A stretch of DNA of 64,000 nt. Source: Eledone cirrhosa. Lineage: Eukaryota. Location: contig OZ024740.1 of the NCBI GenBank assembly GCA_964016885.1, forward strand, positions 240,870,001 through 240,934,000. The letters are read 5' to 3'. This document shows, piece by piece, positions 1 through 64,000 of the stretch (positions are counted from its first letter, which is position 1; every line of letters begins with the position of its first letter). Below the pieces are notes generated by a model. It ran no database searches. It saw only the letters and a program-made list of their open reading frames with translations, and had not been told where the DNA came from. A program made the position numbers and the translations under genes.

Positions 1-999
1 TGTGTGTGTGTGGGTGAGTCATAAAGGTGATTCCGTAAGAAGATGTGGTGGAATGCTTAGTAAAATCCTTGGATGTGGTGGATTCCGGGATCAAGGTTCA
101 CATACGTGTAATCCGTGAAGAGATTGGTCGGAAGAGGGGAGATGTAGGGTGCGCGCGCAACAGGAAGTGGTCAAGGCAGGAGGAGTATTGTGTGTCTGTG
201 TGTGCGGGGAGGTGGTCAGAGGGCATAGCAGCAGTAGGGTAGAGTGGTAAGTGAAGGTGTGTTGTGTGTCTGTGTGTGCGGGGAGGTGGTCAGAGGGCAT
301 AGCAGCAGTAGGGTAGAATGGTAAAGGGGAGAGGATGGGTAGGTGTGAAAGTTGGAGTGAGGAAGGGGTGTGTGTGTATTAGTAGAGGTGTTAGTGGGAT
401 GAGTGAGTGTTTGAGAAAGGGTGTGGGTGGAGCGGGGAGAGAAGGGTGTGGGGGTCGATGGAGGGAGTGTGGTGTACTGGTGTGTGTGTTTGGTGAAGGG
501 GGTGTTAGTGGGTGTTAGTATACAGGAGGTGGAGAAAGGGTTGAATGCGGGTGTGAGTGGGGGTCAGTGGTGGTAGGGTGTGTAGAGTGGGTGGTGTAAG
601 AGGGTGTGTGTGTACGTGTGCGTAGGGTTGGGGGTGTTAGTGATGTTAGTTGCGTGTAGGGTGAGTGGTGTAAGTGGGTGTGTGTGTTCGTGTGCTTGGG
701 GTCAGGGGGTGTTAGTGATGTTAGTTGCGGGGTGTGGGGGTGAGGGTTAGTGGTGGTAGTAGGGTGTGTGTTTAGTGTGAGCGCGTGTATATATGTGCCG
801 GTGGGTGTGTGCGTGTGATAAGGAGGGGGGAGGAGAAGAAGGGAGGGATGTTAGTATGTTAGTTGGGGAAGGGTGGTCGGATGTGGGGTGGAGTGGAGGT
901 GTTAGTATTGTTAGTTGTGGGGTGGGCGGTGAAAAGGAGGGGTGTGTTAGTGGTGTTAGTGGGGGATATGTGTGGGGGGAGGGGGGCGGTCGAAGGCTA

Positions 1000-2060
1000 A
1001 AGGAATAAGGGTGGGGAGTTCAGGCCGGGGGGAGTGTGGGTCTGTAAGATGAAGATGGTTCGTTGTTCAACTCTTAGGAGATTGGCGGGTGTTCCGTGGC
1101 ATTGGAGTAGGCCACAGACTGTGAGATGGCGTGCGGAATGTCCAGGGGCACCAAAGTGGCGGGCGATCGGGGAACTACCACCGAGACGAATATCCCGTTT
1201 GTGCTCAGTAAATCTGTCTGCCAGGCGACGTCCAGTCTGTCCGACGTAAGTCGCGCTGCACTCCGTGCAGCGAAATCCGTAGACTAGGTTGGAGGAGGTG
1301 CAGCGGAAGGCATGCCGGACAGAGAGAGAGAGTGGCCGTTGGGACCCTGGAAGGTGGTGGTGTTGGTGATGTGGGGACAGGTGTTGCAGCGGGGCCTGGA
1401 ACAGGGAAAGGAACCGGGGGGGCGTGGGTTGGGGGTAGGGAGCTGTGGACGAGGAGGGTGCGGAGATTGCGTGCGCGTTTGAAGGAGGGGAGTGGTGGGG
1501 CTGGGAAGATGTGGGAGGTGGAGGGGTCGGACTGGAGGCCTCGGAAGAGGCGGAGGATGGTGCGGTGGAGGGGTATGGTGGAGGGGTGGTAGGTGATGGG
1601 GAAGGGGAGACGGTGGGTGGGTGTGCGGTGGCGTGGGGTGAGGGTGGTGGAGCGGTGGACAGCACGGGCGCGGGTGAGAGCAGTGTGAACGAGAGAGAGG
1701 GGGGGAAAACCTCTGCGGATGAAAGGGAAAGGGCCTGGGACTCAAAGTCGGCATCTCGGCTACAGAGGCGGCGGATCCTGAGGAGTTGGGAGTAGGGAAT
1801 AGAGTGTTTAGTGTACGTGGGGTGGGAAGAGGTGAAGTCGAGGTAAGAGTGGGAGTCGGTGGGTTTGAAGAAGGCGGAGGTGACGAGGGAGTGGTGGGAG
1901 GGGTCGAAGGCAACGGAGATGTCTAAGAAGTGGACGTGGGTGGTGAAGATAGAGGTGGTGAAGTGGAGGGAGGGGTGGAAGGAGCAGAAGAAGGAGAGAA
2001 AGGAGTCGAGCTGTTCTCGGGTGAGGGTCGTGGCTCCGATACAGTCGTCGATGTAACGAC
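1000..2060 (-). mobile_element. Penelope-like element ORF remnant (RT C-terminal half plus GIY-YIG endonuclease), frameshifted and 5'-truncated at (TA)n
   Basis: RYIDD, HFLDI, KPTDSHSYL..SSHP and IPYSQLLRIRRLCS (PLE RT/thumb). C.R.RCNTCPH in the 1284..1913 frame. CTSSNLVYGFRC..C...YVGQT.RRL..RF.EH (GIY-YIG), ending P.GLN. The GT-rich 1-995 stretch is its probable 3' region. Confidence 0.9.
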
Positions 2061-2106
2061 ATATATATATATATATATAATACAATATGTAGAAAGGGTA
2101 ACACAC

Positions 2107-2107
<1 letters not shown>

Positions 2108-2142
<35 letters not shown>

Positions 2143-2157
2143 GAGAGAGAGAGAGAG
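2108..2157. repeat. (AG)n microsatellite
   Basis: Direct reading. Confidence 0.95.
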
Positions 2158-2289
2158 GGCGCGTGTGCCATCAATAAAACAGGGAAACCACCAGTGTATG
2201 GAATCTATAACCTATGGAAGGCAGGGTAGACACACAATAATTAAAAATATAAATTAAAATGCGCATACGCACCTCTATAACTATATAAC

Positions 2290-2372
2290 ACACGCGTACA
2301 AATCCAAAGAGATCTGTGTCGCCAAGAAATTATTGACTGAAATGGAAGCGCCTATGGTTCATCAGCGCGTGT
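2290..2372 (-). ncRNA. Type I hammerhead ribozyme-like motif (GAAA>GACA variant)
   Basis: Minus strand: acacgcg CTGATGA accatagg..ttcttggc GACA cagatc tctttg gatttg TA cgcgtgt. Stem I is 7 bp, stem III is 7 bp, and the cleavage triplet is GUA. Confidence 0.75.
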
Positions 2373-2559
2373 AAGGCAAATACATTCCAGACAACTCTAA
2401 GGAAATATAAGATAACCGCGGCAGAGATGTGACAGCATGCATAGGACAGTGAACCAGTGGTATCTGAGGGACGAGCTGCTAGAAATGGCAGCCGAAGACC
2501 ACTCAAAGAGATGTGCTCAACCAAACAGAGAGAGAGGAAAGACTGTTATAAGGAGCGAA

Positions 2560-2679
2560 ATATCAAGATAAATTAACGGAGCCATAGACTCTCGCCGTTC
2601 CCTGTAAATTATGTGCTGTAAATTATGAGCACATAATTGACAGGGAATAACAAGAGTCTATGGCTCCGTTAATTTATCT

Positions 2680-2685
<6 letters not shown>
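2560..2685. repeat. ~125-bp fold-back palindrome abutting (TA)n
   Basis: atatcaagataaattaacggagccatagactct is matched by agagtctatggctccgttaatttatcttgatat, with inner arms ttccctgt/acagggaa and aattatgtgct/agcacataatt. Confidence 0.9.
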
Positions 2686-2734
<49 letters not shown>

Positions 2735-2739
<5 letters not shown>

Positions 2740-3272
2740 CGGGTCACTCTTGAGTGCTACTGGTAACATGTAACCCAGTACAACCTGTCGCATGGTCGGG
2801 TCGTCGGCGGCTAATCCGGCAACCCCACCAAGTTTACTTGGTCAGGAGGGTGATTTTGGACAAAACCTGACAAAGGGCGGAAGAACTCATAAGAGTCAAC
2901 GGCCATCCAAAAGTGTGTAAATATGTATATACACATGTACCGCCCGGTTAAACCACTGGGAATGAAGGACCCATAGCCTTTGTCAGGGCATTCTTCTAGG
3001 AGAAGGCAACTCAGGAAACTGGGATAGCTCCGATATAAAACCTGCGGCTCAGTAGTTACCGATGTTGTTGATCTTTTCTTCTTTTCAGGTTATAGCTACT
3101 GCCGCCCAGAGAGTGGGATTGGCTCAGTGCACAGTCTTTCTTCACTTTAAAAAATATCTTCAAGCACAGGCATTGCACGATAGAATTAATTGATAATTAT
3201 TAATAATGGTATATCGTGCAAAGGCCATACTCGATAACGAGGGGGCAGCCTTTATGTATGTATGTATGTATG
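2735..3272 (+). mobile_element. Short non-autonomous RTE-derived element (5' UTR joined to 3' end, TATG tail)
   Basis: RTE 5'UTR-like motifs (gggtcg..ggcaacccc hairpin; ctaggagaaggcaactc). The end motif ggccatactcga.aacgag..ggcagcc is shared with the homologous copy at 59308-59920. Confidence 0.6.
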
Positions 3273-3275
3273 TCC

Positions 3276-3950
3276 TGGCGAAATAACGTGCGTGATACGC
3301 AACAAAGTGTGTAGAACTAGTTCCGGACTAAAAAAACACATGGTGGTACATAAAGATTGTGACCCACAGGGTGGCACCACCGGTCCTGTGGAATGCACAA
3401 CTTTCTTCTGCTCCCTGTGTCGTAAACCATGCAGATTTACAGCTGGCCTACAAAGTCATCTTCGATGGACGCAGATGGGATGATAATGAAGAATCAATAA
3501 GAGACGGCAATCGACTGCTGATACATGGGAAAGCGTAGCTGCTGATCGTAATAAATGGAGAATGACTGTACATAAGGGGAAAGTTGCTTTTGAAGCATCT
3601 CGAAACGCATACGAGAAAGTAAAAAGGGATGTCGGGAAAGGCATTGCTGCTGCATTTCCAGACATGCAGCGTCTGTGCAAGGCTCTGCCTCAGCAAAGCT
3701 GGACTCGAAAGTCATCTCTGCAATAATAAAGTGAGACCAGTGGTTGACTACCAGGTTGCTGTCGGAGATGCTACTCATCATACCTGTCAAGCATGTGGAA
3801 AAGAGTGTAGATCAGCAGGAGGGCTCAAACGACACGAAATCCAACCACAGCCGTCTATTACCAGTGAATGTTTTGGTTGCCAACTCTATGCAAGACATTT
3901 TGGATCTTTGGCTCATAAGCCACATTCGATCGCAGCACCGGAACGTGTAT
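3276..3950 (+). mobile_element. RTE-clade ORF2 C-terminal fragment with multiple C2H2 zinc fingers
   Basis: Repeated C..C...C.S.AGL..H motifs (3262..3483 and 3629..3970 frames) and WESVAADRNKWR-type sequence at ~3525-3560. Confidence 0.65.
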
Positions 3951-4237
3951 TTTGGATAACGGATCTATAAACTCTCTATCAATAGTTCGTATTTACCCTC
4001 CTTCTGTTCTATTTCCTTACCGCATTGACATCGAGTGGGCAGCTGACTTCTACAACAGAATTTATTTTTAATGTGTGGTCTCAAACAACAATATCAGACC
4101 CGTTGTGTTTTAATTTAGTGGCGGTTTTTATTTTTAGGCTCCACCAGTTTTACTTTGAGCCATCTGTATCGTATCGACATATTCCCCCTACATGTTTTTA
4201 ATCAAGAATAGTGGCTATCCTAACAATATTGTTACTT

Positions 4238-4424
4238 GTGGATTAGAAGTATCGGTAGAGCGTCAGACACCATGCTTTGAAGCATAGAGTTATGTCCCTT
4301 TACCTTCTGAGTTCAAATCCCACCGAGGTTAACTTTGTCTTTCAATCCTTACGAGGTCGATAAAATAAAGCACCAGTAATGCACTGGAGTAATTGCTGGC
4401 CTTGTACCCAATGTAGAGACAATT
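4238..4424 (+). mobile_element. tRNA-derived SINE with Nin-like core
   Basis: B-box-like gagttcaaatccc and core ctttcaatccttacgaggtcgataaaataaagcaccag; many copies in the window. Confidence 0.8.
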
Positions 4425-4429
4425 AATAC

Positions 4430-4625
4430 TTTCATGCTCATAAATCTAGGCAACCTTTCTCTTGTGTTGACCTTTCTCTTGTGTTGAAAATGTTCTTTCC
4501 AGATCTCGTGTGATGTTAATACGGATTTTAGGCCACGGCCACCTTCCTTGCCTGGGAAATATAGACTATCTATGTCAACATAGCAAAATGCTCTCAAATG
4601 TTTTTCATAAGCATCTCGTATATTC
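4430..4625 (-). mobile_element. R4/Dong-clade LINE fragment
   Basis: DIDSLYFPGKEGGRGL matches the D.DRLY.PR..GGRGL motif. Confidence 0.55.
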
Positions 4626-4636
4626 AATATACATAC

Positions 4637-4707
<71 letters not shown>

Positions 4708-4850
4708 AGTAAAATGTAAAAGATATATGTATATATGTATATATTATATATATAGAGAGAACCATATATCCAGAGAAAACATAGTATATTGTATATATAC
4801 TAAATACATATTTCAGAGAGGAATATGTACTCAAGATGGAATTAATAGAG

Positions 4851-4972
4851 ACCTTATAGAGCTATTTCGTATTCCGTAGACTGTAATTTAAAATCAATCT
4901 ATGTAACCGGTTATTGATCACAAACTATCGATTATAATTGAACCACATGAGACTCAGAATACTCATCAAGGT
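4851..4972 (-). ncRNA. Type I hammerhead-like motif with long loop 2 (one-nt core defect)
   Basis: Minus strand: acct TGATGA gtattctg..cggaatac GAAA tagctcta TA aggt. Stem II is 8 bp and stem III is short; C3 is missing or substituted. Confidence 0.65.
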
Positions 4973-5271
4973 TATAGTCTACAGCATTCTAAGAAAAATA
5001 TAGAAGCAAAAATAGTATATAGAACAATATACTTGTAGATATTCAGAGCAGAATTTGATTCAACTCACCATACTAAAAGCCGCATGGAAAGCGCATAGTG
5101 TTACGACGTCAAATCCAAGGGAAATATCAATACAATATACTTATGGTTCTTTCTCTTTCAATATATATGCATATATCTTTTACATTTGACTTATCATTGC
5201 TCTGGATAATGTCTATAGAGCTTGTTTCTTGAGAAGCACAAAATTCTAACATATATTTGATATGTTACATT

Positions 5272-5354
<83 letters not shown>

Positions 5355-5374
5355 CATTTGTATATATATATGTA

Positions 5375-5471
5375 TAAAACGAAGGAAGTGTGGTAAGGAA
5401 CCAGATGGATCATAACGTCCAGAAATAGCCGTCGAAACAGCTTGAGCTCTGCCGTCGGGGTTAAACATTTT

Positions 5472-5473
<2 letters not shown>
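5375..5473 (+). mobile_element. ~100-bp element embedded in (TA)n, related to 55085-55213
   Basis: Shares acgaaggaa.tgtggtaaggaaccag.tgga.cataa and gcttgagctc.gccg.cggggt with the reverse complement of 55085-55213. Confidence 0.65.
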
Positions 5474-5541
<68 letters not shown>

Positions 5542-6309
5542 ATATACATGTGTGTGTGTGCGTTGTATATTGAATAATATATGGGATGTTTAAGAAAAAC
5601 ATTTGAAAGCCTTTCGCTATGAATGTTTAAGGTTGTAACCAACGTCACATACCTTAGCAAATGCAAAGGGAAGTAACCGACAACGCGTTGTTTCTCGTTT
5701 GTTAGCGTTTATGAAGACTACATATTTTCCTACTTCTGCTGAGGTTAAAATAAGCTAGAATCTTATAGATGTTTTGCTTATGTATATGAGCTAATAATGC
5801 TCATTTGCATATATATATATTGGTTTCTACCTGTTTATGATGGGGGCGATAACGTTGTTAGAACTCAATCTGGCCTTGTTTCCGAGGAAGACGGTGCGAT
5901 AGATCAGGGATTTCGAGACTAGAAACAGGTAACGCCATAACCAGTACCTGCTAGTCAATATATCGATCTACCATGATCAATGAACCCTCTAGAACGATCG
6001 TAATGCAAATGAACTAATTAACTAGATTCAATAGAAAAGTCTTGATATATTCAAATACACTAATCCCACTACATCAATATTTGCCCACAGGACGGTAAAT
6101 GACTTAAATATGTATTGTACTGCACGAAAATTTCAATTGAAAATGACAGTAATTCAAAATATCCAGTTAAAGTTTATTGAAATGGCATCAACTCTACAAA
6201 TATCGTCAATTCTCTGTTGAATGCAAGGGTAAAAAACATCACAACGATGTCACAGCAAACAAATGGTAAATATTTTCTAGATATATGAAAAGCATTATTA
6301 GCTTACATA

Positions 6310-6525
6310 GCGGTGGATTGACAGGTAAAACGTCGAACAATACGCTTTAGAGAATATAGTTACGACCCTTTACGTTCTGAGTTCATATCCCGCCGAAGTT
6401 AACTTTGCTTTTTATTCTTATGGAGGCGAGAAAATAAAGCACAAGTAAAGAACTGAATTTGATTTAATCGACACCCCCCCCCCCCCCGCTTCAAATTACT
6501 TGCCGTGTGAAAAATGTACAAACAA
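6310..6525 (+). mobile_element. Nin-like tRNA SINE (diverged)
   Basis: ttctgagttcatatcccgccgaagttaactttgc...aaaataaagcac. Confidence 0.7.
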
Positions 6526-7169
6526 TACCAAATACACCTACTGTTAGTGTCCCTATTTTTCAGCAAATCAATCGTAATTGTAGTAATTAGGAAATTTATC
6601 TCGAACGTCTTAATGTGAACCTCAAAGTATTTAATATTGCCAATGACGATAAATAGAAACCGTATGTACAATCATGTATTGCTTGTAATAAACCAATCCA
6701 GTCCCGAAGAACGAGATAAACTTTCCTATAGAATTTTTTTTTTATATTTTCTTTTTACTAATAAATTGATCGACCATTTCAAGAAACAGCAACATATTTT
6801 GATCATATCTAATAATTTTCACCAATGTGTAATGAAAACAGCAATTATAATTTGCAAATTAAGATGAAATCATTGGCCCAAGAGATATCGTCGTAATCTG
6901 ATGTATAGTCGAATTGTCACTTTTATTCCATATAAAGAAAAAAATGATGATATATTAATAATATTTCTGTAATTTTGTCGACTTATATACAAAATAAAAT
7001 CTAAAGCTACTTGTAGTAAAAAATCAGATAAAAATATAATAAAATTAAATAATCGATGGAAAGGTTATATGCAATTTTATATCAATTACGAAAGAAAAAC
7101 TTGTCTACACAAGGATAAAAAATGTCATTTATGTGGAAACATTAGTAATTTAGTGGAATCAAATTTAAG

Positions 7170-8980
7170 AAACAATAACAACAACAATAATACACCCGGA
7201 AGATAAAAATTGAGAAAGAAATTGAAATGATGAGGGCAAAAATATAGATCTTAGATGGAATATGTGCTGGGAAATCTGTCAAGTCAAGAAAAGGAAGGAA
7301 AGTGATTAAGAAATACAAATCAACTTCAAAACCTGATTCTATCAATCAAAGAAACCCTGAAACAGAAAGTAGAGCAACAAGCTCAAAGAATAAGAAGATT
7401 TGAAAAGCGAAGCAGATTTTACAGGCAAAATAAGCTGTTTATGTCAGATGCAAAAAGGTTTTACAGGGAAATTGGGCCACAGACAATTCAAGTAAAGGAA
7501 CTTCCTTTAATTCACAAAATCAAAGAATTCTTTAAAACAGTACAGAGTACAGAAACATCTCCTAATACGAATGCAGAATGGACAGAGAACATAGAAGAAA
7601 TGTACAATAATTTAGAAAGGCAGTCTTGGCAAGACATAACTATGGAAGAACAGGAGTTGGTACTAAAGAAAGCCAACAAATGGAACTCTCCTATTTTTGA
7701 TAAAGTGCCAAACCCCTGGCTATCTTCTCTAACTTTTACCAATGATACGTTGGTAAAATATAACGAAATTATGCACAACCCCGGAAAACACCTGATTGGT
7801 TTGCACAAGGTATAACATATTTCTTGCCAAAATCTACAAATATACCAAATATTATTGTCCTATCACTTACCTTCCGACATCATACACAATTCTCACATCA
7901 ATCTTGACTGAGACAACCTACAAACTTATGGATGAAAATCATCTTTTCCCTAGTGAGCAGTAAGGTTGCCGCTATGGGTTTTAAGGTTACAAAGACCAGC
8001 TTCTCATTAACCGCATGATTCTGGAAAACTGTCATAACTAGCACAGAAGTTTGGATTAACTATATATATAAAACACTTAACAGTGTTCCCCACACATGGA
8101 CTTTGAAAACTTTGCATGTTCTGAAAATTCCCACAGTAATACCAAGCTTCCTGAAATATAACATGGAATACAAATCTATCTCTGTCATACAGTGATGTAA
8201 CTATAAATTCCAACAGCATCAACCGTGGTATTTTTCAACGTCATTCGTTTTGTCCTCTGATATTTTGCATCGCATTCTTACCGTTGTCTCTAGCGCTCAA
8301 CAAAAACAAAGTATGGCTACAAAGTAGTCAGCAAAAATCATAAATCATCTGTTTTATTCGGATGTCTTGAAACTGTATACCAAAAATGACAGTGAATGGG
8401 AAGGACTGTTGAAGACAGTTAAGGTGTTCAACGATGTTGTAGGATGGGGTTTGGATTGAAAAATGCGCAAAAAACAACATTCAAGAAATATACAATAACA
8501 AACATAAACTCAATGGAAATAGGTGAGCACATAATAATTAAGGAACTAGAACAGGAACAAACCTACAGATATCTAGGGATCAATGAAGACCAAGGTATTC
8601 ATCACGCCAGCATGAAAGAGAGAATCAGGAAGGAATGTTACTGGAGAGTACGTGCTGTTTTGAAAACTGAGCTCAACTTAAAGAATAAAATATCTGCTAT
8701 AAATGCACTTGCAATCCCAGTTGTCACCTATAGTTTCAATATCATAAATTGGAACGTTAATGAAATAAAGAAAATGGATACCAAAACCTGGAAACTTCTG
8801 ACCTGTAATAAACTACATCACCCAAAAGCAGATGTGGATCGCTTCTACCCCCCTTTGACGAAACGGAGGTACAGGAATGATCCAGCTTGAGGTGTCATGC
8901 AAAGTATCAACCATTGGACTAGAACAATACCTTAAAACTACAGATGACTGGATGCTGAAAATGATTGCAGAGCAAGTAGG
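7170..8980 (+). mobile_element. R4/Dong-clade non-LTR retrotransposon RT region, degenerate
   Basis: QNKLFMSDAKRFY, KWNSP..DKVPN.W, YRYLGI, NKISAINALAIPVVTYSF.II.W and HHPKADVDR; several stops and frameshifts. Confidence 0.85.
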
Positions 8981-9019
8981 AAGTTTAAGGAAGAATTGTA
9001 AATACATTTTGAAAATGAT

Positions 9020-10310
9020 GGCGATCGATCCCCTAAAAACGGATTTGAAGCTGGCTGCCTTGAGGACTGCTGCCAGGTACCAACGGTCGACCTTTTCGAA
9101 AACTTTCTATTGATCTAAGTTTATCAGGGCCCCACACGTGCCAGGTTCCTTAACAACTCTCTTTATGATGTATCACAAGAGGTGGAGGTTATCTTGGAAG
9201 GATCTGTTCAAGATAGCGTATGTTTGTGTCTCCCTTACAGACCTTCGACGACACACAGCAACATCGTTGTTAACACCTTGGCCAAAATTTTAACTCTGGA
9301 TTTAGCATGGTTATGGGCTTAAAATGATCAATATCGTCCCCCTTCTTCAGGTCCTTTCTCAGCAGCGCCACCGCTCCTCGGCTCACGGAACTGAGAATTC
9401 TCCCGTTCTGCTGTCATTTGGAGTAAACGTCTGCCAAATAGGTCATCGAACAAGTGTATCATGTAAGCATAAACCAGGCAATTTACCCCTCATGAAGTTA
9501 GTCATTGTTTCCTGTATTTCAATGGCTGTTATTGGCTTTTCGCAACACACCTCCTTCATGACTGAGAGCCTCCGCATGTTGTCGAGGTAGGTACTGAAGT
9601 CCTTCTCACAATCGGGCCCACTATCTCTCCCGATTGTTGAATAAAGTGTTTCTGAAAAGCCGCACACATCTGCTTTGGATCAGGTAACATGTGCTCGTCA
9701 TAGTCCGCCATTGCGGCTTTGTTGCTACGTCGTGTCTCCGCCGCTTGGGCCATTCGAACGGTTTTCGCCCTTTGTGTTTAAGAGCATGCGCCCTAGCTCT
9801 GACAACGCAGCCTTCGTGTTTTGTGTTGAAGAATTGGTTAAGAGCCAATTTCGCCACAAACCCATTAGTTGCGTTGCCTTTCCTAAACACCACCTAAACT
9901 AGCTCTCACTCTATTCTGTTATTCTCTACCACTATTCCTTTGCTAAACGTTATCGATTCTACTCTAATCACCCTCAGGATGAACCACCATTTGTTGTTGA
10001 TTGGTTCACTAATCTAGTTTCTGTAGGCTTTACGTTCCGGAAAGGACGCATTCAGCTTCCAGTAAACGGCCCCTGTCTATGAAGTCTATCTATATTGACT
10101 GTACACGGTTTTATGGCTCTAGCTACCTTAATCCACAATCCACAGCCTTGGTTTGTGGTTTTCAGCAGGTTCTCCCGCAGGAGTTCCCAGTTTTCCTCTG
10201 TGTTAAATATCTCCATTTCTTTTTCTTTGCTGACATAGGCGTCAAGTAGCATTTCTCTGAATTTATTACCTGCTGCAGGTTTTCCTTCTCCAGATTGGTT
10301 TTTATCTAAG
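9020..10310 (-). mobile_element. Tx1/L1-clade ORF2 fragment, degenerate
   Basis: GCVVRARAHAL and CEKPITAIEI..M...GKLPG (linker and RT start). The right boundary is uncertain. Confidence 0.6.
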
Positions 10311-10325
10311 TCTGTCTAGCCCCTA

Positions 10326-10432
10326 TCCCGCCGAGGTTAACTTTGCCTTTCATCCTTACGGGGTCGATAAAATAAAGTACCAGTAATGTACTGGGTAATT
10401 GCTGGCCTTGTGCCAAAAGTCGAAACAATTAT
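10326..10432 (+). mobile_element. 5'-truncated Nin-like SINE
   Basis: cccgccgaggttaactttgcctttcatccttacggggtcgataaaataaagtaccag. Confidence 0.85.
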
Positions 10433-10434
10433 AA

Positions 10435-11110
10435 GGTTATTGATAACATGTTTATGTTCGGAGGTACATTCTTTTCCAAGAAAGGCTTTGGCATTTACAA
10501 CCATTTGCCTGTCCCGTTTTTCTTGGTGAAGATGAAGTCTATTTAGAAATTGTCCTTTTGCTCGCCTGCAAATCCAGCTTGTGGGATGTATGCAGATAGT
10601 ATAGTGGCTGTAGTATTGCTCAAGGCTTGTCTAAGTTTAATTATTCTATCACTCTCTGACTACCTCAATTACCTGGTCTACCCATCTTACAGCGAAGAGT
10701 ATTCCTACTCCAACCACTCCATTACTGCTAACTACTCTGAAAAATTTGTACTGATGTTCTTTACCTGTGATGAGCCAGGCCAAAGCACCTCTCCACCTTA
10801 CTTCTTGCACACAGCACATATCTACTCGTTTCCTCTCTAAACTCTCCACAATCTCACCACATTTACCTTTCATTGTTCCAACAGTGATAGTAGCAAATCT
10901 TAATTTCTGCATTTGATGATAAGGAGGCTGCACGGGTGATTTGTTATTTTCATGGGCCTGAGTGGTAGGAGGACTGCACCACTTGGTGATAATCAGGGGA
11001 TTTGCATGTTGGATTCTTTCCTGTACTCTATTATAAAATCGCTTGGATGTTTGTAGTCTCCACCAGCGGCGGCTGGAGCCACCATTAGTCGCTAGGACCA
11101 TTGCAGTTAG
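10435..11110 (-). mobile_element. RTE LINE 5' fragment (AP endonuclease N-terminus)
   Basis: LRFATITVGTMKGK..EIVE...RKRVDMCCVQEVRWRG and GVGIL. Confidence 0.8.
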
Positions 11111-11580
11111 CATGGGTCTTCTATTGATTTCTGATGTAGCTAATATAGCATTTATTAAAGTGTGTGGATTGGAGGGGCAATGTGCATGTACATATCTGTG
11201 TATATATTACGAGAACGTACAGCCTTCCCTACAGAGTAGGAAGGTTATATATATATGCATCACCTACTCCCACAATAGAGGGAGCTTCTCAGCACATTCA
11301 TCATCGCATGGTGGGGAGGTGGGAAAATGGCTTCTTGACGGAATGAAGTCTAGAGTAACGGTTAAGTTTGAAAACACTTGCTAAAATCTAAAAAAACATG
11401 CTAAGAGGAAATGAATTAAATTCGTAAATTCAAACCTAAATAAATTTCAAAAAAACAGGATCAAAATTTGGTGGCCTACTAGTGCTCGAATGTTGGCATA
11501 CCACAGACATCTTGCAATTACATATTCTGTATTTTTCTGCAGAGTGTAAAATCCGATGTGTAAGCTGTCAATTTAACAGA

Positions 11581-11919
11581 ATGGAGGCACATGGCTTACT
11601 GGTTAGAGCATTGGCCTTGCAATCGAAAGGTTGTGAGTTCAATTCTCAGACCGGGTGATGTGTTGTTTCCTTGCGCAAGACACTTTATTTCACATTGCTC
11701 CAGTTTACTCAGCTGTAGAAATGAGATGATAGGACTGGGGTCCCTATCATTCCACTGCAAAGTGGTCGTGGAGGTGCCACGGCAAAAAAGAACCCAGCCC
11801 ACACTGTAAATGAGGTTGGTGTTAGGAAGGGCATCCAGCTGTAGAAATCAAGCCAGAACCAGTTCCAGTCCTACCCTTGCAAGCAGGGAAAAGCGGATGT
11901 AAAATAAAGATGATGATGA
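11581..11919 (+). mobile_element. tRNA-head, CORE-like SINE with RTE-derived 3' tail
   Basis: A box (tggcttactggttagagc), B box (gagttcaattctc) and CORE-like ccttgcgcaagacactt. The tail matches the RTE 3' UTR (ggtgttaggaagggcatccagctgtagaa) and ends in (GAT)n. Confidence 0.85.
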
Positions 11920-11964
11920 ACTGAAACAGATATATCTCCACATATTTTTTGAAGTAAAAAATAA

Positions 11965-13215
11965 AACTGATGCCCTCTTTCTGGTGAGACAACTGCAGGA
12001 GAGGTACTTAGATAAGAGTAAGCAACTGTATCTGGCTTTTGTAAATCTCGAGAATCCCTTTGACAGGTTCACATGCTCTGTAATCTGGTGGACACTTAGG
12101 AAGCTAAGTGTAGATGAATGGCTTGTGAGGGCCATGCAGACCATGTATAAAGAAGCAGCCAAGCAGAGTGAGAGTTGTAAATGAGTACAGTGATGAATTT
12201 GAAATGCAGCTAGGGTGTCACCTGGGTTCTGTCCTCAGTCCACTCCCAGTTATCATTGTCCTTCAGGCCATCATTGAAGAGTTTAAAACTGGCACTCCAT
12301 GGGAGCTCTTATATACTGATGACCTAGTCTGCCTCTTCCACAGGAGAGTAAGGGACAGAATTTCAAGCATGGAAGAAAACCTAGAGTTGAAAGGTCTAAA
12401 AGTAAACTTAGCAAAGATGAAAGTATTAATAAGTAGGAAAGAGGACAGGAGTGCGATACCATCAGGGAAGTGGCCTTGTTCAATATGTCAGAAAGTGTGT
12501 GTGGGGGGCAGAAATTTTATAAGGTACACACAGTGAATTGGTAGGAGTGTTAGAGACAACATTTCAAGCAAAGAACGTCGAGTTGAAAGGCACACCAGAA
12601 ATGTAACAGGGTTGCAGGTAGATTCACAGAAAAGATAGACTTTGTATATGGCAGATGCACAAGAGATGTAAGCACTAAGAACACATGTGAAGTAGATTTC
12701 TACAGTTGCCAGGAGGCTCATTACAACTTGTTACTTAGGCAATCAAATTAGAAGTTGGGGAGCATGTACTGAAAGTGTCATAGCCAGGATCAGAACAGGT
12801 TGGAAGAAGTTGACAACAAAGGGCTTCTCTCTCAAAGTAAAGGGTAGACTGTTTGATGTCTATGTGTAAACTGCAATGTTGCATGACAGCGAAACATGAG
12901 CCTTGATTGCAGAAGGCCTGCAAAAGCTGGAAAGAAATGAAGTGAGTATGCTCTGATGGATGTATAATGTTAGCGTGCAAGAACAATGTAGCATAAGCAG
13001 ATCTAGAGAAAAACTTGGCATAAAAAGAATTAGATGTAGTGTGCACTGTTATGAAACTGTGATGCATATGGAGAATAGCAGCTGCATAAAGAAATGCAGA
13101 GAAATCCCAATCACTGCAACCTGTGGAAGAGGCAGACTCAGGAAGACTTGGAACAAGGTAATGAAGAGAAACCTTAAGAAACTAAGCCTCACAACTGAGA
13201 TGACAAACGATTGAG
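11965..13215 (+). mobile_element. RTE LINE RT fragment, degenerate
   Basis: LYLAFVNLENPFDR, GSVLSPL, WELLYTDDLV and GRGRLRKTW. Confidence 0.9.
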
Positions 13216-13224
13216 TGTGCTGGC

Positions 13225-14485
13225 CAGGTACCTCATTGTCAAGCTTGACATGAGGAACGCCTATAACTGTCAACCCATTGGCCTACCTGTCGTATGGCAC
13301 CCTGAGCATGCTCCTTGCTGCTGACTTGGTCCTACCTTCAGCCACTGGGATTCAACAAGGTGACCCTTTGGGCCCACTCCCCTTTGCTCTTGGGATAGAC
13401 CAAATGGTTTGTAGCATCACGACCCTTTTCAAGGTTTGGTTCCTGGATGATCCCACTTTGGACAGGCCTGTTGAGACTGTCTAGCATGAGTTATGGTCAG
13501 TGGTTCCTGCTCTAGTGAGAATCAGCCTCGAGGTCAACTCATCCGAGTCGAAGGTGGTGAACGTCAACAATGACACAGAGGGCTTTGCTGCCTCTGTCAT
13601 GATCCATTCTCCGCCAGGTGCAGGTAACCTCGAAAGAGGTTGTCCTCATCTTCCCACTGGTCATCTGTGATCAAGGAATGTGATGCCACTCAGTAGACAC
13701 CCCTCCTCCTCTTTCCTTTGTAGATGTCAAATTCCCCAAGACCATATGGGATGCCATCCACTGTGCATGGACTTGGACAGGTTAGCATGCCAGCTCGACT
13801 AGCACCGCCTCGCATGCTTTCACTTAGCCTTGCAATCCCACAGATATGCCTGGCTCAATGCCTTACAGGAGGCTGTTTGACTGGCACGTAGCTGGATAAT
13901 GATAGCCTGCGAATAAAGGTTTCCCTGAGGCTCAGTCTCAGTATCTGGTAGCCACACAAATGTCGCTGCGGATCCACTGTAGACACTTTCGGCCTCCACC
14001 CGCTGTCCTCTTGCTTACAGTGCCAGCCACCTTCCATATCATGCTGCTCACAATGGGATCATTAAGCATGGCTTGGATGCTGCAGGCTTCCCCTCCCAGC
14101 TCGAGCTGGTGGAGCTGGACCGAGGGGGAAGCATGACCATCTTCCTGTCCTTTGGTGGTAAATCCCTCATCCGGGATGCCACATGCAGCGATATTTTCTC
14201 CAGTGGCAACCTGGTGCAGTCTGTGATTAATCCAGGCTCTGCTGCACTTTGGACCGAGGAGGGTAAACTCTTCAAATATCTGTCACTCTCCGACAGGTTT
14301 GCAGTTGAGACCGTAGCAGGGCATACTTCTGGTGTCCTTGGCCATATGACCACCTCTCAACTCACCACAATCACCATTGAGCTAGCTACCTGCAGGTGTG
14401 AGCCTCACAAGCTGGAATGGCTCTTTCAACACGTCTCCCTCACCATCCTCCGGGGAAACAGCTCTTCCATTCTGTCCACCAGGGC
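13225..14485 (+). mobile_element. CRE-clade non-LTR retrotransposon remnant (RT plus restriction-like endonuclease)
   Basis: GIQQGDPLGPL.F.L and WFLDD; C.CG...D..G.H.L.C at ~13965-14015; DATC, FAVET..G and WLFQ..SL.I.RGN..SIL. Confidence 0.75.
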
Positions 14486-15718
14486 CAAGGGCAGCCAGCG
14501 CGAGGGCTCCCATTTGCTTATAATAGTGAGAGATGGAGAGAGTGAGAGAGACAGAGGCAGTGAGTGAAAGAGAGAAAACATCAACACTTATTTTCTTATT
14601 TATTTATTTGTAATCACTATTGTTTTCCACCACCATTCTGTCCCAACGGTATTTCCTTTTTCACCATCCTTGTACTTTACTTTTCAAACACCGATTGAAG
14701 ACTTTTCTTAACCATTTCTTTCCAGGGTTACAACATGTCTAGAGTTTCCTCTTTGTTCATGGTTTCCTTTTTTTTTGTTTGGTATTGACTTACAAACAGA
14801 AATTCAGATAAACTATATTGATCATATCAGAACATAGGGACTGCCCATCCTCATCCTTCTAATAAATTAAAAACAAAAATGACAGTACAGCTACATAACA
14901 AATAGAATAACCTTTTGAGGATAATACATGTTCTATTGTATCTTTTTGTTAAAAAAAAAGTAGCATGAGATTAAGTTTCACTTGGTTACAATGGCTATCT
15001 CCACATAAACAAACAAGCAAAAAGAATATATATATATCAATGTTACTTTCAATTTGAATTAAGGTGAAACATTTTTCTTTTTAACAAGATATAAATGGAT
15101 AGATTTTCTATTAATGGTACCTAACTTTTGCAATGGATACAGCTATAAGATTCTTCTCTCCAACACTATAATTAAAGAAAGACACAAGAGATAATATGAT
15201 CTTAGGCAGCCCTTAAAAATGGGGAGGTTCAAGTTTGAAATACATCTGATCATAGGTTTGTTTGATCAGGATTGACCTGAGGCTAAACCACAACAACCCA
15301 TTGATTAAATAACTGACTAAACTGGTAGAATTTGTCTTCTATAAATGGTTCAATATTTGTTCACATTAGTTCAAATATTACACATGCCACAATATTTGCA
15401 GGGATGGTACAGACCAGTGGTTCCCAAACTATGGATCCCTTTGATTCCTATTTTACTCTGATAGACACCCATAACCATCCGATGTTTAAAAAAACCTATT
15501 ATTTTTATAGTTAATACAAAGCATTTTGAGATATGTAAAAGACTGATAAGTTTCAAAAAGTCAGTATAATGCAGTAGTAATATATAAAGGGCAAAGGATG
15601 ACAATTAAAACAAAATATGTGTCACCCTTTGCCTTTTATATATTTCTACTACATTGTACATTGTAACCGCTTTTTGAAACTTATCAATCTTTTGTTACCT
15701 ATTATTTTTTTCTTGATT

Positions 15719-16536
15719 CTAGATTGCGGATTACAGCTGACAAAGGATACTCTTCCTTCCTTCTCTTCTTTTCTTTTCTTCTCTTGTTTCGTCCATACCA
15801 CCATCCTAAATCTTGTTTATAGTAACCACACAGCTGCTTTCATTTCTTATCATTTTGTATTTACCACTGTGACCCTCCTCTACCTGTTTTGTTCGATCTA
15901 TGGTCCCATCACGCTTTCACATCGACTCTCCCTTTCTCTCTTCCCTTTTCCCTCCTCTCTCTCGTTCTCTCTCTCCCTCTCTCTATCCATCCATTCGTTT
16001 TCAATCATGTCAACGTGTTTACACTTGTAAAACTCCTCTGGTTTCGATCTGTACAACTATCGTAAAACCCTTTTCGGACTATCTCCCTTTCCCTTCTCCC
16101 TCTCACTTCCAGTTGCTCCGTCTCTCTCTCTCTCTCTCTGCTATGAATGAGTCGACACAATCACACTGGCTTCTAGTTAGCGCATCCCTCCAGACTTATG
16201 TCCACCCGGTTTGCTATAACTCATTTATCCTATTTTGCTGTTTTTCGTGTCAACACCTGTTTTTTCTCTCTTTTTTTCACTTTCTTCCACTCTCCTCATC
16301 ACCTTACCCCCTTTGTTCTTCTTCCATTTTTCCTTCTTTTTCCTTCCTTTTACTCCCCTTTTTTTCTCTTCTTTCCCTACTGGCCTTTTGATTAAGAAAA
16401 GGCCTTGGGTGCACCGCTGATCCTGTAAATAAGCGCCGAAACATCTAGATCGCAGATTACAGCTGGCGAAGGATTCTCTTCCTTTCTTCTCTTCTTTTCT
16501 TTTCTTCTCTTGTTTCATCCATACCACCATCCTAAT

Positions 16537-16539
<3 letters not shown>
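15719..16539 (+). repeat. ~725-bp pyrimidine-rich unit bounded by ~95-bp direct repeats (pLTR-like)
   Basis: ctagat.gc.gattacagctg.c.aaggat.ctcttcc...ccataccaccatcctaa occurs at ~15719 and ~16444; the unit ends at (TA)n. Confidence 0.7.
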
Positions 16540-16594
<55 letters not shown>

Positions 16595-16602
<8 letters not shown>

Positions 16603-16715
16603 TAAAATAACAGATTAAAGTTTAAGCAAGGAATAACGGGATCTTCAGAAGATCCCGTTAAGGGTGAAAGCAGCGATTCTTTGCTTAAACTTTAATCTGT
16701 TATTTTAATAAATAT
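16595..16715. repeat. Nested fold-back palindrome abutting (TA)n
   Basis: 40-bp outer arms (16595-16634 and 16676-16715) and inner taacgggatcttc-a-gaagatcccgtta. Confidence 0.9.
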
Positions 16716-16833
16716 TTTCTCTTGGGTTCTTATATATTTGATATATATTTATCCTTATCGAGCCCTCTTTGGATTTTAGTCTTCACATTTATTATTATTA
16801 CTATATATATATATATATATAGTATATATATAT

Positions 16834-16835
<2 letters not shown>

Positions 16836-16874
<39 letters not shown>

Positions 16875-18665
16875 TTTACGCCTGCTTTTCCCTGCTTGCA
16901 AGGGTGGGACGGGTCTTATTCAGCACAGCATCTCTCCACTTGTCACGGTCCTTCGTCATCTCCACCGTGAGCTTCAGTGATCTGAGGTCTGTTCTCACCA
17001 CCTCTGCCCATGTTTTTCGTGGTCTACCTCTACCACGTCTTCCTTCAACTGGCATTTCCTGGCACTTCTTCACCCATCGGTCATCCTGCATGTGCATCAC
17101 ATGTCCATACCACCTCCGTCTCCTCTCCCGTACACTACATTCTATCCCTCTCAGACACAGTTTCTCTCTCAACACATTCATGCTGGGTCGTTCACGCACA
17201 TTGACACTGCACATCCAACGGAGCATGCTTCCCTCATTTTTCTCCAGCCATCGCATATCCTCTGCAATTGCTGCCCATGTCTCACTACCATGCAACATCG
17301 CGCTCCTCATACAGGCATCATATAACCGACCTTTCGTACGCAAGGAGAAACCCTTCTTCGTCAGCAGAGGAAGCAGCTTCCTAAACTTCTTCCAACCCGT
17401 CCTTATTCTAGATACTATGGCCTCGGAACACCCCTCTCCCATGCTAATCTGATCTCCGAGGTACCGGAAGCTATCCACCACTTCCATAGCACCCGCCTAC
17501 ATTTGAAAAATGTGTCTATCAATGCGACTTCTACTGTCTAATTTCCCTGTACATCTACTGCATACATATTTCTCCCTACCTGTTAGTTTGCCTGCTATCC
17601 CGCTACATCTCTTGTGTACCCAGGATCTGCATTGTGTGCATTTTATAGAATTTATGCCAGTTCCTTTTCTGCATATCGAACATGGCCATTTCCCTGACGG
17701 AATCAGAGTTTTGTCCTCTTTTCTACTCATCAACACTTTTGTCTTAGTTAGGTTCACTCTCAGTCCTTTTGCTTGCAACTGCTGTTTCCATAGCCAGAAT
17801 TTATTCTCTAGCTCCTCTACTGATTCTGCTATAAGAACCAGATCATCAACATAGAGAAGTTCCCATGGACAGCCAGTCTTAAACTCCTCTGTTATGGCTT
17901 GGAGGACTATAATGAACAAGAGCGGGCTGAGGACCGAACCTTGATGTACTCCTACTTGTATCTGGAATTCCTCACTAAACTCCATTCCTACCCGGACTTT
18001 ACTGACTGTACCTCTGTACAAAGTTTGCACTGTCCTCACAAGCCATTCCTCAACACCTAGTTTCCTTAGGGACCACCAGATGACAGATCGGGGTACCCTA
18101 TCAAAGGCCTTCTCTATGTCAACAAAGGCTAAGTATAGTGGCTTATTTTTCTCTAAGAACCTCTCTTGCAATTGTCTCACCAAGAAGAGGGCATCTGTTG
18201 CACTCTTCCCAGGCACAAAACCAAACTGCATCTCATCTAGTTTGACCCTTTCTCTAATTAGTTGTGCTAATATCCTTTCTGCCACTTTCATAACCTGATC
18301 CATCAGTTTTATACCCCTATAATTGCCCCTCTCCGGAGCATCTCCTTTACCTTTGTAGCAATTTATGAGAATACTGCTGCACCAGTCTTTGGGTATGACA
18401 CCACCATATATAGCCTGATTGATGATGCGTACAACCAGTTTAGTGCCTACGTCCCCTGATGCCTTCAGCATCTCAGCAACTATTCCTGATGGTCCAGCAG
18501 CCTTACCATTTTTCATTTCCTTAATCGCCTCTTGGACCCTATATTCGTCAATCTCAATAGCTGGTCCTTCTGTTGGATCTACTGAGGGTAATTTCTCTCT
18601 CTCCCATTCTCCACATTCATCAGTCTCTCATAATGACATTTCCAGGCCTCCTTTTTCTGATCATT

Positions 18666-18669
<4 letters not shown>
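16836..18669 (-). mobile_element. RTE-clade LINE, RT and 3' end, frameshifted, cut by (TA)n at 18670
   Basis: [40 protein letters not shown] and GRPRKTW; (GAT)n tail. Confidence 0.95.
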
Positions 18670-18717
<48 letters not shown>

Positions 18718-18770
18718 CGCGCCTCATTTAGTCTTCTAAGATACTTAGAAGTGAAAGGTTTACTAATTCG

Positions 18771-18850
18771 ACATCCACTGACAAGCAATAGAATTGGTAA
18801 TTCCCTTTCACTTAATTGCGAAACAGCATTGCCAAAAGCTGTTTGGATGT
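18771..18850 (+). ncRNA. Type I hammerhead ribozyme-like motif (G8A)
   Basis: acatcca CTGACAA gcaat..attgc GAAA cagc attgccaaaa gctg TT tggatgt. Stems are 7, 5 and 5 bp and all perfect. Confidence 0.8.
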
Positions 18851-18929
18851 ACAATTGATAGTTATCACAATTTCGGTTTGTATTTTTTCTTAATTTATTC
18901 TTTTAAATTGAGTCTGGCAAACCGCATTG

Positions 18930-19875
18930 TTCATAGTTTAAAAAATCAAACATAGGGTCAGGGGTCACCCATGGAGAAAGCCCACAAAAAGCCGTGGTCA
19001 GCCTGACTGCTAAGGTAAGTGCCCCTTCACAGTTGTCCTCTTCTAATCTATATGTGTATACTCAGGACAGGCCCATTCACTTGGACCATGCTTGCCACTC
19101 TCATCCACCTTTCAACAAACTGGTTGGTAGGTAGCATTTCCCTCTCTACCCTGAGTTTCCTCTTCAAGTGAAACCTGAAAAAATTAATCAGGGCTTCGCC
19201 AAAGAGGAAAGTGCTTGTCTTCAACCCTTTTAAACATGTCCACCACACAACCTCTTTTGTCATGTCTACCAGGCAGATTAAAAACTGCCTGTCCTTCCCT
19301 TCTAAAGGAAGACAACAAGATGATCTTCTCAATGAACTTAGTTGTTAGTCAGATCTATCCCACATGTGATAGCAGGTGTTCAATATAAACCACAAGTCAA
19401 CAATACTTAGACCTCGGACAGGCCCAGCTGATGGCACTGCCATGTCTGTAGAGTTTATCTTGAACTGGCAAAGCCTCAGTAGCACTGCCAGGTCAGGGAT
19501 TTCTAGAAGTTATCCAGGGGCCCTGAACTGAAAGTCCTCTGAAAAAGAGTGGCTAGTTGATTTTCATCAATGTTTAGTCTCCCTAAGAATATTCTCATTT
19601 TTTTTCTGCCACTAACTCTCTATAGAACATCAACGTGGAGTTTCCACCAATTGTTCTGCCCCATTTTCTGAGGACCGAGAGCACTTGAAGACATTCTAGT
19701 CTCGAAGCACTCCCTCTTGGTTTTCACTTGACCTAGGACTGCAGCTCCATTAAGGTGACCAGCTAGGGAAAAAACATCTCTAGAGAATGGCGATCACATC
19801 TGTTCACTGCCAAGGAAAAGTTGGAGATGCCTTAGCCTCAGCGCATCATCACCCACAACATACCCAATCCTCCAT
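18930..19875 (-). mobile_element. Tx1/L1-clade ORF2 C-terminal fragment
   Basis: KEVVWW..LK....F..G..LINFF.FHLKRKLRVERE.L....F.ERW. Confidence 0.6.
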
Positions 19876-20057
19876 GCAGAGGGTTTTGACAGTAAATGGA
19901 CCACCTGATCAGTGGAACCTGGCCCTTCCACAAAAATCAAAAGAGTAAATGCTCCAGTGCAGACAGATGTGGACTTGGAAAAGGCATGACAGTCAGTAGT
20001 AGTAATGATATTAATGATAAAAAGAGCAGCAATAATAATAATAATAATAATAATAAT

Positions 20058-20277
20058 AATTGTTTCTGTTTTAGGCACAAGGTCAACAATTTGAAGGGGA
20101 GAGGAAAGTCGATTAAATCGACCACAGTGCATTACTGGTGTTTTATTTTATCGACCCCGTAAGGATGAAAGGCAAAGCTAGCCTCGGTGGGATTTGAACT
20201 CAGAATATAAAGGGCCATAACACTATGCTACAAAGTATGGTGTCCGACGCTCTACCGATTCTGCCAATTCACCGCCT
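20058..20277 (-). mobile_element. Nin-like tRNA SINE with (TTA)n tail
   Basis: Reverse complement of the 4238 family; followed by (AAT)n at 20031-20060. Confidence 0.85.
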
Positions 20278-20429
20278 TAACAATTATAATAATGATAATA
20301 ATAGTAATCATAATAATAGCAAAAAAGTAATGATACCAGTAATAGTCATAGTGAAGAATAATAAAAGAAGTAATAAAACATTAGTCGAGGAGACTAATGA
20401 AAGTACTGGTGGAATTCTTTAAAATAGAG

Positions 20430-20728
20430 GTTATACCAATTAAGTTGATAATAGCACTAACAAAGACACCGTACAGGACCAGTGAAAGACAGGCAGGATC
20501 GTGCAAGTACTCACGTAAATAAGTGGGAGGAAAGAGTAGAGGGGTCGGGTTATAGGGAGGGAGGGTGTAATGAGAATGGGAGTACTAAATTGGGTGGGGT
20601 ATCCAGGCTGCAAAGCCTGTTGTTGAGGTGTTTGGGGCATATAGTCCATTATCCTCTGGGGTAATTTGATGGTTTGGAGTAGAGGTAGAATTTCTGGATC
20701 CAGTGCCTGCATTTGGTCACCAATTTTG

Positions 20729-20730
<2 letters not shown>
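20430..20730 (-). mobile_element. 3' tip of a Naiad-type PLE ORF plus 3' region
   Basis: Minus frame SKLVTKCRHWIQKFYL resembles the L.SKCRH..KF.L terminus; starts at (TA)n. Confidence 0.45.
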
Positions 20731-20782
<52 letters not shown>

Positions 20783-20869
20783 CATGCATACATATATAAG
20801 GAATATGGTAAAACTAAGTATACCACTAACATTTTTGCTGGTGGTGATCGCAATAAGGGTATAATCAAT

Positions 20870-21310
20870 AATAATAATCGACTTTTCAGGATCAATTGTA
20901 ATTGTAGAATTCCTAATAATTGCCAAATTTGGCGGTAAATGTCTTAAAACTAATGTTCTTTATAGATATGAGGTTTCTACTAGTGATAATTGCTTTAATT
21001 ATATAGGTGCCATTGCCAATAAATTCAAAACTGGATTCTATGCTCATACTCATTCCTTTAAAAATAAGAAGCTGAAAAATATAACTACTCTGGAAAAATT
21101 AATCTGTTCCCTTAAAGAAGATAAGGTTAAATATAATTTTAAATGGTCTCGAATTAATACTGCAAGGCCATATGGGGAAAATAAATCCAAATGTAATCTT
21201 TCTTTAACTGAGGTGTTTGGAAATTAACCTCCAATTTGAACTTATTAAATGCTTAAAATGAGGTAATTCCTTCTTGTCAACATAAAACACTAATTTTTAC
21301 TATAAAATTA
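20870..21310 (+). mobile_element. Naiad/Chlamys-type PLE GIY-YIG endonuclease fragment
   Basis: CNCR.PNNC..GKCL..NVLY...V......YIG....FK..FY.H.HSF..K.....T.L...I.SLK......KW......PY......CNL.LTE, read across one frameshift. Confidence 0.75.
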
Positions 21311-21760
21311 AGGAAACTGACTAGAGTTATACTTAATTTATGGTTGCCCCCCCCCCCTCTTTTTTCTTATGGATATAGGTGTATGTGTGTATGTGTGTGT
21401 GTATTTCTACTTCTATGTGGGTGTTATTTTTATATATCCTTACCTTTTTCTGTTCTCTCTCTCTATATATATATTTATATATATATATTTTATAGATTTC
21501 TTATATTTAATTATATTTCTAGATTTGATTTTATGAAGATATATATCAATATTTATATGTACCTATGTATGTATATATATATATGGGTGTATTGATGTGC
21601 AGGGGGTGAATGTATATGTATTTTTACGTGTGTGTGAATGTGCATACATAAATGTGTGTTAGATATGCATTTATGTATGTGTGTGTATGTATTTGTATAT
21701 GTATTTATATGCGTATATATGTGTATTTATGTATGCGTGTGTATATATATATATACATAT

Positions 21761-22774
21761 ATATGAATAAAGTGGTCCTTCATCAGTGATCTTCCAACCA
21801 TCATCGGTATTTCTTCGCTTTAAAGACCATATACCTCCGGTTGGTGCGAGCAACGGCTAAAGAAAGTCGTTGGGACATGTAAATAAAGGGAACAGCGAGA
21901 GTGTAAACAAACAAAGATGGTGAAGCAACGAAAAGTGAGGAAGAGCGAGTCAATTCCAAAAATTTCCATGAATATAAGTTCGGTGAAATCGTGAACGAGA
22001 GAGAATAAAGACCATCAAACCTGGTTGAAATGTGAGCAAGGAAAGAATTTCGCACAGGTCTAACGGGAGGAAGAAGGGGTCTAGTCTGTGAATTCGGTAA
22101 ACATAAGTTCTGTGAAATCGTAGACGAGAGAGAGAGAACAAATGCCGACCGGCCTGGCCAAGCGTGCGAAAGAAAAGAATTACGCACAGGTCAAACAGGA
22201 AGAAGGAGGAGGAGGAGAGGTAGTAACAGAGAGTGAGTGAGTGAAGGGTGAGGAAGAGGCTAACAGAGAGAGTGACTGTTAGAGAGGGTAAAGATACAGA
22301 GAAAGAGGAAGCATTAAGAACGAAATAGACGGGTCACAGCGGGAGAAAAAATTATGTGTAAATATGAGAATAAACGTGCTGCGGAGTTGCAAATGGGTTA
22401 CATATGAATAAAGTGGTCCTTCATCAGTGATCTTCCAACCATCATCGGTATTTCTTCGCTTTAAAGACCACATTTCAACCAGGTTTGATGGTTTTTATTC
22501 TCTCTCGTTCACGATTTCACCGAACTTATATTTATGGAAATTTTTGGACTTGACTTGCTCTTCCTCACTTTTCGTTGCTTCACCATCTTTGTTTGTTTAC
22601 ACTCTCGCTGTTCCCTTTATTTACATGTCCCAACGACTTTCTTAAGCAGTTGCTCGCACCAACCGGAGGTATATGGTCTTTAAAGCGAAGAAATACCGAT
22701 AATGGTTGGAAGATCACTGATGAAGGACCACTTTATTCATATGTAACCCATTTGCAACTCCGCAGCACGTTTAT

Positions 22775-22780
<6 letters not shown>
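21761..22780. repeat. 640-bp unit with terminal direct repeat plus an inverted ~310-bp copy (PLE pLTR-like architecture)
   Basis: 21761-21830 is repeated at 22402-22470. 22471-22780 is the reverse complement of 21761-22033 plus 22364-22401. Both ends lie in (TA)n. Confidence 0.85.
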
Positions 22781-22830
<50 letters not shown>

Positions 22831-22860
22831 ATTTATGTATATATATATATGTGTGTGTGT

Positions 22861-25232
22861 AGAAGAGCACTGGGAGTTCCTAAAAAATAACTTAATAGAG
22901 GCGACGGATGAGATCTGTGGCTGGAGTAAGAACTCAGGCAGGAGGAGAGTGACTTGGTGGTAGAACAATAAGGTAGATGAGGCAGTTAAGTCCAAGAGAC
23001 AGGCATTGGAAGAATGGGGGAAGCAGGGTTCATTACATAGAGACCAGGAGGGAAGCTAGGTGACAAGTATACTTAGCTAGGAGGGAAGCAGAGGATAGAA
23101 AATTTAAGCATGTTTTGCAACGTGAGGACCAGAAACAGGAGGTGTTCAAGATTGCGAGGCAGTGTGTCAGAGAGAATTGTGATGTCATTGGAGAGAAGTG
23201 TATCTGGAATGATAAAGGTGAGCTTGCCCTCACAAGTGCTGAGAAGAAGATGCATGGAAGAGCCATTATGATAGATTACTAAATGAGGAGAATGCATGGG
23301 AAGAAGAGACCCTACCCCAAGTAGACCCTATAGAGGGGCCGGCAGTACAAGTCAGCAGCAGCGTAGTAAGTAAGGCAATCAAAGATATGAAGACGGGGAA
23401 GGCAACCAGTCCATCGGGTATAGCTGCCGAGATGCTGAAGGCATCTGGGTCGGTAGGTCACACTATAACCACACGTATTGTTAACCAGGTAATACTAGGT
23501 GTCATACCAAAGGATTGATGCAGTAGCATCATTGTCAACTGCTACAAAGGTAAAGGTGATGCACTAGATAGAGGAAACTATAGAAGTATAAAAGCTGATG
23601 GACCAGGTCATGAAAGTAACAGAAAGAATTATAGCACAGTTGATTAGGGACCGGGTGAAACTAGATGATATGCAATTTGGGTTTGTGCCAGGAAGAGGCA
23701 CCACTGATGCCCTCTTCCTTGTGAGGCAGTTACAGGAAAAGTACCTAGCTAAACGTAAGCTACTCTACCTGGCATTCATCGATCTCGAGAAAGCCTTTGA
23801 CAGAGTTCCACGTGCTATAATCTGGTGGGCTCTTAGAAAACTAGGAGTAGATGAATGGCTTGTGAAAGCTGTACAAGCCATGTATAGAGGAGCAGTCAGC
23901 AAAGTTAGGATTAGCAATGAGTATAACGAGGAATTTAGCGTACAGGTTGATGTCTACCAGGGCTCTGTTCTTAGCCCTCTCCTGTTCATCATAGTCCTGC
24001 AGGCAATAACGGAGGAGTTTAAGACCGGATGCCCATGGGAACTCCTGTAAGCAGACGACCTCGCACTTATAGCTGAATCTATGGTAGAACTAGAGAAGAA
24101 ATTCCAAACTTGGAAGCAGGGACTAGAAAGAAAGGGTCACAAAGTCAACCTGACAAAGACCAAGGTCCTTGTAAGTAGACTAGAAAACAGAACCCAGATC
24201 CCCTCTGGGAAATGGCTTTGCAAACAATGGGTACACAAGAGATGTAGCGGGATCTCAGGAACCTTAACTAAAAATGTAGGCTTCACATGTAGCAGCTGTG
24301 CTGGGACAGCAAGCAGCAAACAGCCACAGGAAACAAGTACCACCAATCTCTGGGAGGGCTCTGTACAAACAGTAGACAGCTACTGCTACCTAGGTGACCG
24401 AATTAGCAGCGGCGGTGGGTGTTCGGAAAGTACAATAACTCAGGTAAGAACGGGATGGAAGAAGTTCAGGGAGCTACTGCCACTGCTAGCTGCAAAACGC
24501 GTTTCCCTCAAAATGAAAGGCAGACTGTATGATGCATGTATACGAACAGCAATGTTACATGATTGTGAGACCTGGGCGCTGTCTGTGGAAGACTTGCATA
24601 GATTAGAAAGAAATGAAACCTGCATGCTCCGATGGATGTGTAATAGTAATATACATGAACGGCAAAGCATAAATGAATTGAGAGAGAGACTGAGCATAAG
24701 AGGAATCAAATGCTGTGTGCAGGAGAGGCGGTTGCATTGGTATAGACATGTGAGGCGTATGAAGGATGACAGCTGCATAAAAAGGTGCAGAGCACTAGAA
24801 GTCGATGGAAACTGCGGAGTCGGGAGACCCAAGAAGACCTGGGATGAGGTGATAAAAGCCGACCTTACCCAATTACATCTCTCAAAGGCGATGACACAGT
24901 ACCGTGACCTCTGGCGTCACGCAGTAATAGAGAAGACCCGACCTCCCATGGGTACAAGCCAAAGCTGAAGCATATAGACAAAAGTGCAAAGTGGTCGTGG
25001 AGGTGCCACGCCAAAAAAGGACCCAGCCCACACTGTAAAGTGGATGTGTAGGCGCCACGGAAAAAAAGCACTCAGCACTCACAGTAAATGAGGTTGGTGT
25101 TAGGAAGGGCATCCAGCTGTAGAAATCAAACCAGAATCAGTTCCTGTATGAGCAAGACAAGGTCAGCCGACCAGACACTGCCCACAACAGGACAACCCGT
25201 CTAACCCATGGTAGCATGGAAGAACGGACGTT
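22861..25232 (+). mobile_element. RTE-clade LINE, 5'-truncated and degenerate
   Basis: RT motifs in the 23598 and 24081 frames; YADD mutated to stop-ADD; 3' UTR near-identical to the 55378 copy. Confidence 0.95.
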
Positions 25233-25473
25233 ATATATATATATATGTGTATATGTATGTATATATATATTTATATATGAATGTGTGTATATATGTATAT
25301 GTATGTTATATATGTATGTGTAAGTGGGTGTAATCTATATATACGCGTATATTTATGTGTGTTTATAATGTAGATGTGAGTGTATGTATATATATATATG
25401 TGTGTGTATATGTATGTATACGTATATGACTTTATGTTTTCCTTCTCATCTTTTATATTTTTTATGAAGATTA

Positions 25474-27455
25474 CACCGTGTAACCAAAAAAATGTTTTTC
25501 TCTGTTCCTGGCTTGTAATCACTTTTTTTGTGTTGCTTAGGTCCCAAATAAATAAAAAAGTGCTATTAAACAGTTAAAAGTTTGGGTTTGTAAACATTCT
25601 AAGCTATTCACTAGAATTATTTGTATGCTGGATTTTACGTTGTATGTAAGTTTAGTTTGCTTATGTTAAATGATTTTTTATATATGTTTCAGGTTAAATT
25701 AAAATTATAGAATAAAGAGTAATACCTAAAGAAAATGATAAAAGTGCAATAAAGTATAAAATTGTTAAAATGTGGATTAAAGTGATTTATTGTTACTGGA
25801 TTTTCACAACCTGAATAATGGTTAAGTTGTGTTTTAAACACAAATTTTCATTAGTATGATTAGTGTTCTTTTATATTATTTAAATATGTATTTCCCTTTC
25901 TAATATTTATTTTGTATTGCATATCAAATTTATTTTCCAAGACAAGTATTCTGATGAAGAGGAGGAGATGGATGCTGAGGACTTGGATTACCTGCCTGAG
26001 GTACCAGAAAAAGTTCCTCACTTCCCAAACCAAAAAGAAGTCAATGACTTGGTCAGGGATATGGGTCTGACCAAGTCCAATGCAAAGCTATTCGTCTCCA
26101 GGATGAAGCAGTGGAACTTGGTCAAGGAGGAAGTGCAGGTGACAAGTCAAAGAAGTCGACACAAACCTTTCTCAGGCTTTTACACTCTTAGGGATGGCCT
26201 CTGCTTCTGCCATGACGTGCCTGAACTGTTTGACGTTATTGGGGTGCCGTTTGTACCCAAGGAGTGGCGGCTATTTATAGATAGCTCTACCACAAGTTTG
26301 AAGGCTGTCCTCCTCCACAATGGAAACAAGTTCCCGACACTGCCCCTAGCTCATTCAGTCTGCCTGAAGGAAGATTACTACAGTGTGAAAGTCCTCTTGG
26401 AAGCTCTGCAATACAACCAGTACAATTGGGAAATCATTGGAGACTTCAAGATGGTGGCTTTCCTGCTTGGACTCCAAGGAGGCTTTATCAAATTCCAATG
26501 CTTCCTCTGCCTTTGGGACAGCAGAGCCACCTCTGACCACTACAAAAGAAAGAACTGAGAGCAGCGAACAGAATTTGTAGTTGGGACCCGGAACGTCATG
26601 TGGGAGCCACTGGTTGATCCCAGGATTGTGCTCATGCCGCCACTGCACATTAAGTTGGGGTTGATGAAGCAGTTTGTGAAGGCTCTCAACCAAGAATCAG
26701 CCGTTTTTAAGTACCTTTTTGAGATCTTCCCCAAGTTATCTGAGGCCAAAATCTAAGGTGGAATTTTTGTTGGACCTCAGATAAAAAAGGTGTTTGAGTC
26801 TACCGAGTTCTCCAATAAGCTTAATAGGATTGAGAGAACAGCATGGAACTGTTTCAAGGCAGTTGTTAAGGGCTTCCTGGGCAACTACAGATCTGAAAAC
26901 TACCAGCAACTGGTACAGGATCTGATAAAGGCTTTTGGTGCCATGGGATGCAGGATGTTGCTTAAACTCCATATGCTGGACACTCACCTGGAAAAATTCA
27001 AGAACAATATGGGCGCCTACTTAGAAGAACAAAGCGAACGATTCCACCAAGATGTGAAAGAGATAGAGCGGAGGTATCAGAGCCAGTACAATGAAAAGAT
27101 GATGGGGGACTATATCTGGGGGCTAGTGCAGGAATGCGACCTGGACTACAATCACAAATCCAGTCATTTCTGATGTGTATAAGTTGCTTTATAAGTGTTA
27201 TTTGTTTTTACTCGTTTGCTTTTGATAAGCTTGTGTAATAAAATAAATATAAACTCTGTTGATTTAATTATATGAACTGATAAATTAAAAAAAAATGTGT
27301 TTTTTCTTGAAAAATATGAAAATTTCAAAATATCAAACTCCTGACCACAAACCCAAACTTCTGATTAAATAATAATGTTTTTTAAAAATAATAATGGGAT
27401 ATAACAAACCATGAAATGACAGTTAGAACCGGGGAATAAAAAATATGTTACAGTG
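25474..27455 (+). mobile_element. Chapaev3-type (CMC) DNA transposon
   Basis: Termini CAC..GTG with imperfect TIRs (caccgtgtaac / gttacagtg), flanked by TTA on both sides (25471-73 and 27456-58). Confidence 0.75.
25917..27173 (+). pseudogene. Chapaev3-type transposase pseudogene
   Basis: One frame with stops at 26556 and 26754; WRLFIDSS, GDFKM, CFLCLWDSR, PPLHIKLGLMKQFVKAL, KLHML..H and EEQSERFHQD. Confidence 0.85.
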
Positions 27456-27578
27456 TTATATTTCTCTTTTTATATTTATCACCTATTTATTTTCAAAATA
27501 AGTTTTTATAGTAATGTTCTAGAGTGTTTGACATACTCTGTAGTTAGAAAAACAGATTTTCCATGAATTATGACGTCG

Positions 27579-27621
27579 TTTTTTGACAAGTCCCAAGAAG
27601 GGGACGAAACGTTCGTAAATC
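27579..27621 (+). ncRNA. Degenerate minimal type I hammerhead motif
   Basis: ttt TTGACAA gtccc aagaag gggac GAAA cgttcg TA aat; two core substitutions. Confidence 0.55.
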
Positions 27622-27779
27622 AACATTTAATGTAAAAACGTATTTGGTATTTACTTTAATGAATAATTTGCTTCAAGCGTAATTATTATTTTTAACACAA
27701 CAGCATTTTGTACACATGCTTGTTTGGAAAATTCTTTCAAAGAAGTATGAAACAGCCTTTTGTACTGCTTATTATAATA

Positions 27780-28566
27780 AACTAGCTGAATTACCCGGCG
27801 TTCTTAATTAACGATGTTCTTATTCAGATTAGTAAACAATAAATATGAAGAAATGTTTTTTTTTTCATAATTATTTCAAAATATCTATATTTTATAAAAG
27901 AAAGATAAAAATTGTAATGATAATAGAATTTAGAAATGAAAATTTGTCAATCCTGAAGCACCTTAGGGTAAACAATATTCATTGTGTAATTTTTTGTCGG
28001 TGTCCAAATGAATAAATTATTGCTACACACTCACACATACATATTCATATACAAAATGAGACGTTGTTGTGTTGTTTTCTATTGTTTTAATCCAAATAAA
28101 AGTAAAAATTATCACATATACACTCTCACATGCATATACTAAGACAGACACACACAGACATACATTCACGCACACCTGTGTCATCACATATGTATCTGTA
28201 TGTTTAATTGTCTGTGTGTGAAGATAATGTGTATTCAACTTACTAAGGCTATATGTATGTGTAGATGTGTGTGTGTTTAATTCTCTGAGGCCTAATGTAC
28301 ATAACGAACTTGCAAACACACACACTCACATACAAAATGTGACGTCATCATTGTGGTGCTGGTGGTTTACTATAGTTGACTATAGAAAGGTTATTTTAGA
28401 TAAAATATATTGTTTTAATCCAAATGAAAATAAAAATTACATGTTGACACTCCCGGGGTCAACTACTTTTACCTTGTAAAATTTGATTTGATTTGGTCCA
28501 GCTGTTTGAGAATGCATAAGAACAGACAGACAGACAGAGACAAAGAATTTTATGTATATAGAGATT
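27780..28566 (+). mobile_element. DINE-1/HINE-like non-autonomous Helitron/Helentron element
   Basis: Starts actagc..acccggcgtt; internal CA-rich duplication; ends (caga)n..ttttatgtatatagagat. Confidence 0.55.
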
Positions 28567-28659
28567 ACTGTATTTTTAACTTCTCCACCTATGTTTCTAA
28601 TTTTTTAAATATTGTTTTATTAAAAATAATCCATATCTTTTTCATATATATGTATACAT

Positions 28660-30011
28660 GTGAAAGCTGTACAAGCCATGTATAGGGGAGCAGTCAGCAA
28701 TGAGTATAGCGAGGAATTTAGCGTACAGGTTGGTGTCCACCAGGGCTCTCTTCTTAGCCCTCTCCTGTTCATCATAGTCCTGCAGGCAATAACGGAGGAG
28801 TTTAAGACCGGATGCCCATGGGAACTCCTGTATGCAGATGACCTCACACTTATAGCTGAATCTATGGTAGAACTAGAGAAGAAATTCCAAACTTGGAAGA
28901 AGGGACTAGAAAGAAAGGGTGTCAAAGTCAACCTGACAAAGACGAAGGTCCTTGTAAGTAGACTAGAAAACAGAACCTAGATCCCCTCAGGGAAATGGCC
29001 TTGCTCAGTATGTAGGAAAGGTGTAGGTAGGAACTCCATTCTCTGTCCCAAATGCAAACAATGGGTACACAAGAGATGTAGCGGGATCTCAGGAAGCTTA
29101 ATTAAGAATGTAGGCTTCACATATAGCAGCTGTGCTGGGACAGCAAGCAGCAAACAGCCACAGGAAACAAGTACCACCAATCTGGGAGGGCTCTGTAGAA
29201 ACAGTAGACAGCTTCTGCTACCTAGGTGACTGAATTAGCAGCGGAGGTGGGTGTTCAGAAAGTACAATAACTAAGGTAAGAACGGAATGGAAGAAGTTCA
29301 GGGAACTACTGCCACTGCTAGCTGCAAAAGGCATCTCCCTCAAAATGAAAGGCAGACTGTATGATGTGTGTATACGAACAGCAATGTTACATGGTAGTGA
29401 GACCTGGGCGCTGAAGGTGGAAGACTTACGTAGATTAGAAAGAAATGAAGCCTGCATGCTCCGATGGATGTGTAATAGTAGTATACGCGAACGGCAAAAC
29501 ATAAATGAATTGAAAGAGAGACTGAGCATAAGAGGAATCAAATGCTGTGTGCAGGAGAGGCGGTTGCGTTGGTATGGACATGTGATGCGTATGAAGGATG
29601 ACAACTGCATAAAAAGGTGCAGAGCACTAGAAGTCAATGGAAACCGCGGAGTGGGGAGACCCAAGAAGACCTGGGATGAGGTGATAAAAGCATTGAAACA
29701 CGACCGTGACCTCTGGCGTCACGCAGTAATAGAGTACCCGACCTCCCATGGGTACAAGCTGAAGCATATAGACAATATGCCCACACCCCTCCCACTGCAA
29801 AGTGGACGTGTAGGCGCCACGGAAAAAAGCACCCAGCACTCACTGTAAATGAGGTTGGTGTTAGGAAGGGCATCCAGCTGTAGAAATCTAGCCAAAATCA
29901 GTTCCTGTATGAGCAAGGCATGGTCAGCCGACCAGACACTGCCCACAACAGGACAACCCGTCTAACCCATGCTAGCATGGAAGAACGGACGTAAAACGGT
30001 GATGATGATGA
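28660..30011 (+). mobile_element. RTE-clade LINE 3' part
   Basis: QGSLLSP, YADD and GRPKKTW; 3' UTR and (GAT)n tail. Confidence 0.95.
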
Positions 30012-31224
30012 CATACACCTTGTTTTAGTCTTGTATCAGAATTGTACCTTCAGTTTATTTTCCCTGGGGTCTTTGGTTGGTATTGCTTTGTGTAGAACTG
30101 ACTGACCACTACTTAACCATCAGCCCCTCTATTATATATATATATATGTATAAATTCATTTACACTTCATCACTACTGATACTGGTTGTCGTTTTTGCTT
30201 TTCTCCAGTATCATTTCTTTTGATTTCCTTAAGGAATTTTTTGACCAACTGCTTTATTTTTTTTTTTTAATTTGTTTTCTTTTTCTAAGGCTTGAGATAT
30301 TATCTCTGAAAGCAAAATTTTTTTGTGGGCTCCCAATTTACTATTTTTTTTTGCATGAACCCCACTTATGTGGATCCTGGTTGAGAACCACTGGTACAAA
30401 CGATTATATCAACACTAATTCTTCACTAGTACTTATTTTATTGAACCTGAGAGGATGAAAGGAAAAAGTTGACTTTGGTGAGATTCAAAATCAGAACGTA
30501 AAGAGATATAACTAAATATCACAAGACATTCTATGACACTCGGCCACCCACCACCCTCATGAAATCTTACAAAATACTCTATTTCGGTTCAATTATAGGT
30601 TTTACAAGTCTATATCATCCTCTTCATCATTGTTTTATGTCAATTTTTCTATGCTGGCATAAATTGGATGGGTCTGTTCCACAACAGCATTTTGGAACAT
30701 CATCTGATGAAGATGACAACAAATCCTTGTTGATGTGTATATCATGGTTTTTATGGTTGGACATCCTTTGTATGACCAATGCCTTCATAGAATGGACTAG
30801 GTAATTATCATGCTATAAGCAACATCATTGCATCAAATAACAACCAGTGGACAATTAACTTTTTAATAGGTAAACAAAAATCTATTTTTAGGCTTTTTTT
30901 TCCGATAATATGTTGATTTCCATTCCCCCGCCCCAAAGAAAATGCCTAAACATTTTACACCTTTAAAAAGTGAACAAAACAAAACAAAATACAACAAAAG
31001 ATGCATTAAATTGAATCTAAATAGAGTCAAAATGTTTATTATAATATACAATATAATTTTGTACTCAATTTAATAATTTCTATAATATAAATGAGAATAA
31101 ATTATAGCAGCATACAATATTGCTGTACATGATTGAAGATAACTTAATACAAAATATAAATAAATAATAGCAAATAAAAAAATTAACTGAATATCTCAAA
31201 TATTAAACAATAATATTTCAGATA

Positions 31225-31814
31225 TTAATTTTCAAACCCATCATTTTGCTCAAAATGCATGTTAACATGCACTTCAAAATCCTTTTGGGACACATGTTGA
31301 AAGTTTTTCTCACATACAGGGCATTTACGGTGTGACTCTATTGGTTCACCATGGGAGGAACATTTTGCAATATGCTCATGGAATTTAACCATACAATGAA
31401 AGCTTTTTGAACAATAAGGACAAATAATATTCTCTTCTTCTGGCCTCTTTAAAAGTTTTTTAAAAGGAAGATTATATGCTGCCTCTGCCACAGAAGAATT
31501 TTGAGGTGAATGAGTTACAGATACATATGGAAGAGTTTTTTCATTCAAATCTGAAAATGTATCAACAGTTTTTGGCTTCTGGTGCAAATCAATCACTTTT
31601 TGAGGATTATGAGTTTGAAATGGGTCTCTCTTGAAATCTTGCCAGCTAGGATCATTATCTTCCTCCTCATCCTGAGCTATTTCAGCTGAAGGCTCCGCAG
31701 AATAAGAATAATGAGGTTTGAAGACATCAAGTTCATTATGCTCTAGTTGTTTTCTTGGATGAGATGAGGTGGATAAACTTGCAACCATATCAGAAGGATT
31801 TCTATGCAGACGGA
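31225..31814 (-). CDS. Last coding exon of TANK/AZI2/TBKBP1-like adaptor; two C-terminal zinc fingers
   Basis: Acceptor cctttcag|TC, phase 1, in frame with ORF 31225..31788. Fingers CPYCSKSF....KFHEHIAKC and CPVCEKNF.......FEVHVNMHF (UBZ1-like). AATAAA on minus at 31035-31040. Confidence 0.85.
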
Positions 31815-32060
31815 CTGAAAGGTTAGTAAATTAAAAATCATAATTAAAATTACATTACAGAAATGTTGATAATGCAATATAGTAGAAAAGTAAAATATAG
31901 AGACATTACATGTTCATTGATAATCTGAGGCAAATGAAGATGATTGAGTTGAACATAGTTCATTAGATGTGTAATGTTAATTTAAATGAGAGACTGAGCA
32001 ATACGATTTGGAGAAAATGGCTGGTGGACGTATGCAGGAGAGTTAACTACATTAGTTTAA

Positions 32061-32271
32061 CCCTTTATTATTTAAACCGGCCACAATTCTCTCACCTCTT
32101 TCTGTTCAAAACAACCATAACCGGTTACTCGTACTTATGTTAAGGTATTGTTCTTAAAATAAATAGTATCAAAATCTCATAGATTCGATATTATGTGAGA
32201 TAATTAAGTGAAATAAAGTGTTTACCATGAAAATACAATAGTATATATAGAGTAATGTAAATGCTAAAGGG
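32061..32271. mobile_element. TTAA-flanked MITE (piggyBac-like termini)
   Basis: ttaa|cccttta...tgctaaaggg|ttaa; second copy at 36305-36489. Confidence 0.75.
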
Positions 32272-32979
32272 TTAAACAGGCAACAAATATGGATGATATC
32301 ATGCTCTGTGAAAAAGTGTAGTGAATTTATGGTGGAAGGTATCTGTAATAGCAGATAGACTAATGGAGATGCAGAAGAAAGTAATTTGGTCAAAACTGAG
32401 AACATTGGGCCTTATAGATGACTTGTGCCAAGACTGAAATGCTATGTTTGTTCTCCAAGTCTCATTAGCGGTTACTTGCTCTTGAGATAGTGACTGAAAG
32501 TTGTACACAAGGGAAATTCATGGTGTTTAGAATTTGGCATTTCTTACTAACTATTTTACCAGTTCATGCAACTAAACTATTGATTCCTTATTCACTTGAA
32601 TTTCCATTACACATCTTGTGTACTGCCAATATAACACTAATCTCATTTTCCTATGAAGAGTTGTCCAAATGATTATTTTCTCTTTTAACACATTATATAC
32701 TTTGCTTTTATTGTATCAACTTTTGCTGCCTCAAATAATCACTAGTATCAGTTATAAAATTTAGAAGCAGATTAACTATTGATACAAAGGTAAGTAAACC
32801 ATTATTAGCATTCTCATTTCATTGAAGACTGAGTTTTTGGATTCCTTTTTGTTACATTCTTGGTAAACAAATCATGTAAAAATTCTTCCCCATACGTTCT
32901 CTTAATAATAAAATAGGATTTAGATCACATGTGGGAAGTGTCAACTGTCTTAATCAATCAAATGAAACTAAGTACATAC

Positions 32980-33072
32980 CCTTTCTAACTTCCATTTGAT
33001 GAATTTCAACTATCTGCTCTAAAAATTGAATGTTTTCCATCAATTTATCAAGACTGTCCATACTGCCAATTT
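32980..33072 (-). CDS. Internal 93-bp coding exon of the adaptor gene
   Basis: tttttacag|AA...AAGG|gtatgt, phase 1-1, open: EIGSMDSLDKLMENIQFLEQIVEIHQMEVRK. Confidence 0.8.
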
Positions 33073-33944
33073 CTGTAAAAACAAAAGAAAAAAACAAACA
33101 AAATAGCAAACGTCATAAACCTTTATATTACTAATTGACATTTAATGAAAAATAAATATCATTTTCAAATACGTATGATTAATCAATAACAAAAACTCTA
33201 AGTTTATTTTTTTTATTAAGAGAAATAAACACTGGTTGCTACACAACACTCACTTTTTATTCTTGTTTGTATGATCTCTCTTTCTGAATCTAGACAATTT
33301 TAAAATAGTTAGAAAAAATGTATTCTTTAATCTTAATTCAACTCTAAAAAAATTGAAGATATGTTTTGAATTTATAGATCATAAGTGACTTGAGCAAACT
33401 GGATGAACTTGCATCCCTCTCAAAGTCAGAATAAGAAATTAGTATGAAATGGTCATGAAGAAATATAATTATATAATGAATAAAATAACTTTGTGTATGT
33501 GTAAACTTTGTTACCCAGTGTAACAGGACGTCTTAAAACATATCTCAATAATCTCAGAGGATCTGTGAATGTTCATGAGCCCTACCACTTTCCCATATTA
33601 AATCCTCAAAACCTTCCAAGTAATAAAAAATTCCTAACACAAAACTGTGGTTATGAGAGTAATGTTGGTTCTAATTTTAATACTGAGAAATTGTGCAATT
33701 GAAAAATTGTAGCTGAATCAAGATATCAAGTGAATCACACAGCAAAAAATGCACATCTGTGTGTGTATTGAATAAGGAAAATAAAAAAGTCGAAGGTAGG
33801 TTTTGAATTAGTTCATTGTTTTACAAATGTTTCAGAGGGTTGATTGACCATGGAAAATCGATATATTGACTAATAAATAGTGGTTATGTCACCACCTATA
33901 TCTAGTCTTGATATTCTAGATCCATCTCACTGTCTTCCTCATTG

Positions 33945-33979
<35 letters not shown>

Positions 33980-34792
33980 TCATATAGAAATTAGGTTTAA
34001 TTTCAATATGGTTGTATTTCTTTATTTTTAACAGTCATAATTTTTCTCCTATATTTTCCTTTCACATGTTATCTCTCCTATTAAAAACACATCTAAAATT
34101 AAGAGTGACATGTAAATTTTCCTTGATGTAAACATTTACAGTACTTAGAACATAAGTTTCCTCATCATTTTACATCTGCCTTTTCCTATTGGCATGGAAT
34201 AGAAATGACTTTTTCAGCAACTCTTATATGGTCAGTTACCCTTCCTGACACTCATCATTTTAGTTGCCCCTTATAACCAACTGGGACATGTACATATAAT
34301 AAAAATTGCAACACACACTGTTTAAAGTAATTTAAAATGAAGACAGAATATGACTGAGTTAATTAGAACTGAATAACCAGCAAAGACAGAAGCATTTTGT
34401 ATCCTGTTATAACACTTTTTTTGTGCATAGCCAAAGATGCTTAAATCTCATATTGCTTAGTCAACATAACTGAATATTTTCTGCAGGGTTTAAAGAACAA
34501 CTTGCCTCTACAAGCAACAGCATTATAAGACTGATTAGAATTTAATCAGCTTGAAGTGCTGTGTTCAATTCCAGTTCTACATGTGATTGGAGCCAAAAGA
34601 AGAGTTGGATGTTACTAGTCTCATTTTAAAGTCAATAGAACTAATTAGCCAAGCTCTAAAATTTAAAATACCTATAATTGTACATAGCTGTCTCTCTTAT
34701 CGAAAAAAAATGCAAAAATGATTGTCCAATAGAGATAAGATAAATAGAAATATAGTAGTAATGTTAGAGGTTAAAATGTAAAATACACTTAC

Positions 34793-35237
34793 CTTTGCTA
34801 GTGAGAGAAGGGTTAGGAGGTGATTCTACACTGCTTTGAATCTGCGATCTGAGTTTCTGATTTTTCGTCTTCTCAGCTGCCAATTCTTTTTTCAGCTTAC
34901 TAACAGCCTTATGTAGTGTGTCAACTTCATTTCTGCGTTTCATTTCATCAGGAGTATCAGATGGTAAACTTTTCACTTGCTTGAAGCTTCTGTCATCGGT
35001 CTTCTTCAATAAATCTTGATATCGTGTATTAAGCTCGTTATACTTCCTCTTCAACTCTTCATATGCATCTTTTAGAGCAGACATAGAGGTTATGCCGTTG
35101 GATGGAGGGGGAATATTTTGTCGTCTTGCAGATAAATTAAAGGTGATATTGGGTGTTGCTGAAGCAACATCAAATATTTCATCATCATTTTGTATTATAC
35201 TAATATCATCATCTTGGCATACATTATAACTGCTCAT
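34793..35237 (-). CDS. First coding exon of TANK/AZI2/TBKBP1-like adaptor (FIR-like motif and coiled coils)
   Basis: Acceptor tttttccag|CATAATG and donor AAAG|gtaagt. DDDISII and SALKDAYEELKRKY resemble NAP1/SINTBAD EDDI.IL and ALVTAYEDIKKRL. Confidence 0.85.
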
Positions 35238-35735
35238 TATGCTGGAAAAATGGAAAATTTCACATATATATATATATATATATATATTTAATAGAAACTA
35301 TACATAAAAATAAACTTTCTAAAATGAAGAGAATTACACCAGATTGAAATGAGAAAAATAGTCAAACATGAAAATAATTAGTTTGGGTTTATTGTCAGCA
35401 TGTTCACTCAATAATTAGCAAATTGCTGTTGGCATGCCATTTCTCTGTACATTGGCCTGGCAAAGGTTCAACAATACTTCAATAATTCCTTGTTTTTTTA
35501 ATCCAGTGTCATCACATCTTTGAAGCTTAATATCTTTACATGGTCTGTCTTTACCATGGGCATATCTCCACTTAATACATATTATCTATTTGTAGTTGTC
35601 CCTTAATGTTTTTAATTCCCCTTATCACTCTATAAATTCACTAATACTTTCTTATAAGTTAAGAGAGGACATTTGACAAATCATATCCAACTCCACTTCC
35701 ATGGTTGTAAACCTTCAGCCTTTACTCTCATTTAA

Positions 35736-35900
35736 TAATTGTTTCCACTTTTGGCACAAGGCCAGCAATTACCCAGTGCATTACTGGTACTTTATTTTAT
35801 CGACCCGGTAAGGATGAAAGGCAAAGTTAACCTCGGCGGGATTTGAACTCAGAATGGCAAGGGCCGTAACTCTATACGTCAAAGCATGGCGTCCGACCCT
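35736..35900 (-). mobile_element. Nin-like tRNA SINE
   Basis: Same family as 4238 and 20058. Confidence 0.85.
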
Positions 35901-36304
35901 AAACTGTTCTACATACACCTCCACTTGATTTCACACCTTATCACCAATGCCATGAACTCTGTAGCACTATTGTGTAAAAAAAAAGTACATAAAACTCCAA
36001 CAAATATGCTGGTCAGTTCAAAAGGGTAGCAATAAAGTGAAGAACCACTTCACCTAAGCACTATCAATGCACTCAAGAGAATAGTAGTTTCCATTTCTTA
36101 GGAAACTACTGCTATATAAGTGTTATCTTTTAAATGTTAGTGTTAAAAGTTTTGTGACATTTGTAGCAATTCATTCAGCATTCTTTGACTTTAGTCAAAA
36201 TGCTATTAATTACTTCCACATCAAGAACTAATTTTGTCAGTCAAATAGAAGAAGGTATGAAATCCCTGAATTTCTCAGATGGCTCACATGAAATAATACT
36301 TTAA

Positions 36305-36489
36305 ACCTTTAGCATTTAAACTGGCCGTAACTGGCCAGAAATCTCTCACCTCTTTCTGTTTCCACCCCAACTGGCTGCATATACTTATGTTGGAGTATTG
36401 TTCTTAGAATAAATAATATCAAAATCTCGTAGATTCGATATTATGTGAGATAATACAAAAATATATAGAGTAATGTAAATGCTAAAGGG
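36305..36489. mobile_element. TTAA-flanked MITE, copy 2
   Basis: ttaa|acctttagcattta...taaatgctaaaggg|ttaa. Confidence 0.75.
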
Positions 36490-37099
36490 TTAAATGAATT
36501 ACATGAGAAGTTCAGAATATTTTTTTTAAATGCTACTCTAGTACACCTGAGATTGTGAGCTTCTCAATCTAACAGATCTAATTGCACTTAATTTACAATC
36601 ATTGTTTTTATGTTGTGTGTATTTTGTGTTTACTCCCTTCTACATAATGCCATTTCTGTTATTGTTGGACCTTGCGACATCATCAGAAATTATGAATAAA
36701 CAAAGGGACATAATACTGTCATTATGCAATACTTTCTTATATTCTTTTTAATGTATTCAATTGAAATATAACTTTCACTTTCTGTGTTGATTCTTAAGTT
36801 TCACTGTGAAACTTACAACTAGTATTTTCAGGCTTTTTGATTCATATTTGAATTTTCCAAATTTCAAATATATGCAATGCTAACAATGATAATAGGATTA
36901 TTAGAATGTAAAAACGTTTCCAATGGTCTTCTTAAAAGCACAAGAACTAAAGTCATAACTTTAGAAAATGTTCATATGAATATATAATTCCTGACTCCAT
37001 TAATAACAATACTAGGACCCTGACTCTACTAGTAAACCCCTTATATATGATTTAGATTACTTGAATGAATAGTTTCTTCACACTTATCTGTCAAATATA

Positions 37100-38210
37100 G
37101 AATCTGGACATTGCCTCCTTCCATATATTATAACCCTTCAAGCAATAACAGAGGAATTCAAGACTGGCTGCCAATGGGAAAGCCTATATGCTGATGATCT
37201 AGCACTCATAATAGAAGTGGCAAAAGTTGAAAAGTTTGAGGCATGTAAACAACAGGCTTCAAAGTAAACCTAGCAAATACAGAGGTTCTTGTTAGTAAGA
37301 AAGAAGATAGGATTCTACTACCATCATGGAAACAGCTGTGCTTAACATGGAGAAAAGGTGTCTGTAGGTACTCAATGCAGGATACCCACCAGTGTGTAAG
37401 AGGGGTGGGATCACAGGTAGGTTGACAAAGAGGTAGACTTCATATGTGACAAATGCACAGAAGTAATCAATAATAAGGTTACTTGTGCAACAAACTCCCC
37501 CAAATGTTCAGAAATCACACTAGAAGTAACATAGCTTTTGCTATCTAGAAAACTTCATTAGCAGTTGAAGTGGATGTACCAAAATTATTATAGCTGGAGT
37601 GAGAACAAAGTGAAAGAAGTTCAACGAGCTGTTTTCTCTGCTAGCAACAAACAGCTTCTCTCTCAGAATGAAGGGCAGATTACATGATGCTTGTGTTTGA
37701 ACTGCTAGGCTATTTGGCAATGGTGACACAGAAGATTTGCAATGGCTGGAAAGAAATGAAGCATACATACTATGCTGGATATGTAATGTCCACATGTGTG
37801 AATGATGGAGCACAAGTGAACAGAGAAAAGCTGAGTGTAAGAAGAATTGGATGTAGTGTGTAAGAGACAACTGCATTGGTATAGGCATGTGATGTATAAA
37901 GAGAGCAAGAACAGTATAATGATGTGCCAATGTAATGTAGAGAGAGCCATGATAAAATGCAACTTGTACATTCTATGTAGTTGGTGATTGAATGGAGACA
38001 ATACAGAGTAATAAGGACTGTTCAGTCTTGCTAAGTACATGACAACCTCTCTAGTGCCGGTGACATACCCAGTATTTTGTAATATAGTTGGGATTAGGAA
38101 GGGCATCAAGCCATAGAAGCCAAGCCATGATTCTTTGATCAATCTGGTCTACAACTATGATAGCCTGTTCAACCTATGTCCCAAAATGGAAAATGGATGT
38201 AAAAATGATG
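37100..38210 (+). mobile_element. Old RTE LINE 3' fragment
   Basis: gaggaattcaagactggctgcc..tatgctgatgatct and 3' UTR ggattaggaagggcatc. Confidence 0.8.
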
Positions 38211-38824
38211 AAAATATTAAACATATGAAAGGCATTTAAAAGAAAAACTGGAAAAAAAAATGGAAATTTAAAGAAAGTTACTCTAATTATGATAGTCCAA
38301 ATTTTGTGTAATCACTAAATAGATTCTATACTAAAAAAAACCAAAGTATAGAATCTGGTACTATTAATTAATAATCTTTCCATCACTTCTTTGGAGAATA
38401 TAGTAAAGTTCATGCTTTGCTGATAAGGTTGTAGTAATTATTTTGTGTCAAAATAAATGTTTCATGGCTGATGTTCCTTTACCTACATGATCATATATTT
38501 GATTTCATTACAAATTATGCTAGTGGAGGTGAAATGTATCTTGATCACCAACCAATGATAGATTAGCATTGCTTTATTTTACCTGGTTTTCATGACTAGA
38601 AGAACCAACTTTTAAAATTTCCAGTTGGTTTTCAAACTAGAAGCAGACATTCAGCTGAATCATCACAACATAATTGTGCACACACATGTACAAATATACA
38701 CATGCCATTTCCCAAGCACATGTATATATGCGTTCATTTGCACACACACTCATTATGCACTTTTCTACACACTGGAGTTAACTATCCTGATCTATTAAGA
38801 TTTCATGTAAGCACACAAGCATAT

Positions 38825-39200
38825 ATATTATTATCATCATTTTTATGCCCATTTTTACATTTGGATGGGCTGGTTGGATCTTCTTCGGCACAGTTTTCCC
38901 ACTGATTGCAGTCCCTTGTCATCTTTGAGGTTCAGCCTCCTGAGTCTTCATGACTTCTGTTTTTCCCAGGTTCCTTCTACTTGTGGCACTTCTTTTGCAC
39001 AATACATCTGATGCTTCTCTCTGCATATTTATGCATTGAAATTTATGTTCACATCCTGTGGAGCATGCTCACACCATTTCTTTCCAGCCTTTATATATCC
39101 TCTACATTGAATATCCATGTCTCACTACTGTGATACATTATACTTCATACAGGAGCATAATACAATCTGTTTTATCAAGTTCTTGGAACGTTTCCCCATC
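38825..39200 (-). mobile_element. Very degraded RTE 3' fragment
   Basis: Residual similarity to the 16836 copy 3' end. Confidence 0.45.
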
Positions 39201-40458
39201 CCATTCTTACTCTAGCTACTATGCTCCCAGAACATTTATCTCTTCTATTAATTTGGCTACCTACATCACACACACTATCAACTACTGGATTAGAAAGAGT
39301 TTATTTCACTGGTGTTCTTACAGTTAACTACAAAGATTTTCTCAATCAGACTGCTTGTAATCCCACCTACTCTGACATTTTAGAAAAGGACACATTGGGT
39401 GATGATGTCATGGATGCATTGTGGCAAGGAAAATAAAAATGGGATGGTCATGGTTGAAATGTCATTGATCATAGGTCTTAATCAGAGCCGACTTGGGATT
39501 TAACAACACCCACTTGACCTAGATGCACAAAACAATGGTTGTTTAGTAAATGAGAGAAGCCAGAAATAGTTGTGAAATCTCCATCAAATCATATGCTACT
39601 TTCTTGAAAATGTTCACATTAAATGTGATCTTATATAGAATATGTAAAAAAAAAAAGAGAAAATGGCTAGAACATCTTTGATTATAGGTTTTCTTGGTCA
39701 GGGCCGAATAACAATACAATAATTTGATGGTTATCAAGTCAAGGTATGAGCTTTTATATAGTTTCACTTGATCAACATAGCAGCCACATCTCATTCATCA
39801 AATCCTTACCATCTATAAAGACGAGATGGTCTAAAACTTTGGATAAAATGCCAATGGATAATGGAAACTAGAAATGCAAATCAAATTTTCTCTCTGATTA
39901 GCTATGGATTGTCAGTTAAAACAATGTTGGTAGTTTGAACTGACAACACAACAACAATACAGTGGCTGTTTGAACATACAACTATTTGATTATTAGACAT
40001 CATTCACACTTCTCTCACACTGTACAATAATTAGTAATCACTCCATGCACCCCTTACCAACATTCAGATACTCAATCTCTCTCTTACTTCTAAACATAGC
40101 TTCTACCAAACCAGCATCATCTCCACAGATATCAGATTGCCAGACAATTAATTAATCAGGATTACTTCCCTCTATTATGAACCATGTTAATGCTACTACT
40201 AATTAATTCTAGCTGATCAAGTTTGAACTATATGCAAATGAGCATATCCAGTTGAGGTTTCATATGCAAAAAAACCATATAGGCTTCAGCTTATTCTTGT
40301 CTCAGTAGCAAGTGAGTAAATGTCACTGATGATAGATAAAAACCCAGAAACAACTGTCTGGCATTCTCACCAGTAGTGGGATAGCTGTAATATGATCACA
40401 ACTTAAAATATTCATGGCAAGACTCTTGCATGTTTATTATACATAAACATATATATGC

Positions 40459-40886
40459 TTTCATATACATTATGAATGGCAATAAGTTACTGCTACTTTC
40501 ATATACATTATGAATGGCAATAAGTTACTGCTACTTTCATATACATTATGAATGGCAATAAGTTACTACTACTTTCATATACATTATGAATGGCAATAAG
40601 TTACTGCTACTTTCATATACATTATGAATGGCAATAAGTTACTGCTACTTTCATATACATTATGAATGGCAATAAGTTACTGCTACTTTCATATACATTA
40701 TGAATGGCAATAAGTTACTGCTACTTTCATATACATTATGAATGGCAATAAGTTACTGCTACTTTCATATACATTATGAATGGCAATAAGTTACTGCTAC
40801 TTTCATATACATTATGAATGGCAATAAGTTACTGCTACTTTCATATACATTATGAATGGCAATAAGTTACTGCTACTTTCATATAC
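40459..40886. repeat. 38-bp minisatellite, ~11 copies
   Basis: tttcatatacattatgaatggcaataagttactgctac; near-identical units. Confidence 0.97.
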
Positions 40887-41051
40887 CAAACATTTTCATA
40901 TGATGCAACCATACCTCCTACTTCCTGGATATTTGACATTTCATAACGACTGAACAGAGCTGAAACCATCTTAGGCAGGTCTCTTTACATCCCTCACACA
41001 ACAAAATCATGTTAGCCAAATCAAAAACAACCCACCCTATATACTGGATGT

Positions 41052-41624
41052 ATGTCACCAACATGACCACTTTACAGTGTGGGCTGGGCACTTTTTGTCA
41101 TGTCACCAACATGACCACTTTACAGTGTGGGTTGGGCACTTTTTGTCATGTCACCAACATGACCACTTTACAGTGTGGGTTGGGCACTTTTTGTCATGTC
41201 ACCAACATGACCACTTTACAGTGTGGGTTGGGCACTTTTTGTCATGTCACCAACATGACCACTTTACAGTGTGGGTTGGGCACTTTTTGTCATGTCACCA
41301 ACATGACCACTTTACAGTGTGGGTTGGGCACTTTTTGTCATGTCACCAACATGACCACTTTACAGTGTGGGTTGGGCACTTTTTGTCATGTCACCAACAT
41401 GACCACTTTACAGTGTGGGTTGGGCACTTTTTGTCATGTCACCAACATGACCACTTTACAGTGTGGGTTGGGCACTTTTTGTCATGTCACCAACATGACC
41501 ACTTTACAGTGTGGGTTGGGCACTTTTTGTCATGTCACCAACATGACCACTTTACAGTGTGGGTTGGGCACTTTTTGTCATGTCACCAACATAACCACTT
41601 TACAGTGTGGGTTGGGCACTTTTT
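41052..41624. repeat. 48-bp minisatellite, ~12 copies, derived from the RTE 3' UTR
   Basis: tgtcaccaacatgaccactttacagtgtgggttgggcactttttgtca; the reverse complement matches aaaaagcacccagcccacactgtaaagtgg in RTE tails. Confidence 0.95.
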
Positions 41625-41754
41625 CTCCAAATACCTATACAACCACTTTATAGTAAGGATTGGGAACTTGGGTGGGGGAGATGCATGGTGATTGGGGAGG
41701 TAATCTAGAATTGAGGGGATTACAATGTGGAAGGTGTATGGGAGGGAAAGTGGC

Positions 41755-42410
41755 ACTTACGAGATGTATGCCTCAGCCCCTGCATATGGGAAGGCGGGTC
41801 GCCAGAGATCACGGTCATGTGTCATCACCATTGAAAGGTGCAATTGTGCAAGGTCAGCTTTTACCACCTCATCCCTAGTCTTCCCACTCCATAGCTTCCA
41901 TTGACTTTGAGAGCTCTGCACCTTTTTATACAGCTGTGATCCTTCATACACATCACATGTCCACACCAAAGCAATCTCCTCTCCTGGACACTGCATCAGA
42001 TCCCTCTTATGCCCAATTTCTCTCTCAGTTCATTTATGCTTTGTCATTCATATATATTACTATTACACATCCATTGAAGCATGGAAGCTTGATTTCTCTC
42101 CAATCTTTGCAGGTCCTCTGTACAGTGCCTAGGTTTCATTACCATGTAACATTGTTGTTCGTATAAATGCATCATATAATCTGCCTTTCATTTTGAAGGA
42201 AAAACCTTTTGTAGTTAGTAGTGGAAGTAACTCCCTAAACTTTCCCCAACCCATTCTTACTCTAGCTAATGCTTTCAGAACACCTTGCTCTACTGCTAAT
42301 TTGATCATCCAGGTAACAGAAACTATCTACTATTTCTACAGAGCCCTCTGAGAATTTGAATGAGTTTGTATCCTGTGAGCTCTTGCTATTTACTGCCCCT
42401 GTACATTTTT
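41755..42410 (-). mobile_element. Degenerate RTE LINE 3' fragment
   Basis: EGSVEIVDSFCYLDDQIS and DEVVKADLAQLHLS..MTHDRDLWR. Confidence 0.85.
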
Positions 42411-43429
42411 CCATTACCCTCAAGCAATGCACCTTAGAGCTAGCACATGCCCTCATCAAATTCTCCAATTTCTCTTTTTATACACACCTTTATAGTATGT
42501 TCCATTTCCATGAAATGCAACCACTCTGACCTCACATTCTCCCAATATCTCAAATGTATTGGAGAGTCATTAACATTCACTTTCTTCAACATCCTTATTG
42601 ACCATTACTATGGTTTCCCTAGCACCAGATATACTGGAAACTTGCGCTCTTAGATCATTTATCAGTAGGCTGCTGCCATTGAGAAATCTGGCAAAAAAAC
42701 AATGGTATTGTACTTGACCTCAGCATGTTTGGCATATGACCTCCTAGCATAGATGCTTACCTTTTGGTTCCCCATCTTCTTCTGTGGATCAAAAACCTTC
42801 ATTCAGATCACATCATTGCAATGAATTCTGATGGAGCTCTCTCTGCACCATTCTATCAAGGAGCTTTCTTTGAATCATACTATCAATTCTGGCATGCCTC
42901 AAGGTTCAGTTATGTCTTTACACTGAGCCTTCTGCACATCTATCAACAAGCTTCTTGTCTTCAGCTCCTACACTATCCATACCTATGCAGATGATGTCAC
43001 CTTTCACTTCTTAACATTTTGCATACAAGCATCAGCCACATGCAATCTAGTCATTTCACCTCAACTTGTATAAACTCCCTCAAAAGCATAAAAATACAAT
43101 TAACACACACATTAAGGAATCAATCATGTACTCCACTCTCTAGTCATGGACAACATACAACTAAACCCTGCAAAGTTGCTATAAATTCTATGCCTGATAA
43201 TCGCGGATGATCGCTCCTGATGATCTCATATCATGATATAGCTCTAACCGCATTCCAAAATATTTCTGTTCCAACAGTTACTAAGTCTCTTCAAAACTCA
43301 AGTGAGATCCACAATGTACACATATGAAGATCATAGGTCATCCCCTACTCTCCGAAAGCCAACTGACTAATTGAGTCACTCATCAATATGCTTTAACCAC
43401 AAATGTGCTATCTCACTTTGCTTATTTAC

Positions 43430-43930
43430 AACTAGTAGAGGTACACGGCGTTGCTCAGGTATTAAATAGCAGTTGTGTATAACATTTATGTCAATACTTC
43501 AGTGCTGCTTCGAAAACTATACTTTTACAAAATCATCGGCTTTTTCCAAAAGGGCGTTCCTGCCCCCAGGGGTCCCCTACTCAATATGTGCCAATTCTGA
43601 GAGTTCACATTCACTTGTAGGACAAACGTAGCCCATGTGTCAAGTTTTTTGAAAATCGGTTGCGAACTCCAGAAGTTATGACGTTTTGTTGCATTGCACT
43701 GCAGTGCTTCAGTCGACTCCAAGGAAGTGATTAAAGGGGGTTATCTGACGGGAGGCCCTATAATCAATATCTGGAAAAATGAAAGTGCCCATGACCATCC
43801 GGAGTACATAAGTAACCTATGTCTTAAGTTTGGTGAAAATACTGTAGAAATGCATAAGGTTTATACATACACGTGCGTGCATGTGTGTGTGTATGTATGT
43901 GTGTGTATGTCCGTCGGGGCATACGTATGT
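43430..43930 (+). mobile_element. DINE/HINE-like element
   Basis: aactagt..cacggcgttgctc start; aagtttggtgaaaat and (GT)n near the end. Confidence 0.45.
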
Positions 43931-43980
43931 ACTGGCCTAAATCTTCACTATTTACTTTTACTATTTTAATAACCTCTGTC

Positions 43981-44400
43981 ATTTTCGTTTTCAATTTTCT
44001 TTACATCATTCTTAAACTCCGGGGCTGGAAATCATTCTGTTATTTTAAATAGAATATTAATCTAACGACTCCATTTATACCATAAACTTGGTCTTGTCTT
44101 TGTATGAAATTGTTCTTCTCGGTCCACATAATGACGTATTATCCTTGCTTTTTTTCCATTCATTACCAGGGAACGTCTTCACGAACCAAAATATCGTCTT
44201 CCTGTTTTCCCTCGGTTGCAACGTTTCTCGAAATATTTACTTCTGCGTTCACAGATTACTCTCAGTTCAATTTGAATGGGAAATTCCTGTTTCATCGATT
44301 TTCTCCGTAACCATGGAAGCTTGTAGCTTGAAAGTTGACCCAACGCCTCCTCGGGTCATTCTGCATAACTGTGTAAATTTTCGCTGCATTCCACCAAGCC
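43981..44400 (-). promoter_or_regulatory. Candidate promoter / non-coding first exon of the adaptor gene
   Basis: Unique, CpG-retaining stretch with a possible donor ATG|gtataa at 44081/44080, a GGGAAATTCC kB-type site at 44278-44287 and a GAAANNGAAA-type tract at 43981-43999. The first coding exon begins with a splice acceptor, so an upstream exon is expected. Confidence 0.35.
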
Positions 44401-45476
44401 GTTTCAACGTTTATCCGACTACACCTACTTACTTAAATATACAACGTCCGACCACTTCCAATTTATATAGTAGATTACAGCAATGGCCCCAGACTAAGTG
44501 GTTGTGTACTACCTCTACCTAAACCCACCTGGCACACTCATCTCTCATCACATATATTGTGCTTCCTTAACTATATTGTCTAGTCATTCCTTTCCAAACC
44601 ACCAGTCCTATGGAGTTCTCTCCTGTCCTTGTTTTTCATGCAGTTGTTAACTTGTTTCTGTTCAAAATGAACATCAACTGAATACAAAAATTATAGATAC
44701 AGCCTCAATTTTTTTTTCCACTAAAAACCATGAAAAACAAAACAAAGAAACTTTCTTCCTAACATAATGTGTATGGTGCTTCATCTCTCAAACTTCATAC
44801 GCAACACTTTATCCAATTCCTACATTCTCACTCATGTTTTAATCTAGCAACCTCCAATTTGCAATGATCCAAATTGACCTCAAATAGCTGTTTATCTTTC
44901 TTTTTATCTAGAAATAGAATTTCTACCCAACATTCTTATTATTTGAGTTAAAATTTGCAATTTGTAAAATCATTAGAATCACAAGATACCATTAGGAATT
45001 ATTTGTTAAAGACTTGAAGGATATGCATGTTAACTTATCATCATCACTGTTTCATATCTATTTTCCATGCTGGCATGGGTTAGACAGGGTGTCACATTCT
45101 GAGATTTGATAGGTCAAATGACCACGCTTTGCTCATACATTCTATTTTGGCATGCTTTCTACAGCTGGATGCCCTGCCAAATGCCAACCAATTTACAGTG
45201 TGTACTGAATTATCATAATGATCATACACATGCATATTTTCAGATGACATGCAGTGAGAATTTCAAATGTTAAAAGAAAGAATAGTTTAATACAATACCT
45301 TAAATAAACTTCAGCAAACTAACAATTTTTTACAGTCCATAGCACAACTGAAAATAAATAATGTAAATATTCAGATATTAAAGCAGATATTTCAAATACC
45401 TGAAGGTATTGAAATTAGAAACCAAGAGGAGCAGTAATCCATTTAACACATCCACTTCCACTATTGTTATATAGTC

Positions 45477-46436
45477 TACTAGCATTAAAGCCCGGCGTTG
45501 CTTCGGGGTCAGTAAGTTACCAATGTTAGGTTGCACCACCCATTTTATGGCAGCACTTTTTGTCTGCCAGGTACTGGGTGAATGAATTGCAGACTTGGAC
45601 TGCCGAAGCAGGAGCTGCGCCAGCAGTGACAATTGTAGTTCCGCCTATGGATATTATCTCTGTGCAAAGAAGTGTTGAAATTTATTGTTTCACGCGCGTA
45701 GACGATGCCAGCCGAACAACAGAGCTGCGATGGAGTTGTTCTGCATGATTGTCTGTGTGTTTCCTAAATTTAAGACAGTAAGGAGGGTTGTGATATGAGG
45801 GAGAGTTAGCTGTTGTTTCTAGCAGGTTTAGTGACCTCATAGAGGATATGTGTTTTCTAAATTTAAGACAGTAGGAAGGGATGTGATATGGGGGAGAGTT
45901 AGCTGCTGTTTTTAGCAGGTTTAGTGACCTCATAGAGGATATTATTGTGTATAGTAAATAAACTGATACTTCTTTCTTCTGCGTTCGTTGAATAAATTTA
46001 TCTGTTGCTTTTGAATAATTGTTGTTTCGTATGAAATGTAATAAGTACTCTTCGTTGTCATTGAAGTAAATATATGTTTGACCGTTCCACACTCAAAAAC
46101 AAACGTTCTCTCTCTCTCTCTCATTCATTTCTTCCTCTCTTCTAAGTTTGTAAGTTTAAGCGTATATAAGAGAAAGTTGCAGCATGTATGTAGTTTTATA
46201 GAATTTTAAGGGGAGTAGAGAGAGGTAATCAGATTGTATTAGAGGAGTAAAGCGTCATGTATTTAGTTTTATCGATTATTTCCGTAATTGTGGGTGAGTT
46301 TGAAATAAATAGTCGTTGACCTAAGTTAGACCATTTACAACATTCTTACAGAGTCAAATTGGTTTGAAATTGTGCAAATGTATAAACATGGAACATGCAC
46401 ACACACACACAACAACAATCTGCCTTTTATAGATAA
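45477..46436 (+). mobile_element. DINE/HINE-like element with internal ~90-bp tandem duplication
   Basis: Starts tactagc..gcccggcgttgcttcggg; ends (ca)n..ccttttatagata; duplication at ~45757-45940. Confidence 0.5.
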
Positions 46437-46454
46437 TGATATTCATTATCCTTG

Positions 46455-47035
46455 TCATCACTGTCTAACGTCTGTTTTTCTATACTAACATCGGTTAGAC
46501 GAGTTGTTCCGTTGTGAGACAAGTCAAATCAGATGACCATGTTTTGCTCGTACAGAACTGTTTCTGATTTGGTTTCTATGGCTGGATACCCTTCCTAATG
46601 CCAACCACATTTACAGTGTGGACTGGGTGCTTTTTGTTGTATCACCAATACGACTGCTTTAGTGTGGACGGGGCACTTTTTGATGCGTCACCAAAATTAC
46701 CACTTTACAGTATAGACTGGGCATTTTTAATCATTTCACCAACACATTTTTGTTGTGTCACCATCACAACCCCTTTACAGGGTAGATTGGGTGCTCTTTG
46801 TCGTGTCACCATCCCGACCACTCCACAGAGCAGACCAGGTGCCTTCTGTCATGCCACCAACATAACCACTTTACAGGGTGGATCGGGTGCTTATTTGTCA
46901 TATCTCCAGCATGACTACCTTGCAGGGAGAGCTAGGTACTCTTTTGTCATGTTACCATACAGGGAGGACTAGGCACTCTTTGTCATGACACCAACATGAC
47001 CACCTTGCAGGGCAGACAGAGCTTTTAGCCATTTC
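46455..47035 (-). mobile_element. RTE-type 3' UTR with a diverged array of the ~48-bp unit
   Basis: ggctggatacccttcctaatgccaacc followed by repeated accactttacag.gtgga..gggtgc.tttgtc.tgtcacc. Confidence 0.75.
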
Positions 47036-50000
47036 AGCAGCATTGTGGGAGAGCATGTTCAACTTTTCATGCATGAGTTGATCAAGAGGGATGCATCAGA
47101 TGTGGAAAGGGTGGATGGGGCATGTATGTAAGGTGAGGATTGGAGAGGTATGTCTAAAGTAGGGTACTCAGCTGGTGAAGGGTGGAGTGTTAAGATGTGT
47201 GTGTGTGTGTGTGGGGGGGGGGAGTATGGAAAGGGAAGAGGGAGAAGCGGTGCATATTAGAGACCACTAAATGTTGTTTCATCCCATGCACATGGGAAGG
47301 TGGCTTTTCAGCAGTACTGCAGAACGCCAGCTGTGCAAAGTCGAATAAAGGAAGTTTCAATGTGGTTACTCGACTTGCTAGAAATAGCAGTAAAATCTTC
47401 TTCGATCATACCTTATCATGTTAGAAAAAAACCCCACTGGATAATGTAGAGCAGGGGGGTAAACAATATCATAGATTTAATAGTTTCTAGTAAGTTTACT
47501 GTAATGTGGTATATGCATATATTTAGATGAACAGCTCATTGAAAATTTTGACCTAGATTAGGTACAAGTGACAGGATAAAAACTGTTAATCATTTGGTTG
47601 GTATGCCGGTAAACAGACTTGGTTTTCACCAATCCATCACTAGAAAATGTTGGCAATATAAACAAACTTTTCTTCATATTTATCTCTACAAATATTACAA
47701 TAATAGAATATATATAATATTAGTTTTAACGACACTAGTTGGTTATAGCCCATGCATTGCCAGTATACATCTCATTAATGCAAGTTACGGGTAATTTTCA
47801 ACACCAAAGAATCTTTTTCAGCTGCATATGAGCTACCAAGCACTCTGGCTGAATTGCCTTTAAGTGCCCCAGATTAGAACAAAGCTGGACAACGGCACCT
47901 TCATAGTTGGCGAATAAGCCGAATGTTAAGGTGCAGGTATGATAGGCAGATCGATAAGAAAAGATAGTGTGCTGTCGTATTGTCTCAGTGCCAAGAAATG
48001 TAGCCACCACAATATAATTAAGTGATTCTTAGTGCCTACGGACACATCCGCGATTCACCAGACTAGACTGTAGCGATAGTAAACGTCTGCACAGGATGAC
48101 CAGTTTTTGTACTCTTCGGGTCACCCACATTTTCATTGGCAGCCAGGATTCCGAAGTTGCAATCCCTCCTCGATTGCAAGTGGACGTCGCTGCCAAACAT
48201 CTTTGAAATGACAACTGTAAAAGCAGCTATATCAATTTTTTTTTATCAACACAACTGGGGACAAAAGACGGGTGTGGGAGCGCCGGATCCACGACCCTTC
48301 CCCAATTACTGGACAAGACCTCTACATAAAAAAAATAAAACAGAATTTAAATACGATCGTAATTGAATGATTATATAGGTCGAGTTTATTATCTACCAGG
48401 TAAATTGCATTTTATGTTAGCTATCAAAAACTATAAATAGATTTTGTTTTATCTTTTACTCTGAGTGGTTTTTGTTCGTAACCCGGTTTCTGTTGGATTA
48501 TGCAGATTTCAAATTAAAAAAATTCTAATAAAATAGCTAAGAGATGCTTGTTCAGTGTACAAAGGAGATATATAGTATATCAGTTTGGACATAACTTTTT
48601 GATGAAGCAATACATTCTTATTGTTAGAGAAGTGCTGTCATCAAATTTAGGACTAAAAACGTGGTTATCACATAAAAAAAAAATGAAATTTGAACGGTTA
48701 GTGTAATCACATAAACATGTCCATCTCCCATTTTATGTACGTGGCTAGAGGGTAGTGAACTGGAGCAATTTCAAAGTTTCTCACTTCAGTGAGGTTTACT
48801 TTGAAGGAAAAAGAAAGTATCCGGTAATATGTTGAAGTGAATTCATTTGTCTAGATCGCAACTTCCCGCCTCATATAAAAAGGTCTTGTGATTAGCGAAA
48901 GGAACTTATTAGAGGGAAGAAATAGAAAAATGCTGAATTTGAGAGAAAAATATGTATGTAAACAGTGTTCTCACGGAGAAATACAACTTTCTTTTCATGT
49001 CAAATACGTAACATAGTGAATATATAACTTAGAATTTTATAATATTAAAAAAAGACATCACGAGAGAAAGGATTGATCACATCCATAAGAACGCCTTCTA
49101 AAGAATCACTTGAAACATTGTTACGACTCCTCATTGATTGGAATCATTAAACTAATATGAAAAGTAATCAGAAAATTATCTCCCATCATGTACAGAAAAA
49201 ATAAGAATAACAGAAATCAGGTGCATAAATGTAAAGTAACTTATAAGAATACCCAAATAAGAAAGAGATTAAAATATACGGGAGTTTAAAACAAAAGAAA
49301 ATTTTGACCATAAAAATAAATATACACACACACGTGTATGTGTGTATAAAATGTATTATTAATGGAAATAATACATCTGAAAACGAATGTCCACTGCGCA
49401 TATTTCAGCTATGGTGACTGTTTTTTCATTAAAACTTTATCTACCACGAAAAAGTGTTTTTTTTTTAAATTTGTTTTTAAAGAATAATCAACTGCTAAGA
49501 GAATAGGATTAAGAAAACAGCAAAAATAACGGAATATGTATATAAAAGACTTAATTATCATATATAAAGAAACAAATAATGCTGAAAAACATAATATTTG
49601 TATTATATATATATATATAGTTAAAATTAAGACACCTACGTAGTTTTGTATTAAATGATGCAAGTCTATTTAATGCGAATACGTTTCAATGTAGTCAGTC
49701 ACAAGATTATTTTATCAATTTACTCTCATGATTAAATGTCTTGAATGTGACAGCACAACCAATACACTTTACCTATATTATTATTTATCACAATATCAAA
49801 CGAATTGAACGTGAATCTCTAACTACATTAAAATCAACCAACAGTGTATTATATCATCTTAAAGAAAAAAATACGAATGATTAGTTTAACATATCCAAGA
49901 TTGTTGGTGGCCAACTAAAAAAAAAAGAATGAAAGAAAATTGTTTACTGGAATAATAACTGAAAAACAAAATGTTAATATAGAAGAATATGAAATATTTA

Positions 50001-50100
50001 AATTAGTTTATAATCCATAAGAATATTAAATATCAACAACCTAAAGCAAAAACAGCAACCACAAAAGAAGAGGGTCAAAGCATAATGTAACGTGACTTAC

Positions 50101-50316
50101 TTGTGCTTCAGTAGATATCTTGATACATTTAAATAAGTCTTTGGTAAAGCTCTTGTTCGTATGTAATAAAAATATAGAGGTGTATTGATCATTTTCATCT
50201 AATTTATTTTCATTATCCAAAGCTAAAGCAAATAACATGGGAATTTCCCATATTCCAAATATACTCCCCATCCACTCCCTTGTTCGTACTTTTACGGTGA
50301 TGGGCGAAAAGGCAAC
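50101..50316 (-). other. Candidate 216-bp exon
   Basis: aaatag|GTT...CAA|gtaagt; open in phase 0 (VAFSPITV...ISTEAQ); weak polypyrimidine tract; no recognised homology. Confidence 0.25.
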
Positions 50317-51846
50317 CTATTTGAATTATTTCCACAAAGTAAATAATAATTTTTAACAGAGACACACGGATACATATTTTGTAGGAGGAATATAGTCAAT
50401 TAGATCGATTTCAATACTTAACTGGTATTTATTTATCGAACCCAAAATGATGAAAAGCAATTATTACAGTGGGATTTGAATTCAGAATATAAAGGGACAT
50501 AACTAAGAGCCGCTTTTAATTCGGACATCACCGACCTCTAATAATAATTCTCAACAAAGGCATACGTCAACATAGTATCGAAAAGAACAGATAATTAAAG
50601 CGAACAGTAATTAACTGGTACATTTTATAATCGACCTCCCTAAATACACTCCTAATTAAGATTTGTATTTCAGTTAAAGGCATCGATTTTCGTTTGGCAC
50701 CGATTAATTTTGCATTTTTTAAAATACTTTGTTTTTATTTTTTTTTACTCTTCCCTTTTTATTTTTATATTTTCGCTTACACCCATCTACAAAATATATA
50801 ACTCTCTGTTACTCAACCTGCTATCCAAATTGTTCTTAAATTACACCCCACCGTCGTAAATGAGGAAAGCTATTCAATAATGCAATTCTACGAGGATAGG
50901 GGGTAAAGGGAGAAAGGATGCTAATTATTGGAATATTTGAGCTAGGGATAAATTACAACACGTAGACAATATAAATTTATTTGTAAATAATAGGTAACAT
51001 GCTAAAGAGCAAGTTAACTCTATACCTTAAAATTAAAAAAATTGAACATTTATCAGAAAGATGGCCCTTACTGGCGAACACAGGTACATCGAACGATGGA
51101 AACTACAACAAAACAAACAGTACAATAAATAAAAAATGTGTCATAAAATTCAAAAGAAAGAAAATAGTGAAATAACTTTTAAACATTTATAACATCGAAG
51201 TCAAGCGAAAGTGCAAAAACGTGGAATTGTTCAGATGAAAAGCGAAACGTTCCGAAAACAAACCTGTTAGATGAGGTACAAAATTGAACTAGCGCCCTAA
51301 ACACTTCGACGTATTTTGTCCGACGTTCTACGGACATTTCCCTTTTTCCCACATACCAAGTATAGGCAAATTGCGCAGTGCCTCATGAATGTTAACTGAA
51401 ACTTATTAAAGCAATTAAAGAAACGATTTCGAATTGATTATAAAAATCTAATTTAATGCATGAAAAATTCAGGGTAATAATTCTAGTAAATGGTTAAAAT
51501 TTTGCTGTTCGACGAACATACTTCCCGCTGTCTTTCATGTTCAATGTATATACAAGTGCGTAACTCAATGAAACACATGTGACACTAGGTCAAACCCAGA
51601 ATGAAACAAGCATAAGGTTATATAGAAGCAGAATAAAAACTGCTTACGTTGTATATCATTACGGAGTAAGGATTGCCCGTGTGTGCTACACTACACGTGT
51701 ATTTGCCTCTAATGGGTGAATTAATATTAAGAGATATTTTAATCCGTGTACGTATAGTATAGTAATAATTGTTTCTGCTTTTTTTTCTTTTCTTTTAATA
51801 ATGTGCCCCCTACACACGAACAACCCAATTATATTCAAAACAGAAA

Positions 51847-52145
51847 ATAATTGTTTCTACTATTGGCACAAGGCCAGCAATTACCCAGTACATTACTGGT
51901 ACTTCATTTTATCGACCCCGTAAAGATGAAAGGCAAATTTAACCTCGGCTTGATTTGAACTCAGAATGGCAAGGGCCGTAACTCTATGCGTCAAATCATG
52001 TCGTCCGCCCCTCTACTGATACTGCCAATCCACCAAAATAATTGTTTCTACTTTAGGCACAAGGCCAGCAATTACCCAGTACATTACTGGTACTTTATTT
52101 TATCGACCCCGTAAGGATGAAAGGTAAAGTTAACTTCGGCGGGAT
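51847..52145 (-). mobile_element. Two adjacent Nin-like SINE copies (one full, one partial)
   Basis: 51847-52033 and 52036-52145. Confidence 0.85.
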
Positions 52146-53335
52146 CAAAATAATGTAATCAGAACTTAATCGTAAAAGAAGAAGATTGATTGCATGTTCA
52201 TCATAACATTTTACTGGTTTCACTTATTAAGATATTCAAAGTAAACAAGAAAATGTACTGGAAAAGCTTCCCTTTATCTGATTTTTAAAACAATTATTTG
52301 TAGATAGTCACTTGCGTTGGGATGCACATATTCAAAATTTCAATTTTTTCCAACGCTTCTTAAGTCAACCGCTTTGTTTATAAATAAAGCCTGTCACAAA
52401 CCTCGGGCCTCATCTGGCTGGAGCTTATTCTGGTTTCATTGGCGTTAAGCAACTAAGGCTTTCCCCTGCACAGTGCACTAGACCATTAGCTGATGCTGCT
52501 GGTATACATTTTCAGTTGAGTGGATTGGAGGAACGTAAAATGAATTGTTTTGTTCAAGAACACAATGAGTCACCGATCTAGGAATCGAACCTGCTGCATG
52601 ACAATAGTAAGTCTAACACTCTAACTACAAGGCTATACATACTCACTCTCTCTCTTCCTCTCTCACACACACACACTGATGACTACTAAACAGGAATTTC
52701 TTGGTCGTATATTCCATATGAAGTAGTTTTGGCATGTGTTGATTTTAATTTATGTATTATTGATGTTAATATTAATGCTGGAATATTTTAACATGATATT
52801 TATATACTGTTAGTCATGGAGAGTTAAAAAAATGTTTGGGTGAGGTTGAGTGTAGATTATCTGTGCATTTATATTAGTGTCGGGTTGTACCACGAGAATT
52901 GTTTCAATTATTAATCATCAAATTTTATATTCGGATAGATGTATTGATAACTTGTTTTTTTATGTAGTTTTGTTTTATGTTATATGGAGTGCATTGCAAT
53001 TGCTCCTTGTTTAAGTACACTGGGTCATCACTTGCAACCATGTATGGCATGGTAGTATGCTCACTGCTTTGGCAGAAAGTTTTAGGTGTGCATTGCATGC
53101 AGTTGTGAGCAGACACAGGCATCCTTTCGACCCCACCACTGCCTTTAATCCCATGGACCACCTGGGATGTGACAGTTGGAAGAAAAGACAGCTGCACCAA
53201 CACCAAGCTGAGACATATTTATCGTCTTCGAAAGGAAGGAAGGTAAAGTGGACCTTGATGGGACCATATATCCAATGCTCTAACAACTATGCCAAATCAA
53301 CCACCTCATCTCTTCTCCCCCTCTCTCTCTGTATG

Positions 53336-53369
<34 letters not shown>

Positions 53370-53374
<5 letters not shown>

Positions 53375-53540
53375 TCAGCATTGATTAACGTCCATTTTCC
53401 AGGCTAGCAAGGGTTAGACGGGTTGTCCCATTAGAGGCAAGTTGTTCATACAGAACTGTTTCTGGCTAAGCTTCTACGGCTGGATGCCCTTCTTAACACC
53501 AACCACATTTACAGTGTGTGTTGGGTGCTTTTTGTCGTAT
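53370..53540 (-). mobile_element. RTE-type 3' tail fragment
   Basis: ggctggatgcccttcttaacaccaaccacatttacagtg. Confidence 0.7.
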
Positions 53541-53954
53541 CCATATATAGATATATATCCTCCAGTCCAAAGTGTAAAGTGATTGCTATGAGTAGGGACA
53601 GGCCAGTTGGCCGCGCTGAACCCTTCTCTCAGCGGGACAGCAATTTGGTGCAGCAGCCACATTTGCAGAGTGGAAGCGTATGGCACTGCTATGAGTAAGG
53701 ACAGGCCAGTTGGTTGTGCTGAACCCTTCTCACAGTGGAACCACATTTTGGGAAACTGGAACTGGATGGGAGTGAAGCCATGTTCAACAAAACAGCTCAC
53801 TGGAAGGTGTCAATCAGGGGTGGGTGAGAGGGATGCAGAGACAATATAGCCAAGTCTGGGTTTTACATCGAGGGAGACATCAGAAGCATTGAAAAGCATT
53901 AAAAACATTGAAATAATTGAAAATAGAGGGAGAGAAGTGTTAAAAAACATAGAC

Positions 53955-54098
53955 AGTGTCTTTCATTAGAAATATGGTAATGAAAGGGTTAAACAACATA
54001 TGTAGTGTCTTTCATTAGAAATATGGTAATGAAAGGGTTAAACAACATATGTAGTGTCTTTCATTAGAAATATGGTAATGAAAGGGTTAAACAACATA
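53955..54098. repeat. 49-bp tandem repeat x3 containing a hairpin and an aaagggttaa terminus
   Basis: agtgtctttcattagaaatatggtaatgaaagggttaaacaacatatgt. Confidence 0.9.
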
Positions 54099-54694
54099 GA
54101 ATAAGTGAAGACTGGAGATAAATTAATGAAGCATGCTTCAATGTGTGTGAACAACAAAGCATGGTATAAGAGGAATCAGAAGTAGCATGCAGGAGAGAAA
54201 GAAGACTGTACTGGTATGGACATGTGGTGCATATAGATGATAATTGTTGAGTGAAGAAGTGTCATGAAAACCCAGTGGAAGGAAACTGCAGTAGAAGAAG
54301 ACATGGGCATAAGTTGAGAGCTAATCTTGAACTGTTGATGCTCACAAGTTCACAGAAAAGATAATGAAAGAACACAATGACTGAACGGACACTGTGCTAG
54401 TAAGGACTCGTCCAACTCATACCGGATTGGTATCTGATGTTTATTTTTATGTGTCATCAATACTTACTACTTGTACCTTGGGTACTTCATATAACTCATA
54501 CGTGCTGTCTTGATTCTCAACAAGGTTCCGAGTAATCTCTAATGGTATATCTGTGTAAAGACTAGCGTCCGAAATGTTAGGACCCTCTTCCTGCTATGTC
54601 AAGCATTAACCTAATATATCCCTTCCATATACTGATTGTGTTGTTTTTCTGTTTACCTTTTACATACATATACATATATACATATATATATATA

Positions 54695-55073
54695 TCATCA
54701 TCATTTTACATCCGCTTTTCCCTGCTTGCAAGGGTGGGATGGGAACTGATTCTGGCTTGATTTCTACAGGTGGATGCCCTTCCTAACACCAACCTTATTT
54801 ACAGTGAGTGGCGGGTGCTTTTTTTCCGTGGTGCCTACACGTCCACTTTACAGTGTGGGCTGGGTGCTTTTTTGCCATGGCACCTCCACGACCACTTTGC
54901 AGTGGAATGATAGGGACACCAGTCATCATCTAATTTCTACAGCTGAGTAAACTGAAACGATGTGAAATAAAGTGTCTTGCTCAAGGAAACAACACATCAC
55001 CCGGTGTGAGAATTGAACTCACAGCCTTTCGATTGCAAGGCCAATGCTATAACTACTAAGCCATGGGCCTCCA
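54695..55073 (-). mobile_element. tRNA/CORE-like SINE with RTE tail
   Basis: Reverse complement of the 11581 family. Confidence 0.85.
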
Positions 55074-55084
55074 TATATATATAT

Positions 55085-55211
55085 GTAAGACCCCGCCGGC
55101 TGAGCTCAAGCCGTCGGGGTCTTACTGGTTCCTATTACCTACTCTACTAACCTAAGTATTGAGTACTTTGGTGTATTATGGTCCACCTGGTTCCTTACCA
55201 CATTTCCTTCG

Positions 55212-55213
<2 letters not shown>
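55085..55213 (-). mobile_element. ~130-bp (TA)n-embedded element with terminal hairpin
   Basis: gtaagacccc..ggggtcttac hairpin at 55085-55125; related to 5375-5473. Confidence 0.65.
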
Positions 55214-55248
<35 letters not shown>

Positions 55249-55326
55249 CATACATACGTACATACATACATACGTACGTACATACATACATACATACATA
55301 CATGCATACATACATACATACATACA

Positions 55327-55359
<33 letters not shown>

Positions 55360-55377
55360 GTATATATATATATATAT

Positions 55378-57539
55378 TGCGAGGCAGTGTGTCAGAGATA
55401 GTTGTGATGTCATTGGAGAGAAGTGTATCCGGAATGATAAAGGTGAGCTTGCCCTCACAAGTGCTGAGAAGAAAGATGCATGGAAGAGTCATTATGATAG
55501 ATTACTAAATGAGGAGAATGCATGGGAAGAAGAGACCCTACCCCAAGTAGACCCTATAGAGGGACCAGCAGTACAAGTCAGCGACAGCGTAGTAAGTAAG
55601 GCAATCAAAGATATGAAGATGGGGAAGGCAACCGGTCCATCGGGTATAGCTGCCGAGATGCTGAAGGCATCTGGGTCTGTAGGTCACACTATAACCACAC
55701 GTATCGTTAACCAGGTAATACTAGAAGGGGCCATACCAAAAGATTGGTGCAGTAGCATCATTGTCAACTGCTACAAAGGTAAAGGCGATGCACTAGATAG
55801 AGGAAACTATAGAGGTATTAAGTTGATGGACCAGGTCATGAAAGTAACAGAAAGAGTTATAGCACAGCTGATTAGGGACCGGGTGAAAATAGACGAGATG
55901 CAATTTGGGTTTGTACCAGGAAGAGGCACCACTGATGCCCTCTTCCTTGTGAGGCAATTACAGGAAAAGTACCTAGCTAAAAGTAAGCCACTCTATTTGG
56001 CATTTGTCGACCTTGAGAAAGCCTTTGACAGAGTTCCACGTGCTGTAATCTGGTGGGCTCTTAGAAAACTAGGAGTAGATGAATGGCTTGTGAAAGCGGT
56101 ACAAGCCATGTATAGGGGAGCAGTCAGCAAAGTTAGGATTAGCAATGAGTATAGCGAGGAATTTAGCGTACAGGTTGGGGTCCACCAGGGCTCTGTTCTT
56201 AGCCCTCTCCTGTTCATCATAGTCCTGCAGGCAATAACGGAGGAGTTTAAGATCGGATGCCCATGGGAACTCCTGTATGCTGATGACCTCGCACTCATAG
56301 CTGAATCTATGATAGAACTAGAGAATAAATTCCAAACCTGGAAGCAGGGACTAGAAAGAAAGGGTCTCAAAGTCAACATGACAAAGACTAAGGTCCTTGT
56401 AAGTAGACGAGAAAACAGAACTCAGATCCCCTCAGGGAAATGGCCTTGCTCAGTATGTAGGAAAGGTGTAGGTAGGAACTCCATTCTCTGCTCCAAATGC
56501 AAACAATGGGTACACAAGAGATGTAGCGGGATCTCAGGAAGCTTAATTAAGAATGTAGGATTCGCATGCAGCAGCTGTGCTGAGACAGCAAACAGCAAAC
56601 AGCCACAGGAAACAAGTACCACCAATCTCTGGGAGGGCCCTGTAGAAACAGTAGACAGCTTCTGCTACCTAGGTGACCGAATTAGCAACAGAGGTGGGTG
56701 TTCAGAAAGTGCAATAACTAGGGTAAGAACGGGATGGAAGAAGTTTAGGGAACTACTACCACTGCTAGCTGCAAAAGGCTTCTCCCTCAGAATGAAAGGC
56801 AGACTGTATGATGAGTGTATCCGAACAGCGATGTTGCATGGTAGTGAGACCTGGGCGCTGAAGGTGGAAGACTTACGTAGATTAGAGAGAAACGAAGCCT
56901 GCATGCTCCGATGGATGTGTAACAGTAATATACGTGAACGACAAAGCATAAATGAATTGAGAGAGAGACTGAGCATAAGAGGAATCAAATGCTGTGTGCA
57001 GGAGAGGCGGTTGCGCTGGTATGGACATGTGATGCGTATGAAGGATGACAGCTGCATAAAAAGGTGCAGAACACTAGAAGTTGATGGAAACCGCGGAGTG
57101 GGGAGACCCAAGATGACCTGGGATGAGGTGATAAAAGCCGACCTTACCCAATTACACCTCTCAAAGACAATGACACACGACTGTGACTTCTGGCGTCACG
57201 CAGTAATACAGAGTACCCGACCTCCCATGGGTACAATCTGAAGCATATAGACAATATGCCGCCACACCCCCCACCGCAAGGTGGTCGTGGAGGTGCCACA
57301 GCAAAAAAGCACCCAGCCCACACTGTAAAGTGGACGTGTAGGCGCCACGAAAAAGCACCCAGCACTCACTGTAAATGAGGTTGGTGTTAGGAAGGGCATC
57401 CAGCTGTAGAAATCAAGCCAAATCAGTTTCTGTATGAGCAAGGCATGGTCAGCCGACCAGACACTGCCCACAACATGACAACCCGTCTAACCCATGCTAG
57501 CGTGGAAGAACGGACGTAAAACGGTGATGATGATGATGA

Positions 57540-57541
<2 letters not shown>
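55378..57541 (+). mobile_element. RTE-clade LINE with uninterrupted RT-to-stop frame (55378-57241), lacking the endonuclease domain
   Basis: Full RT motif set including YADD, a Cys/His cluster, 3' UTR and (GAT)n tail. The ORF-track N-terminus is microsatellite read-through. Confidence 0.97.
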
Positions 57542-57587
<46 letters not shown>

Positions 57588-57625
57588 AAGAACACAAGAG
57601 CGTCTACAACATCAAAAGATTTTTA

Positions 57626-57677
57626 TTGGCTAACAATGTTTCTTCCTTACGTGTAACCGTAGGATTCATCAGAGCTA
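57626..57677 (-). ncRNA. Minimal type I hammerhead ribozyme motif (intact core)
   Basis: Minus strand: tagct CTGATGA atcctacg gttaca cgtaaggaa GAAA cattg TT agcca. Confidence 0.7.
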
Positions 57678-58339
57678 TAAAAGGGGTTTGATTGGTGTTA
57701 TGGACTCTACCAACCAAACACCCAAGAACAAAGAGTAAAGAGCAAACGTAGGGGACGATAAGTCTAATTTTGGTGCGGGAGGGTGGGGTGTTGGTCCTTG
57801 TTTACTAGCTGCGGTCATATTCATTCCCGGGGGTCGGGTGGTTAGCTGAACCATAGATGGGGTGGCGTGGATAGTATGGTGCAGAGGGTGCGCAGAGGCT
57901 ACACAAACACAAAGGGCGTAGAATACATATATACATATAGCGGAGGAGAAGGTACATGAGGTAATTAGAAATGGAAAAAGAGTAATAATAATAATCTATA
58001 ATTAATAGTGTATAATAAGGCATGGGGAAGATTACACTATAATAAGGTATAAAGGTAAGAATAAGGTAAAATATAAAGGAGGATAAAAGTGGAAATAATA
58101 ATAAAGATAAAAAATATATAGAGAATATATAAGGAAATATAAGCGAATATTTGGAGGGGAAAACACAACGTAAAAAAAACGATTTTTTTCAAACAATAAT
58201 AAAAAATAATAAAAATATAATAATTATGGGGGGAGAAAACAGGATAGAGAAATATGATCAAGTGTGATTCGTTGAGAGAATATAGGATGATAACAGTTGT
58301 GTCTGGTTTATACATCTTAATAATAAATAATAAACAATA

Positions 58340-58700
58340 TGTGTATCAGAGTTGCAGAACCTTCAATTCACTTACGGGTTCAAGCCACGTGGCATGGTCC
58401 ATTGTTTATCTGTGCGGTCATGTGCGTTTGTTTTTGACACCACAGCAGATGCACAAGTTTGTAAATTCCAATGCAGATAGAAGTCAATTTTTGCTCACCC
58501 GGACATTGACCGAGGATCCAATATTCCTAGTTCAATATGTGTTTGGTGTTATTTTGTTCGCACAAATCAATCAATTGGTTCAATATATGGAGTATGGTTT
58601 CCTGGTCTTCGTGACAGTGTCAGTGGTTGTATATTTGGAAGTCACAAGGATCACAGTACTCCGGTTTGGTGTGATACCCAAACGTTGAACTTTGGTGTCG
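58340..58700 (-). mobile_element. Possible L1/Tx1-like ORF2 C-terminal (zinc-knuckle) remnant
   Basis: HCHEDQETILHIL...YWILG...IYKLVHLLW, with stops. Confidence 0.3.
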
Positions 58701-58805
58701 ATAGGACATCAACGATATTATATATATATATATATATCATCATCAACGTTTAACGTCCGTGTTCCACGCTTGCATGGGTTTGGACGGGAGTAGTCCCACT
58801 TGAGG

Positions 58806-58867
<62 letters not shown>

Positions 58868-58869
<2 letters not shown>

Positions 58870-58964
58870 GGAGGCGCATGGCTTCGTGGTTAGAGCATTG
58901 GCCTTGCAATCGAAAGGTTGTGAGTTAAATTCTCAGACCGGGTGATGTGTTGTTTCCTTGAGCA
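58868..58964 (+). mobile_element. Head of tRNA/CORE-like SINE, cut by (TA)n
   Basis: Matches 11581-11675. Confidence 0.85.
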
Positions 58965-58981
58965 TATATATATATATATTA

Positions 58982-59260
58982 TAAAGAGTCGGGATCTGAC
59001 AACTGAGCTCTTCCCATGTCAACAGCTAGTTCCATACTGTGAACTAGTTGTTGAAATGGCAAGAGCTTAGCTGTTGGAGTCCTGAGCCATTATAATATGA
59101 ACAAACCTTGAAAACTACTATTCCAAATTGCAAAGTCAATGGATATGAACACAACTTGAAAACCTGAGTCATTATAATATAACCGCACTTACTAGTCCAA
59201 GTATTGAGTAGTCTGTTGAGTAATGGTCTAACCAGTTTCAAACTGATTCCCTCCTGATTA
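58982..59260 (+). mobile_element. ~280-bp (TA)n-embedded element with long hairpin, copy 1
   Basis: Near-identical inverted copy at 60800-61078. Confidence 0.8.
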
Positions 59261-59272
59261 CATATATATGTT

Positions 59273-59307
<35 letters not shown>

Positions 59308-59310
<3 letters not shown>

Positions 59311-59917
59311 GTCAGGTCACCAGTTGGTGCTACTGGTAACATGTATCCCAGTACAACCTGTCCCATGGTCGGGTCGTTGGCGACTAAACTGGCAACCCCA
59401 CCAAGGTTTCTTGGTGAGGAGGGTGACTTTGGACATCCTGCAGGACTAAAAACAAAACCTGTCAAAGGGCAAAGGAACTCTTAAGAGTCAATGGCCATCC
59501 AAAATCACCGGGAGAGATGACCCCTTAGCCTTTGTCAAGGCAGAATTCTAGGAGAAGGAAAACTCTGATATAACACCTGCAACCCTGATGGTATCCAATG
59601 ATGTTGACTTGTTCTTCTTTTTGGTAAATATCATCTTGGTTAAGAGAGTGGGACTGGCTTTGTGCAGTGCCTTTGCTCACTATAAAAGCTTCACGGCACA
59701 GGCATTGCTTTGTATCTGGAGATCTCTCTGAACTTGTCGTCACATGGTACCATGGGCCCAGCACTATGTGACAATAATTGTCACAAGTGTAGTGTTTGTA
59801 CCAGAGTTTTCAAGTCACTGGCTGAGACTAAAAAGTCACACTCGTTCAGCGCATCAGTAGGGGTTCTCCTACATGGATATAAAGTAGTGGCCGTACTCGA
59901 AAACGAGTTGGCAGCCA

Positions 59918-59920
<3 letters not shown>
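59308..59920 (+). mobile_element. Short non-autonomous RTE-derived element retaining one zinc-finger remnant
   Basis: Homologous to 2735-3272; CSVCTRVFKSLA...H. Confidence 0.6.
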
Positions 59921-59953
<33 letters not shown>

Positions 59954-59983
59954 ATGAGAAGAATATACATATATATATACATA

Positions 59984-60741
59984 TCATCATCATCATCATC
60001 ATCATCGTTTAACGTCCATGTTCCACGCTTGCATGGGTTTGGACGGGAGTTTTTGAGTGGTTGTCTTGCTCGCATAGGACTGTCTGGCGGGTTTTCTACA
60101 GCTGGTTGCCCTTCCTAACACCAACCACATTTACAGTGTGGGACTGGGAGGTTTTTACCGTGTTACCTACACGGCCACATTACAGCGTGGACTGTTTGTT
60201 TTTTTGTCGTGACACCTACACGATCTCATTTGTTTCGGACTGGATGTTGTGGTACCAACATAACTTTACATTGAAAGGGGTGGTGGGACGGGGGTGTATT
60301 TTGTTAGAGATGCCTACTGACTGTAGTAGGTTTACTTTGTATTTAGGCAAGGCGGGTCTTCTCTATTACTGAGTGCCGCCAAAGATCTCGGTCCAGTGAC
60401 ATTGTCTTGGAGAGGTGTAAGCGTGTGAGGTCGGAGTTTAGCAAGTCATCCCAGGTTTTTCTGGGTCTGCCTACTCCGTGGCTACCGTCTATCTTTATTG
60501 CCCTGCACTTTATTATACAGCTGTCGTCTTTCATGCGCATCACGTGACCATACCAACATAGTCTTCTCTCGAGTAAACAACATCTGATCCCTCTTATTTC
60601 TAATTTTTCCCTTAGTTCGTTTATGCTTTGCCGTTCGCGTATATTACTATTACACATCCAGCGGAGCATGCAAGCTTCGTTCCTCTCTAGTCTGCGTATA
60701 TCCTCTGCACACAATGCCCAGGTCTCACTGCCATGCAACAT
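59984..60741 (-). mobile_element. RTE LINE, 3' portion of the element split by an insertion
   Basis: [10 protein letters not shown]...GRPRKTW; 3' UTR and (GAT)n. Confidence 0.92.
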
Positions 60742-60749
60742 ACATATAC

Positions 60750-60780
<31 letters not shown>

Positions 60781-60799
60781 CATACATACATATATATAT

Positions 60800-61074
60800 A
60801 ATCAGGAGGGAATCAGTTTGAAACTGGTTAGACCATTACTCAACAGACTACTCAATACTTGGACTAGTAAGTGCGGTTATATTATAATGACTCAGGTTTT
60901 CAAGCTGTGTTCATATCCATTGACTTTGCAATTTGGAATAGTAGTTTTCAAGGTTTGTTCATATTATAATGACTCAGGACTCCAACAGCTGAGCTCTTGC
61001 CATTTCAACAACTAGTTCACAGTATGGAACTAGCTGTTGACATGGGAAGAGCTCAGTTGTCAGATCCCGACTCT

Positions 61075-61078
<4 letters not shown>
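60800..61078 (-). mobile_element. ~280-bp (TA)n-embedded element, copy 2
   Basis: Reverse complement of 58982-59260. Confidence 0.8.
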
Positions 61079-61115
<37 letters not shown>

Positions 61116-61662
61116 ACATATATCATTATATTTGGGGAGGGATTGTTATAATATTGCCAGAAATAATAATAAAACAGACTCACTGTTTGGTTTAACAAAA
61201 AACAGTGTCTTTCAGCTTGGCATAAGCTAGTGCCATGAAAATATAATAGTAAATATAGATTAATGTAAATGTTAAAGGGTTAACTCTCTCAGAACAGTAA
61301 CTTCTTTCTCCTTTCACATTTAAACAATATGATAAAAGTTTTTGAAAAAACATAAAACAAAAAAAAAGAAGAATGATATATGACTTTAACTTATACATAT
61401 AAGGATGTCTTTTTACCAAATCACACACACAAAAGAAAACAAACAATGAATAACTACTCATGAAAGAAGGAATATATATATAGATAAGTGCTTACCAGAG
61501 AATAGACTCAATGGTATCCTTGGATTCACATAACATAAGTATCTAAGTGGGGGGAATATGGTATATAGGTCCAGAAGAGATCACAGAGTATATTTTATAA
61601 GTAAGTATAGCACCAAGAAAAATATAGACTTTGGCAAGAGGAGATAGTAATAATTGATTTGT

Positions 61663-61769
61663 TTTAACATATGTTTCTGTGTCGATTATAATAGTCTACA
61701 TATGCTGACTACAATATATATTGTTCAATCATATGAAATACTTAATTATTTTTCACACATCTTCAGAAA
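61663..61769 (-). ncRNA. Type I hammerhead ribozyme motif with intact core, palindromic stem III and long loop 2
   Basis: Minus strand: ttt CTGAAGA tgtgt..(~73 nt)..acaca GAAA catatg TT aaa. Confidence 0.75.
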
Positions 61770-62218
61770 GCTTAAAAATGATTGTGGTAGTATCCTTTTC
61801 ACATGGCGTAGAATTCAGGAATGAGTTGTTTAGTAAAATAAAATAAAATGAGAATAAATCAAATGAAAATAAAATAAAATAAAATATAGTAAGTTAGACT
61901 GAAAAGAAGAGAAAGCTAGGAAGAGAGGGGATGGGTGAGGAGTTTTTCACAATCATTTTATGTAGTGTGATGTGGAACAATTTGTTTTTGACCATTGATA
62001 TGGGTGAACGTTTCAGTGTTCGCCATATATGATCAAGAGGGCAGAGAGGGGAGAGAGAAAAGGACAGCCAAGGAAAGGGTGAACATTAAGAATATGTTAG
62101 AAAGTAGGAAGATTTTGAAGACTATTGAATTCATTGGGTGCAATGTGAAAAGTTATATATATATATATAGTATGGTTATATAGGGTCCTGACTCATATAT
62201 GTATGTATATATATATAT

Positions 62219-64000
62219 ATTGCTGTTCGTATGCAGGCATCATACAGTCTGCCTTTCATTTTTAGAGAGAAACCTTTAGCGGCCAATAGTGGTATAAGCT
62301 CTCTGAACTTTTTCCATCCCGTTCTGACTCTAGCTACTGTACTTTCAGAGCACCCTCCACCACTGCTGATTTTGTCACCCAGGTAACGGAAGGTGTCCAC
62401 TATTTCTATAGAACCATCTGTGCAATGGAATGGGCTAGTATTCTGTGGGCACTTGTCGCTACTTATTGCACCTGAGCACCGGCCACATATAAAATCTATA
62501 TTCTTAGTTAACTTACCTGTGATCCCACTACATCTTTTATGCACCCATACTTTGCATTTGGGACATAAAATGGAGTTTCTGCCTACTCCTTTCCTACACA
62601 CTGAGCATGGCCATTTCCCAGATGGGACCAGTGCCCTATTTTCCTTCCTACATACTAGAACTTTAGTCTTAGACAAGTTAATTTTAAGGCCTTTTGATTC
62701 TAGGCCATGCTTCCATGTTTGGAATTTCTTCTCTAGTTCAGCCATTGATTCAGCTATAAGCGTTAGATCATCAGCGTATAGGAGTTCCCATGGGCAGCTG
62801 GTCTTGAACTCCTCTGTTATAAGCCTGAAGGGCAATAATAAATAGGAAGGGGCTAAGGACGGAGCCCTGATGAACACCAACTTTTACGCTAAACTCTTCA
62901 CTATATTCGTTGTTAATTCTAACCTTGCTGACTGTTTCTTTATACATGGCTTGTATAGCTCTCACAAGCCATTCATCAACACCTAGTTTTCTGAGAGCCC
63001 ACCAGATAATGGGGCGTGGGACTCTGTCAATGGCTTTCTCCAAGTCAACAAAAGCTAAGTATAGGGGTTTACCTTTAGCTAGGTACTTCTCCTGTAGTTG
63101 TCGTACAATGAAAAGAGCATCTGTGGTACTTTTACCTGACACAAACCCAAACTGCATTTCATCCAGATCAATTCGCTCTCTGATTAGTTGCGCTATTACT
63201 TTTTCTGTGACCTTCATGACCTGGTCATTTAATTGAATGCCTCTATAGTTTCGCCTATCTAGGGTATCTCCTTTACCCTTGTAGCAGTTAAGGATGATGC
63301 TGCTATGCCAGTCCTTTGGGACAACCCCATTCTGTATGACTTGGTTTACTATCTGGGTGACCATAGTGTGTCCCACCGTTCCAGATGCTTTCAGCATTTC
63401 AGCAACTATTTCCGAAGGCCCAGCCATTAAGGACACACTTCTCGCCGACAATATCACGGTTTTCCTTGACACATTGCCTAGCAATCCTGAACACCTCACG
63501 TTTTTGGTCCTCGAGTTGTAGAACATACTTGAACTTTCTTTCCTCTGCTTCCCCTCTTGCGAAGTACACTTGTCTCCTAGCTTCCCTCTTGGCCACTTGA
63601 TAGTCTTCTCTACTTCTCCCATCCCGCCATACTGTCCAACCCTGCTTTTTGGCCTTGATTGACTCCTCCACCTTACTGTTCCACCACCACATTACTCTCC
63701 TTTTGCCTATAGGTCTGCTCCAGCCACTGACTTCATCTGTCGCCTTCAGCAGGTTAGCTTTCAGGAATTCTCACTGTTCCTCTATATTGTACGACTCTAA
63801 TTGATCTTCCTTACTGTCAAAAGCATCAAATAATAATTCTTTTAAATTTATTACTGGCTGCGGGGTCCTTTAGCTTCCATATTTTTCTCCTGAGGATAGT
63901 CCTCCTCTGTTGTCGAGTACGTCTTGTCCTGACTATGAGGTCGCTAACTATGAGTCTATGTTGGGAGGTGCATTTTTCATGGGGGAGGGATTTAGTGTTT
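62219..64000 (-). mobile_element. RTE LINE, 5' portion of the split element (runs off the window)
   Basis: WWWN, QFGF, FVDLEKA, QGSVLSP and YADD; ends GRLYDACIRTA. Confidence 0.95.

What the first reader, a model, noticed from the sequence alone, without database searches (positions are those of the whole stretch)
2290..61769. Six type I hammerhead-like motifs in 64 kb, mostly in short non-coding modules near (TA)n
Seen at 2290-2372(-), 4851-4972(-), 18771-18850(+), 27579-27621(+), 57626-57677(-) and 61663-61769(-). Each has a CUGANGA-like box, a GAAA-like box, a UH site and pairing stems with unrelated sequences. Known: PLE pLTRs and metazoan retrozymes carry type I hammerheads. Inference: this genome has a diverse set of PLE-mobilised ribozyme modules, and PLE ORF remnants lie at 1000-2060 and 20430-21310.
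Basis: partly seen in the sequence, partly recalled or inferred. Interest (0 to 1): 0.75.

Follow-up and report, generated by a model that had tools for sequence, protein, structure and literature searches.

The report
Penelope-type hammerhead repeats in TA microsatellites
All six motifs are copies of six different dispersed repeat families whose other copies carry a type I hammerhead ribozyme core, a kind of element already described for Penelope-like retrotransposons of animals; four of the six copies in this window are broken, and only two would likely still be able to cut.

Summary
Counted on the window alone they are no commoner than chance: my descriptor gave 1 strict site against 0.33 in shuffles, and 12 one-mismatch sites against 7.6 +/- 2.8.

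Each motif nevertheless lies in a separate repeat family of the 3.0-Gb genome, with 456 to 2036 first-look candidates per family. In about 30 copies of each family, the majority base at the core positions is the canonical one.
- The three core point defects of window copies are private changes: A14 to C at 2318, C3 to U at 4969, G8 to A at 18783.
- The fourth family has U3...A8 in 27 of 30 copies. This variant is already published for Penelope-like elements. The window copy also lacks one strand of stem I.
- The copies at 57626-57677 and 61663-61769 keep the core.

All families end at (TA)n. Partner copies lie head-to-head in 36 of 192 loci and tail-to-tail in 2.

Window 1-2061(-) is a 5'-truncated Penelope-like element, with its own hammerhead just left of the window. 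Window 20865-21227(+) encodes the endonuclease domain of a second lineage.

Cleavage and mobilisation are inferred, not shown. This is a new set of members of a known kind. Other windows of this genome gave similar notes in this scan.

The parts
2290..2372 (-). Family 1 hammerhead copy. C3 is at 2365. A14 is mutated to C at 2318. The predicted cut is after A17 at 2297. Stem I is ACACGCG/CGCGUGU.
   Evidence: In 35 other copies A14 is A in 32, and the other core positions are canonical in 33-35.
2081..2682 (-). Family 1 non-coding element of about 0.6 kb. It has a 110-nt hairpin near its 5' end and a (TC)n tail, and it lies between (TA)n 2683-2735 and 2062-2079.
   Evidence: Coverage by 29 family loci; sequence.
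4851..4972 (-). Family 2 hammerhead copy. C3 is mutated to U at 4969. The predicted cut is after A17 at 4855. Helix II carries an insert of about 85 nt.
   Evidence: C3 is C in 27 of 29 other copies.
4708..5283 (-). Family 2 element of about 0.6 kb, between (TA)n 5284-5353 and 4638-4707.
18771..18850 (+). Family 3 hammerhead copy. G8 is mutated to A at 18783. Position 17 is U at 18843, where the family majority has C. All three helices are intact.
   Evidence: G8 is G in 31 of 33 other copies and C17 is C in 31 of 33. The unconstrained fold of an intact copy gives the three-way junction.
18713..18945 (+). Family 3 element. It starts at (TA)n 18671-18712 and lacks the last roughly 80 nt that family copies have before their 3' (TA)n.
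27579..27621 (+). Family 4 hammerhead copy with the U3...A8 core (U3 at 27583, A8 at 27588). The predicted cut is after A17 at 27617. The 5' strand of stem I is absent, because homology with the family starts at 27581.
27581..27790 (+). Family 4 element remnant.
57626..57677 (-). Family 5 hammerhead, identical to the family at all 16 positions tabulated. C3 is at 57672. The predicted cut is after U17 at 57632.
   Evidence: All 33 other copies match at every tabulated position except N7, where 1 of 33 differs.
57584..58715 (-). Family 5 full-length non-coding element of 1.13 kb, between (TA)n 58719-58737 and 57543-57583.
   Evidence: 11 of 29 loci start at the same 5' end and the rest are 5'-truncated. 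The longest open frame is 127 codons.
61663..61769 (-). Family 6 hammerhead copy with an intact core. C3 is at 61766. The predicted cut is after U17 at 61666. Stem I is weakened by a G to A change.
61600..62000 (-). Family 6 element, 5'-truncated.
1..2061 (-). 5'-truncated Penelope-like element. It holds the end of the RT (RYIDD) through GIY-YIG at 2050-1030, then a C-rich repeat 3' UTR. It runs on left of the window to its own hammerhead and (TA)n.
20865..21227 (+). Remnant of the C-terminal GIY-YIG-type endonuclease domain of a second PLE lineage, just right of (TA)n 20731-20776.

Best explanation
The six motifs are single copies of six unrelated families of short non-coding retroelements that carry a type I hammerhead ribozyme of the Penelope-like-element kind near their 3' end and sit in (TA)n microsatellites; they were likely copied there by Penelope-like reverse transcriptase/endonuclease.

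Shown:
- Each motif belongs to a repeat family.
- The family majority carries the hammerhead core.
- Each family's three helices have their own sequence.
- The 3' ends abut (TA)n, and 5' truncation is seen.
- Partner copies lie head-to-head.
- A Penelope-like element in and beside the window has its own hammerhead.

Inferred:
- The RNA would cut itself after position 17. It would probably do so as a dimer, because helix III is only 2 bp or palindromic in four of the six families.
- This would trim read-through or tandem transcripts to unit length.
- The unit RNA, linear or circularised by a host RNA ligase, would then be reverse-transcribed at a nicked (TA)n by a PLE protein.

In this window, the copies at 2290, 4851 and 18771 each carry one change in an essential core base, and the copy at 27579 lacks half of stem I. 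These four are predicted dead. The copies at 57626 (a family whose copies are 99-100% alike over 117 nt) and 61663 keep the core.
For: 1. Family membership. DNA searches of the own genome gave 2036, 1453, 1790, 456, 591 and 1011 first-look candidates.

2. Core restored in the families.
- Family 1: A14 is A in 32 of 35 copies (window C).
- Family 2: C3 is C in 27 of 29 (window U).
- Family 3: G8 is G in 31 of 33 (window A).
- Families 5 and 6: the invariant core positions are intact in 33 of 33 and in 28-29 of 29 copies.

3. The same core sits in helices of unrelated sequence in all families. Unconstrained folding of intact copies returns the three-way junction for families 3 and 6 and most of it for family 5.

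4. Subfamily changes keep pairs. In family 1 stem I changes A-U to G-C in 5 copies. In family 3 helix III changes C-G to U-A in 4 copies. In family 2 position 1.1 is A in 20 copies and G in 9, and by eye it changes together with 2.1.

5. Published traits of PLE hammerheads are present (PMC4209133, passages read): type I topology, a 1-2 bp helix III with palindromic sequence, an extra base after A9, many families per genome, and the U3-A8 variant.

6. PLE-style insertion. The 3' ends abut (TA)n. Family 5 has a fixed 5' end in 11 of 29 loci and truncation in the rest. Neighbour copies are head-to-head in 36 of 192 loci and tail-to-tail in 2. This matches the inverted 5'-truncated copies and the (TA)n bias described in PMC8557442 (passages read).

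7. A full PLE (L199) has (TA)n, an RT + GIY-YIG ORF, a hammerhead, a tail and (TA)n. The window's remnant at 1-2061 is a copy of it, with its hammerhead 456-632 nt left of the window.

8. The genome has Rfam-positive Hammerhead_1 copies: 18 listed at 34.4-37.8 bits, and none in 14 control genomes. Their tail is homologous to that of family 5.
Against: - Rfam models do not recognise families 1, 2, 3, 5 and 6, nor the PLE's own motif, even in a 2.4-kb search at E<=1.
- Motif counts in the window match shuffles.
- Within-family covariation is weak. Cells changed on both sides were reached by 45 of 500 shuffles in family 3 and by 17 of 500 in family 1.
- Core positions are barely more conserved than other columns.
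- Families 1, 5 and 6 lack the G10.1-C11.1 pair, which the 2014 paper calls highly conserved.
- No ORF was found inside any of the six families' elements.
- None of the six shares sequence with the 3' ends of the two PLE lineages I examined. Their autonomous partners are therefore unknown.
- Published PLE hammerheads cut poorly in vitro.
Confidence: 0.85

Rival explanations
1. The six motifs are chance look-alikes. Short boxes such as CUGANGA and GAAA, plus a few pairs, turn up at this density in any AT-rich 64 kb.
For: Descriptor counts are close to shuffles. No Rfam hit reaches gathering score in the window. Four of the six copies deviate from the consensus.
Against: 6 of 6 motifs lie in repeat families whose majority restores exactly the canonical base at each deviating position. 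None of the 10 other relaxed sites showed a hammerhead family in the fetched loci: 7 had no hit, 2 had one hit each that I did not follow up, and 1 lies antisense in family 4.
Confidence: 0.03
2. The modules are SINE-like parasites of the (TA)n-associated non-LTR (LINE) elements with RT + PHD finger that also fill this window, and not of Penelope-like elements. The hammerhead would be a passenger or a processing signal for that system.
For: Three RT + PHD ORFs lie in the window (17497-18627-, 55163-57241+, 62176-62883-), the last continued by an RT ORF at 62771-63691(-). Two of them abut the same (TA)n tracts as families 3 and 5. No PLE ORF was linked by sequence to any of the six families.
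Against: The module tails show no similarity to the LINE 3' end (by eye). The head-to-head excess of 36 against 2 is the published PLE insertion pattern and is not that of SINEs. Autonomous PLEs here end in a hammerhead of the same style at (TA)n.
Confidence: 0.07
3. The hammerhead fold is kept in these families as a structural handle, for instance for binding of the reverse transcriptase, and not for cutting. Self-cleavage would be dispensable.
For: The youngest and most uniform family (family 5) has A.A where the G10.1-C11.1 pair should be. PLE hammerheads cut poorly in vitro (PMC4209133). Naiad PLEs thrive without a canonical hammerhead, and the authors suggest that hammerheads may simply parasitise PLEs (PMC8557442).
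Against: The bases kept across unrelated families are the catalytic ones, while N7, the one free core base, varies (rank 1 of 62 columns in family 4 and 7 of 84 in family 3). The U3...A8 change keeps a known tertiary pair of the active site.
Confidence: 0.1

Closest known systems
Minimal type I hammerheads of Penelope-like elements (Cervera and de la Pena 2014, PMC4209133; passages read)
   Same: Type I topology. Short or palindromic helix III in four of the six families (2, 4, 5, 6). An extra base after A9. Many unrelated consensus families in one genome. Mostly single dispersed copies. The U3-A8 core variant. Presence at the 3' end of an RT + GIY-YIG element.
   Different: Families 1 and 3 have full helix III hairpins (7 and 5 bp). 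Helix II carries inserts of 25-85 nt in families 1, 2, 3 and 6. Families 1, 5 and 6 have an unpaired 1x1 position where G10.1-C11.1 is expected.
Metazoan non-LTR retrozymes (Cervera and de la Pena 2020, PMC7229834, passages read; Li et al. 2026 preprint 10.64898/2026.07.22.740005, abstract read)
   Same: Non-coding elements with a type I hammerhead, proposed to be non-autonomous partners of PLEs.
   Different: Retrozymes are tandem repeats of 170-400 nt that give circular RNAs. The window's modules are single copies of 0.2-1.1 kb with one hammerhead near the 3' end. RNA was not examined here.
Penelope-like elements with (TA)n insertion bias, such as Neptune and Naiad (Craig et al. 2021, PMC8557442; passages read)
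   Same: (TA)n targets, inverted 5'-truncated partner copies, and a short tail beyond the hammerhead.
   Different: I did not place the two PLE lineages seen here in a named clade.
Rfam Hammerhead_1 (RF00163)
   Same: Same core and topology. One family of this genome scores above the gathering cut-off (37.8 bits).
   Different: None of the six window copies, and none of the tested intact relatives, reaches E<=1 with this model.

Membership tests
Hammerhead ribozyme, type I | C3 U4 G5 A6 N7 G8 A9 box | tested here: met
   Met by the majority of families 1, 2, 3, 5 and 6. Among the window copies it is met at 2290, 57626 and 61663, and not at 4851 (U3), 18771 (A8) or 27579 (U3, A8). Family 4 has U3...A8 in 27 of 30 copies, which is a published variant.
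Hammerhead ribozyme, type I | G12 A13 A14, then the A15.1-U16.1 pair, then H17 (any base but G) | tested here: met
   Met by the majority of all six families. The window copy at 2290 has C14.
Hammerhead ribozyme, type I | Three helices around the core, with helix I open | tested here: met
   About 93-95% of cells form pairs in families 3 and 1. The window copy at 27579 lacks the 5' strand of stem I.
Hammerhead ribozyme, type I | Score at or above the Rfam gathering cut-off | tested here: not met
   Only another family of this genome passes.
Hammerhead ribozyme, type I | Self-cleavage after position 17 | not testable with these tools
   No run on record as RNA was listed for this sequence.
PLE-type minimal hammerhead (PMC4209133) | Helix III of 1-2 bp, or palindromic, implying action as a dimer | tested here: inconclusive
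   Met in families 2 (AUAGCGCUAU), 4 (ACGUUCGU), 5 (ACAUUGU) and 6 (ACAUAUGU). Not met in families 1 (7 bp) and 3 (5 bp).
PLE-type minimal hammerhead (PMC4209133) | A base between A9 and 10.1, with G10.1-C11.1 kept | tested here: inconclusive
   Exactly so in the autonomous PLE's motif. Families 1, 5 and 6 have the extra base but also an unpaired base on the 3' side. Families 2, 3 and 4 have G10.1-C11.1 without the extra base.
PLE-type minimal hammerhead (PMC4209133) | Lies in the terminal repeat of an RT + GIY-YIG element | tested here: inconclusive
   Shown for the PLE of window 1-2061 and L199. Not shown for any of the six families.
Non-LTR retrozyme | Tandem repeats of 170-400 nt, each with a hammerhead | tested here: not met
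   Each family occurs once in the window. Same-strand neighbour copies occur in 10 of 192 loci.
Penelope-like element (the two ORF remnants) | RT followed by a C-terminal GIY-YIG endonuclease | tested here: met
   Window 2050-1030(-): RYIDD, then GIY-YIG at 17.5 bits (below the 22.6 cut-off). Its relatives carry PF26215, PF00078 and PF01541. The full copy gives RVT_1 at 24 bits. Window 20865-21227(+) has the endonuclease domain only. Long relatives look like PLE ORFs.

The most novel reading that the evidence does not exclude
A currently spreading family (family 5; at least 1453 first-look candidates; 33 copies 99-100% alike over 117 nt) carries a hammerhead whose G10.1-C11.1 pair is replaced by A.A. 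Families 1 and 6 also have an unpaired position there. Either this is a working natural core variant not yet described, or these elements spread without cutting and keep the fold as a handle for the Penelope-type reverse transcriptase.
Probability: 0.2. Interest if true: 0.55.

Novelty: new member of a known kind. Interest (0 to 1): 0.3.

Why it matters
The result shows that an eye-picked, imperfect ribozyme motif can be validated by its repeat family even when curated covariance models and motif statistics on the window say nothing.

It also gives a concrete set of families for testing how Penelope-type hammerheads work. The set includes one very young family and one with the U3-A8 core. Open questions they could address are whether cutting needs dimers, whether the 10.1-11.1 pair is needed, and which PLE lineage moves which module.

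For annotation, it means that many (TA)n tracts of this genome are nests of PLE-type and LINE insertions. The biology itself is in print: PLE hammerheads in 2014, retrozymes in 2020 and 2026, and the (TA)n bias in 2021.

Tried and rejected
- Rfam at gathering score and at E<=10 on the window. There were no usable hammerhead hits.
- Rfam on 13 whole loci. The 150 rows shown, all at 28.4 bits or more, held only (TA)n-driven microRNA, snoRNA and other look-alike hits and no hammerhead. 129 lower rows were not shown. The call gave nothing for this question.
- Rfam on 20 short stretches. Only the Rfam-positive family and the compact window copy of family 4 matched.
- The Hammerhead_3 (type III) reading of 27570-27615 is rejected. 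In full family copies the 'GUC' strand lies about 110 nt upstream, and the motif folds as type I.
- My first loose descriptor was too permissive and was replaced.
- RNA evidence: no RNA holder listed. Three runs of unknown kind are kept only as contigs, so I laid no reads.
- Link of family 5 to the PLE of L199: no sequence similarity.
- Link of any family to the abundant second PLE lineage: none within 1.5 kb of 30 copies.
- No canonical hammerhead box lies within about 570 nt downstream of the endonuclease remnant at 20865-21227.
- The search for homologous proteins with 'longer' for the second endonuclease found nothing. The exhaustive search did find relatives.
- I did not establish the species. 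Other agents' notes call it cephalopod or octopus-type, and I did not test that.
- A paper search for 'hammerhead ribozyme', 'Penelope', 'cephalopod' and 'octopus' (at least 3 of 4 terms) listed 12 of 18 papers. By the occurrence counts, only PMC8557442 holds 'hammerhead ribozyme'. By the passages I read of it, it does not describe cephalopod hammerhead families. Supplements were not opened.

Full report
**Observation**

- 2290-2372(-) has CUGAUGA, a 7-bp stem I and a 7-bp helix III, but GACA where GAAA should be.
- 4851-4972(-) has UUGAUGA.
- 18771-18850(+) has all three helices but CUGACAA.
- 27579-27621(+) has UUGACAA and no 5' strand for stem I.
- 57626-57677(-) and 61663-61769(-) keep CUGANGA and GAAA.

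Rfam reports no hammerhead in the window at gathering score. At E<=10 it reports only Hammerhead_3 at 27570-27615, with 23.1 bits against a cut-off of 48.5.

I wrote a descriptor with these rules: exact core or one mismatch, stem I of at least 4 bp, helix II of at least 3 bp with a mismatch allowed at 10.1/11.1, and helix III of at least 2 bp.
- Strict: 1 site, at 36686(-), which is not one of the six. This compares with 0.33 in 100 block-wise dinucleotide shuffles; 29 of 100 shuffles reached 1.
- One mismatch: 12 sites against 7.64 +/- 2.75; 7 of 100 shuffles reached 12.

The window also has 32 (TA)n tracts, so nearness to one means little by itself.

**Family test**

The own genome has 3.0 Gb in 1796 contigs, and the window is C1:240870001-240934000. 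It holds Rfam-positive type I hammerheads: 18 listed at 34.4-37.8 bits, with 74 of 415,510 first-look candidates scored and none in 14 control genomes. These lie in short elements flanked by (TA)n.

Searching the genome with each of the six motifs and its flanks showed that every one lies in a dispersed repeat family. First-look candidates numbered 1790, 456, 2036, 591, 1453 and 1011 for families 1 to 6. I aligned the copies found in the roughly 30 loci fetched for each family and tabulated the core positions.
- Family 1, 35 other copies: A14 is A in 32 (window C), and all other core positions are canonical in 33-35.
- Family 2, 29 copies: C3 is C in 27 (window U).
- Family 3, 33 copies: G8 is G in 31 (window A), and position 17 is C in 31 (window U).
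- Family 5, 33 copies: identical to the window at every tabulated position except N7, where one copy differs.
- Family 6, 29 copies: the invariant core positions are intact in 28-29.
- Family 4, 30 copies: U at position 3 in 27 and A at position 8 in 27, with N7 split U15/A8/C6.

So the three point defects in window copies are private mutations of old copies. The families' source sequences had the hammerhead core.

Two controls support this.
- I blasted the 10 other relaxed sites against the 0.65 Mb of fetched loci. Seven had no hit. Two had one hit each, which I did not follow up. One lies antisense inside family 4.

**Structure**

The helices of the six families have unrelated sequences but the same layout.
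- Family 3 is the most canonical, as in L040:1545-1628. It has a 7-bp stem I, CUGA(C/A)GA, a 5-bp helix II with a 25-nt loop, GAAA, a 5-bp helix III and a GUC cut site. Its unconstrained minimum-energy fold is the three-way junction.
- Family 1 has a 7-bp stem I and a 7-bp helix III.
- Families 2 and 6 carry inserts of about 80-85 nt in helix II. Their helix III sequences are palindromic (AUAGCGCUAU and ACAUAUGU).
- Family 5 has the minimal helix III ACAUUGU. Its tail is homologous to that of the Rfam-positive family.
- Family 4 first looked like a type III motif to Rfam. Full copies show that the upstream 'GUC' lies about 110 nt away. The consensus fold pairs UGAUU before the core with AAUCA after ACGUUCGU-A, which is a type I layout. 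The window copy lacks that 5' strand.

Within-family covariation is weak, as expected for copies that decay neutrally.
- Family 1 has 5 copies with A-U changed to G-C in stem I. 17 of 500 shuffles reached that count, and 5 of 500 reached the covariation score.
- Family 3 has 4 copies with C-G changed to U-A in helix III, plus one more both-sided change in stem I. 45 of 500 shuffles reached that total.
- The ten invariant core positions show a minority fraction of 1-7%, against means of 6-14% for the other columns.
- N7 ranks 1 of 62 columns for variability in family 4, 7 of 84 in family 3, 27 of 131 in family 2 and 16 of 121 in family 6. It is invariant in family 1.

Rfam models do not match intact copies of families 1, 2, 3, 5 or 6, nor the full-length copies of family 4 that were tested, even in a 2.4-kb search. 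The call therefore rests on descriptor-type reasoning, as in the published work on these motifs.

**What the elements are**

Coverage by family copies gives the element limits in the window.
- Family 1: about 2081-2682(-).
- Family 2: about 4708-5283(-).
- Family 3: 18713 to about 18945(+).
- Family 4: 27581 to about 27790(+).
- Family 5: 57584-58715(-).
- Family 6: about 61600-62000(-).

None of the elements has a long ORF with a Pfam match among those I scanned.

Family 5 has a fixed 5' end in 11 of 29 loci and 5' truncation in the others. It always ends about 60 nt after the cut site, directly at (TA)n. Families 3, 4 and 6 also end at (TA)n: (TA)5 or longer follows downstream in 9 of 21, 19 of 30 and 13 of 30 copies.

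A second, inverted copy lies within 600 nt in a head-to-head arrangement in 36 of 192 family loci, and tail-to-tail in only 2. This asymmetry, the (TA)n bias and the short tail beyond the hammerhead are the insertion features described for Penelope-like elements (PMC8557442, passages read).

**Penelope-like ORFs**

Window 2050-1030(-) reads RYIDD...GIY-YIG. Pfam gives only a weak GIY-YIG match (17.5 bits against a cut-off of 22.6). A protein search gives 10 relatives (best E 3.4e-52), all with PF26215, one also with RVT_1 and one with GIY-YIG.

A full copy elsewhere (L199) shows this order: (TA)n, 5' UTR, RT + GIY-YIG ORF, a C-rich repeat 3' UTR, a hammerhead with an extra A after A9 and a G10.1-C11.1 pair, a tail, and (TA)n. 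The window copy is 5'-truncated at (TA)n 2062-2079. It continues left of the window to the same hammerhead, 456-632 nt beyond the window start (93% identity over 178 nt).

This ORF is 39% identical (E 1e-25) to an ORF in L199. That ORF has 5691 relatives in the exhaustive library, where the domain sits at the C-terminus of proteins of about 700 residues. One such protein aligns with the RT of the first PLE (E 4e-4). It also clusters with proteins carrying HTH_animal, DUF8422, GIY-YIG and RVT_1. In this genome that endonuclease family has 65,577 first-look candidates and open frames up to 726 codons.

I found no sequence link between either PLE lineage and the six module families.

**Other retroelements**

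The window also holds non-LTR elements.
- RT + PHD-finger ORFs lie at 17497-18627(-), 55163-57241(+) and 62176-62883(-). The last is continued by an RT ORF at 62771-63691(-).
- RT ORFs without a PHD match lie at 23592-24968(+).

Two of these abut the same (TA)n tracts as families 3 and 5. This keeps alive, at low odds, the rival that a LINE moves the modules.

**Comparison with print**

Cervera and de la Pena 2014 (PMC4209133, passages read) describe the following for PLE hammerheads:
- type I motifs in PLE terminal repeats;
- mostly single dispersed copies;
- many consensus families per genome;
- a short palindromic helix III, implying dimers;
- a base between positions 9 and 10.1;
- a U3-A8 core variant, with about 1300 hits in Schistosoma mansoni;
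- weak cleavage in vitro.

Cervera and de la Pena 2020 (PMC7229834, passages read) and a 2026 preprint (abstract read) tie non-coding hammerhead repeats to PLEs as likely mobilisers.

The finding is therefore a correct recognition of a known kind of element in a genome where these particular families are, as far as my one search shows, not described. What differs from print is detail: the long inserts in helix II, and an unpaired 1x1 position instead of G10.1-C11.1 in families 1, 5 and 6, including the very young family 5.

Earlier notes of this scan on other pieces of the same genome also report Penelope-type hammerhead repeats. I used them only as context.

**Mechanism and limits**

Shown: family membership, cores, helices, termini, insertion pattern, and PLE ORFs with their own hammerhead.

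Inferred: self-cleavage after position 17 (window sites after 2297, 4855, 18843, 27617, 57632 and 61666 on the given strands), action as dimers, unit-length RNA as template, and copying by PLE proteins at (TA)n.

No run on record as RNA was available for this sequence, so cutting could not be checked.

Noticed in passing
L199:7658-8212(-), and G000 generally: A second Penelope-like lineage is very abundant: 65,577 first-look candidates for its endonuclease domain, the top 150 matches 89-100% identical, and open frames up to 726 codons. Its 3' UTR is longer than 520 nt. I saw no canonical hammerhead box in the roughly 750 nt after the ORF in L199, and I did not scan the 520-nt 3' stretches printed for 9 other copies.
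   Followed up: partly
window 17497-18627(-), 55163-57241(+), 62176-63691(-), 23592-24968(+): Four non-LTR reverse-transcriptase remnants, three of them with a PHD finger after the RT. The one ending near 57542 has a (GAT)n tail that abuts the same (TA)n tract as family 5. The same tail next to (TA)n is seen at another locus (L171).
   Followed up: partly
window 2566-2677: A near-perfect hairpin of about 110 nt at the 5' end of the family 1 element. Rfam gives a weak MIR169_2 look-alike hit there (19.8 bits).
   Followed up: no
window 1-1000, and L199:4300-5700: The 3' UTR of the first PLE is a long C-rich stretch (G-rich on the + strand) built from degenerate CTAACA-containing repeats. GC skew is 0.67 over window 1-2000.
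   Followed up: no
window 55006-55063(-) and 4260-4400: A partial tRNA match (34.3 bits, model positions 8-63), and a tRNA-like repeat that recurs beside (TA)n in other loci (for example L005 and L164). It is probably a tRNA-derived SINE.
   Followed up: no
L078, L077, L068, L064, L054, L075: In 6 of the 33 family 5 copies printed, the element's end is followed by TATATA and then one and the same sequence of about 110 nt starting CGGCTC. This suggests another small (TA)n-inserted element, or a fixed junction.
   Followed up: no
window 40964-41691(+): Two overlapping open frames give weak, low-complexity-looking Pfam hits (Dickkopf_N, GDT1, MlrA_C) with no stretch passing on its own. These are probably compositional.
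   Followed up: no
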